A stretch of 63,211 nucleotides of DNA, counting the filler, from Reclinomonas americana ATCC 50394 (Eukaryota): NCBI GenBank assembly GCA_048213135.1. It is 56 parts of 56 records of this genome, joined end to end, with 100 filler letters (N's around TTAATTAATTAA, not from the genome) between each part and the next. Parts side by side here need not be neighbours in the genome. Positions count along the whole stretch, not along the records: positions 5,678 to 6,712 come from AFZH01026750.1; positions 6,813 to 7,846 come from AFZH01026751.1; positions 7,947 to 8,980 come from AFZH01026752.1; positions 9,081 to 10,114 come from AFZH01026753.1; positions 10,215 to 11,248 come from AFZH01026754.1; positions 11,349 to 12,382 come from AFZH01026755.1; positions 12,483 to 13,515 come from AFZH01026756.1; positions 13,616 to 14,647 come from AFZH01026757.1; 48 more parts are not named here. The stretch is one strand, 5' to 3'. This document shows positions 1 to 63,211 of the stretch, piece by piece. The stretch's first letter is position 1. Each line of letters starts with the position of its first letter. The notes under the pieces were generated by a model, which was given only the letters and a program-made list of their open reading frames with translations, did no database searches and was not told the DNA's origin. The position numbers and the translations under genes are program-made.

Positions 1-967
1 GCCCCCTCTCATCTGTGTTCAACAACAAAACAGTACCGCCGGCGATGAACCGCATGGAGGCTATGCTTGGCGCCCGCGCTGCCTCGCCCGTGGAGCATCT
101 CATGCTCTCTTTCCGCAGCGCAGTCAACCAGCGTGTGATCGCCGCCGGCCGTGTGTCGCCCACCGTGGTCATGGGTCAGCAGCGCTCGCCTCGTCACCTG
201 GAGTCGGCGGCCGGTGCGGCCGAGTCAGTGGCCACCGATCGCCTGTTTGCGGCCGAGTTTGACGGTCTGGATGCTCCGCTTGACATGTCGTTTGACGAGG
301 AGCTCGATCCACTGTACGCCGCCGTGGCGGAGCTGGTGGTGCAGGAGTTGGTCGACTCGCAGACGCGTGCCACTGCAGCTGCAGTGCTGCACGACTCGCG
401 CCACCGTCAGGCCACACATATGTGTCGTGAGATGGTGTTTGAGAGTGTCGGATCGGCCATTATTCTGCGTCACAGCCGCTCGCGCGAGGTTGCTCTCGAT
501 GTAGTCCAGCAGCTGATTGAGGCGGCGGTGGTGCCACAAGTGCGCCAGCGCCCAGTGGCCACCATCGAAACGTGGACCAACCGTCTCTTGCATCAGCTGG
601 TGGACCGCTCATTGCGTCAGTCGGCAAAGTTTCGTGCCGAGTGCCGAGCGTACGCCGAGGTGCGCCGAAAGGAGTTCGACGCCGAGGATTTGGAGTTTGT
701 GGAGGAGGATTGTGTGCCCGCCGATGGTGAGACACCACGAGTGCGGCCCGGCAGCAACCTCGGCAGCGAGGGTGACATGGATGAGGAGGTCTGGGAGTCG
801 CTGGCTCCCACCCCACGAACACCACGCCAGCAGACGCGCCCACCGCGCGTTGCCGCGCTTGACACGGTGGCGTCGGGTGACGACCAAGACGAACGCTCAT
901 TGCTACCGAAAGTCGACCACAGCGTTTATTTCGCGCAGCCGTCGCCACGTCGTGCGGTCGCTGGTGG
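1..967 (+). CDS. Hypothetical eukaryotic protein, internal exon fragment (haplotype A)
   Basis: Long open frame; differences from the near-identical contig 2 are mostly synonymous. A probable intron follows (GTTCGT ... GCTCAC ... CAG, about 968-1027). Confidence 0.7.
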
Positions 968-1036
968 TTCGTTTGTCTCGTCACCACCGATAGCTTTCAT
1001 TGCAATAGCTCACCTCTGCGTGCACAGGAGCGATTT

Positions 1037-1136
1037 NNNNNNNNNNNNNNNNNNNNNNNNNNNNNNNNNNNNNNNNNNNNTTAATTAATTAANNNNNNNN
1101 NNNNNNNNNNNNNNNNNNNNNNNNNNNNNNNNNNNN
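1037..1136. other. Artificial contig spacer N44-TTAATTAATTAA-N44 (first of 55, recurring about every 1.13 kb to 62186)
   Basis: Identical 100-nt block between every contig; the palindromic 12-mer gives stops in all six frames. ORF ends of the form XXXX-LIN come from it. Confidence 0.99.
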
Positions 1137-2103
1137 GCCCCCTCTCATCTGTGTTCAACAACAAAACAGTACCGCCGGCGATGAACCGCATGGAGGCTAT
1201 GCTTGGCACTCGCGCTGCCTCACCCGTGGAGCATCTCATGCTCTCTTTCCGCAGCGCTGTCAACCAGCGTGTGATCGCCGCCGGCCGTGTGTCGCCCACC
1301 ATGGTCATGGGTCAGCAGCGCTCACCTCGTCACCTGGAGTCGGCGGCCGGTGCGGCCGAGTCAGTGGCCACTGATCGCCTGTTTGCGGCCGAGTTTGACG
1401 GTCTGGATGCTCCGCTTGACATGTCGTTTGACGAGGAGCTCGATCCACTGTACGCCGCCGTGGCGGAGCTGGTGGTGCAGGAGTTGGTCGACTCGCAGAC
1501 GCGTGCGACGGCAGCCGCAGTGCTGCACGACTCGCGCCACCGTCAGGCCACACACATGTGTCGCGAGATGGTGTTTGAGAGTGTCGGATCGGCCATTATT
1601 CTGCGTCACAGCCGCTCGCGCGAGGTTGCTCTCGATGTAGTCCAGCAGCTGATTGAGGCGGCGGTGGTGCCACAAGTGCGCCAGCGCCCAGTGGCCACCA
1701 TCGAAACGTGGACCAACCGTCTCTTGCATCAGCTGGTGGACCGCTCATTGCGTCAGTCGGCACAGTTTCGTGCCGAGTGCCGAGCGTACGCCGAGGTGCG
1801 CCGAAAGGAGTTCGACGCCGAGGATTTGGAGTTCGTGGAGGAGGATTGTGTGCCTGCCGATGGTGAGACACCACGAGTGCGGCCCGGCAGCAACCTCGGC
1901 AGCGAGGGCGACATGGATGAGGAGGTCTGGGAATCGCTGGCTCCCACCCCACGAACGCCACGCCACCAGACGCGCCCACCGCGCGTTGCCGCGCTTGACA
2001 CGGTTGCGTCGGGTGACGACCAAGACGAACGCTCATTGCTACCGAAAGTCGACCACAGCGTTTATTTCGCGCAGCCGTCGCCACGTCGTGCTGTCGCTGG
2101 TGG
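1137..2103 (+). CDS. Same hypothetical protein, haplotype B
   Basis: Colinear with 1-1036, same ends, about 25 substitutions and no indels. Confidence 0.7.
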
Positions 2104-2272
2104 TTTGTTTGTCTCGTCACCACCGATAGTTTTCATTGCAATAGCTCACCCCTGCGTGCACAGGAGCGGTTTNNNNNNNNNNNNNNNNNNNNNNNNNNNN
2201 NNNNNNNNNNNNNNNNTTAATTAATTAANNNNNNNNNNNNNNNNNNNNNNNNNNNNNNNNNNNNNNNNNNNN

Positions 2273-3308
2273 CATTCCAGATTTCCGCTCCAAACGGTCG
2301 GGATTGTTTGCGCAAATCCGACAGCGCTTCGGCCTCGACAATCCCTCCGACATGTTCGACATTGGTTATTTCGAGATCAACCCGCAGCCGTTCTTCATGT
2401 TGGCGCGCGAGTTGTGGCCCGGCAAATTCCAGCCGACCATCACACACCACTTTCTCAAGTATCTGGAGGACAGCGGCAAGTTGCTGCGGTGCTACACGCA
2501 AAACATTGACTGCTTGGAGAACGAGGTCGGCCTGGAACGTGTGCTGCAGTGCCACGGCTCCTTCCACACCGCAACATGTCGACACTGCCACGAAAAGTAT
2601 GCGGCCAAGGATATTGAGGAGGCGGTGAAGCAACAGGTGCGTCGGATGTTGGTTTCAAGAGGGAGGGGGTTTTCAACTGACATGAGTGACTGCGCGCAGA
2701 ATGTGCCCATCTGTGCGCGTTGCAACGAAGGCGTGGTGAAGCCCGACATTGTGTTCTACGGCGAGGCGCTGCCGGCGTCGTTTTTCCACACAGTGGAGGA
2801 AGACATGCCAATGTGCGACCTGCTGATCGTGATTGGGTCGACACTCAAGGTCAATCCCGTGGCGGAGATCATTCGAAAGATTAATCCCACCATCCCGCAG
2901 ATTCTCATCAATCGCGAGGTGGTGGCCCCGCCTCATCAGTTCGACGTGCACCTGCTCGGTTACTGCGACAATGCCGTCAGTGCTCTGTGGAGAAGTCTGG
3001 ATCGCGAGAAATACGAAGCAGTGCGTCGTTTTTTGCTGATGTGAGTGTGTGAGTGTGTGTGTGATCGCGGAGGCCTCATGTTGTGGGCCGTTGCAGGTTT
3101 TGGATGCGCACCGCACCGAGTACTTGGCACGACGGGCCGCCAGTGCACCAGCAGCGGAGGCCACCGTCACGGCAGAGGCGGCGGCGACCACAGATGTCGC
3201 CAATGGTGGCGATGTCAAGATGGAGGATGCAGCACCGCGATTCCGCTCTCGTCGGTTAGCGGCGGCGGCCCAGCAAGCCGAAAAGGCCAGCGGGTACCCC
3301 GAGCCAAA
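2273..3308 (+). CDS. SIR2: Class I sirtuin (Sir2/SIRT1-like NAD-dependent deacetylase), partial, 2 introns
   Basis: Motifs FDIGYF..NPQPFF, YTQNID, QCHGSF, two CxxC pairs, KPDIVFYGE, IGSTLKV, LINRE. Introns 2637-2699 and 3021-3096 (both GTGCGT...CAG). Confidence 0.93.
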
Positions 3309-3474
3309 NNNNNNNNNNNNNNNNNNNNNNNNNNNNNNNNNNNNNNNNNNNNTTAATTAATTAANNNNNNNNNNNNNNNNNNNNNNNNNNNNNNNNNNNN
3401 NNNNNNNNGGTGCTGCGCGAGGAGCTTGCCGGCGGGCGTCAGCGCCTGACGGTGGCGAAGGTCAAGGCGGCGGC

Positions 3475-3894
3475 GTGAGCGAGGCAAGCCGGCCGATGCT
3501 GCATCACCTGTCGCTCGGAGTGAGCGATATCGCGCGTGCCGCCACCTTCTACGATGCCGTGCTCGCGCCGCTCGGCTATACGCGTGTCTGGAGCGACCTT
3601 CGGCCCGGCGAGGCCAATCAGGCCGTCGGATACGGTATTGCGGGTGGCGGCGACGCGTTGGCGCTGAAGCATCGCCCTGATGGACAGCGGCCGCCGGGAC
3701 CGGGCTTCCATGTCGCCTTCGCCGCCCCTGACCGGCAGGCCGTCGACGCGTTTCACCGCGCTGCGCTTCAGCATGGCGGGCGCGACAACGGCAGGCCGGG
3801 CCTGCGGGCGCATTACGGCCCGCATTACTATGCCGCTTTCGTCGTCGATCCCGACGGCCACAACATCGAAGCCGTGTTCAACGCGGCCATCTGA
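3475..3894 (+). CDS. Bacterial VOC/glyoxalase family protein
   Basis: HHLSLGVSD, FYDAVL, HVAFAA, G.DNG.PGLR..Y...YYAAFVVDPDGHNIEAV; intronless and high GC. GTG start overlaps an upstream stop (alternative ATG at 3496). Confidence 0.92.
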   Translation: MSEASRPMLHHLSLGVSDIARAATFYDAVLAPLGYTRVWSDLRPGEANQAVGYGIAGGGDALALKHRPDGQRPPGPGFHVAFAAPDRQAVDAFHRAALQHGGRDNGRPGLRAHYGPHYYAAFVVDPDGHNIEAVFNAAI

Positions 3895-3911
3895 CGGAAC
3901 TGGAGATTCCC

Positions 3912-4444
3912 TTGAGCAAGCGGGCGCGCGATTACGGCCTGGTCTGCGGCTCGCTGCCGCCGGGTCCGCTCAATGCTATCACCGATGTCGCCGGCGTTAC
4001 CGTCGGCCATTGCACGATCCGCGAGGTCGACATCCGCACCGGCTTCACCGCGGTGCTGCCGCATCCGGGCGACCTTTTCCGCGAGAAGGTGAGGGCCGGG
4101 GTCGAGGTGATCAACGGCTTCGGCAAGAGCGCCGGGCTGATGCAGCTCGCCGAGCTCGGCCAGATCGAGACGCCGCTCCTGCTCGGCAACACCTTCTCGG
4201 TCGCGGCCGGGATCGAGGCGCTGGTCGGTCGGGCGCTCGCCAATAATCCCGAGATCGGCCGCAGCACCGGCACGGTCAACTCGCTGGTGCTCGAATGCAA
4301 TGACGGCTTCCTCTCCGATATCCGGGCGCGGCGCCTGACGGTGGCCGACGCGGAAGCTGCGCTGGATGCTGCCAGCGGCGGATCGGTCGAAGAGGGCGCG
4401 GTCGGCGCCGGCACCGGCATGAGCGCCTTCGGCTTCAAGGGCGG
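3912..4444 (+). CDS. dmpA: Bacterial P1 family (DmpA-like) aminopeptidase, 5' partial
   Basis: GPLNAITDVAGVTVGH, NGFGKSAGL.Q..ELG.IETP, ECNDGFLSDIR, EGAVGAGTGM..FGFKG; GGAG ribosome-binding site upstream of a TTG start. Confidence 0.9.
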
Positions 4445-5490
4445 NNNNNNNNNNNNNNNNNNNNNNNNNNNNNNNNNNNNNNNNNNNNTTAATTAATTAA
4501 NNNNNNNNNNNNNNNNNNNNNNNNNNNNNNNNNNNNNNNNNNNNACAAAGGTGAGGAGGAGGAGAGAAAAGGGAGAGGGAGCGGCGCGGAACGAGGCGCA
4601 CCCGAAAAATGTCCTCGGAGAACGAGGCGAGAATCGGCTTGAGGCCTTCCTCGATCGGCACGAGATCGCTGTCTAGCAGCTGAGGTCCGTCGCCGGCAGT
4701 CACTGGGGTGAAGCGTAGAGGTGAGTGCCTTGAGGAGGTGAGAGACGGGTTCAACAAGAGAACACACACACCTGTCGTCTCCTCCTCCACCACGGCCGCC
4801 TCTGTGAGGAACGCGGTTCCGGTGGTGCTCCATCGGGGTGAGTCGGACACGTCAGTGCCGGGCGTTGTTCCCTGACGGAAGGGGTAAGACGGGGAAAGAG
4901 AGAGCGACGGCGAAGAGGAAAAGAAAGGACGGAAAGAAACGGAAGACAGTGTTGGAGCGGAAAATGCACAGTCAGTGTGTGTGCGCGAGAGAGGAGAGAT
5001 CGGCAGAGGGCGAGGGAGCCAGTGCGAGAGGTCGGAAGGAAAAAAAGGACGAACGAGAGGAAGCAAGAATGGGAAAGGGTTTGAGTGGTGCTTGCCTGAG
5101 AACAGCATGAGCGGAAACTCTCTCACTCTCTCAGTCAAGGGACGCCACGCAAACAAAGGAGAAAGGACAGAGAGGAGAGACGACAGAGACAATGACAGAC
5201 ACGGGGGATGTGGAAGGAAACAAGCAGAAGGACCAGAGAGAGAGAGAGAGAGAGAGGACAAAGACACGAGGCACAGACATAGGCAATGGCAGGCAGGAAG
5301 ACGTGGAAGGGAGATAGCGGAAGAACGTGAGTGAGATTAGAAAGACGAGAGGCTGAGGGAGAGAAGGCGAGAAAGAGAGAGAGGGAGAGAGAGAAAGGGA
5401 GAGAGAAGAGGCAAAGAAACGCGAGAGAGAGCGAGAGAGTCAGGGACAGAGATAGAGGCAACGGCAGAGAGAGATTGGGGAAGGAATTAG

Positions 5491-5499
5491 AGAGAGGGA

Positions 5500-5577
<78 letters not shown>
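5491..5577. repeat. (AG)n microsatellite, representative of many (AG/CT)n and (CA/TG)n tracts (e.g. 12491-12530, 30416-30487, 31733-31818, 50763-50808)
   Basis: Directly visible; these tracts often sit at contig ends and inside introns. Confidence 0.98.
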
Positions 5578-7039
5578 NNNNNNNNNNNNNNNNNNNNNNN
5601 NNNNNNNNNNNNNNNNNNNNNTTAATTAATTAANNNNNNNNNNNNNNNNNNNNNNNNNNNNNNNNNNNNNNNNNNNNGACATCTTCCTCTACGCAACCAC
5701 TTCACGTGTGTGGTCTAGATTGCGCCAAACCACCTTCGGTCGCACACCGACAAATTGGTCGCGGACCACGACAGGATGCGGCAGTCTGCGGGCAGTGGAT
5801 AACATTCGATCCAGTCCTGCAGCCAGCATGCACCGCCGTGCAAGTGAGGATTACGCAGCACAACGGGAGTGCTCCATTTCACACACTCACCATGGCACCA
5901 CCAGCAGTGTAGCTGGCGAATAACCGCAGCAGCCTCCTGCGCCTCAGGGCCGTCGGCTGAGTGGAACAGCAGGTCGGCGACCACCCACAACTTCCGGCCA
6001 TTGATCTCCGCCACAGCCATTTCGAAGCCGGTTCATCGAAATGGTGAGCTGTTTGTATGCTGACATGTTGCTCGTCTCTGCGAGACCATTCTCGAGCGTG
6101 AGCACCTCGAGCGTAAACACGGCTCATCACTACCCGCATAAGCGCACCTGGTGGCGTGAGACCAACGCACGGGAAGTAGCGGGATTTTCCAGAGCGCAGC
6201 TCATCGGCCGGCCGATTGACAATCGCCAGGTGCAATGCACCTGTTGGTCGCTGCGCGCGTGTGCTCAGTGACTCTGCATCAGCGTGACAACGAATACAGT
6301 CAGTGCACGCATGCTGCTGGCAACAAACAAAGTCCACATCACTCACCCTTGAGATCATCATAGTCTGTCTTTACAAACAATACCACCACTTCGCCCGCGC
6401 CGGCCTCTGCTGCCCTGACCTCCATTGTGTCATCATACTGCAACCAAGAGAATCATTCTCTCTTAGTCTTACAACTGCGAAATGAGCAGCCGAGAACAAC
6501 AGCAGCCTACCGTCAGCGCGACACCACTCTCAGTGCCGCGAATCTGATCGTCGGTGCATTGCACAAAGGCCATCTTGCCGCCGGCAACAACATTTGTCGG
6601 AATGACGCACAGCAATGGGACGCTGCGTGGACGATCGGCGGAAAGCATGTCCACATCGTTCCATCGGAACACTGGACTGGAAACTCGTCCGAGCACCGTC
6701 CCGGGATATCGANNNNNNNNNNNNNNNNNNNNNNNNNNNNNNNNNNNNNNNNNNNNTTAATTAATTAANNNNNNNNNNNNNNNNNNNNNNNNNNNNNNNN
6801 NNNNNNNNNNNNAGGGAGAGAGAGAGAGTCTGCGAGCTAATGAAGGAAGATATGAAGAAACCAAGTTGAGCTCAAATTCACACGCCCGCGCAAACGCGCG
6901 CGAAAAATGTTGTGCGGTGGCCCTCAGCAACGGCTATTTCTCGCGCGCAAGAAACAAAAGAAATGAAGAAGAGTGGACGAGAGGGTAGAGAGAGGGAGAG
7001 GAGAGAGAGAGGGAGAGAGTGGCCCCACACAAACGCAAC

Positions 7040-7133
7040 TGACAGGCACCGCGGCCGCCACCACGCCAGACATGGCCACCATGGCCAGCAACACCAGTGC
7101 GACAAGCACACTGCGCGTTGTCTTGTTGTTCAT
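7040..7133 (-). CDS. First exon of a secreted protein (signal peptide)
   Basis: MNNKTTRSVLVALVLLAMVAMSGVVAAAVPV has a basic N-terminus and hydrophobic core; followed by GTTGCGT and pyrimidine-rich intron-like sequence. Confidence 0.6.
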
Positions 7134-7946
7134 TGTTGACTGCTCCTTTGGTCAGACGCAAGCACTGCGGTGTAACACAGAAGCGCACGATGAGAGAGCA
7201 AACAAAAGAACGCGCGCAAAGAAGAGTGGCGTGACGCGCAGAAATGTCCCTCCCACCCCACTCGGCATCACCCCATGTTTACACGAACGGTGAGACAATG
7301 CATGCGTGTGTGTGCGGTCTGTGCCTCGTGCTGCAGTTTGCACGGCGTGTACTTCTGTATGTGTGATAGCATCATATCGAGAACCAGCAGGACTGTGTTT
7401 TGGCGGACAGAGACGCGGCCTCACCGACAGCAATACGTGAAACACGAGCAGAGAATAAGGACACCCGGGTTCGTCGCTGTGGTGAAACAAGGACGAGTGG
7501 GTGGGGGAGTGTTTGTCAGTGCTCCACCGACGAACAACAAAAGTTGAAGGGGGTGCGCGGCCAAAACTCGCGTTTTCAATTGTACCCCGTACCCCGATTT
7601 TTTGGCCGCGTCTGCACCCTGTTCCCCGTCTTTTTTCTCCGTCGTGTACCGCAACCTCCGCCCTTCCTCTTCGCGACTGCCGAAGGCTATTCACTGAAGT
7701 CGTACTGTCGACTTATCAACAAGGTGCATTGCCTCTTGGTGTCGATACTTTGAGCGCACGCAGCGCAGCTTCCCGGCAGTCTGTGGGCTACTTTGCGTGG
7801 TCGTGTGAGGCGGAGACTAAGGCGGAGTGCTCTTGCACGCAGCGAANNNNNNNNNNNNNNNNNNNNNNNNNNNNNNNNNNNNNNNNNNNNTTAATTAATT
7901 AANNNNNNNNNNNNNNNNNNNNNNNNNNNNNNNNNNNNNNNNNNNN

Positions 7947-8951
7947 CGGAATCGGTGGCGACGACATGAACTGCATTTGCTGCTCCCTGGGCGGCGGCCC
8001 TGGCCGTGGTGGCGGCGACGTCTGGAACACACTCGGCGGCGAGTTGCGCAACTGCGGTCGTTTTGGCGGCGTGTGTGACTGCCGCAACGAGGCCGGTGAG
8101 GGCGGGCCTTGCGCAGCGGCAGCGGCGGCCGCAGCGCGTAGTGGTGACGACAGGCGAGTGGGCGACTGTGACGGCTGGCGAGCCGGTGATGACAGGCGTT
8201 GCTGGCGCAGGCGTTCACGGGGCGACATCATTGGTGCGCGAATCGGCGAGCGGATGCGAGTGGGCGATGCCGGTGAACCGCCGCCACCACTGGACGGTGA
8301 TGCCGCGGCGCCGTTGCTTAGTCGCCGCGCACTGCCATTCTGAGCGGCCGTGGTGGTCGTCGCTGTTGCGGAGGTCGGAGAGGCGTAAGTGCCGGCGGCG
8401 CGTGTAGGAGAGGCGGGCGACCGCGGTGACGATTGTCGTTCTCGCCGTGGTGACGGGGCGTGTGTCCGTGGTGGTGGCGGCGCCGCGGCACCCTTTTCGA
8501 GTTCGTCCACCATTTCGCGGGTCGGGGTGGGAGTGTACCGTCGGAGGCGTGCTTCCCATTTCTGGAGAACACACAACAATGAGTAAGCCTTTTTTTCTCT
8601 AGCAAGTCTCTTCACGCTCACAGCTCACCTCCAACTGCTCCTTCATCGACAGCGGCCGCAGCTCTTGGTGCGTGGGATCAAAGGCCAGCGAGGGTCGCGG
8701 CGACAGCTCGTCCACCGGTCGCGGGGGCTTCCAGGCGGAGCGCGGCGAGGTGCCGGAGCGAGGCGATGAAATGTAGGTGCCCCAGGGGGGACGCGACGAG
8801 CCGCCCGACGAGGAGGCGAGGCTCTCGAGGGTTTCGGCGGAGCTGATGCGGAGGTGTTGTTGCCAGGTTTTGGTGAATTCGCTGTGTGGGTGGTACACGT
8901 CGGCGGTCTCCGGGATGGCAATGGCGCCTTTGACGGCGGCTTCGTGGGGGT
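7947..8951 (-). CDS. Ser/Pro-rich low-complexity hypothetical protein, partial, at least 1 intron
   Basis: Two open frames (KEQLE|KWEARLRR) joined by a GTGAGC...CAG intron near 8564-8627. Confidence 0.5.
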
Positions 8952-9080
8952 CCTGAAAGGGGGAAGGGAGGGAGAGGGGTNNNNNNNNNNNNNNNNNNNN
9001 NNNNNNNNNNNNNNNNNNNNNNNNTTAATTAATTAANNNNNNNNNNNNNNNNNNNNNNNNNNNNNNNNNNNNNNNNNNNN

Positions 9081-9247
9081 GCCGCTGGTCGGTGCGCGCC
9101 CATGAGCGCACGCTGATGCCGGGCGCCCAATTGCGCCACCAGCATCTCGAAGGCTGGTACCAGTACGATCCGGCCGTGCGCACCTGGCTCGACGGCTTCC
9201 TCGACCATTGGCTGAAAGCGCCGGCCGAGCAGGATTCCATCGCGTGA
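9081..9247 (+). CDS. C-terminus of a bacterial protein, probably class I glutamine amidotransferase-like
   Basis: Frame RWSVRAHERTLMPGAQ..QHLEGWYQYDPAVRTWLDGFLDHW ends at TGA 9245-9247, overlapping the next GTG (GTGA coupling). Confidence 0.55.
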
Positions 9248-10114
9248 CTCGCACTGTCGTCGTCATCGGCGCCGGCATGGTCGGCGTCTCCTGCGCGCTC
9301 GCCTTGCAGAAGCGCGGCCTCGCGGTCACGCTGATCGACCGGCGCGAACCCGGGCGCGAGACCTCCTACGGCAATGCCGGTGTGATCAGCCGCTCGTCGA
9401 TCATGCCGCTCAACAATCCCGGCCTGTGGAAGAACCTGCCGAAATATCTCGGCAACCGGCACGCGGCGGTGCGCTACCGGCTCGGCCATCTCCTCGCCAA
9501 TCCCGGCTGGATTCTCGGATTCCTCAACGAGGCCAAGCCGGAGCGGCTCGCTCCGCGGGTCATGGCGCTGGAGAGCCTGATCGCTCCCTCCCTGCCCCTG
9601 CACAAGCGGCTGATGACCGAGGCCGGCATCGCCTGGCGCCTTCGCGACACCGGCTTCCTCGAACTCTGGCGCAGCGAGGCCGGGCGGTCCGCCGCCGAGG
9701 CGCGCCGGACTTTCCTCGAGGATCACGACGTCCGCGTCGAGGCGCTCGACCGTCAGGCGCTGTCGGCGCTGGAGCCGAGCCTGAACCCGATCTTCTCGGC
9801 GGCGCTGCATCACAAGGACAGCGCCTCGGTCGACTGGCCGGGCGCCGTGGTCGAGGCCTACGCTGCCCTGTTTGCCGCCCGCGGCGGCACGATTCTGCGC
9901 GATGAAGTCACCTCGTTGTCCAAGCAGGGCGAGGGCTGGCGCGCGACCGCCAAGGGCGCCCAGCACGACGCCGATCTCGCGGTAGTCGCGCTCGGCCCAT
10001 GGAGCGCCGACCTGCTCAAGCCGCTCGGCCTCAAGGTGCCGCTCAATGTCGAGCGTGGCTATCACCGCCACTACAAGCCGGCGCAGGGGTGCTTCCTCAA
10101 CCGGCCGATCTACG
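9244..10114 (+). CDS. Bacterial FAD-dependent oxidoreductase (D-amino acid dehydrogenase DadA-like), 5' partial
   Basis: VVVIGAGMVG Rossmann motif, ETSYGNAGVI, VVALGPWS..LL..LG, ERGYH. Confidence 0.9.
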
Positions 10115-11699
10115 NNNNNNNNNNNNNNNNNNNNNNNNNNNNNNNNNNNNNNNNNNNNTTAATTAATTAANNNNNNNNNNNNNNNNNNNNNNNNNNNNNN
10201 NNNNNNNNNNNNNNGATGGAGAGGCACAGAGATGAAGGTGAAGTCACGATCAGCTGGAGGGGCAATCAGTTGGAGAGACGAGAGGCGTGTGCACACACCT
10301 GATGAGACAGTGATCACGAGCTGGAGGTGCAGAGAGGGGCAGAGTTGTCACTAATCAAAGGTGATAAAGAACACGCATTATGTGCACACGCACAGTCACA
10401 CGCCCATGTGGCAATGGATCTTGATCATGAGTGCCTTCGTGTGTACATGTGTCGATCCACAAACACGCACGCACGTCTGTGTGCACGTCAACGCAGCAGT
10501 GGTGTTCGCGCGCGAAATAAAGCAATCTTTTGTCCAACAAGTTGTTGATGCGGGACAAAGACACTGATCCTCACACACACTCCTGGCTCAGGCTGGCGTG
10601 GTTGCATCACTCCTGGTAGTGGCATCTCTCGCCATCACTGAAGTGTCTCCCAAGATGAGGAATCTTGTGGTGTGGGATGCGCAACAGAAAACAAGATCAC
10701 TCCGGATGGGCAACGATTCACAAAGTGTGGCACAAAAAACTCACACGACGCACATTGTGTGTCTGTAACCATCGACACTGATGTCCTTGTGTGTGGTGTG
10801 GTGTAAAAACCTTCTGAGAAATGCTGCACCCCGACAAAGTGTCTCATCAACAATGAGCAAAACAGGAAATTGATCCTTCGTGCGAGAGGAGGCATCAGAA
10901 GCACTCCATGAAACACATGCGCAGTTAATGAACGAAGACGCAGTCCATGTGGACGCAGCAAAGACACATCATTGTAAGATGTCGCTGGAGAGAGACGCAC
11001 AGCGAGCACGGTCTTTTACCCAAGTCAGTGACGGCGGCTTCAACACCGGAAAACTGAGGAGGTCTTGAGGGGCTAATAGTCAGCTTAATCATTGGCGGAT
11101 GGAGAGCGGAAAGAACTCGACTTCATCGTTTGGTGTTTGTTATGTTCCCGTTTGAGACACTCTTGACTTGGAAATTGTGTTCTGCTGACAGCCAGTCCAA
11201 TCCAGCACAGACTGTGGCCGAGACACACATCAAAATGATCGTCGTCACNNNNNNNNNNNNNNNNNNNNNNNNNNNNNNNNNNNNNNNNNNNNTTAATTAA
11301 TTAANNNNNNNNNNNNNNNNNNNNNNNNNNNNNNNNNNNNNNNNNNNNTGAGAACAAAAAGAAAGAGAAAGAGAGTCGGGGGAGAGAGAGGGGAAGTCGG
11401 TTGAAGGAGAGTGATCGAGAGGAGACGCCACTTGGGAAGGTAGTGCAGCACTCGCTTCTTCACAAAATCGCTCGCTTGGTCCCGCTCGTTATTCTCTACT
11501 AGACACGGAAGCGCATGATCTGTCGTCCTCAATCTCTTGTGCCACAGATCTCACGCTTCCCAACTCCTGTTGACTGTCTTCTCCCTGTCTCTCTGGTTCT
11601 TACTCTATCGCTCCATGCAACAGCTTCTGTTGCTCAATCAACATACCATCGCCAACTCCCGGTACGACGGCAGCGAGTTGCGCGTTTCGCTGACCATGA

Positions 11700-12286
11700 T
11701 CATGTCGCTTCCGACACAGAACCAGCATTGATCGCGCCACCGACAAAATCACCGGTCCAGCAAGCACGAGACCAACCACAGCCAACACAGCGATACTGGC
11801 GTAGACTTTGAAGGGCGATGAGACACGCGAGGCAAACAGGGTGGAGATGATGATGAGACCGGTGAGACCAACGGCCTGAAGCACAGTAAAAAGTTGAGTA
11901 CAGGGCGTGAAGAACGGTGTGAATGCAGCTGTTCCCCACCTCCAACACATTATTCCACATGTTTTCGTATGGGAGTACAGCCAGATGGACAGCAAGGAAA
12001 CCGATGCAGATGAGCCACAAGGCAAGTGGCAATGCGTCAAGCATGTTCGCGGCGGCCAGTGGGAACAGGACGGCAAGCAACATGAGACGACGCGAGAGCT
12101 GGTATGCTGTGCGCGAAAGTTTGTCAGAATCGTTGACTGTTTCTCTTCTGCAACAAGTCCGCTCCTGCCGAGACATGCGCAGAGTGCTTTGCCTTTCTCT
12201 AACATTGGGCAATGCGTACCGTAAAACCACACTACCGGTCGCCGGAAGTGGTGGTACAAAATGCCGAAGCGAAGACGAACCTGCAC
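11700..12286 (-). CDS. Multi-pass membrane protein C-terminal region (protist TRP-like transmembrane domain), intron-containing
   Basis: RFGILYHHFR..VWFY followed by hydrophobic helices and LPYENMWNNVLE; GTACGC donor after WFY. Confidence 0.5.
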
Positions 12287-12487
12287 AAGCTGACATGTGA
12301 GCCGAGCTGCTTAAAGGATGACTAACGACAAGCAGGTACCCAGATCGGCAGCAGAGAAAAGCATAATTGGAAATGACACATANNNNNNNNNNNNNNNNNN
12401 NNNNNNNNNNNNNNNNNNNNNNNNNNTTAATTAATTAANNNNNNNNNNNNNNNNNNNNNNNNNNNNNNNNNNNNNNNNNNNNCGTAC

Positions 12488-12538
<51 letters not shown>

Positions 12539-12923
12539 ACTTCGCAGCGTGCGCATGCATCACACTTTGACTTTTTCTCGCTTTTTTTCGTGATGTCTGA
12601 GTTTCTGGTGCTCACTTAAGATGGTGATCATCATGCAGCTGTATTGCTGTTTGGATTAGTAAAGTTGTTGTTTTTGTTGTTTGCTGTACGCGTACTGGGA
12701 TACAAAATTGTATCTGGCCGCGGTTTTGCTCCAATATTTCACAAATTCAAAATTCCAGCACCTTGCGGTTCCAACCCCGCGGTCGCGATACACGGGTGCG
12801 CTACTCAGCCTCCGCTGTAAAGCGTAACACTGTCAGCTCCATGCACTTCATGCCATTCATCACCACGAAATTTCATTTTCATCCGTTGCACACTCATTCA
12901 TTGCACGCGAGGAGAAGAAGAGA

Positions 12924-13343
12924 ATGCAGCGATCTCCGCTTGTGACGCTCGCCCGTCATCACACGCGTGCTCTCAAGAAACCCACCTCGTCCTCGTCCTC
13001 GTCCTCCTCGTCATCCTCGCCCACAGTGGACAAGGAGAACTCTCCAGTGGTGCCTGTCAAGACGAAACCGCAGCTGAGCAGTCTTGTCATCGACAGCGAC
13101 GATGTCATTGTGTTCAACACCTCCAAGCGACGCCGACGAAAACAGGAGCGCACAGGAGGAGAACAGGAGGATATGCACACTCCAACGCAGAAGAAGCGCA
13201 GTGCCGCGTGGCTCTCTGCGACTGCGACGACTCCTCCGCCGACTATGTCGTTGGCAGGCGCGACTGATGTGTCGCCTGTGTTGGTGTTTGATGCCTGTGA
13301 TGGTGGCGATGATGATGATGATGCGCCGACGCCGGTGGGAAAG
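12924..13343 (+). CDS. First exon of a probable cell-cycle-regulated nuclear protein
   Basis: N-terminal RxxL, KEN box (DKENSP), basic NLS-like KRRRRK and several S/T-P sites; ends at AAG|GTGAGG. Confidence 0.45.
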
Positions 13344-13615
13344 GTGAGGAGAATGAGGGGAAAAGGGTAGGAGAATGGTAGTTTATGTGCACGTGGCGCT
13401 CTTGCGTGTCGTGCTGTGTTGAAGGGAGAGAGAGAGGCATAGTGGCTGCTCGACACGTGTGCTCATTGTGAGCCACATGAGCGTTCATTCTGTGTGACAC
13501 TCTCTCTCTCTCTCTNNNNNNNNNNNNNNNNNNNNNNNNNNNNNNNNNNNNNNNNNNNNTTAATTAATTAANNNNNNNNNNNNNNNNNNNNNNNNNNNNN
13601 NNNNNNNNNNNNNNN

Positions 13616-14638
13616 GAAGGGCGAGGCTCTGTTGCAGGGCAAGCAGGAGGCCATTGCGTTTGTGCTGCGCGCGGTGGATATCTGCGCGCGTGACAACAAG
13701 AGGTGACACTCTCTCATCTGCAGCCAATGTTTTGCGATGTAGCATCTCATTTGGTGTTACGTGGCAGGTACAACTTCCTGTTGTACAACGCCTCGGTGTT
13801 GTACTGGAGGATTGTGCGATCGTTGGTCCGCTGGGGACCTCCAGACACTTGGTGGCCTCGTTTGAGCGGGTGATCAAGGCGTTGCAGGACTCGGGATACA
13901 CGGAGCCCGAGTTCAAGCGCTGGCTCGTGCAGTGCCTCATGTATGTGAGTCTGTGTCACGAGGACGCCGGCAAGTTGGACGACGCCAACAGGTCGGCGGC
14001 TGCTGCCGTCGATCTCCTCAACAAGACCATGGCAGAGGTTAAGTGTCGGATTGCAATTGTCGGTCTTGTTTCGCAAACACGCGAACCCACGCGTTGTCTG
14101 TCTCCCCTCGTCTCCCTCTCGCTCTTGCAGGTTACGTCTGCTGCAGATCGTGGCAGTTTCGAGTCGCTGGCCAGGCAGCTGCGGCGTGTGCAGTTGCACC
14201 TGAACAGGAGCAATGCGGCGAACTTCACCAAGGTGCGAGGCGAACTGGCAGCCTCTCTCTTCTCGAAAGCGACTGCCGTCATTCTCGGTCTACGAACGTG
14301 CGTGTGTTCCTGTGTCGCCCGCATGTGCGCTGCGTGAAAACAACGACAAGGCTCACCACCCATCCCGCAACAGTGGCGTCATTGACGAGAAGAGCATCAC
14401 GGCCGAGGTGAACGACATGATCAATGTGCTCAGTGTGCCGATTGGCTCCGCTGCCGCCGCAGCTGCTGCAGCCGGTGCGAAGGTGCACCCAAGGCCCCGA
14501 AGGCGGCAGTGGTGCCGGCGCCGCCAGTGCGCCAGCAGAGGTGGACAATGAGGATTTGCGAATGGACCTGCTCTCCGAAGTCGGCTTTCTCTGCGCAATG
14601 CGCAAGGAGTACGCCTTTGCCGAGCAAATCACCAACAT
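13616..14638 (+). CDS. CFAP46: Cilia- and flagella-associated protein 46 (TTC40)-like, partial, 4 introns, one apparent frameshift
   Basis: Spliced RYNFLLYNASVLYWRIVR..G.SRHLV.SF..VIKAL matches my recollection of the CFAP46 N-terminal block (YFLVYNASVLYWQ). The frame slips near 13832. Confidence 0.75.
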
Positions 14639-15892
14639 GTGAGTGACNNNNNNNNNNNNNNNNNNNNNNNNNNNNNNNNNNNNNNNNNNNNTTAATTAAT
14701 TAANNNNNNNNNNNNNNNNNNNNNNNNNNNNNNNNNNNNNNNNNNNNGCCTGCTCCTCACCCGGTTCGTCGTGACGCTGCCGAGGCGACTGGTGTTGTGG
14801 TGGCGACGACGGAGCCTCGCCACCCACAGACCTCGGTGGCGACACGGTGGAGACGGTGGAGGAGCCGGGTGATCGATTTCCCCGGTTGCCGGTGGCCGGT
14901 GGAGACGTAGCAGCGGCGGCAGCAGCAGCAGCGGCGGCCGGTTCCCTCTTCTTGGTGCGTTCGGGAGGTGCGCGCGATGAGAGGAGGTGCGCGTGCTGCG
15001 AGGGCCGCGAGGGCGACGTGCTGGTCAGCGTCGTGATGGTCGTGACCGCCACTGGACGCCGCGGTCGTGCACCTTGCTGGGGACTCGACTGCTGTGGACT
15101 CGCCTACAAATGGGGAGGAAGATGGTGTGGGTTGGTAATGAAGAAGAAAAAAGCACACTCTCACATCGACGACAAACCGGTGAACCGCGTGGCAACACGG
15201 TACGAGGCGGTGTTCGTGGACTGGCCGCGCTTCCGGCTCCCGTTCGCATGCTGGGTGGTGTCTGCTGCAACGCTCCGTGAGGACGCTGACTGTCGGCCAC
15301 TCCCGCCGCTGTCGGCGACACACGCAAGCGGGCGGGCGACGTGAGCCGCTTGATCTCGGCAATGGAGGTCGGTGCGTCGCGCTCCGCCGTGTACACACGC
15401 TTGATGGTGGTCGGCACGGCCACGTGCGACGACGGACTCGATGCCGCTACGGGAGGCATGCGAGAAATGGGTGACTGTGCCTGCGGCGCTGGTCGCGGCG
15501 ACAGAACGCGAGGTGATCGTGGCGAGTCCAGTGGTGAAACGGCTGTGCGGGGGGGAAAACAATGAGCGAAAGGAGGACGAAATAGGAGAGAGGAAAGAGA
15601 ACGAGAGAGAGAGAGAGAGAGAGCGAGCGACAGTCGAACGGAGGAGCGAATGTGACATTCGCTTCGTATTTCCTTCCCTCCTCACCGGCTGCTGTTTGCG
15701 CCGGAAGTGGAAGGCGACGCGGCGACGCGGCATACGAACCCGACGCCGCAGCCGTCGCAGGACCCGACGCAAACGAAGCGTCNNNNNNNNNNNNNNNNNN
15801 NNNNNNNNNNNNNNNNNNNNNNNNNNTTAATTAATTAANNNNNNNNNNNNNNNNNNNNNNNNNNNNNNNNNNNNNNNNNNNNGACACGCGCA

Positions 15893-16716
15893 ATGAGCAT
15901 GTGGGCACCATCGGCAGCTGCAATGCGGGTGTCGCGGTGGCGGAGTGTGTTGTGGGGCACACACGCGCAGCAACGCGATGTGCGCATGAACGCGAATGAT
16001 ATTCGCATCGGGCACATTCTGGAGCACGCCGGTCGCCTGTGTGTGGTCACCAAGTTCAACCATCAGAAGACGGGGCGCGGGTCGGCACACATGCAAGTGG
16101 AGATGAAGGATCTGGAGAAGGGCACAAAGATAACGGAGCGCTTCCGCCCCGCGGAGACTGTGGAAAGTTGCAACGCGCGCGCGTCTCCCCCTGCATGCAT
16201 GTAAGCGTGTGTGTGTGTTTGTGTGCACGGTCGCTCACGATTGTTTTTTCGCAGGAGTGCAACTGGAGGAGACCAAACTGACGTTCCTGTACGAAGACGA
16301 GAACTCGCACTCGCTGGTGTTTGCCGACGATGCATACGACCAAGTATTTGTGCCAGCAGACCTTGCCGGTGACGCGAAACCCTTCCTGCAGAGTGGCATG
16401 GCAGTGCAAGTGGCATTCCACGGCCAGGAGCCAGTGTCTCTGTCGCTCCCCGACACAGTCATCTGTGCGGTGGTCGAGACGCCGCAGATGAGCAAGAACG
16501 ACACCGTGACACCCACAAACAAACCGGCGGTGCTCGACAACGGAGTGAAGATCATGGTGCCGCCCTTTGTCAACGCTGGCGATCGCGTCATTGTTCGAGG
16601 TGCGAAAGCGCTGTGCGTCCGTCCCCGTCTCAACGCTCATATTCTGCTAACTGCTGTGTGCACGTGTGATCTCTGCTGCAGTGGCCGACATGACGTACAT
16701 GTCGAGAGAAAAGTAA
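15893..16716 (+). CDS. efp: Nuclear-encoded organellar (probably mitochondrial) elongation factor P, complete, 2 introns
   Basis: NANDIRIGHILE, HQKTGRGSA loop, K...RFR..E.VE, TFLY, KPAVLDNGVKIMVPPFVNAGD. Arg/Ser-rich leader. Introns 16167-16254 and 16600-16681; stop 16714-16716. Confidence 0.93.
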
Positions 16717-17264
16717 GAGGTCGGCAGCGACGCACTCATCGCAACGCAGTGAACACAATTTTTCTACGACGCGTTCACTTGTCTCACAACAGACAGTGCA
16801 CTCGACTACACAGCAGCAGCAGCAGCAGTTGTTGTGGGGATCATCGTGGAGCTCGACTCCGGCACCGACGACTCTGACGAACCCGAGCGAGCAAAGTTGC
16901 GTAGCACCGTCAGCACNNNNNNNNNNNNNNNNNNNNNNNNNNNNNNNNNNNNNNNNNNNNTTAATTAATTAANNNNNNNNNNNNNNNNNNNNNNNNNNNN
17001 NNNNNNNNNNNNNNNNTGTGAGCCACTTGCATTTTGAAGCATGTGCGTTGTTGAGTGAGTGTGTGTGCGCGTGTGCGTGTGCGTGTGTGTGCGTGTAGGG
17101 GCACACACGCGTACATGCACACAGACGTACCACTTTGTGCGACGCACTCGGAAGACGGAAGAGAAAGACAGAGAGATGACTCCCGCCATTTTGCACCACA
17201 TCACGAGAAACCCCCCTCGCGTTTTTTCTTACACAAATTTCTCCTTTGCATTTTTTACGTGCCA

Positions 17265-18049
17265 TTAACACTCGACATAGGCAGGCTTGCTGTTGGAGAC
17301 CGCGGAGGAGAGCGGTAATGTGGGACCAGGGTGGGTGGTGAGTGGCGTGGTGGGAATCGCCGGCACCGAAAGTGGCGGGAAGGAAGAGGGTGGTGCACGG
17401 CTGACGGGCGCGACAAACGTCGGCGAGAGCATGTGGGCGTGGACCGAGTAGTTGAGAGGCAGGTGCGGCACAATTTGCAGAGTCTGCTCCTCCGACATGT
17501 CGGCCACGGCAGTACGTGGAGGTTCGCGAAGTGGGACCGACGACAGGCTTCCACTGTGGCGTGTGTGTGTGTGTGTGTGAGACAGAGAGCGAGGAGGGGA
17601 GAGGACGGAGAGTGGATGCACACGCACCTGCGCAGTCTTGGTGTGTCGAAAATAACACTTGCCGGTGGGCTGAGGGCACGGCGGAGCTTCTGATATTTGT
17701 ACACGTTGAACAGGATGATGCCGAACAGGCAGACAGAAAAGCCGGCAATCTTGGTCGCATTCATCTCCTGCACATGCATGCACGCGTACGTGGGTGAGTG
17801 TCATCATGGTGGGGATGCACGGCGTGGGTGGCAAGGAAGACGCACCTCGTCGTCAAACAAAAAGAGTGAAAAGCCCACAGTCAGCACCTCCTTGGTGAGA
17901 CCGGCGACACCCAGTGTCATGAACGACGTCTGTGCGATCAGCAGGTACTCGCTGAAATTGAGGGCGAACGCCAGCGCACAGCCGGCGAGAATCTTCAATG
18001 AGATCTGCGCGGCGACAAGGCGAGTCAGTAAAACGAACAACAGCCAGCT
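17265..18049 (-). CDS. SLC35/TPT family nucleotide-sugar transporter (SLC35C2-like), 3' part
   Basis: LAFALNFSEYLLIAQTS..TLGVAG..KEVLT..FS..LFD, then IAGFSVCLFGIILFN.YK; GTGCGT introns. Confidence 0.82.
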
Positions 18050-18149
18050 NNNNNNNNNNNNNNNNNNNNNNNNNNNNNNNNNNNNNNNNNNNNTTAATTA
18101 ATTAANNNNNNNNNNNNNNNNNNNNNNNNNNNNNNNNNNNNNNNNNNNN

Positions 18150-18755
18150 ATCGGGGGGCAACTTTGCGCGCCGTTTGACACCAAAGTAGAGGATCCTGCG
18201 CTAGTAGAGGCGCGAGAGAAGCTCGAGAGCGCCTCTGCCATCAATGATGGTGAAACCGATCCCGAGGTCGCCAAGCAGGCTCGGGACCAGGTGCAGCAGG
18301 CGAAGATCCTTCTCGCCTCTGCCAAGAAGGCGAATTTTCGTGTCATCCGCCGGATGGAGCTCGACCATGTTGTCGAATTCTTCCAAGCGCTCCGTCCGAT
18401 GGCAAAGCCAGCGGAGATAACGTCGTTCGAAGCGCTGCAGGCCGCCACGGAGAGGTTGATCGGAACGCCCGGACTTGCCTTCGATGCAAGCCTTCAGGAG
18501 TTGCGAGGCAAGGTTGGCGTCGTCCTTCGTCGGCAAGACTGGTTCACCGTCGACCGCTTCAAATATCTGGCCTCAACGCCGCACCTGTTCACCGACGCGA
18601 AGGCGTTCGAACGGCTCGTCGCTGAGGGCGAGCGCGCGATCCAGGGTGGTGATATTGAAGCGTTGCGAGCGGCCGTGAGCAATCTGGAAGTGACCCGGAT
18701 CATCTCCGCGGATGCAGACGACCTCATTGCCAAGACCAACATCGTCAAGGCCTGA
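18150..18755 (+). CDS. Bacterial helical C-terminal region, possibly of an atypical Hsp70-family protein
   Basis: Intronless, bacterial codon style, all-helical; ends ...GDIEALRAAV...TNIVKA one base before the next ATG. The family call is recollection only. Confidence 0.45.
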   Translation: MGGQLCAPFDTKVEDPALVEAREKLESASAINDGETDPEVAKQARDQVQQAKILLASAKKANFRVIRRMELDHVVEFFQALRPMAKPAEITSFEALQAATERLIGTPGLAFDASLQELRGKVGVVLRRQDWFTVDRFKYLASTPHLFTDAKAFERLVAEGERAIQGGDIEALRAAVSNLEVTRIISADADDLIAKTNIVKA

Positions 18756-18756
18756 C

Positions 18757-19182
18757 ATGGCAGTGGACCCTTGGCTTCCTGTCGGTTTTGAGGTCGAGCG
18801 CGGGGTGAAGGCCGGCCGGGTCCTGCATTCGGGATCCGATTGGCAGATAATTGATGTGCAAGGTCAAGGTCGCGCTTTGCTGATGCGAAGCCAGGTGGAA
18901 CTGCGCTGGCGCGAGGAAGGCCTGCTTGAGGAGGGTGAGGCCCGCCTGATCGATTTCGGCGACGTTCGCTTGGGCGTGATTTTCAGCGAGGCGAAGTTCA
19001 CGCTCGCGCCGCTGAAGAATTGCAATTCGCCTCGCGATCGATTGGAGGCGCTCTCTTTCGCAGTCTCCTTGAAGCAATCGCGCGCCCGTCTACGGCAGGG
19101 CTCTTTCGAAGAGGCAATCTACGTCGAAAAGCTCTCCCGTCTCCTCCCGACGGGGGATGCAATGTCAGATGACGAGCTCGTC
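18757..19182 (+). CDS. Bacterial protein N-terminus, possibly of an AAA ATPase co-encoded with the Hsp70-like gene
   Basis: MAVDPWLPVGF...WQI...AIYVEKLSRLLPT; tightly coupled to the upstream stop (TGA-C-ATG). No Walker motif within the contig. Confidence 0.4.
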
Positions 19183-19282
19183 NNNNNNNNNNNNNNNNNN
19201 NNNNNNNNNNNNNNNNNNNNNNNNNNTTAATTAATTAANNNNNNNNNNNNNNNNNNNNNNNNNNNNNNNNNNNNNNNNNNNN

Positions 19283-20315
19283 CAGGATTCTCGAGCGAGC
19301 CGAAGTCAAATCGCTGCTGTCGTATCTGCAGCTTCTCATCGAACCGAGAGACACTGAGGCCTTTGAGCGGGCGGTACGTGTGACGCGGGTGTTGGGTAGT
19401 GTGTGGTTTTCTTCTCTCCTCGGCTGCATGTCTCTTCCGCTGCTTGACTCCACGATCGTACTGTTTTGGTTCTCGGACTCCTCGCATCGCACAACCTTGA
19501 ATGTCAGCATCTCGATGCCGCATTGTGTGAGCATTGTCCACTCTGTGGCGTTTCTGACATGTTTGCACGCAGTCCAATCTGCCTTGTTCCCCCGTGTTTG
19601 CATCTTTTTTCCTCGCGCGCCTCTTATCTATCAGTGCCTCAGTCTCCCTTCATTCTTCTCCGTTTCGCTCCTCCCATTTCTCACTTCTTACCACTGGCGT
19701 CTTGCCGTGCACAGGTGTCGGAGCCATCGCGCGGCGTCGGCAAGCAATCCGTGACAACAATTGTTCAGTTCGCCAACCAGCAGAGGGTGGACCTTTTGTC
19801 CGCTTGCCGTACGATCTTGATCACGAGTCTACTCGGTCCGCAAGCGGCGGCCGGTGTGCATGAATTCCTCGCTCTCATGGATGATTTGGTACGTTTCATT
19901 GGTCTGCTTGTTGTTTTTCTTCGATGGCTAATTCCCCCCACAATTAGCGCCAAGCTATGGAACGATTGACGCTGGAGGAGTTGCTGGCGTACGTGATTGC
20001 CAAGTCGGGGCTCGAAGACTATTACAAGCAGAAGCGCAGGGAGGGGTTTGAGGCGAAATGGGCGCATCTTACCGTTTTCATGAGTGCCATGGTTGATTCG
20101 CAAAACATGGCGGACTTCGCGCTGCCGGAGGACGTCAAGGAGGCGGCAGGAGGACCCACGAAGCTGCCAGCCAAGTACACGCTGGCTCCCACGTTACAGT
20201 ATTTCTTGCTCTCGGCAGTGGAGATCGACGTCGGCAATGACGAGGAAGACGAGTCGGATCAGCAGCAGCCCAAGGTTACCGTCATGACGTACCACAAGGC
20301 CAAGGGTGTGTGTGT
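19283..20315 (+). CDS. UvrD/PcrA/Srs2-type SF1A helicase, partial, intron-containing
   Basis: ERAEVKSLLSYLQL..P.D..AF.R|..P.RGVG, SGLEDYY and VTVMTYHKAKG (motif V). Introns 19374-19714 and 19889-19947 (GTACGT donors). Confidence 0.87.
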
Positions 20316-20606
20316 NNNNNNNNNNNNNNNNNNNNNNNNNNNNNNNNNNNNNNNNNNNNTTAATTAATTAANNNNNNNNNNNNNNNNNNNNNNNNNNNNN
20401 NNNNNNNNNNNNNNNCTTCTCTTCCCCCTTCTCTTCCTGTTTATCGCCCCTCTTATCGTCCCCCTCCGTCTTCCCTCTCTTCCCCCTTCTCTTCCCCCTT
20501 CCCCTCCCCCTGCCTTCTCTCTCCCTTTATCCCTCCTTTCCCCCTCCCTCCTCCCACATTTACCCCCTCTCTTCCCCCTTATCCCCCTTCCCCTTCCCCT
20601 CCTACA

Positions 20607-21339
20607 GATCACGAACAGTCTTTTCCTCAACAACACGGCATCAGCGAATGCAAATGGTGGGAACAACAACAAAGGATCTGGAAATGCCGTTGGCTCACAA
20701 GTCGGTGGAGGAGTGATTTGGTCGTACTATGCAGGAGCTGGTATAGCCACGCAGACAGTGAATGCGGGTTGTGATGACATGTTGAGCGTCGCTTGATGCC
20801 TAAAAAAGGTGCTTACCTTTGGCAGATCAGTGGATCATCTTTCGTGTTCAACCAAGCTGATCAAAACTCAAACGGAGGCACGCGGAACTCCGTTTCTTCC
20901 GACTCGTCAATTTCTGCCTCCACCGCCGGTGGCGGCGCCTTATTGATCTCTGCTTCAAGTCAGGTCTGTGTGTTGTCTCGAGAATGCCTCATTGTTATCG
21001 GTGCAAGATTGTTGATTGAAAACTCTCATAGTTCACCCAGTCCATCATCAACTGCACATTCACGGCGAATACTGCAAGCAACAATGGAAATGGTGGTTCT
21101 GTGAGCAGTGAGTAACATGAATGACACTTGGTGTGTGTGCGTGTAGTGCATGTTGTACTTATGTTCCGGGTTAAGATGCGTGTATGAGAGTGAATGTGTG
21201 TGTGAGGTTGATTGCACGTACGGTTGACCTGGTTGATGTGTGGGTTTTGCTTGCAGATTACCGCGCGAGTGCGGATAGCGACAGTTCCACCAATGGTGGT
21301 GGTGTCATGTTGATCAGCACCAATAGCTATACATTACAG
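20607..21339 (+). CDS. Polymorphic-membrane-protein-like beta-helix repeat protein fragment with short exons
   Basis: Repeated FxxN / GGG(A/V) motifs (ITNSLFLNNTA, VGGGVIW, SFVFNQA, AGGGALLI, NGGGVMLI) separated by GT-AG introns. Confidence 0.55.
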
Positions 21340-21549
21340 GTGTGTTCTCTCTCTCTCTCTTTCTTTCTCTCCCTTCCCTATTGTTGGTTACATGTTTGCA
21401 CAAGAGTTGAGAGATTGTTTGTCTTCGTTTCACGCTCACTTTGTGTGCANNNNNNNNNNNNNNNNNNNNNNNNNNNNNNNNNNNNNNNNNNNNTTAATTA
21501 ATTAANNNNNNNNNNNNNNNNNNNNNNNNNNNNNNNNNNNNNNNNNNNN

Positions 21550-22493
21550 GAGTGGCAGTGGCAGTGGCAGTGGAGCTGCGGCGAGTGGTGAGGCTGTCGA
21601 CGATGCGTCGCGACCCAAACTGTACGACTTGAGCAATGCCGACGACTTGCGCAAGCTGCGTCTGCTGCTGGCGCAGGTGTATGTTCGCGAGGGCGATTGT
21701 TTGGTGCTCGGCAGTTGCGTGAACGGCTGCGACTTGAACTCCAGTGACGCGCATGTGCTGAGTACTGCTGCTGCAGATAATGAGGTGGCCGCCGTCGAGG
21801 AGTACAAGCGTGGTCTGGCCATTCGCGAACAATTGCTGCCGCCCAGCAGCCGATTGCTGGCCGAGTCGTTGCGTCCCTCGCTGTCAAGAAAGAGAAACCA
21901 CACACCGATGCACTGTACACCCACACGCACGCCACGCATCACACAGACACTACCAGATCGCTCTGGCTCTCGCCACCGCCAAGCGCAGTGCCGCAGCCGC
22001 CGAGCACTTTACCTCCGCTCAGGGCATTCTCAGTGCACGGCTTGCCGAGCTGAAAGGTTCGCGCACATCCTCTTGTCTTTGCCGACCTCTGATGTTCACC
22101 GACCGGACGTGCACAGCCATGGAGGCACCGGAGGCCGACGACACGGCCGAGATAGAGGATCTGGAGGCGGTGATTGTGGACCTGCGGGAGACCATTGCGT
22201 CGACACAGTCGGCCATTGCCATTGAAGAGCAGCTGCGGCGTCAGCGCGAGGCCGAGGCCGCCGAGAAGGCGCGTCGCGAGGCCGAATCTGCACGGTTGCC
22301 CGTCATCCAGCTCGGCACGTTTGCCAGCAAGAAGCGTCGCACAGGCGCCACTGGCGACAGTGCTGTCGTCACGGCAGCAGCGACCGGCGACGATGCAGGA
22401 GAGGCCGCAGCGGGCGATAGCAGCGCAGCCGGCTCGTCCAAGAAGAGGACGCACGCCGAGTCTGCAGATACGGACGCTCCCGACGAGAAATAA
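21550..22493 (+). CDS. NASP: NASP/Sim3/Hif1-like histone chaperone (SHNi-TPR), 3' part, 3 introns
   Basis: Spliced LAQVYVREGDCLVLGNNEVAAVEEYKRGLAIREQLLPPSSRLLAESHYQIALAL, EIEDLEAVIVDLRE and a basic C-terminal NLS. Introns 21714-21776, 21868-21946 and about 22057-22116. Confidence 0.82.
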
Positions 22494-23304
22494 AAGCCCT
22501 GGAAACAAGTCGATTGGTTCCGCTGCTTTTCAGACGCCGTGTTTTTTCTCTGCTTTTATCGTGGTGTGACCAAGCGATCATNNNNNNNNNNNNNNNNNNN
22601 NNNNNNNNNNNNNNNNNNNNNNNNNTTAATTAATTAANNNNNNNNNNNNNNNNNNNNNNNNNNNNNNNNNNNNNNNNNNNNGAGAGGGAGAGGGAAAGAA
22701 AGAGGAAGAGGAAGAGAGAGGGAAAAGAGGGAGAGGGTGAGGGAGAGGGATGAAACAGAGAGCAAAAGCAAGTGCGAAGCACCTCTCTTCTTCTGCACTC
22801 CTCACCAAAGTAAAGACATGCAATGCAGAGACAGAACACAGTGCGGAGTGCTGTTGCCTTTGACTCAAATCCCCCTTCTTCTCCCTCCCAGAAAGGTAAC
22901 TTGCACGGCGTGCAAGGGCAGAGACAGAGACAAAGCCAGGGAGAGGGAGTGAGAGAGAAACGGGGAGATGCAATGGAAAGAGAGCAAGAGAGCGAGCGAC
23001 AACTCCCGAGGTTAAGTGCCTTCTCTTTCCTGTCATCTCTCTCTTCCTCTTCGCTGCACCACCCTTGCAGACAAGAAACTATTATGACGCAAGAGAAGAG
23101 AAGAGCAGAGGAGAGAGAGAGAAGAGAGAGAGAAAGTCCAATGCAAGTCCACACTACATCACCCTTGCAGATAAGGAACTTGCAAGGCATACAAGAGACA
23201 ACATCTAGCATTCAGCAGACAATCATGCAATGCAAAATAAATTGCAGTCAAAGCGCCCTTCCCCTCTCCCTTGTTCCCTCTCCTTTCCCCCTTCTCTACT
23301 CACC

Positions 23305-23506
23305 CGCACAGCAATTCGCCAGCCCACCCGCCGCAAACTCCACACGCTGCCACACAACCTCCTCCACCTCCTCCTCTTCCACCTCACGCCACTCACTCAG
23401 CGCATCCACAAACAACTGCACCACATGCAGCGCCCGCAAATGCCCATAGTTAATGGGATCATACGCAAAGTTGGCGAGGTTGGCCAAGATGCGCATGCGC
23501 ACATCT
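23305..23506 (-). CDS. ARMC7: Armadillo repeat-containing protein 7 exon
   Basis: [28 protein letters not shown]...VEFA.GGL.N; exon bounded by CAG and GTGAGT. Confidence 0.88.
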
Positions 23507-23678
23507 GCACAAACAAACACAAACACAAACAAACATCAGCACACTCTTCTCTCTCCCTTGCGCTGTGTGTGCGTATGTGCGTATGTGCACGCGCGTGTGT
23601 GAGTGAGCGAGTGAGAGAGAAGAGAGAAAGTGCAAGCTGCCACAGATCGTTTTTCACTCTTCTCTTCTTCTTCTTCTT

Positions 23679-23713
<35 letters not shown>

Positions 23714-23813
23714 NNNNNNNNNNNNNNNNNNNNNNNNNNNNNNNNNNNNNNNNNNNNTTAATTAATTAANNNNNNNNNNNNNNNNNNNNNNNNNNNNNNN
23801 NNNNNNNNNNNNN

Positions 23814-24720
23814 CCGCGTCGCAGCTGACCCGGCGTCTGCAACACGCTGTTGAGCAGCTCGCGCAGACTCGTCTGCTGCGAGTCCTCCTCCGCTTGACCA
23901 TCTGGCACATCAAGCACACACACACACACACACACAAAAAAAGTCAGATATGCACAACGCAAGCAGGTTGCAGTCCGTGGCGACTGACCGGTGAAGACAA
24001 TTGATTTGAGTTCCTGCGAGTTTGATGTGAGCAAGGGAAGGACGCGGCGCGTGAAACAGGAGAGGAGCGCTCACCTCCAGCGACGAGCAGGGGCGACCGA
24101 GAATGCTCTCCATGTCGAGGCGAACCTCCTGAGCCTCGGCCCAGGCGTGCTCAATGGAGACCGAGCCGTCTGTGTGAGAGAGAAAGAGAGAGAGGATAAT
24201 GTAAGCGTTGACTCCAAAAACAAAAAACGTCAAGAAGGCGACACAAACCGAGACGAATGTTGACATCGGCTTTCGGGATGAGTCGCACAATGTCCTCGGT
24301 TAACGGCGGGTTCGTGTATCCCTCCCAGTAGGGATTCGAACTGCACACACGCACGACGAGCGGTCAGGGTGGCAACAAGGGCAAGAGCATCTCACAAGGC
24401 TGGCCAACTCACGGATTCATGTCAAACACGTCTTCCACCCAAAATCTCTCGTAGCTGTGGCTCAGCGCGTGCACGATCCGGCTGGTGTTGTATCCGGCCT
24501 GTGACGGTCACCGGAGGGTAAATGACAAAGTGTCTTCAATATGTTCATGAGGGAAAAGAACGTACCTCGCGCAGGAGAGTAAACACCTCCAACATTGCGT
24601 CGGCGCGAAGACGCTTCTTCAGATGCGATTCGAGGAACGCCGCACTGAAGCCGTGATCGATCATGCGCACCATTTCCTCGAGGTTGAATCCGAAGTTGCG
24701 CTGAAGGAGGTCGTACTCGG
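23814..24720 (-). CDS. Tandem-domain adenosine deaminase-like protein, internal fragment, 5 introns
   Basis: End of one ADA barrel (EYDLLQRNFGFNLEEMVRMIDHGFSAAFL...KKRL), a linker, then the start of a second (IPKADVNIRLDGSVS ... VLQTPGQLRR). Confidence 0.75.
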
Positions 24721-25108
24721 CTGCAGAAGCAAAGGAGAAGGGGTGAGGGAATCGGAGGGGGGGGAGGAAGGCAAAGGGGGAAGCGAAAGGGGAAAGGGAA
24801 GGGGAAGCGAAAGGGGAAAGTGGAAAGGGGAAAGTGGAAAGGGGNNNNNNNNNNNNNNNNNNNNNNNNNNNNNNNNNNNNNNNNNNNNTTAATTAATTAA
24901 NNNNNNNNNNNNNNNNNNNNNNNNNNNNNNNNNNNNNNNNNNNNCATTGGCTCTCCGTCGCTCGGTACCACGGCTTCAGGCACGTGTCTTGTAGCCCCCG
25001 CCGGCGTGTACCACTTGTGTGGACGGTCTGTCGACGTTGTTGCATGAGCTGTCTCTCGATAAATGCCTGCACTCACCCCTCCTCGGCCTTGTTCTAAACT
25101 ACTCACAG

Positions 25109-37386: not shown

Positions 37387-38323
37387 CGACGCCGGCGCAG
37401 GAGTGGACGTGGAGACGGCACCCACTGGCAACTGGCGGCGTGGTGGCAGGGTACGTGCCTCTCTGCCCGACTGTGTGAAACTGTGAATGTCTCCCTTCTC
37501 ACCGCCGTACACAGAAAGTCAAGGTCGTCTACAAAACGGTTGACGAACTGCTCCGGTCGGTGGCTCCGTCCGCGCAAAAGCAGCTCATCATCGACTACAC
37601 CTCGGGAGTGGAGCGAGTGCTGCCGAGTCTGGCTGGTGCCTCGGCTGCGGCACCGGCGGCCGTCGCACCACACGAGCACATCAAGGGTCCGCTGAAGGAG
37701 CTGCGCTACAATCTGCAGCGCCTCGCAGAGCTCAGCGAGAGAGACGTGCTGGAGTTTAACCGGCGACGAAGGTATGTGCTGCAAGTCCTACCCGCGGATG
37801 TCGTGCCTTTCTCCTCCTCACATCGTGGTGGTGGTGTGGGAAATCAGCACGGCCGCCGACAAGCTGGTTAATTTGCAACACGAGGCCAAGACGCTGGAGA
37901 CCAGGCTCGGTGAGATCGAGCAGCGAGCGAAGCGCGTGACAGAGGTTCTAGACATTGCGCGGCGCTGTCACAAGATGGTGACGGAGGCGCGCGTACAAGG
38001 TCAGTTGTTGTTTGCAATCGTGTCCGTCCCTCTTGTGTCGTCTGTCTGTCTCATTGGTGTGAGCAGAGCAAACGGCATCGCTGTTGGAGTCGCTGGTGGA
38101 TGTGTTTGACAATCTGAAGCACCGCTACCCCGTCGAGTACATGCAGTACGGCGTGCCGGCCATTGCGGCCTCGATTGCCGCTCCCGAAATCAAGAGACGG
38201 CTGGGCACGTGGAATCCGCTGACGGACGCGGAGATGGCCGCACAAATACTACGACCGTGGAAGTTGTTGTTGACCGCCGGCGGTGGCGACGGTGAGGAGC
38301 AGCGAGTGGGAGAATGGGTTGAT
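37387..38323 (+). CDS. TFIP11: Tuftelin-interacting protein 11 (Ntr1/STIP spliceosome disassembly factor), partial
   Basis: YKTVDEL, IIDYT, LKELRYNLQRL..L.E, F..LKHRYP.EY..Y, A.....P....L..WNPL.D. Confidence 0.82.
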
Positions 38324-38344
38324 GGTATGAGTTTGCATGTCTCA

Positions 38345-38392
<48 letters not shown>

Positions 38393-39646
38393 GCCGTCAG
38401 AGTCGCCGCAGATCGACNNNNNNNNNNNNNNNNNNNNNNNNNNNNNNNNNNNNNNNNNNNNTTAATTAATTAANNNNNNNNNNNNNNNNNNNNNNNNNNN
38501 NNNNNNNNNNNNNNNNNGGAGAAAGAGAGGGATGTGCGGCATTTTTTGTTCACGCACCGCATCAACGACTCGTACTCGGGAATGAGAGTGGTCACCGCAG
38601 CCAAAGACGACTGTGTGGCGAGTGCACAACGGAGTGCATGTCGCAGCGACAACATCGCGCAGTATCCACACAACGTATTGGAGGAACCGACGAATTCCAG
38701 CCAGTACTGCAGAGGGGTGGTGGCGAGTGAGAACACGCAACAGCATCGGCACAATCGGCACACGCGTGGTGGTGGACATATCGACGCGCAACATCACGCA
38801 AAAACTCGAGGTCGGTCCAGTAAAGAGTCTCCGTAATCATCGGCAACACCTGCAGGGCCATGCGGCGCACCTCAAATACGGTAGACGTGACGCTCTCCAC
38901 GGTCTGGAACCAGATCATGCGCAGCGTGGCGCCAATTGGAGCAACTGGCGCGCCACGAGCAGCAGCCGCTCTGCAGAACGACACACTGATGGTGAGTACG
39001 CGTGTTCACCCAATCTGGAGGTGGAGACACGCAACTGTGGGGTTTGTCGTGCAGACGTGGGCATTCGCCGGAGCTGATCCAGAATGGAGACAGCTGGTGA
39101 GTTGCGTGCCCCCGATGTCGCCACACCCTGCATCGTTGTCAGTGCGTCGGCAATGGAAACAGCGAACCCTGGATCGTACGACGCGCAACTGGTGGTACTG
39201 ACGAAGCCGCGTGTTGAAACGAAGGATGCATGGGACTGGAGAGGACGGCACGAGTCGGCGTGACTTCAAGCGCTGCCGTACTCGGTGAAGGTTGTGTGGA
39301 GCCGACGGCGGGTGACGGTGGCACAGACGACACCTCCATGTGCATCGTGCCCATGTCGGGAGTCGATACTGCCACCAGCAAAACAAGTAAGCAACGAAGT
39401 AACGACGACGGACGATAGACCAACGTGGAAACGAACTTGCGTGGCGCACAGGTGGGCGAGCAGCTGCTGGCATCAACACCTGTGGAGGCGAGGCCAGTGG
39501 TGGTGGTGGTGAGAAGGCACCGGGAGTGTTGGAGCGACTGTGATGANNNNNNNNNNNNNNNNNNNNNNNNNNNNNNNNNNNNNNNNNNNNTTAATTAATT
39601 AANNNNNNNNNNNNNNNNNNNNNNNNNNNNNNNNNNNNNNNNNNNN

Positions 39647-40216
39647 CCGCGCGAACGCAACTCATCGTGGAGCGCTTCGCCGAAGGAGAGCACGATAGGA
39701 CTTCGTCGCGGCATAGGCCGCATAAGTGGGAACCGGCTGGAAGGCCAGCAGACTGGCGACGAGAAGCATCTCGCCGGAGCCTCGGCTGGCCATGTCCCGC
39801 CCGAAGACGTAGCTCAGCTCGGTCAGCGCCGTCACGTTGAGCTGGATCATCTCGGCGGTGCGCGCGAACGGCGTGTCGAGAAAGTCGCCGTGCAGGCCGA
39901 AACCCGCATTGTTGACCAGGAGATCGATCCGCAGGGCCTTCGCGTCCAGTTTCTCTTTCAAGCGGCCGGCAGCGCCGGGAGCGGAGAGGTCGACCGGCTC
40001 GACATGGATCTCGACACCGTGCTTCCGGCGAAGCTCGGAGGCGAGCCTTTCCATCGGCTCGCGTCGCCGCGCCGCGAGCACGAGATTGACTTTTCGAGCC
40101 GCCAGAAGCTCGGCGAATTCGACGCCGAGGCCGCTCGATGCGCCCGTCACAAGGGCCCATTTTCCCGAGGGCGCGTTCAAGGTGCTTCCAGCCGGGGAAC
40201 CGCTCACGTTCTGCAT
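39647..40216 (-). CDS. Bacterial short-chain dehydrogenase/reductase, 5' part, apparent +1 frameshift near 39694
   Basis: ALVTGASSGLG, LAARR, LVNNAGFG, YAATK; removing one C restores YVLSFGEALHDELR. Confidence 0.9.
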
Positions 40217-40289
40217 GTGGTGACCTTTCGAATAGATGCCCCTATGCATCGTGCGAAACCCGCGGTTCGATGACGGCGGAAGGTTGAGT

Positions 40290-40673
40290 TTAGCGTCGCG
40301 GACGGTCGCGGTAGACGGGATAGAAGACTGCGAAAGCGCCAACCGAGGTCGCCATCATGACGATGGCGAGCGAGACCGACGGCGAGAACGGCATCGTGCT
40401 CGCCAGCGTCGAACCGATGGCGGCGCTGCCCATCTGCAGGAAGCCGAGCAGGGCAGAGGCCGAGCCGGCCTGACGGCCAAAGGGCTGCAGCGCGATCGCC
40501 GTGCCGAGCGGATTGATCAGCCCCATGCCGAAGAGGACGATAGACAGTGCCGCAGTGAAGGTAAGGTAGGATGGCTGCGACGCGACCGCGATCATCGCCA
40601 GCGCGCCGGCGGCGAAGACGATCAGCCCAGCGAAGCCGGTGGTCCGGTCGCCATGGCGCCGCGCCAGCCAAGG
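40290..40673 (-). CDS. Bacterial MFS efflux transporter (Bcr/CflA-like), C-terminus
   Basis: LFGMGL.NP...A.ALQPF...AG.ASALLGFLQM and terminal TM helices. Confidence 0.85.
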   Translation of the reverse strand, partial: PWLARRHGDRTTGFAGLIVFAAGALAMIAVASQPSYLTFTAALSIVLFGMGLINPLGTAIALQPFGRQAGSASALLGFLQMGSAAIGSTLASTMPFSPSVSLAIVMMATSVGAFAVFYPVYRDRPRR

Positions 40674-41468
40674 NNNNNNNNNNNNNNNNNNNNNNNNNNN
40701 NNNNNNNNNNNNNNNNNTTAATTAATTAANNNNNNNNNNNNNNNNNNNNNNNNNNNNNNNNNNNNNNNNNNNNGAGAGAGAGAGAGAGAGAAGGAGGTGG
40801 CCCTCGCGTGACTTGCGACGAACTGTGATCGAATGACTAGACGGCGGGGACACACAGACGTCGACCACTGCGAGCGCTAGAAAGGCCTCTTCACATGCGC
40901 AACACCCGCAATAACAACGTCCACAGCTGCACAACAAAGCAACAGCAAAGCAGACGCGTTTGAAGCAAATTAATTCGAACTCGAATTCGAAGTCGACGTC
41001 GACGTCGCCTGTAGCTGCAACAACACAGACAACTCTTCCAGGTGCCTCCTCATATATGAAAGACACGTAGCAGTAGCCTCCACCGCGCCCAACAATAGCA
41101 ATAGCAAAGCACACGACGTCGTCTTTGAAACGAATTCGCGATCGCGATCGATCGCGAAGTCGTCCAGGCTTGTGGTCGCTTGCAGCTGCAACAACGCAGA
41201 CAACTATTCCAGATGCCTCTTCACATGCGCAACACGTAACAACAGCCTCCACAGCTGCACAGCAATAGCAAAAGCACAGCAGGCGTCGACGTCGACTTCG
41301 AATTCGAATTCCGTGAAGATTGCAAGTGACTTCTCAATCGCAAAGCCATGCATCTTGGCTTGCCTCGCAGTTGCAACAACACTGACGAATGATACACGTC
41401 GCTGCGTTCACAAGAGACAGAGGCATACAGGGTTGTCCTGCGCAGGGGGTTTGCATTGATTGTATTTC

Positions 41469-41698
41469 AATGTCCGAGGGCAGCAGTGCTTCCTCGCCTC
41501 CTCCTCCTCCTCCTCCTGCTGCTGCTGCTCCCTCAATGATGGAGGAAGCAGCGGAGGAGGAACAAGGAGTTGGAGAGTGGGTGGACGTGGAGATTGCTCT
41601 GCCTCTGCGCTCTCCGCACCAGGAACGCCCGCGCACTGTTGTGTGGAATGTGCATCGGCGGTATCGCGTGTTGCCGAATCATATTCTGGGAATGGGTG
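41469..41698 (+). CDS. First exon of a probable protein kinase
   Basis: Low-complexity N-terminus, then RYRVLPNHILGMG (start of a Gly-rich loop), ending at GTTGCGT plus an AG microsatellite. Confidence 0.55.
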
Positions 41699-41898
41699 GT
41701 TGCGTCGGGAGAGAGAGAGAGAGAAGGGAGAGAGAGAGGAGGGGAGGGGGGGAGGAGAGAGAGAGGAGGAGAGGAGGAGAGAGAGAGACGAGAGAGAGNN
41801 NNNNNNNNNNNNNNNNNNNNNNNNNNNNNNNNNNNNNNNNNNTTAATTAATTAANNNNNNNNNNNNNNNNNNNNNNNNNNNNNNNNNNNNNNNNNNNN

Positions 41899-42062
41899 AA
41901 AGGGGAAGACGAAAGGGGAAGACGAAAGGGGAAGACGAAGGGGAAGACGAAAGGGGAAGACGGAAGGGGGAAGACGAAGGGGGAAGACGAAGGGGGAAGA
42001 CGAAGGGGGAGACGAAGGGGAAGAAGACGAAGGGGAAGACAAAGGGGGAAGACAAAGGGGGA
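41899..42062. repeat. 13-nt purine minisatellite (GGGGAAGACGAAA/G)
   Basis: About 10-12 imperfect tandem copies. Confidence 0.85.
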
Positions 42063-42842
42063 AGAGAAGGAGAAGAGAAAGGGAGAAGAGTGAAGGGGAA
42101 GAGTGAAGGGGAAAAGTGAAGGGGAAGAGAGGAGGGAAGAGAAAAGGGAAGAGAGGTAGAATGGGAACAAGAAGGTGAATGAAAGGGAAGAGAAGGGGGG
42201 AGAGCAAGCGGGAACATGGGGGGGGGAAGGTGGCAGACGGAGCAAGAGCGAAACAGCGGAGAGTATTGTAACCAGGCGGGAACAGTTTGCAAGTGTCTCC
42301 CAAAATCCTTTCTCTCCCTCACTCTTCCAGACTCTCGCTGTCCTGAGCACCTTTGTTGCGCCATCTGCGTTGTTGTTCTCGTCTCCCGGATGCAAAATAC
42401 ATGTGCGTGTGAGAGAGACGGGAAGAGAGCACGAGAGACCACGCGATAAGGAAGCCGACAAGCGAGTTGCAAGGCACAGAGGATTGCATCAGGAACACAG
42501 TGCGACTTCTCTCTCTCCTGCCTCTGCTGCCTTTCTTTCTCCTCCCTCTCCCTTCTCCCTTCCCTCCTTCTCCCTTTCACTCACCACCCTCTCCCCCTGC
42601 ACCAACCGCATCGCCATCTCCACCACTCGATGCACACTCATCGCCGACAAGCTCCCACTCTGCACGACTTCAAGAGCGTCGCGAAGGGCGCCCGTCGACG
42701 CTGCAGCAACAGCAGCACTCGTGTCCTCGTCCTCTTCTTCTTCCTCTTGATCATCGTCATCGTCGTTGACAATCACCACTGATGACAATGATGATTTTTT
42801 CGAAGCAGGGTGATCATCAGTCGAAATAATGTTGTCAATGTC

Positions 42843-42887
<45 letters not shown>

Positions 42888-44158
42888 GGGGAGGAGAGAG
42901 AGAGGAGGTAGGGTGGAGGAGGAGGAGGNNNNNNNNNNNNNNNNNNNNNNNNNNNNNNNNNNNNNNNNNNNNTTAATTAATTAANNNNNNNNNNNNNNNN
43001 NNNNNNNNNNNNNNNNNNNNNNNNNNNNTTGTCGCCCTTTCACGTCTGTGTGGCTGACACCATCCGATCGCAGCACGGCTCGCCGAACATTCCGTGGCAG
43101 GGGTCGAGGGCGCGGACGAGGGCGCGGTCGGGGTCGAGGCCGAGGTCGTGGTCGCGGTCGTCCACCTGGCCCGTAAATTCCCCCTCCACATGTCTGTCTC
43201 AGTTTTCTTGTCCATTACAACACATTAGCGTTCGCTTCTGCTTCTTTGGCTTTTCTTTTTCTCTCTCCACTCACACACTCACTCACGCTCAAGCAAACGT
43301 GCTCGCATGCTCATCGCACAGCCGGGCGACCGCCACACGGTGCTCCTGCGGAACCATGTTCCAGTAGCGCGAGCTAGTCGCCTGCGTGCACATGTAGTTG
43401 AGCGAGCGCGGTGCCTGCGACGGCTCCTCCACCGACTGCAACAGCGCCAGCTGCATCACATCGTGCGCCGACACACTCGTCTTGGCACGCAAATCGGCGC
43501 GCATCTGCTCACTGCAGTCGACCAGCAACTGCGCCAGACGGTCGTCGCTCATTGCCCCGCCAATCTTGTCCACGCAGTTGGCCAGTGTCGCCACGCGCAA
43601 CACGCGGTGCACTGCAAGATAAAGAGTGAGTGAGCGACTTGTCAGAGGAGCGAGAGAGAGACAAGCGCGCAACGATAGGTCGTCAAGTCGGCACTCTCTG
43701 TGCCCACTGCGGCCGCACCACCTTCGCCTCCCAGTGCGCCCACATCAGTGGCACTCACCAGCTGGCTCACCACAAGCAGCGACAACAACACCAATGTCAA
43801 CGAGTAGCGCCTGCGACACACACGCACACACACACAGTCAGTCACACGCACACAGGCACACAGGCACATGCGCGCAGAGAACTCAACAGCATCTTTTCTC
43901 AGAAAACAAAGCGCGAATGAGATCGATCCAACGTTCGTGTGGACAGACGACAAACCAGCCGGTGCTCGCGTGCCGTTGTCATCAATCATCAATGGCGAGC
44001 GCGCCCTTGCCTGCAGAAGGCAGTGTGCCGCCTGTGTACAGTGACGCACCACCAGCGGNNNNNNNNNNNNNNNNNNNNNNNNNNNNNNNNNNNNNNNNNN
44101 NNTTAATTAATTAANNNNNNNNNNNNNNNNNNNNNNNNNNNNNNNNNNNNNNNNNNNN

Positions 44159-45023
44159 CGCGCCAGTTTGTCGAACAACGAGGAAACGAGCGATGCAACG
44201 CCTTTCTCGAGGCTCGCATGCCGAAGCGTGGAGTGAAACCACAGCCGTACGTGACACCGGCCGACAAGCTCAAGTCCTTTATCGAGGACAAGTACATTCG
44301 ACGACGATGGCTCGATCCGGCATCGGCCGATGCGTTTGCCGTGTTTCTCACTCCGGGCGGAGCGCAGTCGCAGCCTGTGGCAGGAGAAGCATCATCATCC
44401 GTGCCACCACAACAGCCTGCGCCACCACCGGCAGCGGTCAATCCGTCGATTCCTCTGCCGCGTGTGGTGCTGGTGGACCAGTCCATTGCGGTGCCTGCCA
44501 ATGCGCGACCTCAGCCGGTGCCGATCAGTGCACCGCCACCCACGCCACCAGCACCACCTGCCGTCGCCACACCGTCGCCGACGCAAAAAGATTCACACGA
44601 CTCGAGTGATGAGGACGACACTAGTGAATCCAGTGACGAGGATGACGAGGAGGAGGAGGAGCGTGGAGGATCCGGAAGCGGCGTCGAGGAGCACATTCGG
44701 AAAGGATTCGATCGAGTCACCATGTTGCGTGCAGACTTTGTAGTGAGTGCACCCTTTCACGCCCACTAATTGTTGACGCTGTCAGTGTGATGCCGCGTGG
44801 GCCGTATCTGGTGTCGCCTGTGCCGCGGGCCGTTCGTCAAATGTACTTTGGCGTCCAGCACCTGCTGCAGGGCACGGTGACGGTGCGAGTGCCGGAACCC
44901 TCCGACCCGCCGTTGCCGCCCCCGCAGATGCACGATCCGCTGTACCCGTACAATGTTCACTCGTTCGCTGTGGTGCCTGGCATGCAGCGAACATCGTGGG
45001 TCCTCGCTCGAGTGGCCGACTGA
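44159..45023 (+). CDS. ArfGAP-domain protein, 3' part, intron 44724-44785
   Basis: GNERCNAFLEA...KP......FIEDKYIRRRW is the ArfGAP C-terminal motif; followed by a Pro-rich and acidic region. Confidence 0.78.
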
Positions 45024-48000
45024 CCATGTTATTGTGAAAAAAGCGACAAAACACAAGACAGCCTTCTGTACATGTTTCACTTTACTTGCATCCGTCTCAT
45101 GTCTCGTCCACGCCAGAGGATTGCGATCGACCGCTGTTGCGGCGGCGTCGCACCGTCACCGACGGTGGTGGATCGCGATAAATCAGNNNNNNNNNNNNNN
45201 NNNNNNNNNNNNNNNNNNNNNNNNNNNNNNTTAATTAATTAANNNNNNNNNNNNNNNNNNNNNNNNNNNNNNNNNNNNNNNNNNNNAAGGGGGTAGGAAG
45301 AACACCTGACGGCAAAGGACAGGCACCGAAAGCGACAAGTATGCAGAAGAGAGAGGAGGAGAGGAGAGGAGGCGAACGGACTGGAGAAGGGTCCGGAAAG
45401 AGAGAGAGAGAGAGCGAGAAAGAAAGAATGGGAAGGGACAAGTGTGCAGAAGCGAGAAAAGAGAGATAGACACACCCCGCCTCTCTCCACCCTCTCCACC
45501 CTCTCCACCCTCTCCATCACCCTCCCCTCCACACACCTCATCCGGCTGCAACGCGCCCACAATACACTCCTCCTCCGCCTGAAACTCGCGCACATACGCC
45601 TCCAACACCTTCCGTCGATGCACCAACTCCCGCGACGACGACAACCGCGCCAGCTTGTGCCACTTGCCTCGCCCAAACGCCTCCGAGACCGCCAGAGGAT
45701 CCTCCGGCTCAATGTCAGGTCGCACCGCGTGCCGCGCAATCAGCCGCTGATTGGCGTCGAAACCGCGTGGGAAGATGGAGCGAGAGGAGGATCCTGAAGA
45801 GGAGGAGTCGTCGCTGTCGAGGCCGAGCTCTTTGCGGATGAGCGAAAACATTTTTTGTGATTTGATAAACGACCGGACGCGCGAGCATGGTTTGTCCGAT
45901 CGACTGTCCACCATAAGTGTGGGAAAGAAAGTAGAAAAACCGAAGTGTGCCATTGGTCTCTGATCGTACTCTCTCACTGCATGAATCTGCAGCGATACGT
46001 GCTCGATATCGAAATCGATAATAAGAAACTTCACTGATCCATACAAGTAACAACAACAAACAAAACACGTACACAAACAACAATTCATTCACCAACAAAC
46101 AAGCAACAGCTGTCTTGATGACCAAGTTCAACCGTATCACAAATCCCTTGCAATTGTCGACAATGACGAAGGCACAGACTCCCATTTTTCTTCTCCAAAC
46201 AGTCATCTTCCCTTTCAGGAGGCAAAGCCATGCAATCGCGTACTTTACGAATCCAAACAGCAACACAACTGCATGATGATCACCAATCTTGAGGCAGCAG
46301 CAGGTTCCTTGTGTNNNNNNNNNNNNNNNNNNNNNNNNNNNNNNNNNNNNNNNNNNNNTTAATTAATTAANNNNNNNNNNNNNNNNNNNNNNNNNNNNNN
46401 NNNNNNNNNNNNNNGACACCACACAACAGAATCATCGCGTGAATGGGATGTGTGTGTGTGCACGAGTGGGCGATGTCACACACACACACACCAGCAACAT
46501 GGCAGACAGCTCGCCTGTGCTCGCCACCAACGATCGCGCTGCGGCGGTGTCTGATGAGGAGAATGCACCGCCGAGCAGCAGTGGTCCATCGACCGAGTCG
46601 CGCACTGCAGAGGCCTCTGCTGCTGTTGTTGTTGTTGTGGTTGTTGTCGTGCGAGAGTGGCGACTGCTTTCGTCGCCATCGTGATCGACAAAGGCAGCGA
46701 GTGCCGATACGCCACGACGATAGGCGTGACGAGGATCGCTGCTCTGCATGCTCTCTTCTTGAAAAGATGGTTGTCCTGCGACGTTTTTCGATCGACGTCG
46801 GTGCCAACGTGCTGCAAAACGCCCAAGTCCTCACTGACGCCTGTCAGCCGCCGGGAGGTCAAGGTTGACCAAAAACGTGTGTGTTATTCTACATTTAGTG
46901 GCGAGACGAGAAAATGGTCCTCCGCCGGAACGATGAGCGTTCGCCCTCGTCGAAGAAGAGCTGCATGGCCTTGCGAAACCTGCATACAGTCGATCGATAT
47001 CGACGTCGTGTGAGTTGCAGCCGATATGCTGAGCAGGGGGAAAAGAGATCGCTCGACTCAACTCCTCGTACGTTAGCTCCTCTGCGCTGCCGCCGGCTGT
47101 CATTAGCCGCATGAATTCGTACTCGACACTGTACGTTGTCACTCGGGCGATCAGAATCAAGCGACTGCAAAGCACATTGCTGCGTATCCTCGAACCGTAA
47201 AGGCGTGAGAATGACCTTGTCCGAGTGCCTCATCGCGTTGCGCAACACCAGCAATGCCTGTGTCACCCGAGAGACAAAAACGATATATCAGTTGCAAGGC
47301 AGCGATCGCCCGATCCCGACACCCCATTCCATACCTCGTCGGCACTGATGGTACCGCTCTTGTCCATGTCGGCGGCCTCAAACATGACTGGAAGGAGAAC
47401 AATGAACACAACCGCGAGAGTGAGACAGGCCAGCATGCAAGCNNNNNNNNNNNNNNNNNNNNNNNNNNNNNNNNNNNNNNNNNNNNTTAATTAATTAANN
47501 NNNNNNNNNNNNNNNNNNNNNNNNNNNNNNNNNNNNNNNNNNCACGGCCGCCTGCATGTGCCGTCGCATGCCCACCTTTCAGTTGAGCGGCGACGTCTCG
47601 GAACTGTCGCAGCTCGCATGAACACGCGCCATCGTGACTGCGGCGTGCTTGTGAATGTTTTTGTGAGTGGGATTTTGTGTCTGCCACTCGTTGTGTTCCT
47701 GCGTTTGAGTCTCCTTTGTCTCTCTCATTGTGAAGGATACATGAAATGGATGAGTAAACAAATAGCAGGTCTGTATTGCGCAGTTGCTGAACCACGCAGA
47801 CAGTCACTACCGCTTCTATTCCTTGCTTTTTAGATCATACATCAATGACAGAGGGTCAGAAGACAGTACTCACAGTTTCATCTCACGCAAAGATCAATAG
47901 CGCAGTATCGCACGTGTCGCTAACACAGCAATTCAAACGACATCCGCACCGCGAAGTCATAAAGCGCGATTTCTATGAGCCAGTGCGCAGTGATCACTCG

Positions 48001-48670
48001 CGCACTCGTCAGGATACAGTGACAACTCTTGAATCATCTCGTGCCAGTAAATTATTACGCGTATGTGCTTCTGGAACTCGAAGAACGCATTCTCATCAAA
48101 TGTTTGCATGATGTGAGGATGTCGCATTGCAGTCGGATGAAAACGCAGCGATGAAGGCGGCAAGCTTGGCAACAACGACCTCCGCGGTGTCAAGGGGGAG
48201 CTGCATCAATGGTCACCTTCATCGGCAACAGATGCGACATGCAAACAGGCTGTACAGTGCATCGTCAGATCGCTGTGGTTTCTTCGCACAGAGAAAGTGG
48301 GCAACGAGTGGATTACCTTGTGATGGTCAATCAACACACACGGCATACAGTTTTAGGGCGAGGATAACATCTGTGTTCTTACATCACATGTGACCTCATC
48401 GCAAACAAGCTGGTGTACATTCGAGGGTTCATACACGCTCGCAGTTGTACTCATCACAAAATTACATCGGTGAAATCCGGCAGGAAGGAGCCGAAAATGC
48501 GCTCAAGGAATCCTTCATGACGGTGCACAAGAGAAGTATCTTCTTCACGTGGAACAATGTAATGGCCATCNNNNNNNNNNNNNNNNNNNNNNNNNNNNNN
48601 NNNNNNNNNNNNNNTTAATTAATTAANNNNNNNNNNNNNNNNNNNNNNNNNNNNNNNNNNNNNNNNNNNN

Positions 48671-49191
48671 TGATGCATGATTGGACGCAACGAGCGAGAA
48701 GCGATTGCGCATCAGCTTACGCCGGGGCTCATCAATGGTGAAGGTCTTGGCCAGCGGGGTGTTCTTCCTCTCCTTCTTCTTGCCCTCAATGGCCACCTTC
48801 TTCACCCTGAGGGCGGCAACAAAAATTTGTAAGGACCACATGTCGCACTCACCACACTCAACTCACTCACTCGCTCACTCACACAAGCCACCACCACGAA
48901 AATGCACATGAACAGCACATCACAGAGTCACGCACAGAGAGAGACAGCGCACAGTGTGCGACAGTGTGTGCGCGCGACAGTGCGTGAGTGTGCATGTGCA
49001 CATGTGACCTCGCGCGCCCCACTCTTCCCGCTCACACGGTCTCCTCACACACTCTGCACTCTCTCCCACGCTCACAAAGTACGCAACTTGTGATAGCGGC
49101 GGCGCTTGAGCGAATCCGAGCGGCCGTAGCGCTCGATGCCCTTGATGATGTTCGGGTTGCGCGTGCGCCCCTTCTTCTGTGCGTCAGCCAT
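48671..49191 (-). CDS. RPL6: 60S ribosomal protein L6 (eL6), 5' part, intron 48807-49087
   Basis: RNPNIIKGIERYGRS...KRR.Y.K matches the eL6 N-terminal domain; the spliced continuation is Lys/Arg-rich. Confidence 0.8.
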
Positions 49192-49534
49192 CGATTCTCT
49201 GAGTAACGTACAAGAGTCCTCTCCTGATGGTGCTGCGCGGGTGAGCACAGGGCGACAATGGAAAGCACAACGGGGCGTCTGCGCGTGACTGACCGCTGAG
49301 GTATGTGATGTACTCCAGTCGGTCGAGTGGCGCCAGTGGGCGGGCCGGACGTGTGGAAATCGCAACAGGCGTGCGGTGTGCGCGGTGCTTTGTCTGTGTG
49401 TGTGCGTGTGTGCAGTGGCGAGGAGGGTATCGAGTGTGTGCGCTAATCGTGAAAGAGAGTGGCTTGTTGACGTTCTGTGGATTATCATCATCGGTCGGTC
49501 GGTGGACTGGTGGAATTACTATCGTTATTTGTCG

Positions 49535-49634
49535 ATGTTTTGGCGAGCGGTAGGCACTGCTATTCGAGAGACCGGGCAGGCACTGGACCGCCTGGGCAGC
49601 CGTCTGCAAGGAAAGGCTGGTTTCTTGGAGCAAT
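49535..49634 (+). CDS. Mitochondrial gamma-carbonic anhydrase (complex I subunit), first exon
   Basis: AVG.AIRETGQALDRLG.RLQG...F.EQ is the characteristic N-terminus of eukaryotic gamma-CA. Confidence 0.9.
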
Positions 49635-50354
49635 GTTGCGTATGCAGTGACTGAAGAAGAAGAGAGAAGAGAGCAGAGTGAGAGAGAGAGCAAGAAGANN
49701 NNNNNNNNNNNNNNNNNNNNNNNNNNNNNNNNNNNNNNNNNNTTAATTAATTAANNNNNNNNNNNNNNNNNNNNNNNNNNNNNNNNNNNNNNNNNNNNAA
49801 AGGAGTGTGCATGAGTGTGAACCTGCAGCAATCGTATCGTGTGCGTCGCGCACTCACTATATTCAGTGCATTCGTTCTGACCGCCACACGCCTGCAGCGA
49901 CGCCAAAATCAACAAACACACAACAACGCTATCATCATCATCACCACAGCTTGAAGCGACTGAAGAAGCTCTTCTTTTCCTCCGGTTGTCTGTGGAAGGG
50001 GGGAAGGGCGAAGGGGGGAAAGGGGGAGGGAGTGAGTGATTATGAGAGGCAAAGAGGGAATGAGCGAACGCGGAAGTCGCAGTCATCGAAGGAAACGCGA
50101 GACAGAAGGGAAAGAGAAATGAGGCATGGAGAGGAGACACTGAGTGAGTGCGGAAGATCACACATGTCAGCAAGGTCATAACACCGTGCTGCTCAGAGGT
50201 CGCGAGACAATGGGAAGTGGGATGGACACGAGAAAGTGAGTGTGAGCCGAAACGCGCACGCATCAGCAAAGTCTGAAAGGCTCACGAAATATGTCACAGG
50301 TGGCACGGCACAGGAGAAGGGGACAGTACGCGAGAGGAGGAGATAGGGAGGAAA

Positions 50355-50730
50355 GAGAGTTCGCGTGGAAAGTCACACGTATCAATCACAAAAATATTCC
50401 AAAGCGCTCTGCTCGAAGAATGCAAGATAAGAGAGAAGAAGGAAGAGCGGGATGGATAAAAGTGAGTGAGTCGAAGGGACAGGCATCAGCAAGGTCAGCC
50501 AAAGAACTAATCTACAAATACAGAGAATGATATGGGGAGAGAGAGAGAGAGAGAGACAGAGAGTTCGCGTGGAAAGTCACACGCAGAAATCAAAATGGTC
50601 TCCCAAAGTGCTCCGCTCGAAGAATGCAAGACAAAAAGAAAGTGGTAGAGCGGGATGGAAAACAGAGAGTGAGTTGAAGCGGACACGCGCATGCATCAGC
50701 AAGGTCAGCCAGAGAACTAATCCACAAATG
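50355..50730. repeat. Tandem duplication of about 200 bp, diverged
   Basis: AGAGAGTTCGCGTGGAAAGTCACACG ... GCTCGAAGAATGCAAGA ... GCATCAGCAAGGTCAGCCA occurs twice, starting near 50355 and 50558. Confidence 0.85.
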
Positions 50731-50758
50731 ACCTAGGAAATGAGGCACAGCAATATGA

Positions 50759-50811
<53 letters not shown>

Positions 50812-51019
50812 AGAAAGAAAGAAAGNNNNNNNNNNNNNNNNNNNNNNNNNNNNNNNNNNNNNNNNNNNNTTAATTAATTAANNNNNNNNNNNNNNNNNNN
50901 NNNNNNNNNNNNNNNNNNNNNNNNNTCGCCACCACCACAAGTGTACCGCTGCAGTTCTGCACAATTGCACAAGTCGTTAGAAGTGCTGATGAGACTGTGC
51001 TTCATGGTGTGCACCGGAT

Positions 51020-51953
51020 ACACACCGCATTCGAAGACAGCACCGCTGCTGCAGAGTCGCCGCTGGTGGACAAGTCGAAAAAGTTGGCTGCATGACGACG
51101 ACCGCGGGTTAGAGACATGTAAGATGCTCTAAACATGAGGGCGACGCAACTTCCCGTCAGAGAGACAAGTTGCCACGATCGCCGGTGGATGGTAGTCGGC
51201 GACACTGCTGAAACAGTCATTGTGGCTGTATGACCCGCACCCAACACAGTCGTCAGTGACCACAAGGAAGAAATGGTGGTACCCTTCGCTGCGCCCGTCA
51301 CTCACCTCGAGCAGTGATCAACGGCTGCGCCTGTTCGATAAACGAGCTTGCGGACACTGGCATGTGACACACGGCCATGGGTGCCATCAACGCTCCCGTG
51401 CCAGCAGTGACACTTGCCACAGTCAACGCTCCACTCGCCACACTCTTGGCGCCGATGCTGATGAGCGAGGTCGCCACAGCACTGCAGTCGCTCGCCGGTA
51501 CAGTGCACGTTAGAGAGGAGCTCGACAGGAACGTGCTGCGCTCCGCCATGTAGTTATTTAACACCTGCGCCGACGTCAACGTGCTGCTGTGGATACGCAG
51601 CCGAGCGATTGTCAGCGTGCCACGCCGAGCCGCTTCCGGACTTGCGTCGCCGTTGTACTGCGACGCGAGAGTGATGGGTGTGGACGCGGAGATATTGGGG
51701 TTCTTGATTCCCGAATTCGACAAAAATCCGTCAGCATACACACGCTCTGTTGTCCCATCCGATGTAAACACCAAGTGGTGCCACGTGCCGGCCGCGGGCA
51801 CTGGTGATCCCCACGGCATGTCATCATTAAAATGAACAACTGCGCCCCACACAATATGGCTGCCGTAATAAAATGCAAAATTTTGCGAGTTGGTACGAAC
51901 TCCCCACGCGACGATTGTTTCCTCCGACGCCACAGCTGGATTCAACACCCACG
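51020..51953 (-). CDS. LamG/ConA-like jelly-roll plus IPT/TIG domain surface protein, intron-containing fragment
   Basis: GTWHHLVFTSDG..RVYADG and LRIH...LT..QV..NY; after a GTGAGT intron, VSAVSPTT...VSLTG|TNF (IPT motif completed by removing intron 51088-51150). Confidence 0.8.
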
Positions 51954-52142
51954 NNNNNNNNNNNNNNNNNNNNNNNNNNNNNNNNNNNNNNNNNNNNTTA
52001 ATTAATTAANNNNNNNNNNNNNNNNNNNNNNNNNNNNNNNNNNNNNNNNNNNNGATCAAAGTGAAAATGTTCCGCGCGCGCCACAGACGACTCAACTCGC
52101 GGCGGCGCTGTTGGTCTCGCTGCCGGTACGCCTCCTCGTCCC

Positions 52143-52437
52143 TAAACAGAGAGAGAGAGATGGAAAGAGAGTGTGTGTGAGTAAGTCATGATTGATGTAA
52201 TAATGGAAAAATAAAAGCGCGCACGCAACAGCCGCAGAACCTGCAGTGGGAGGCGCAGGCGGAAGCACCTTGGCTGCGCGCGTGCACACACGCACACCGA
52301 GTGAGCGTGAGTGTGAAAGATGAAAGTCACTCCTCCAGTCATGACACGCAACTGCGATCACCCGACGCATTGACGCCAAACGCGCGCAACTTGGCCTCCG
52401 CCTTGCGGATCTCCTCATCCATCTCACGATTGCTCAT
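52143..52437 (-). CDS. 5' exons of a hypothetical protein
   Basis: MSNREMDEEIRKAEAKLRAFGVNASGDR|TKVLPPAPPTA; intron 52274-52352 (GTTGCGT...CAG). Confidence 0.55.
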
Positions 52438-52551
52438 GGCGACAACAACAAACAAGCACCCCGAAACCACTTTGGTCGAGAATCCATCCACGAAGTTCAA
52501 CTCGGCATCAGTCGATCCATGCCCGCACACTTTGGTCGTCTCGTTTTCATC

Positions 52552-53080
52552 ATGAGCGATGCGCGTCTGCGTGCGCTTCTGCATCAGTGGGTGGCGTCGC
52601 TGGTGAGTGTGCAAGTCGACGGCGGAGAGGGCGACTTTGTGCACGAGTCGCGCAGTGGAGGCGCTGCGTTGCTGGTGCGCGTGTGCAGACGCGTGGATGG
52701 CGAGCTGTTGGTGCAGGCGGTGGATTGTGTGGAGGAGCCAGTCACTAATGCAGGTGCGTGTGCGTGTGCGTGACTTGCTCTCGTTGGCGCGCGCTCACGT
52801 GTGCACAGATCGCATGTTGAATGTGCGTGAGGTGACGGTGCATTTGCGGAAGCGTTGGGGTGATGCAGTCGACACGCGCGCGCTGTGCACGTTGCGTTTG
52901 CATGCGCACATGCACGCATGCATGCACGTGTCATCATTCTCATGTGTGTGTGTGCCGTGCAGGCCGGAGGAGTTTTATGGTGCCGATGAGCCCGTGGTTC
53001 GCTTGTATTACGAGATCTTTCGGCTGTACTTTCTGTTGCCTGCTGAGGTGGAGTGGCACCATCCCCCCCTCGTTCGCCCC
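52552..53080 (+). CDS. 5' exons of a hypothetical protein with a probable 7-nt micro-exon
   Basis: MSDARLRALLHQW...TNA|DRM|PEEFYGADEPVVRLYYEIFRLYF; introns 52754-52808 and 52816-52962. Confidence 0.5.
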
Positions 53081-53252
53081 NNNNNNNNNNNNNNNNNNNN
53101 NNNNNNNNNNNNNNNNNNNNNNNNTTAATTAATTAANNNNNNNNNNNNNNNNNNNNNNNNNNNNNNNNNNNNNNNNNNNNCCCTTCCCCTCCCCCTTCCC
53201 TTCATCCCCCTTCCCCCTTCTCCTCACCACCTTCACCTTGCCACCCCCACAG

Positions 53253-54208
53253 CCACCGGCCTCGCGTTCACCCCCACCCACTTTGTGGGCATGGACGAGC
53301 GCGAGCACGAACAGCCAGCAGGCGGCAAACCGAGACAACGCGTGCGTGCGGGCGGTGCCGGCGACGCCGCCGTCAACTTGGACGCGCCGTTTATTGTGGT
53401 GACCGAGGTCGGCCACGTCTACAAGGCCTCGGTCGACGTGGCCGCCTCGCATGCCGCCGCTGCGGCCAGTGGTGAGCGCATGCCTCTCGGCTTCTCATGT
53501 GTGTCGTCGTACGCGGCGCACGGTGGACCGGCCACCGCGGCCAGTTACTCGCCGTTCCATCGCAATCTGTTTGTGACGGCGTCGTCGGATGGTTCGGTGC
53601 ATGTGCACAGCGCGCTGCAGGCGCGCCCTGTGCTCGTGCTGGAGCCGGCCTCGGGCAGTAGCGGTCTCCTGTCGGTGCAATGGTCGCCAACAAGAGCGTC
53701 GGTGCTGGCCGCCACCGCCTCGGATGGCTCCACGTATGTATACGATCTGGCGGTGAGCAAAGGAAACGGGAAACAGAATGTGTGTGAGGCGGAAAAAACT
53801 CAACCACGTGCGTGTGTGTGTGTGTGTGTGTGCAGGATGAGGCAAACGCCCATGCGCCGTGCGATACACTATTGTGGGATGACCGCGCACACCCCGAAGA
53901 AGTCGGTGCGAGTGGCACGGAGGAGGGGAGTGCCGATGATCGTGGTCCTGATGGTTCATCGTCGTCGTCAAGTGCCGCTCCCTCGCGATCATCTGCCGCC
54001 GCCGGCGCCGGATCCTCGTCGTCGACAACTGCTGCTGCAGCGCGGCGCAAGGGACGTGGTGTGGGTGTGGGTACAGAGCAGGCGGAGGTGGCCGGTGCGG
54101 ACTCGGGCGCGGCATCGTCGGTGCGCTTCAATCCCAAACACGGCGAGTGGCTGGCCACCGTGTACGCCAAGCAGGCCGCCGTCAAAGTGTGGCGTCTGTC
54201 CACGCGCT
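53253..54208 (+). CDS. WDR34: Dynein-2 intermediate chain WDR34/FAP133 (WD40), partial
   Basis: HGGP.....SPFHRNLF.TAS.DG.VH..S.LQA.P, V.WSPTR..V.A, YDL; GTGAGC intron about 53753-53835. Confidence 0.85.
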
Positions 54209-54308
54209 NNNNNNNNNNNNNNNNNNNNNNNNNNNNNNNNNNNNNNNNNNNNTTAATTAATTAANNNNNNNNNNNNNNNNNNNNNNNNNNNNNNNNNNNN
54301 NNNNNNNN

Positions 54309-55334
54309 TTCCACCGCTGACGAACCCGGAGGCGCTGACAGAGTTGCCGAGAACGGCACCTTGCGCGGTAATCACATTGCCAGTGATTGTGCCGGCTGCG
54401 CTGATTGCGTCGCTGCTGAGCACTGCTGATTGCGCACTAATCGTGCCGCCATTCAGGAGTCCCGACGTCGACAGACTACCGCCACTGACGACGCCTGACG
54501 AGCTCACACTGAGCGAGGTGAGGCTGCCCGTAGCAGTCACCGTGCTGCTCACAATGACAGAGCCGGCCGACACGGCGCCACCAGTGTTGACGCCAGTACC
54601 AGAAATGAGGCCGGCCGATGAGAACGCGCCTCCACTTGTCAGAGTGGCGGCAACCAACGATCCAGCCGTACTAATACTGCCCGCCAGCAGCGAACCACCT
54701 GTGGTTACACTGCCGCCAGAAATGAGGCCAGGTGCGCTAATTGTGCCGTTGGACAGCAGGCTGCCGGCAGTGAGCGCACCAGCGGCCGAAACCGTGCCAC
54801 TGGTCACGACACTACCACTAGTCAGCGAGCCGGCTGCCGCCAACGTGCCAGCAGTAGAAAAACTCCCGCCAATCACGGTACCCAGTGCCGCAATGGAACC
54901 CGCGGTTGTTAGGCTACCGGCCGAGATGAGACCGACTGTGGAAACCGCATTCGCTTGGACAGCCCCCACTGTACTGATGGAGGTGAGACTCACAATGGCA
55001 CCAGCCGCGGAGACAGTGCCAGCGGTGCTCAGATTGGCGCCACTGATCAGACCGCCCGTGACAAGGGTTCCGGCAGTCGACAGACTGCCACCATCAATGA
55101 GCCCAAGCACGAAGAGATTTCCGGCCGTGGAGAAACTGCCGCCAGTCACGACCGCCGATGTTGTAATCTGGCCAGCCACCGACAAACTGGCTCCCGTGAT
55201 GAGACCCGTCACCGTGATGTTGCCGCCAAACGAGGCGTTGTTGGTGACTGATGCCGAAGACATTTGCGCCGCGCCACCAACTGTGAGCGAACCGAGTGCA
55301 GAAACACTTCCACCCACAAGGATACTGGTGGAGG
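54309..55334 (-). CDS. Gly/Ser/Thr/Ala-rich solenoid-repeat protein fragment, intronless
   Basis: About 20 imperfect repeats of roughly 11-17 aa, consensus (I/V)SGGSLSTAGxLxAxG; open across the whole contig. Confidence 0.75.
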
Positions 55335-55434
55335 NNNNNNNNNNNNNNNNNNNNNNNNNNNNNNNNNNNNNNNNNNNNTTAATTAATTAANNNNNNNNNN
55401 NNNNNNNNNNNNNNNNNNNNNNNNNNNNNNNNNN

Positions 55435-56457
55435 ACGATCAAACTTCTCGCGTGCCAAGCCCATCAGCATTGACACCTCCTCGGCCGAGCGCTTGAAATT
55501 CTCAATCGAAAACGCGTACACGGTGATGGCCTCGACGCCCAGCTGCAGGCACCACTCCAGCGCCTGTCGAATGCGCGCATGAGACCAAGCGGAAGGAGAT
55601 GGAGCGTGAGAGAGCAACCCCACCTGTTCCAGTGTCTTGTACCCAAACTTGTGACCGGCTGTCCGCGACATGTGACGCATTTCAGCCCACCGACGATTCC
55701 CATCCATGATGAACGCAATGTGGCGTGGAATCGGACTGCGTGGAGAGAGATAGAGAGAGGTGAGACACTCGACACAGTGCGTGAGAAGGGGCAAGGGACA
55801 CACGCACCCACACATCAACACACGACGACAGAGCCACGATAGCGCCCACTGCGCATACATGGCCAACCACACCAGCAAGGCCAGTACACGCGACATGCCA
55901 GGCGTGGAGGACACCTGTTCCCACACTGCACGCATGATTCGCCACAACATTGCAAGCACTCCACGGTGCGGCTTCTTCTTCTGCTGCTTGCCCTCTTCTT
56001 CTTCCTCTTCTTCCTCGTCCTCGTCCTCCTCCTCCCTCTCTTCTCCACTGTGCGCAGTGGCAGCAGTGGTCGAGTGAGGAGGCGGGGGAGGCGGTGGAGG
56101 CGGAGTTGGGTCGTCCTCCAGCAAGTACTCTGCGGCCTCGTCGCCTGTCAGACTCCATGTGTCGGAGGAGGAGGCCGAGGCAGTGCTGTTGGCCGTCTCG
56201 GTGACGTAAAAGGCGGCGGCAGAGGGCTCGGGCGTGGGGAGGGTGGTGTCCTCGGAGGATTGCTGTGCTTGTTGTTGTTGTTGTTGTGAGGGTGGTTGGT
56301 GTATGGGTTGTTGGTGTGGTGTGCCGGTGACGAGCATCAGCACGAGCAGTGAGACGAGCAGCGAGGTGCCCCAGAGTGGGAGAGAGCCGAGTCGGTTCTC
56401 CATGTGCGTGATGCACTGATGCGGTGATGAGTTGTCGGACATCGCTCGCGGCTCCAT
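55435..56457 (-). CDS. DHDDS: cis-prenyltransferase (dehydrodolichyl diphosphate synthase-like), 5' part, 2 introns
   Basis: [21 protein letters not shown]...[27 protein letters not shown]. Confidence 0.92.
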
Positions 56458-56789
56458 TGANNNNNNNNNNNNNNNNNNNNNNNNNNNNNNNNNNNNNNNN
56501 NNNNTTAATTAATTAANNNNNNNNNNNNNNNNNNNNNNNNNNNNNNNNNNNNNNNNNNNNCCCTTTCAGTTTCCTCGCTCTTTCGTTCTTGAAGACTCTC
56601 AATGTCTGCTGCTGCTCCTCCTGCTGCTCCTGCTGCTGGTAGCGCTTCGGCGCCTGCTCATGGGGTGAGTTGAAGTTGCTCATCATAAAGTGTGTGTGTC
56701 GGTGTGTGTGCGTGTGTGTGGCACAGGAGGGCGCATGCGTCTGAGTGTGCGCTTCGATGATGCGTGCGCGAGTGAGTGTGAGCGTGACT

Positions 56790-57584
56790 TGAACAGCAAG
56801 ATCCGTGTCGCGCGTCGCAATCGGTCGCCAAGCAACTTGTTCATGCATCTGTTTGTGCGGGAGCGGCCAAACCGTCCAGTGTACATGGATGTGCTACGCA
56901 AGGCAATGGCCGCGAACAAGAACTTACGACCGTTTTGGCCGCAGGCGGAGTCAGTGATGGAGGTGGATTCGCCGAGCGCAGCGGTTGCGTGACTTGTCTC
57001 TCTTTGTCTCTCTCTCTCTCTCTCTTCTCTGATTACTGTAACATGCACGCAGTTTCTGGCTCTGTCTCGCCCGCTCGAGAACTTGCTCAACACGGCAAAC
57101 GCCAGTCAGTCGCAGACGGTCCAGGTGGGCGCCACCAGACTCAGTGAGCTGCTCGGCACACTGCGAACTGTGAAGGGACAGGTAAGACCAGTGAGGAATG
57201 CGATTTTCGGGGACTTGCTTACTGTACACGGGGGGTGAGGTGTAGACGGAGCACATACGTCGCGAGTCGGCCGCCCAAGCGCGTGAACTGCGCGATAAAT
57301 CGGAGTCGCTGGAACGAGAGCATTGGCGGAGCGCCAGCGTGCTGCCGTGGCGGTGGAAGCAGAGCGCAAGCGTGCCGCTGAGGCAGTGCAAGATCTGAAT
57401 GAGGAGCGCAAGCGTGCTGCCGTGGCGGTGGAAGCGGAGCGCAAGCGTGCCGCTGAGGCAGTGCAAGATCTGAATGAGGAGCGCAAGCGTGCCACTGAGG
57501 CGGTGGAAGCGGAGCGCAAGCGTGCCGCTGAGGCAGTGCAAGATCTGAAGGAGGAGCGCAAGCGTGCCACTGAGGCGGTGGAAG
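56790..57584 (+). CDS. Coiled-coil protein with 25-aa (75-nt) tandem repeats, intron-containing
   Basis: AVEAERKRAAEAVQDLNEERKRA(A/T)(V/E) repeated more than 3 times from 57340; upstream intron 56984-57052. Confidence 0.65.
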
Positions 57585-57705
57585 NNNNNNNNNNNNNNNN
57601 NNNNNNNNNNNNNNNNNNNNNNNNNNNNTTAATTAATTAANNNNNNNNNNNNNNNNNNNNNNNNNNNNNNNNNNNNNNNNNNNNCTCCTTCTTCTTCTTC
57701 TTCTC

Positions 57706-57746
<41 letters not shown>

Positions 57747-58810
57747 CACACACTCACCAAGAAGCGAATGTCGACCGATCCACCATACGAGCTGCCTGTT
57801 GCCATTGAGCCAGATGTTGTGAGCGACAGAGCAACACATGTTTCCTCTTTCTTCCTCTGACTGAACTCACCGCTGAGCGGCACCACCATGCACGTTCCGT
57901 GCAACACATCATCTGCATCAGTAGACACGCACGCAAACACAGTTTGACTTCTTCTCTCCACCACCACCACGAAGGAAGCATTCAGCAGGACTGTGTCGCT
58001 CTCACCTCCATGCACCGCCGCCGCAGCTGCGCGAGTGAAGAAGAAGAGTGTGTCAGTCAAGGGGGTCTTTGATGCACATGGCGCACAAAAGCGACGACAA
58101 CGACGAATGCAGAGAAGAAAAAGAACAGAGAGGTCATTACCCGCTCACCAAAGCACAGCACCACAGCCACAACCAGAATCACAAAGCGAGGCGACATTCT
58201 CTCTCTTGAGCACACAAAAAGCACAATGATCGGAAAATTCAATCTGTCCTCACTCTCGGCACACACTCTTCCCCTCTTCGTTCTCTCCTCTCTCCCTCAC
58301 CCTCCACGCACAAGTGTTCCACATCCCTGGATCGACAACGCTGAGGACAACAAGCTCGCCGACGAACAGTGTGCCCAGAGCGATGGCCAGCACGCGCAGC
58401 ACCAGCTCGACGAACCGGTCTCGATCGCGCGCCATGTGTGACGAGCACACAAGCACACACGCGCGCGACGAGGACGACGAGGAGGGGAAAAAAGGAATTT
58501 CGACCGTTTCAATCAATTTTCGCGGGAATTGACGAGAAAAGACAACACACGATGAGTCGGGAGACGACGTCGCCGGTGGGAGCGAGTGTGCTTAGTGGCG
58601 GGCAGCCGCTGTTTCTGCCGTCGGGGTCGGTGGATCACTCGAATAACTTTCGGGTGTTTCATCGGTGAGGGAAGGGAGAAGATGTGGGAGAAGGGGAGAA
58701 AAGGGAGAGGNNNNNNNNNNNNNNNNNNNNNNNNNNNNNNNNNNNNNNNNNNNNTTAATTAATTAANNNNNNNNNNNNNNNNNNNNNNNNNNNNNNNNNN
58801 NNNNNNNNNN

Positions 58811-59836
58811 GCTACTAATGGGCCTGTTCTACATTGCCACCATCATCCTGTCGCTGGTCACTGGCGTCATTTTCGGCGTCACCGGTCGCAAGATTGTGAT
58901 GCGTCTGCGCATCACCCTCATGCGCAACTACTTGGCGCAGAGTATGGCGTTCTTCGACTCGAAATCGGTCGGCGAGCTGCTTTCCCGCATGTTGCGTCTC
59001 TTGCCTTTCTCTCTCTCTTTTCTTCATTCCGGTCCCACTCACATCGCGTCTTCCGCGTGCGCAGCTCCGTTGATGTGGCACAGCTGCAGACCATTACCAC
59101 GACGTTCTCCAATCTGCTGACCATTGTGGCGACAGTCATCATCTCCATCATCTGGATGATCAAGTACAGTGTCATCATGAGCGCCATTGTGCTGGCCACC
59201 ACCCCGTTCCTCGTCGCCTTTTCGCTGTTCTTCGGCAATCTCATCCGCAAGAAGACCACGCTCGCCTATGATGTGCGTGGAGCCAAATCCTCTCTCATGG
59301 CCAAGTGTGTCGCATGCACTCATGCTCCCTTGTTTCGCACGCAGGTGTTGGCCGAGCAACAGCAGGTGGCCAACGAAGTTCTCACTAACATCCGCACCGT
59401 GCGTGCCTACGACCAGGAGCGTCGTGAGGGCAACCGATACATGGCCGTGACAGTGCGAGTGTATCGCATCGGTTTGACGCTTGTCGCATACTCGCAGGTT
59501 TGCTTGCTTTCTCTCCCTTTCTCTCGTTTCCTCCTCGTCGCTCACTGCCATGCACAGATCTACGGCCTGTGTGTGCTGGTCGTCTCGTACGCCGCCACGC
59601 TGTTGGTGTTCTACTTTGGCGCCCAAGAAGTCATTCAGTCCAATCTGCAGTACGGCGACTTGCTGGCCTTTATCAGTTACGCACACGCGCACACGTGCAC
59701 CCATGTGTGCAACCTTTCTTGCTCACATCTCTCACTTTTTTGCCAACAGCCTACGCCGGCAAAATCTCGGCGGCCGTCAAGGGTCTCTCGCAAATGTACA
59801 CGTCCCTCATGAAGACTGTTGGCGGAACGCAGGTGC
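58811..59836 (+). CDS. ABCB-family ABC transporter transmembrane domain, partial, 4 introns
   Basis: G.KIV.RLR..L...L.Q...FFD...GELLSRI..D, ANEVL.NIRTVRAY..E, L.FYFGA..V......GDLLAFI.Y. Introns include 58991-59064 and 59676-59749. Confidence 0.93.
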
Positions 59837-60024
59837 NNNNNNNNNNNNNNNNNNNNNNNNNNNNNNNNNNNNNNNNNNNNTTAATTAATTAANNNNNNNN
59901 NNNNNNNNNNNNNNNNNNNNNNNNNNNNNNNNNNNNGACCGCGGCCGAGAGCTTTTGGCAGGAATCGGCATCTGAGAGGACGGTCGGGCGAAGCGTCAGC
60001 TGGAGCGGCTGCATCGGCCGGCCC

Positions 60025-60546
60025 TCAGCGACAGAATTCGGCGCAGCCGGACTGCCAGAACGGCGCCTGTCCATCAAGCGCCGGTACCGAGGGACGCGGC
60101 TTGGCGCCCGGCAGATCGCTGGGCACCGGCACGACCAGCTCCCACCAGCGATGGGCGCATTGCGAGCGGAAAGCCATCTGGTCGCTGATCGAGGTGTTCT
60201 CGCGGGCCAGCACCGCATCGAGCGCATCGCAGGCGCGGCGGAGCGCGGCGTCATTCGCGTCGGCGGGCTCGTTGGCGTAATCATGGAAGGCCGCTGTGAA
60301 GGCCTCCATCTCGCGGGCGATATGCGGCCAGTCCTGACGGCCGAGATTCCAGGCGTCCATCCATTCGCGTACCACCGTCTCGACCGCCTCGGCCTTGGGC
60401 TTGCCGGCGACCTTGCGGGCGGTGGTCAGCATATGGCGCATCAGTTCGGCGCGGGCATGGAGCTGGCGGGCGGCGAGCGCGGCCGTCTGCATCGCCAGAA
60501 TCGCGCGCTCGGCCTCGAGCTGCAGCTCCTCGACGAAATGGGCCAT
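60025..60546 (-). CDS. Bacterial hypothetical protein, complete
   Basis: GGAGG ribosome-binding site before the ATG; operonic position between a nucleoside hydrolase and a further ATG at 60014. Confidence 0.8.
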   Translation of the reverse strand: MAHFVEELQLEAERAILAMQTAALAARQLHARAELMRHMLTTARKVAGKPKAEAVETVVREWMDAWNLGRQDWPHIAREMEAFTAAFHDYANEPADANDAALRRACDALDAVLARENTSISDQMAFRSQCAHRWWELVVPVPSDLPGAKPRPSVPALDGQAPFWQSGCAEFCR

Positions 60547-60558
60547 TTCCGCCTCCGA

Positions 60559-60961
60559 TCACGGCAATGTCGCGAGCCGGTCGAACAGGCGCTGGAACAG
60601 CGCGTCCGCCTCGACGCTCGCGACGACATGGGCATTGGCCGGCCGCTTGAGCCGGCCGTTCCAGTCGATGGTGGTGCGCCCCCGCAAGGGGCCGTCGCCA
60701 GTCTCGACCTCGACGAAACAGTCGCGACCCGAAAAGAGTTCCGGCCAGAGCAGGAAGGCGATCACGCAGGGGTCGTGCATGGGATGGCCGGCGGTGCCGA
60801 GCCCGCCGGGGCGCGGACGGGTCAGCATGCCATGGACCGCCCTGCCGGTCGCGTTGCCGAACGAGAGCAGGCGCGCGACCTGTTCATGCGAAGCGATCGC
60901 CTGATGGGTGACGCCGAGCCCGAACATCACGATTGGCCGGCCGCAGCCGAAGACGATCGCG
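60559..60961 (-). CDS. Bacterial inosine/uridine-preferring nucleoside hydrolase, C-terminus
   Basis: M.GL.VTHQ, MHDPCVIAFLLWPELF, VEVE..G...GRT..D. Confidence 0.9.
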
Positions 60962-61106
60962 NNNNNNNNNNNNNNNNNNNNNNNNNNNNNNNNNNNNNNN
61001 NNNNNTTAATTAATTAANNNNNNNNNNNNNNNNNNNNNNNNNNNNNNNNNNNNNNNNNNNNCTCTCTCTCTCTCCTTCTCTCTCAACTGCTCCCACCACG
61101 AACCGA

Positions 61107-62000
61107 CATTAACGTTCAGAGTGCATCCGGTGAACGTCAGGGAGCGCACATTGGGATTGTCGATCAGAATCTCAAAGCCAAACTCGAACTGCGAGTTGGC
61201 GGCCGACGGTCGACTCAACACCTGAATGACGTTGATGTAGATGTAGGGGCTCTGGAAGATCAGGTACCAGAGCAGGCCCGCCATCAAGGTGAGGAAGAGC
61301 AGTACGGCGAGCACCGAGGGGATCCAGCACGATTTGATGCAGTTGCGCCGACAACAGCCCAGCTTCTTGCGGTCGCGCAAGCGTCGTCGCATGTTGTCGT
61401 CCTTGGTGTTCGTCAACAGCGTGCCGTAATGGGTCGCCGTCACGCCGGCCTGCGTCGTCACCGCCACCACACCCTTCTCCGATGGGACGTCGTTGGCGAA
61501 CATGTAGTGCTCACTGTTTTCGCTCCCATCCTGCGGGCGCACGATGACGCATGTGAGACGGCGGGCGAGGTCAACATATTTGCCCTTCGGTCTGCGTCAC
61601 GCAACATCGGATCCCTCCATGGCGGACTCGGCATCGGCCTGCGTGCTCTGCGACGGTGTCGGCGACACAGGGCGCTTGCGCGAGGGCGCTGCACCTGCCT
61701 GTCCTCCACCGCCTGGCGCGCCACCAGGTACCGCCAAGCTGTTGCTGCTGCCGCCTCCAGTAACACCGCCGACGGCCAGCGAGGATGAGGAGGTCGACTT
61801 GAGGCCGTTCCCGAATCCGTTACTCATTGCACTGCCGCTAGGCAGTGCACCAACAGAGGCGACGACCGGCGCGTGCACACCAGCGTTGCTGCCGGTGCGC
61901 GGCAGGCGCGCGGGCTGGCCAGTCTGGTAGTACAGGTGACTGTTGACACTGTTCGAGGGCACGGCCATGCCGCCAGAGCCGTAGTTGCCTTGCAGGGTGC
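61107..62000 (-). CDS. Single-pass membrane protein with a LEA_2-like domain start
   Basis: Disordered N-terminus, Cys-rich juxtamembrane segment, TM helix, then EILIDNPNVRSL.F; ends at a GTTCGT donor. Confidence 0.6.
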
Positions 62001-62865
62001 CGCCTGGCAGGAAAAAATGAGAAGGCATGACAGAAGGTAGGAAGCGCACAGAGTGCCACTACTACCGCACCATTGCTGCGACCAATNNNNNNNNNNNNNN
62101 NNNNNNNNNNNNNNNNNNNNNNNNNNNNNNTTAATTAATTAANNNNNNNNNNNNNNNNNNNNNNNNNNNNNNNNNNNNNNNNNNNNCAAACCTGATCATC
62201 CAATGCCATCTCCGATGCGTTGCTGAGCAGTGCAGCACGCAGTGCAGCACACAAGGCCATTACCTCATTGATCCACACACCACCGGCCTGCAGTGGGAAA
62301 AGGTGAGTGAGTGTGCGTGTGTGAGTGTGGACATGGCATCGCTGTCTCTCTCTCTGACCGGCATCAGTGACTTGGAATAGACTTGTGTGGCCTCATCGGC
62401 GAGTGCGTAGAACTGACGCCACCTGGCGTGCACAGAGAGTGCGGGCGATGCAGACGAGGAAGCGGGAGTGATGGAGGAGGAGGCAGAGGAGGAGAGCGCG
62501 GAGAGGGCGACTGCCTGCAATCGGCGACTGAGCGGCGACTCGTGACTGCTCACAGTGGAGGCAGGAGAGGCGGAGGAGGCAGCGCGCGCCAAGGTGGACG
62601 AGAGAGAGTCGAGAAGCTGTGGAGGTGGCGACTGCAGCAGCTCATCGGCAGTCTGCGGCGGGGCCGACGACGAGGCGCCACTGCCCATCGCCTGCACACA
62701 GATTTGATTAAGTCGGAAAATTATAATGAATGGCGCCTTCGCGGTCATTTCATTGTCGTGGTGAAGACAAGTCAGCACCATTCGTTGCTTTGTTTTCCGT
62801 CGCCAGGCTGCATCAGAGAGTGTTTGTGTCAAAGAGTGGAGGTGGTGGTGGAGGAGGTGGTTGGT

Positions 62866-63211
62866 TTAGAACTGGCACTTGCTGCCGCTGGCGCCCGACT
62901 GGCATCGGCATGAGCCGTCGGCGTTGCAGGTGCCGCGGCCGCTGCAGGACTCGACGGGGCGGCATGAGCAGCGCGGACCGCCAATGCCCGCGTAGCAGCT
63001 GCATGTCTTGGTCGTCTGGTCGCAGAAGCCGTTGTAGAGGTTCGGGAAGCTCGGGAGGAACGGCGAGTTGCAGTCGGCGTCTGCGGCTCCCACAGTGAGT
63101 CGCCACACACATAAAAAAGAGGACACATCACGCCCGTGACTCACTCGTGTTGCACGAGTTCGGCGGGCTCGGTGGCGGCGGCAGCGCAGATGTGCGAGTG
63201 CCACAGTTCGA
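62866..63211 (-). CDS. EGF-like Cys-rich C-terminus
   Basis: CSGRGTCNADGSCRCQSGASGSKC and NGFCDQTTKTCSCYAGIGGPRC. Confidence 0.75.
   Translation of the reverse strand, partial: RTVALAHLRCRRHRARRTRATRVSHGRDVSSFLCVWRLTVGAADADCNSPFLPSFPNLYNGFCDQTTKTCSCYAGIGGPRCSCRPVESCSGRGTCNADGSCRCQSGASGSKCQF

Follow-up and report, generated by a model that had tools for sequence, protein, structure and literature searches.

Some human 5' splice sites are recognized in a shifted register, in which U1 base-pairs one position further downstream but the cut is still made at the GU (Roca and Krainer 2009, as presented in PMC4856993); the validated 'Shifted +1' test oligo of that source carries an A at -1. A second human register, bulge +2/+3, was predicted at 68 sites (Roca et al. 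2012, as presented in PMC4856993). According to the account given in a preprint (10.1101/2022.06.08.495308), Entamoeba uses GUUUGU(U) donors (GUUUGUU) with a co-evolved U1 5' end, AACAAAC, Mastigamoeba balamuthi combines GUGCGC donors with a U1 reading ACGUAC, Mamiellales use GYGCGY donors with a standard U1, and Physarum possesses both standard and modified U1 variants.

Our sample consists of 56 unrelated draft contigs of about 1 kb from Reclinomonas americana ATCC 50394, joined by linkers into one stretch of 63,211 nucleotides (hereafter the window) that samples the genome. In it, a real and abundant donor class of ordinary GT-AG (U2-type) introns consists of GTTGCGT together with GTTGCGC, GTTGCAA, GTTGAGT, GTTAAGT, GTTACGC and GTTTGY [Table 1]. 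With the human shifted sites, as PMC4856993 describes them, this class shares GU-AG borders, a non-purine (U) at +3, the usual +5 G at +6, and A instead of G at -1. The human sites are, however, rare exceptions, whereas here roughly one donor in three belongs to the class, including the most frequent donor word of all, and its core is GCG, which pairs poorly with canonical U1, instead of AAG. The human bulge +2/+3 sites likewise have an extra U after the GU and downstream positions displaced by one, but they keep the exon -1G pairing that is lost in the GTT class. Entamoeba donors, as described in the preprint, also have U at +3 as a rule and conservation out to +7, and some donors here are of the form GTTTGY; the Entamoeba genome is nevertheless poor in introns and a single consensus covers nearly all its donors (88-90% GUUUGU), whereas R. 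americana has many introns, two donor classes side by side and a GCG core. A GC-rich donor core is shared with Mastigamoeba and Mamiellales, theirs having C at +4, and a U1 with G opposite that +4 C would also pair with the +5 C of GUUGCGU in a shifted register. Their sites lie in the ordinary register with no extra U, and the available text of the preprint reports no displaced class.

Table 1. Introns and donor sites of the GTT class, and neighbouring non-GTT introns, in the window (DP and EM, gene-finder runs)
Feature	Position	Strand	Donor	Length (nt)	Remarks
EF-P intron 1	16167..16254	+	GTTGCAA	88	phase 1
EF-P intron 2	16600..16681	+	GTGCGAA	82	non-GTT class
NASP-like intron 1	21714..21776	+	GTTGCGT	63	in frame; gene model after EM
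NASP-like intron 2	21868..21946	+	GTTGCGT	79	phase 2
NASP-like intron 3	22057..22116	+	GTTCGCG	60	motif-blind DP; strong coding drop
ABCB-like intron 1	58991..59064	+	GTTGCGT	74	phase 2
ABCB-like intron 2	59273..59344	+	GTGCGTG	72	non-GTT class
ABCB-like intron 3	59498..59557	+	GTTTGCT	60	
ABCB-like intron 4	59676..59749	+	GTTACGC	74	phase 1
Intron after ArfGap-like exon	44724..44785	+	GTTGCGT	62	EM gene model; strong coding drop
Intron, gene without assigned family	56984..57052	+	GTTGCGT	69	EM gene model; strong held-out coding drop
Intron absent from original prediction	61531..61605	-	GTTGCGT	75	EM gene model; strong held-out coding drop
Intron	52274..52352	-	GTTGCGT	79	strong held-out coding drop
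Intron after RPL6-like first exon	48807..49087	-	GTTGCGT		acceptor uncertain
Donor after signal-peptide-like first exon	7033..7039	-	GTTGCGT		strong held-out coding drop; acceptor not fixed
Candidate intron	51088..51150	-	GTTGCGT	63	CTAAC-like motif and ATGCAG end, by eye
Predicted intron	14038..14130	+	GTTAAGT	93	EM gene model only
Predicted intron	43612..43673	-	GTTGCGC	62	motif-blind DP; strong held-out coding drop
Predicted intron, EF-hand gene	46980..47062	-	GTTGAGT	83	motif-blind DP; strong coding drop
Candidate donor	41699..41705	+	GTTGCGT		followed by GA repeat to contig end
Candidate donor	49635..49641	+	GTTGCGT		64 nt from contig end, too close for coding-drop test

The window holds 23 copies of GTTGCGT against 10.46 +/- 3.28 expected from 100 dinucleotide shuffles, none of which reached 23, a two-fold excess. 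Of all GT-words, the heptamer is also the one most strongly associated with a change from coding to non-coding sequence in a motif-blind test scoring such changes at all GT sites (n=6115): 8 of 18 GTTGCGT sites were strong coding-drop sites versus 162 of 6115 overall (binomial p 8e-9; Mann-Whitney p 2e-4). On held-out contigs, 4 of 12 were strong versus 2.2% (p 1e-4), a comparison that meets only in part the bias of a coding model trained partly on exons adjoining GTT donors. Against a background probability of T following GT of 0.195, GTT accounted for 15 of 47 predicted donors in the motif-blind run with no donor model, for 24 of 52 after EM of a donor model started flat, a procedure capable of inflating a motif, and for 4 of 11 in a small homology-anchored set of four Pfam-anchored genes; the donor-class tables rest on a purpose-made gene finder that misplaced or missed the verified introns at 21868 and 59273, and donors misplaced within T-rich introns would likewise raise the GTT share. 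The donor motif after EM carried 2.39 bits in the real data versus 0.87-1.71 bits in controls with permuted context. Roughly one predicted donor in three seems to belong to the GTT class, with GTTGCGT the commonest single donor word, a share at least as large as the 15/70 put forward when a mainstream class was originally predicted.

Four GTT donors are fixed to the base by ungapped homologue alignment (58991, 59498, 59676 and 16167). In the ABCB-like gene of contig 52, a five-exon model forms one ungapped 247-residue block (147 identical) with P0012, fixing the donors GTTGCGT, GTGCGTG, GTTTGCT and GTTACGC. The intron at 58991 is the sole solution found by GT..AG enumeration between the anchored exons; its junction is ungapped against P0012 and in 6/6 covering homologues, and Pfam ABC_membrane coordinates abut across it. 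The junction at 59273 is ungapped in 5/5 covering homologues and P0012, with a 24-residue gap in P0001; that at 59498 is ungapped in 4/6 covering homologues and P0012, with a 20-residue gap in P0002, P0003 and P0007; and that at 59676 is ungapped in P0008, P0009, P0011 and P0012, insertions of 26 and 53 residues falling exactly there in P0003 and P0007, respectively. P0001 departs from P0012 exactly at the 59498 junction, in what looks like an unspliced form in the relative. Enumeration likewise left 16167 as the one donor able to join the Pfam-anchored EF-P exons; its junction aligns without a gap to both P0013 and P0014, and P0013 keeps the residue R at that point; the non-GTT junction at 16600 is ungapped against the same two proteins and was also predicted by motif-blind DP. 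In the NASP-like gene, the exon upstream of 21714 has a coding score of 12.6, and a homology search across this junction gave no match. The exon upstream of 21868 matches human NASP chains weakly (E 1.5-2.2; its only PDB matches), the alignment stopping at the donor, a strong coding-drop site with one frame-feasible rival donor, 21883.

All 11 GTTGCGT sites and four variants of the original prediction are present in the window at their coordinates. Apart from 58991, which homologues fix, strong coding drops mark 7039(-), 44724, 49087(-), 52352(-) and 56984, while 21714 comes from the gene model and 21868 from the weak NASP alignment. The three others are unconfirmed candidates: 41699 and 49635 lie at contig ends, the former with an upstream coding score of -1.7 and no acceptor within the contig, and 51150(-) showed no upstream coding signal under the coding model and no Pfam domain. 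Among the variants, 16167 (GTTGCAA) and 59676 (GTTACGC) are homologue-fixed, 14038 (GTTAAGT) comes from a gene model and 52816 (GTTGAAT) found no support. The listed donors had been placed on separate genes; 21714 and 21868 in fact belong to one gene, and 49087 and 49635 share one contig on opposite strands. An RPL6 identity corresponds to a Pfam match of 21.8 bits, under the cut-off of 25, and for the IPT identity Pfam gave no IPT/TIG domain at E <= 0.1. The 49087(-) donor was predicted by motif-blind DP and has a strong coding drop, its exon being in the training set; a possible alternative donor, GTGAGCG, lies 13 nt downstream. Pfam matches were found upstream of 44724 (ArfGap, weak) and of 47062(-) (EF-hand), frame analysis gives 52352(-) the acceptor GCGCAG, and 61605(-) is flanked by open frames of 151 codons upstream and 156 downstream. 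Further GTTGCGT donors absent from the earlier list were noted at 61605(-) (strong) and at 52229(-), 52891 and 38741(-) (possible); another copy, at 39661(-), is on a contig that has no introns and looks bacterial.

The GTT class is of the form N/GTTGCGT (the slash marking the exon-intron boundary): -1G is lacking, -1A is frequent, and the intron side is strong at +3 to +7. The other class looks like AG/GTG.G and is strong on the exon side but weak on the intron side. Exon -1G was found at 6/25 GTT-class donors versus 22/28 of the other class (p 1e-4), and -1A at 10/25 versus 1/28; the GTT class has -1T at 6/25, and the non-GTT class -2A at 19/28. Between high-confidence GTTGCGT and anchored non-GTT sites, -1G stands at 1/9 versus 5/7 (p 0.035). 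Position -2 of the GTT class (A 11, C 8) does not mirror -3 of the other class (G 14, C 9). The loss of -1G and the moderate preference for -1A fit one-base-shifted pairing, being what a +1 register leads one to expect, and argue against a bulge. The accompanying notion, of an ordinary GTGCGT donor of this organism lengthened by a T, is not supported: GTGCGT gave no donor signal in the sample (strong sites only 4/66 and 1/47), GTTGCGT being the most donor-specific word.

We put at roughly 55% the probability that the GTT class is real and abundant and is read by U1 one nucleotide downstream, by a U1 that probably has a changed base. The U1 5' end would pair with the GTT class one nucleotide downstream of the AG/GT register, -1A, +1G and +3 to +7 standing in for -2A, -1G and +2 to +6, and U6, U5 and Prp8 would afterwards fix cleavage at the GU, as at the shifted human sites. 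RNAduplex with the canonical U1 5' end chose the +1 register for gca/GUUGCGU; on cau/GUUGCGU it found no useful duplex (+0.5, versus -11.5 for AG/GURAG sites). Since GUUGCGU reaches only -2.1 kcal/mol on canonical U1 in its best register and its conserved +5C is mismatched there, an altered U1 5' end has about the same probability as a pure shift of register. The lineage's U1 would probably have a changed base opposite +5C, for example G as in Mastigamoeba, because +5C would face U in canonical U1. An Rfam search of the window gave no match.

It is possible, if less probable, that U1, or one of several U1 variants, has instead co-evolved a 5' end that matches GUUGCGU in the ordinary register, with no shift. 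The GTT class would then be nothing more than the consensus of that U1, and the AG/GTG.G class would rely on a standard U1 or on weak pairing. That GTTGCGT is the strongest donor word while its supposed parent lacks a donor signal is suggestive of such a U1, as are seven conserved intron positions, including a +5C that canonical U1 cannot pair, and the precedents of Entamoeba, Mastigamoeba and Physarum in the preprint (10.1101/2022.06.08.495308). By itself, however, it leaves the -1A enrichment unexplained, and the T-inserted forms of several donor types (GTTAAGT, GTTGAGT, GTTACGC) are more readily reconciled with a register shift than with a single fixed complement. Ordinary pairing with the extra U bulged at +2/+3, as at the human bulge +2/+3 sites, appears unlikely: although RNAduplex folds gag/GUUAAGU on canonical U1 with a one-base bulge (-8.8 kcal/mol) and the register was validated in human cells (PMC4856993), the program picks the shifted, not the bulged, duplex for GUUGCGU, and a bulge keeps exon pairing, so that -1G would be expected, yet it drops from 22/28 to 6/25. 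Human predictions in PMC4856993 moreover comprise only 68 (+2/+3) and 51 (+3) of 10,248 noncanonical sites.

We consider it very improbable that there is no real class and that we are dealing with mispredicted junctions, a compositional word or homopolymer T errors in a low-coverage assembly. The background probability of T after GT equals the earlier tally of 15/70, the contigs are draft pieces, and 41699, 49635 and 51150 are candidates only; against this, ungapped alignments span four GTT junctions, the two-fold enrichment is joined by the motif-blind and held-out p values given above, and a sequencing error would leave the exon -1 base unchanged, yet this base differs between the classes. 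There is equally little to be said for mobile introner copies with fixed ends or U12-type introns, despite the shared 5' heptamer and ends that are often CGCAG: among eight aligned GTTGCGT introns (62-79 nt, mean column identity 46%) conserved blocks are confined to columns 1-7 and the terminal CAG, the non-GTT class has CGCAG acceptors too, and the U12-type donor consensus, RTATCCTT, is unlike GTTGCGT.

Since GTT, mostly as GTTGCGT, seems to replace the usual GTA or GTG at the start of about one intron in three, the splicing machinery of R. americana probably recognizes these starts through pairing displaced by one base or through a modified U1 RNA.

The heptamer GTTGCGT occurs 23 times on the two strands of the window, versus 10.46 ± 3.28 times in dinucleotide shuffles, none of 100 of which reached 23. 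Plain k-mer enrichment of GT-words was set aside because GT microsatellites swamp it. A motif-blind test used a three-periodic coding model trained on 1,373 codons from 25 exon pieces with homology support, each GT with enough flank (6,115 sites) being scored by the coding potential of the 90 bases upstream versus that of the 60 bases downstream in the same frame. The median drop in coding potential was 14-17 units at GTTGCGT versus 2.3 at all GT sites (Mann-Whitney p = 2e-4), and "strong" drops were found at 8/18 GTTGCGT sites versus 162/6,115 overall, so that no other GT-heptamer is as enriched (binomial p = 8e-9); among words of other lengths GTTGCG (11/50 strong) and GTTGC (15/168) come next. 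As the model had been trained on some of the flanking exons, the test was repeated on the 46 contigs that had not contributed to training; strong drops were seen there at 4/12 GTTGCGT sites, where the base rate is 2.2% (p = 1e-4), and at 7/37 GTTGCG sites. GTGCGT, the supposed parent word, gave no drop signal (4/66 strong; 1/47 on the held-out contigs). The original prediction had described the GTT sites as the organism's normal donor plus one T, a description that is not supported, the leading donor word being GTTGCGT itself. A "floating TGCGT" at +4 (GT.TGCGT) was rejected (0/28 strong sites).

Alignment with homologues places the junctions of two genes [Table]. Contig 52 carries an ABCB-like gene; HMMER, run exhaustively with its ABC-transporter ORF, returned 11 relatives (among them P0001, P0003 and P0007), and a cluster look-up added P0012, the 682-residue full-length form of the closest of them. 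The five-exon model of this gene is stop-free and aligns with P0012 in one ungapped block of 247 residues, 147 of them identical, so that its four introns are fixed to the base. At junction 4 the exceptions are P0003 and P0007, which bear insertions of 26 and 53 residues at the exact junction, and P0001 departs from its own full-length form P0012 precisely at junction 3. This is the pattern that ORFs called on the unspliced DNA of relatives with introns at the same positions would show, and from these protein sequences relatives seem to share the positions of introns 3 and 4. Where P0001 reads through into the intron, its residues begin V-C-V, and its DNA must therefore start GTNTGYGT. Further searches with this ORF returned no PDB match at 1e-5 and, in a word-indexed protein search, one match at "near" lengths and none at "longer" ones; a metagenome scan with exon 2 gave 593 pattern matches, none of them a relative. 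The three-exon model of the elongation factor P (EF-P) gene is identical to the homologue P0013 at 91/182 residues and gapless at both junctions versus P0013 and a second homologue, P0014. When all GT..AG pairs fitting the anchored exons were enumerated, one solution was left at 58991 and one donor at 16167. The EF-P gene itself (15986-16716, +) is of bacterial type, and its in-frame extension ahead of the first domain suggests that this eukaryote's EF-P is targeted to an organelle.

Introns placed by homologue alignment in the ABCB-like and EF-P genes
Intron	Position	Donor	Alignment support
ABCB intron 1	58991-59064	GTTGCGT	ungapped vs P0012; 6/6 other covering homologues
ABCB intron 2	59273-59344	GTGCGTG	ungapped vs P0012; 5/5 other covering homologues
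ABCB intron 3	59498-59557	GTTTGCT	ungapped vs P0012; 4/6 other covering homologues
ABCB intron 4	59676-59749	GTTACGC	ungapped vs P0012; 3/5 other covering homologues
EF-P intron 1	16167-16254	GTTGCAA	ungapped homologue alignment
EF-P intron 2	16600-16681	GTGCGAA	ungapped homologue alignment

Support is weaker for the NASP-like gene, whose exon upstream of 21868 has three PDB matches, all to human NASP chains (E 1.5-2.2), with an alignment that stops at the 21868 donor; of the short exons flanking it, exon 1 had no PDB match and exon 3 a single irrelevant one (GldL, E 1.7). All sites named in the original prediction lie where it placed them, and at least one good GTTGCGT site, 61605 (-), can be added to them. 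Its eleven GTTGCGT donors, presented as belonging to separate genes, include two in one gene and three that are candidates only, and the one assigned to RPL6 has a possible alternative donor. Pfam gave no TIG/IPT domain on the ORF that had been labelled IPT (51005-51301, -), and yielded a single useful match on 150 short ORFs. No frame-keeping GT..AG solution was found for EF-Ts intron 2 (36626-36702, +) between its Pfam-anchored exons, a gap that may represent a draft frameshift or a non-canonical intron.

The window (1-63211) consists of 56 separate contigs of 1,024-1,036 bases each, ordered by size and joined by N44-TTAATTAATTAA-N44 linkers (e.g. 1037-1136, 21450-21549); it samples a draft eukaryotic assembly almost at random, and in it no feature spans a linker and neighbouring "genes" are unlinked. 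Bacterial-looking contigs with 66-69% G+C and long intronless ORFs (3409-4444, 9081-10114, 39647-40673) carry an S58 peptidase together with a glyoxalase, a DAO oxidoreductase, and a short-chain dehydrogenase preceded by a transporter; 2273-3308 and 59937-60961 are perhaps also bacterial-looking. These contigs look like draft contamination or recent transfers. Contigs 2, 3, 8 and 35 (numbered from 0) were excluded from the donor statistics, and one GTTGCGT copy, 39661 (-), sits inside a bacterial-looking contig. The first two contigs (1-1036 and 1137-2172) are 97.6% identical, without gaps, across their full 1,036 bases and are either two alleles or a separately assembled recent duplicate. The contig at 28340-29369 has 35% G+C versus 50-69% in all others and may be organellar or foreign DNA. 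Two homeodomain matches in neighbouring ORFs of one contig (26079-26990, +; E 9e-11 and 3e-11) probably belong to a single gene as separate exons or form a tandem pair. Many contigs contain (GT)n or (GA)n/(TC)n microsatellites (e.g. 41706-41798, 36256-36310 and the 5578 region); these very frequent repeats tend to lie at the contig ends, where they probably broke the assembly.

The background probability of T after GT is 0.195, matching the 15/70 donors originally tallied by eye, so that this tally alone proved nothing. A dynamic-programming gene finder knowing only "GT" at donors (iteration 0) predicted 47 donors, 15 of them beginning GTT; allowed to learn a donor matrix that was flat at the outset, it arrived at 24 GTT and 21 GTG among 52 donors, GTTGCG having arisen unseeded. 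Self-reinforcement was controlled for by permuting donor contexts among sites in six runs, which reached 0.87-1.71 bits versus 2.39 for the real data, and in which the permuted contexts showed "T" at +3 0-13 times; even so, 14-19 of the 47-51 donors chosen in these runs had GTT as their true context. Among donors of any type in four Pfam-anchored genes (contigs 52, 14, 32 and 49), the GTT share was 4/11. The finder has its faults: it read through 59273 and missed the place of 21868 by fifteen bases, and any donor set wrongly within a T-rich intron would inflate GTT; for this reason we put the GTT class at about a third of predicted donors, with a wide error.

The two classes differ in where their information lies. 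The 28 non-GTT donors, which resemble AG/GTG.G, have a strong exon side (-2A 19/28, -1G 22/28) and a weak intron side (GTG; +5G 18/28); the 25 GTT donors are strong on the intron side (+4G in 16, +5C in 15, +6G in 14 and +7T in 11). At the last exon base, G is found in 6/25 GTT versus 22/28 non-GTT donors (Fisher p = 1e-4) and A in 10/25 versus 1/28 (p = 0.0015), so that position -1 of the GTT class shuns G and takes on the A preference usual for -2. As a single donor matrix favouring -1G served both classes, this difference arose against the bias of the model. It recurs in a small high-confidence set (-1G in 1/9 GTT versus 5/7 non-GTT, p = 0.035). T-inserted forms of several donor types were seen, among them GTTGCGT/C, GTTGAGT, GTTAAGT and GTTACGC.

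In other respects the introns are ordinary GT-AG introns of 60-90 bases with CAG ends. The spliced models with the four introns of contig 52 and the two of EF-P are stop-free and ungapped across every junction, as U2-type GT-AG introns should leave them; inspection of the listed introns by eye shows candidate branch-point motifs (CTCAC, CTAAC, CTAAT) and CAG ends. Whichever the donor class, the acceptor is often CGCAG (e.g. 59059-59064, 57047-57052, 52274-52279 (-), 59339-59344), in a G+C-rich context without a long pyrimidine tract. Minor-spliceosome, U12-type introns are marked by a long donor box and, close to the 3' end, a branch box, both conserved; the donors here read GTTGCGT[GC] and do not fit that consensus. 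An origin from introners or other transposons was likewise rejected: eight GTTGCGT introns share only their first 7 bases and the final CAG as blocks and are therefore not copies of a mobile element.

The loss of -1G and gain of -1A is what pairing with U1 displaced by one base predicts, in that -1A and +1G would stand where -2A and -1G normally sit. Bulging of the additional U would retain the exon pairing, so that the data speak against it, and the related bulge registers are rare in humans, with 68 and 51 sites predicted (Table 3 of PMC4856993). The validated human "Shifted +1" test oligo in the same source also has A at -1. With the canonical U1 5' end, a textbook sequence that may not be that of this organism, RNAduplex picks the +1 register for GUUGCGU preceded by gca at only -2.1 kcal/mol and, with the same proviso, finds no useful pairing when cau precedes it; AG/GURAG sites of this organism pair with canonical U1 at about -11.5 kcal/mol. 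The original prediction of a mainstream class in a shifted register is borne out in part, by the abundance of the class and its -1 pattern; pairing with canonical U1 is weak.

The conserved +5C of the GTT class would also be mismatched with canonical U1, and the best reading is that of a displaced register aided by a changed U1 base. A second U1, or one whose complementarity to GUUGCGU is complete, is a close rival. In some protists U1 is known to have changed along with the donor consensus: a preprint (10.1101/2022.06.08.495308) gives Entamoeba donors as GUUUGUU with U1 AACAAAC and Mastigamoeba donors as GUGCGC with U1 ACGUAC, and Physarum is reported there to have standard as well as modified U1s. 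Within the window Rfam returned no match of any family, snRNA genes included, at the gathering threshold. Displaced pairing, in its widest form, would mean one spliceosome using two U1 registers genome-wide, with about a third of introns docked one nucleotide downstream on N/GUUGCGU and cut at GU, the U1 register being uncoupled from the cleavage site as a normal, selected state, possibly with a U1 5' end changed for the GCG core. This remains a tentative proposal, to which we assign a probability of roughly 0.3.

Atypical donor consensus sequences in protists, with or without U1 co-evolution, are already known, and clear cases of co-evolution between snRNAs and splice-site consensus are few in the literature searched, namely Entamoeba and Mastigamoeba (10.1101/2022.06.08.495308). 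That literature, which took in few subscription journals, yielded no description of a displaced class of donors standing beside a standard-register class at such frequency and no paper linking GTTGCGT with intron and splice; papers containing GTTGCG and naming both splice site and intron looked unrelated by title and abstract. Concept-level searches led to papers on the human registers and to the preprint on Entamoeba, and to no displaced donor class in a protist. An R. americana genome paper, if one exists, could already describe the class.

What defines a 5' splice site is still under discussion: the relative weight of U1 pairing and of the later check by U6, U5 and Prp8 is debated, as is the co-evolution of snRNAs with the splice-site consensus. 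A free-living, intron-rich protist seemingly with two donor classes, one resting on the exon AG and the other on a displaced intron core, would be a natural experiment in this respect, and its U1 gene or genes would tell whether the register is shifted, U1 is changed or two U1s are present. In practice, a gene finder whose training used GTRAGT-type donors would misplace a large share of the junctions in this genome. If the two-register reading is true, the uncoupling of U1 register from cleavage site would be the normal state in this organism rather than a rare exception.

Follow-up and report, generated by a model that had tools for sequence, protein, structure and literature searches.

A putative second class of GT-AG intron starts, GTT(G/A)CG, with its own exon-end composition

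Judged from the DNA itself, the GTT(G/A)CG intron starts described here are a real and unusual class of donors lying at exon ends with an exon-end composition of their own, and they make up roughly one-third of the introns seen here. We give about even odds (roughly 0.5) to the reading that the host eukaryote uses two kinds of GT-AG intron start and that the reader of UGCGU works one base out of register in the second kind. Displaced pairing in the GTT class is what we infer from this material, and the register-shift mechanism as such is unproven.

Materials and methods

The window, namely the whole stretch of 63,211 nucleotides that was analysed, consists of 56 separate blocks of ~1 kb each with artificial spacer between them and is not a single locus. 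Some blocks have a bacterial look, and the eukaryote-like sequence analysed amounts to about 51 kb. The span 16165-59682, given in a first-pass annotation, crosses 39 independent ~1-kb blocks and does not form a locus.

GTT-class donors were taken as GTT(G/A)CG-type donors (n=18) and compared with ordinary donors (n=18), both lists being hand-curated from our own parses; 13 of the GTT-class sites form a better-supported subset, and 84 GTT[GA]C[GA] sites served as the non-donor comparison set. The choice of the 18 seed introns was in part visual, and the exons on which the codon model was trained include some that these same donors delimit. The parse with no donor model used codon bias and 3' signals only. 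For the duplex energies we used the textbook U1 5' end, with pseudouridine written as U.

Results

Occurrence of the motif

The heptamer GTTGCGT has 23 copies in the window against 10.5 +/- 3.3 expected, a number reached in 0 of 100 shuffles. Eleven of its positions had been named as donors, none of them said to follow exonic AG; the bases at all 11 are as claimed, and AG precedes 0 of the 23 window copies. The sequence likewise bears out the CA or AA reported before 7039 (minus strand), 16167, 21714, 49087 (minus), 51150 (minus), 52352 (minus) and 59676, and the AT reported before 44724, 49635, 52816 and 58991. Of the 45 GTTGCG copies, 9 sit where coding gives way to non-coding sequence on the sense strand, compared with 182 of 5303 other GT sites (3.4%; p=2e-5) and with 6 of 58 GTGCGT copies. 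Strong 3' signals also have an excess of GTTGCG 50-125 nt upstream of them (11 copies versus 4.5 expected, z=3.2). The GTT-class consensus at +3 to +7, T G C G T, equals that of the ordinary donors at +2 to +6.

All the listed introns begin with GT and finish with AG, and each of the 18 seed introns has a CAG acceptor and a CTCAC-like (YTNAY) branch motif 12-44 nt upstream of its 3' end. They were rejected as U12-type (minor) introns, the /RTATCCTT donor being absent and the donors reading GTTGCG, GTTACG or GTTGCA.

Junctions fixed by homology

Ten junctions could be tested by homology (16167, 58991, 59676, 59273, 59498, 36448, 36790, 37016, 55623 and 2637), and three GTT-class donors are confirmed among them. 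The first belongs to an 88-nt intron in an EF-P gene (16167..16254, plus strand), with donor aaa/GTTGCAAC and acceptor CAG. The TIGR00038 profile matches the upstream ORF with its positions 1-63 and the downstream ORF with 59-174, and over the junction it reads 60, the split codon 61, and 62; an in-frame alternative GT is absent within 60 nt, and the 3' signal scores 16.6. The other two lie in an ABC-transporter gene on the plus strand. A 74-nt intron in the membrane domain (58991..59064) begins cat/GTTGCGTC, the Pfam ABC_membrane profile reading 103/104/105 through the junction and the homologues P0010 and P0013 aligning gap-free across it, and another of 74 nt (59676..59749) begins tca/GTTACGCA, with P0012 and P0016 matching both flanking exons in different frames, no in-frame alternative GT and a 3' score of 18.8.

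Two in-frame introns of the same ABC gene accompany them. That of 60 nt (59498..59557, plus strand) has the donor cag/GTTTGCTT, with T at +3, not of the GCG type and placed after AG, and a 20-residue gap falls exactly there in P0011, P0012 and P0016; that of 72 nt (59273..59344, plus strand) has the ordinary donor gat/GTGCGTGG and corresponds to a 24-residue gap in the P0010 alignment. Removal restores both frame and homology continuity at 16167, 58991, 59273, 59498 and 59676, and for the other introns such restoration is supported by frame and codon bias only.

The degenerate donors GTGATT, GTGGAG and GTCCGC of EF-Ts and GTGGGG of a prenyltransferase do follow exonic AG, as had been noted. 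In the EF-Ts gene (plus strand) an in-frame intron of 66 nt (36448..36513, gag/GTGATT) appears in the frame translation as an insertion ahead of the NCETDF motif, and the alignment with T. thermophilus EF-Ts falls into two pieces around it. The second EF-Ts intron, of 64 nt (36790..36853, aag/GTGGAG), has flanking exons in different frames and an acceptor picked by the parse; its donor is presumably to be preferred, going by EF-Ts sequence, over an in-frame GTTCGG at 36757. This false GTTCGG was the one chosen by the parse with no donor model, thus some GTT calls may be wrong. The third, in frame and 60 nt long (37016..37075, aag/GTCCGC), has the sole supported donor for its acceptor and inserts 20 residues between conserved EF-Ts segments. 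A further in-frame intron of 60 nt lies on the minus strand in a cis-prenyltransferase (DHDDS-like) gene (55564..55623, cag/GTGGGG), where the matches to TIGR00055 and to Pfam Prenyltransf are both broken into two parts ~20 residues apart. Finally, an in-frame intron of 63 nt in a Sir2 gene (2637..2699, plus strand), with the ordinary donor cag/GTGCGTCG, was picked once 3' signals were scored, and the Sir2 profiles cover more residues there than profile positions.

Introns from coding and 3' signals

Beyond the three sites confirmed by homology, about ten more GTT-class sites are backed by coding, branch and acceptor signals. The parse with no donor model picks the GTTGCG-type donors at 16167, 43673, 44724, 49087, 56984, 58991, 59676 and 61605. 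In-frame alternative donors occur within 15 nt at 6 of the 18 GTT-class sites (7039, 21868, 49087, 52352, 52891 and 27403), five sites have none at all, and 5 of the 18 are weak.

Two introns on the minus strand had escaped the first-pass list. One of 62 nt (43612..43673, donor atc/GTTGCGCG) has a 3' score of 19.2, a stop in the read-through and a downstream coding lod of 33.5; the other, of 75 nt (61531..61605, donor gat/GTTGCGTG), meets a read-through stop at 6 nt and has a 3' score of 15.9, with coding lods of 22.4 upstream and 45.8 downstream. On the plus strand, the 62-nt intron after an ArfGAP exon (44724..44785, cat/GTTGCGTG) has no in-frame alternative, with coding lods of 12.1 upstream and 19.9 downstream, and a 79-nt intron in a NASP-like (SHNi-TPR) gene (21868..21946, gtc/GTTGCGTC) shifts the frame between regions of coding lod 37.7 and 50.8. 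The alignment with human NASP stops exactly at the exon end before the latter donor, for which in-frame alternatives exist at 21865 and 21883. A 281-nt intron on the minus strand (48807..49087, caa/GTTGCGTA) follows the N-terminal exon of ribosomal protein L6e, and Pfam Ribosomal_L6e_N ends at the same codon; an in-frame alternative, ttt/GTGAGCGT, stands 12 nt downstream (GTGAGC at 49075). A 72-nt intron with 3' score 14.1 (52891..52962, plus strand, cac/GTTGCGTT) belongs to the plus-strand gene of its block, for which a three-exon model has an ATG near 52563, the donor cag/GTGCGT at 52754 and an exon at 52809-52890, the frame being open on both sides.

Four further candidate introns have more mixed signals. 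That of 69 nt (56984..57052, plus strand, gcg/GTTGCGTG) has the sole GTT-class donor with G at -1 and a read-through stop at 6 nt, with weak coding support on both sides. For that of 86 nt (38707..38792, minus strand, gat/GTTGCGCG) the support is moderate, with an upstream coding lod of 13.6, a 3' score of 15.3 and negative coding downstream. The candidate of 79 nt (52274..52352, minus strand, gca/GTTGCGTG) has an upstream coding lod of 14.1, a read-through stop at 11 nt and a 3' score of 15.2; other possible models use cgg/GTGATC at 52361, or have one longer intron beginning at 52366. That of 210 nt (6830..7039, minus strand, tca/GTTGCGTT) has a coding lod of 11.2 upstream and -28 in the read-through, its acceptor lying 17 nt from the block end, too close for the downstream exon to be seen. 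An in-frame alternative GT lies 9-12 nt off each of 49087, 52352 and 7039.

The 11 named GTTGCGT donors thus fared unequally: 16167, 58991 and 59676 stand by homology, 44724, 49087, 52352 and 7039 are backed by coding and 3' signals, and 52816, 49635, 51150 and 21714 are weak or probably wrong. A donor at 52816 was rejected, as it would leave a 7-nt exon, and by the three-exon model of the 52891 gene it falls inside an exon, the well-framed one of 82 nt. At 49635 a block end comes within 63 nt, which leaves the site a mere candidate; coding support is absent both upstream and downstream of 51150; and 21714 would require an intron of 63 nt, in frame, whose acceptor is weak (score 8.8). The GTTGCG copy at 39661 was rejected as a donor, lying in a bacterial-like block, and at 52229 the frame logic places the cut not at the first GT but at the second one, in the extension of the heptamer.

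Exon-end composition of the two classes

Exonic AG precedes 0 of the 18 GTT-class donors versus 12 of the 18 ordinary ones (Fisher p=3e-5), and 0 of 13 in the better-supported subset (p=1.4e-4); G at -1 is found in 1 of 18 versus 14 of 18 (p=2e-5). The base at -2 is A at 9 of the 18 GTT-class sites, which resembles position -2 of the ordinary donors, and AT precedes 6 of the 18. The proposal of two compensating donor classes is hence upheld, with the intron part near-invariant in the GTT class and degenerate in the ordinary class.

The exon and intron halves of a 5' splice site are known to trade off. The present donors resemble such a trade-off in that weak intron parts (GTGATT, GTGGAG, GTCCGC, GTGGGG) come after AG and strong ones do not; they depart from its plain form in that AG still stands before 3 of the 5 perfect ordinary GTGCGT donors versus 0 of the 18 GTTGCG donors, therefore the effect is class-specific and not a matter of strength alone.

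Pairing with U1

With textbook U1, the mean duplex energies of the GTT class are -0.2 (-0.16) kcal/mol in the canonical register, -0.7 (-0.73) in the shifted and -0.5 in the bulged one, so that no stable duplex is formed, and for half of the sites (9 of 18) the value is 0 in all three registers. It had been proposed that the whole 9-nt U1 footprint is moved one base into the intron; this holds relative to the local consensus GTGCGT but not relative to U1 itself, and with such near-zero energies a displaced reading by U1 is unsupported unless the host's U1 differs. A search of the window at either of two thresholds yielded no U1 snRNA gene. For a hypothetical U1 that has G-C at positions 5-6, the GTT class would give -6.9 kcal/mol in the shifted register, -5.6 in the bulged and 0 in the canonical, and at 17 of the 18 sites the shifted duplex would be more stable than the bulged duplex.

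Discussion

In the reading that we prefer, the ordinary kind of intron start is (A)G/GTG(C/A/G)G(T), its intron part often degenerate and usually leaning on exonic AG, and the second kind is H/GTT(G/A)CG(T), that is, the local hexamer plus an extra T, which sets the UGCG(U) element one base further from the cut. The second kind has an almost invariant intron part, lacks the exonic G at -1 and keeps the A at -2. The reader of UGCGU in ordinary sites would act one base displaced, with the cut remaining at the sole available GU, and exon pairing would add little, since these short introns have strong signals of their own in the CTCAC-like branch motif and the CAG. Stable pairing of any kind would need a changed U1 5' end in the host. 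A more specific form of the idea, tentative and on the whole rather doubtful, is that the host's U1 co-evolved with GUGCGU, G-C having replaced both pseudouridines at positions 5-6, and reads the GUUGCG class one base out of register routinely and genome-wide. If true, displaced recognition of the 5' splice site would be a genome-wide routine for about one in three introns and not a rare exception.

It is unlikely, in our estimation, that the whole U1 footprint including its exon part has moved one base, MA/G replacing MAG/ in a +1 shifted register, as the first-pass annotation held. In its favour, 7 of the 18 donors of the GTT class have CA or AA before them, compared with 11 of the 84 non-donor sites (p=0.016; 5 of 13 better-supported sites, p=0.037), an enrichment that is nominally significant and leans partly on weak sites; AGTTGC has 10 copies upstream of strong 3' signals versus 3.6 expected; and the preference for the shifted over the bulged register with the hypothetical G-C U1 points the same way. 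The -1 A by itself, however, on which the annotation had relied, is not significant (7 of 18 versus 18 of 84, p=0.11; 5 seen versus a phase-aware expectation of 2.6 among the 13 better-supported sites, p=0.09), of the seven sites with A, four are either weak or ambiguous, and the eight unique or confirmed donors have A2 T3 C2 G1 at -1. The claim that this bias favours a register shift over a bulge is weakly supported: at -1, where G is near-absent as at the ordinary -2, the shifted profile beats the unshifted by far (lnL -27.9 versus -40.8) but is no better than background (-26.3), and at -2 the unshifted, A-rich profile is best (-21.4, versus -28.2 shifted and -26.3 background). Overall, background is ahead of the shift model by 3.6 lnL units. 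Since -2 keeps the ordinary preference for A, the fit to a full shift is poor; the AT before six of the 18 sites is also left unexplained by a shift, and the shifted duplex with textbook U1 is unstable.

A second snRNA, either a variant of U1 or a U1 with a 5' end that complements GUUGCGU, might instead pair contiguously with the intron part and ignore the exon, with no change of register. This is distinctly unlikely, even though it would suit a seven-base intron motif far better kept than in ordinary donors, an exon end near background except for the missing G, and the failure of textbook U1 to pair with it in all registers. A reader of its own would have no need of a motif that is exactly the ordinary hexamer plus one T, the -2 A is kept as in ordinary sites, and neither threshold brought out snRNA genes in the window.

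That most GTTGCG sites are not cleaved, being an enhancer or a common word that adjoins a true donor or lies within exons, seems highly improbable. Possible true donors do stand nearby (for example GTGAGC at 49075, GTGATC at 52361 and GTGCGC at 52224), six sites have an in-frame alternative within 15 nt, the frame at 52229 favours the second GT, and 52816 and 39661 are not donors; yet homology places three junctions at the motif's first GT, five sites are free of any in-frame alternative, and GTTGCG is in excess at coding ends (9 of 45 versus 3.4% of other GT sites). We assign only a very slight probability to a sampling accident combined with reader selection as the source of the difference in exon ends, for although the 18 and 18 sites are hand-curated and most are without independent validation, the Fisher test on AG holds in both the full and the better-supported set and AGGTTGCGT is absent among all 23 GTTGCGT copies.

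The preferred reading of two intron starts, with a displaced UGCGU reader in the second, can be set beside known systems. Human +1 shifted-register 5' splice sites are rare exceptions. In what is described of the sites of Roca and Krainer (2009) in Tan et al. (2016; PMC4856993), they resemble the GTT class in having GU, an extra U and then the element normally starting from +2, with the cut at GU and the pairing displaced one position; their pairing with the known U1 5' end is good, whereas the GTT class pairs with textbook U1 in no register. The GTT class further differs in making up about one-third of the introns seen and in an exon end without a clean shifted preference. The bulged (+2/+3) register of Roca et al. 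(2012), cited in PMC4856993, could equally apply, with canonical pairing at +1/+2, one U bulged, GCGU then paired, and the -2 A kept as predicted. Bulged pairing would also predict the usual G at -1, which all but one of the 18 GTT-class sites lack. In Entamoeba the donor consensus is GTTTGT, with U at +3, and is lineage-specific. The present donors are alike in that T at +3 is common and functional; Entamoeba, however, has a single genome-wide consensus, whereas here two classes occur within one gene, the introns of the ABC gene having three GTT starts and one GTG.

Composition of the window

The window contains 110 runs of exactly 44 N, which form 55 pairs, each flanking the identical 12 bases TTAATTAATTAA. 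These 55 spacers (N44 + TTAATTAATTAA + N44, at 1037-1136, 2173-2272 and so on) have a core with a stop in all six frames, and the 220 TAATTA copies in the window are derived from the linker. The 56 blocks become gradually shorter along the window, from 1036 down to 1024 nt, and the whole looks like a series of short contigs that were put in order of length and artificially linked, rather than a continuous locus or a stretch of chromosome. Because the blocks are separated by artificial spacers, genes are unable to cross them, and the span 16165-59682 given by the first-pass annotation covers 39 independent fragments.

Five blocks (3409-4444, 7947-8980, 9081-10114, 39647-40673 and 59937-60961) look bacterial, with a G+C content of 0.66-0.69, no dinucleotide repeats, and intronless bacterial-type genes that are adjacent or overlapping (glyoxalase with S58 peptidase; amidotransferase end with D-amino-acid dehydrogenase start; MFS end with SDR; nucleoside hydrolase); these blocks probably derive from bacterial contamination of the assembly. 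The block 28340-29369 carries long minus-strand ORFs at a G+C content of 0.35, far under every other block; Pfam gave no match for these ORFs, and the block may be organellar DNA or that of a foreign organism. The entire block 33994-35024 is a tandem repeat with a 126-nt unit (8.2 copies, 88% matches), the minus strand of which is open as a 42-residue repeat. The blocks 1-1036 and 1137-2172 are equal in length and align end to end without gaps at 97.6% identity (25 mismatches); they probably represent two alleles or a duplicate that arose very recently. GTTGCG at 2003 in one copy is GTGGCG at 867 in the other.

In the other approximately 50 blocks, with a G+C content of 0.49-0.66, the introns are short and dinucleotide repeats occur along with eukaryotic genes; Pfam and TIGR profiles run on stop-free ORFs gave Sir2, EF-P, EF-Ts, homeobox, ArfGAP, L6e, WD40, cis-prenyltransferase, an ABC transporter and a NASP-like TPR protein. 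A search with Rfam across the window, at gathering threshold or E<=1, returned no snRNA gene, the sub-threshold matches being of low complexity only.

Evidence for displaced donor sites

We define the GTT class as introns starting with GTT(G/A)CG, displaced by one base with respect to the ordinary local start GTGCGT. The heptamer GTTGCGT occurs 23 times in the window versus 10.5 +/- 3.3 expected, with one copy (39661) inside a bacterial-like block. Three lines of evidence, all free of a donor model, bear on donor status.

As for homology, the upstream ORF of the EF-P gene covers positions 1-63 of profile TIGR00038 and the downstream ORF positions 59-174, and the junction 16166/16255 reads through profile positions 60, 61 (a split codon) and 62. 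For the ABC-transporter gene, relatives obtained by an exhaustive profile search were aligned over all four junctions. They align without a gap across the intron 58991-59064 (donor cat|GTTGCGTC), show gaps of 24 and 20 residues at 59273-59344 (gat|GTGCGT) and 59498-59557 (cag|GTTTGC), and match the flanks of 59676-59749 (tca|GTTACGC) in two different frames. At the position of this last intron, the predicted proteins of two relatives (P0012 and P0016) contain stretches of 26 and 49 residues that find no match, and it looks as if each gene had an intron of its own there that the gene caller read through. A search for relatives of the ABC ORF limited to longer lengths and E<=1e-10 found none, and metagenome scans returned two bacterial intronless ABC genes and nothing else, so that they provide no orthologous intron for comparison. 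Altogether, GTT(G/A)C-type junctions account for 3/10 of the homology-testable junctions.

The second line is a per-block dynamic-programming parse in which codon bias, branch motif and acceptor were scored and all GTs were treated as equal. This donor-blind parse picks GTTGCG-type donors at 16167, 43673, 44724, 49087, 56984, 58991, 59676 and 61605. Two other procedures were abandoned: gene parses that took the window as one locus with self-trained site models chained genes over spacers and over-predicted (167 introns), and pairwise GT-AG enumeration was overly ambiguous.

Moreover, outside the bacterial-like, AT-rich, duplicate and tandem-repeat blocks, a change from coding to non-coding on the sense strand is seen at 9/45 copies of GTTGCG versus 182/5303 other GT sites (p=2e-5), compared with 6/58 for GTGCGT (p=0.015) and 1/61 for GTGAGT. 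Outside the bacterial-like and AT-rich blocks, there are 11 copies of GTTGCG in the interval 50-125 nt ahead of a strong 3' signal, where 4.5 are expected. These 3' signals hardly vary: each of the 18 seed introns closes with CAG and has a CTCAC-like motif 12-44 nt upstream (e.g. 16167-16254 and 17768-17845), with intron lengths mostly of 59-90 nt. An introner-type origin of the GTT-class introns was rejected, since they have no common sequence past the splice signals.

Reliability of individual sites

The donors at 16167, 58991 and 59676 are confirmed. A moderate grade, based on coding sequence in one or both flanks, on a good 3' signal or on a block end, was given to 43673, 44724, 61605, 56984, 21868, 38792, 48691, 49087, 52352 and 7039, while 21714, 51150, 49635, 52891 and 27403 are weak. 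At six sites (7039, 21868, 49087, 52352, 52891 and 27403) there is an in-frame alternative GT at most 15 nt away.

The bases reported by the first-pass annotation are correct at all 11 sites that it named, and its statement that no GTTGCGT donor follows AG extends to all copies in the window (0/23). Its donors at 16167, 58991 and 59676 hold, but 51150, 21714 and 49635 are weak, and 52816 is probably no donor. With a donor at 52816 the exon would shrink to 7 nt, and the plus-strand gene of that block reads well with an ATG near 52563, the donor cag|GTGCGT at 52754, then 82 nt of exon (52809-52890) and the donor cac|GTTGCGT at 52891. At 51150 the signals fit a 63-nt intron with coding evidence absent upstream and downstream; for 21714 the intron would have to be in-frame, 63 nt long and closed by a weak acceptor, and Pfam gave no decision on this site; and 49635 adjoins the block end too closely for a test. 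The EF-Ts and prenyltransferase donors proposed earlier are right, and the EF-Ts donor at 36790 is better than the in-frame GTTCGG that our donor-blind parse chose at 36757, an error which calls for caution on our own moderate site calls.

The block 52054-53080 contains two head-to-head genes approximately 120 nt apart, with the minus-strand ATG near 52440 and the plus-strand one near 52563. Frame logic suggests that the cut at 52229 falls at GTGCGC, five bases into GTTGCGTGCGC, rather than at GTT. The block 21550-22581 encodes a NASP-like histone-chaperone TPR protein: Pfam matches it to SHNi-TPR, and it aligns weakly with human NASP up to precisely the exon end that precedes 21868; a homologous-protein search with this ORF was without result, and PDB searches with the exon downstream of 21868 gave nothing useful.

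Exon ends before the two donor classes

For the exon ends, 18 GTT-class donors and 18 ordinary donors were curated by hand from the parses. AG precedes none of the 18 GTT-class donors versus 12/18 ordinary ones (p=3e-5), and G at -1 is found in 1/18 versus 14/18 (p=2e-5); in the 13 better-supported GTT-class sites AG is likewise absent (0/13, p=1.4e-4). Since AG stands before 3/5 of the perfect GTGCGT donors, the absence of AG is a property of the class beyond donor strength alone, and this split supports the earlier proposal of two donor classes.

The case for the bias to A at -1 proposed along with it is weaker. The -1 composition is A7 T6 C4 G1 in the 18 sites and A5 T4 C3 G1 in the 13, against A18 T31 C18 G17 in a comparison set of 84 non-donor GTT[GA]C[GA] sites. 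CA or AA before the donor is nominally enriched (7/18 versus 11/84, p=0.016; 5/13, p=0.037), but A at -1 alone is not (p=0.11 for n=18, p=0.16 for n=13), and four of the seven A-preceded cases are ambiguous or weak. With phase and codon position taken into account, the 13 sites show five A at -1 versus 2.6 expected (p=0.09) and one G versus 4.0 expected (p=0.05).

The exon part of the donor footprint may shift as well, and a likelihood comparison is divided on it. At -1, the log-likelihood is -27.9 under the ordinary -2 profile, which a shift would place there, -40.8 under the ordinary -1 profile and -26.3 under background; at -2, the unshifted A-rich profile is the best (-21.4), against -28.2 for the shifted one and -26.3 for background. 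The -1A bias and a full register shift are not established. The pattern that best fits the GTT-class exon end is A or C at -2 with any base except G at -1; AT precedes the donor in 6/18 sites.

Pairing with U1 and a possible mechanism

Pairing energies, a check that the first-pass annotation had suggested, were computed with the generally conserved U1 5' end, with pseudouridine as U; the organism's own U1 may differ from it. With this generic U1, ordinary donors average -6.1 kcal/mol in the canonical register, and the GTT class averages -0.16, -0.73 and -0.47 in the canonical, shifted and bulged registers, 9/18 sites having an energy of 0 in all registers. The shifted register to which the first-pass annotation appealed forms no stable pairing with generic U1. 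The values are near zero because the shifted helix is interrupted by C at +5 and by U at +2, leaving segments of two pairs; the moved footprint accordingly matches the local consensus GTGCGT and not U1. A hypothetical U1 with G-C at positions 5-6, complementary to the local consensus, gives the GTT class -6.9 shifted and -5.6 bulged, and ordinary donors -9.9, which is a concrete prediction for the U1 gene of this organism. One U may instead bulge, or there may be a second reader of the GTT class.

The reading that we prefer, to which we assign a probability of roughly one half, is that the GTT class is real and consists of the local hexamer plus one additional U. The intron element would be read one base out of register with cleavage kept at the sole GU, and the exon would add little, the introns being short (59-90 nt mostly) with a strong CTCAC-like branch motif and an invariant CAG.

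To our knowledge, displaced U1 registers have so far been solely rare exceptions in human genes. Shifted and +2/+3-bulged registers are established for human 5' splice sites according to Tan et al. (2016, PMC4856993), who cite Roca and Krainer (2009) and Roca et al. (2012). GTTGCG or GUUGCG as a donor consensus was not found in the open-access papers searched, which returned only primers and unrelated text, though the organism's own genome paper may describe it; a search on short-intron protists was uninformative. If about one third of introns use a start displaced by one base, often beside ordinary starts within a gene, this genome would be a natural test system for two questions: what fixes the cut site once pairing and cleavage uncouple, and whether a shifted consensus and U1 can evolve together. 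At the same time, a gene finder that has been trained on ordinary donors would get about one third of exon ends wrong in this organism, and our simple donor-blind parse made exon-end errors of such kind.

A possibly transferred gene

An ORF with a Laminin_G_3 domain lies on the minus strand at 51301-51951, in a block of eukaryote-like composition. The homologue search found relatives of bacterial type only, the nearest of which look bacterial (44% identity to a protein encoded on a 7.9-Mb contig), and the ORF may be a transferred gene.
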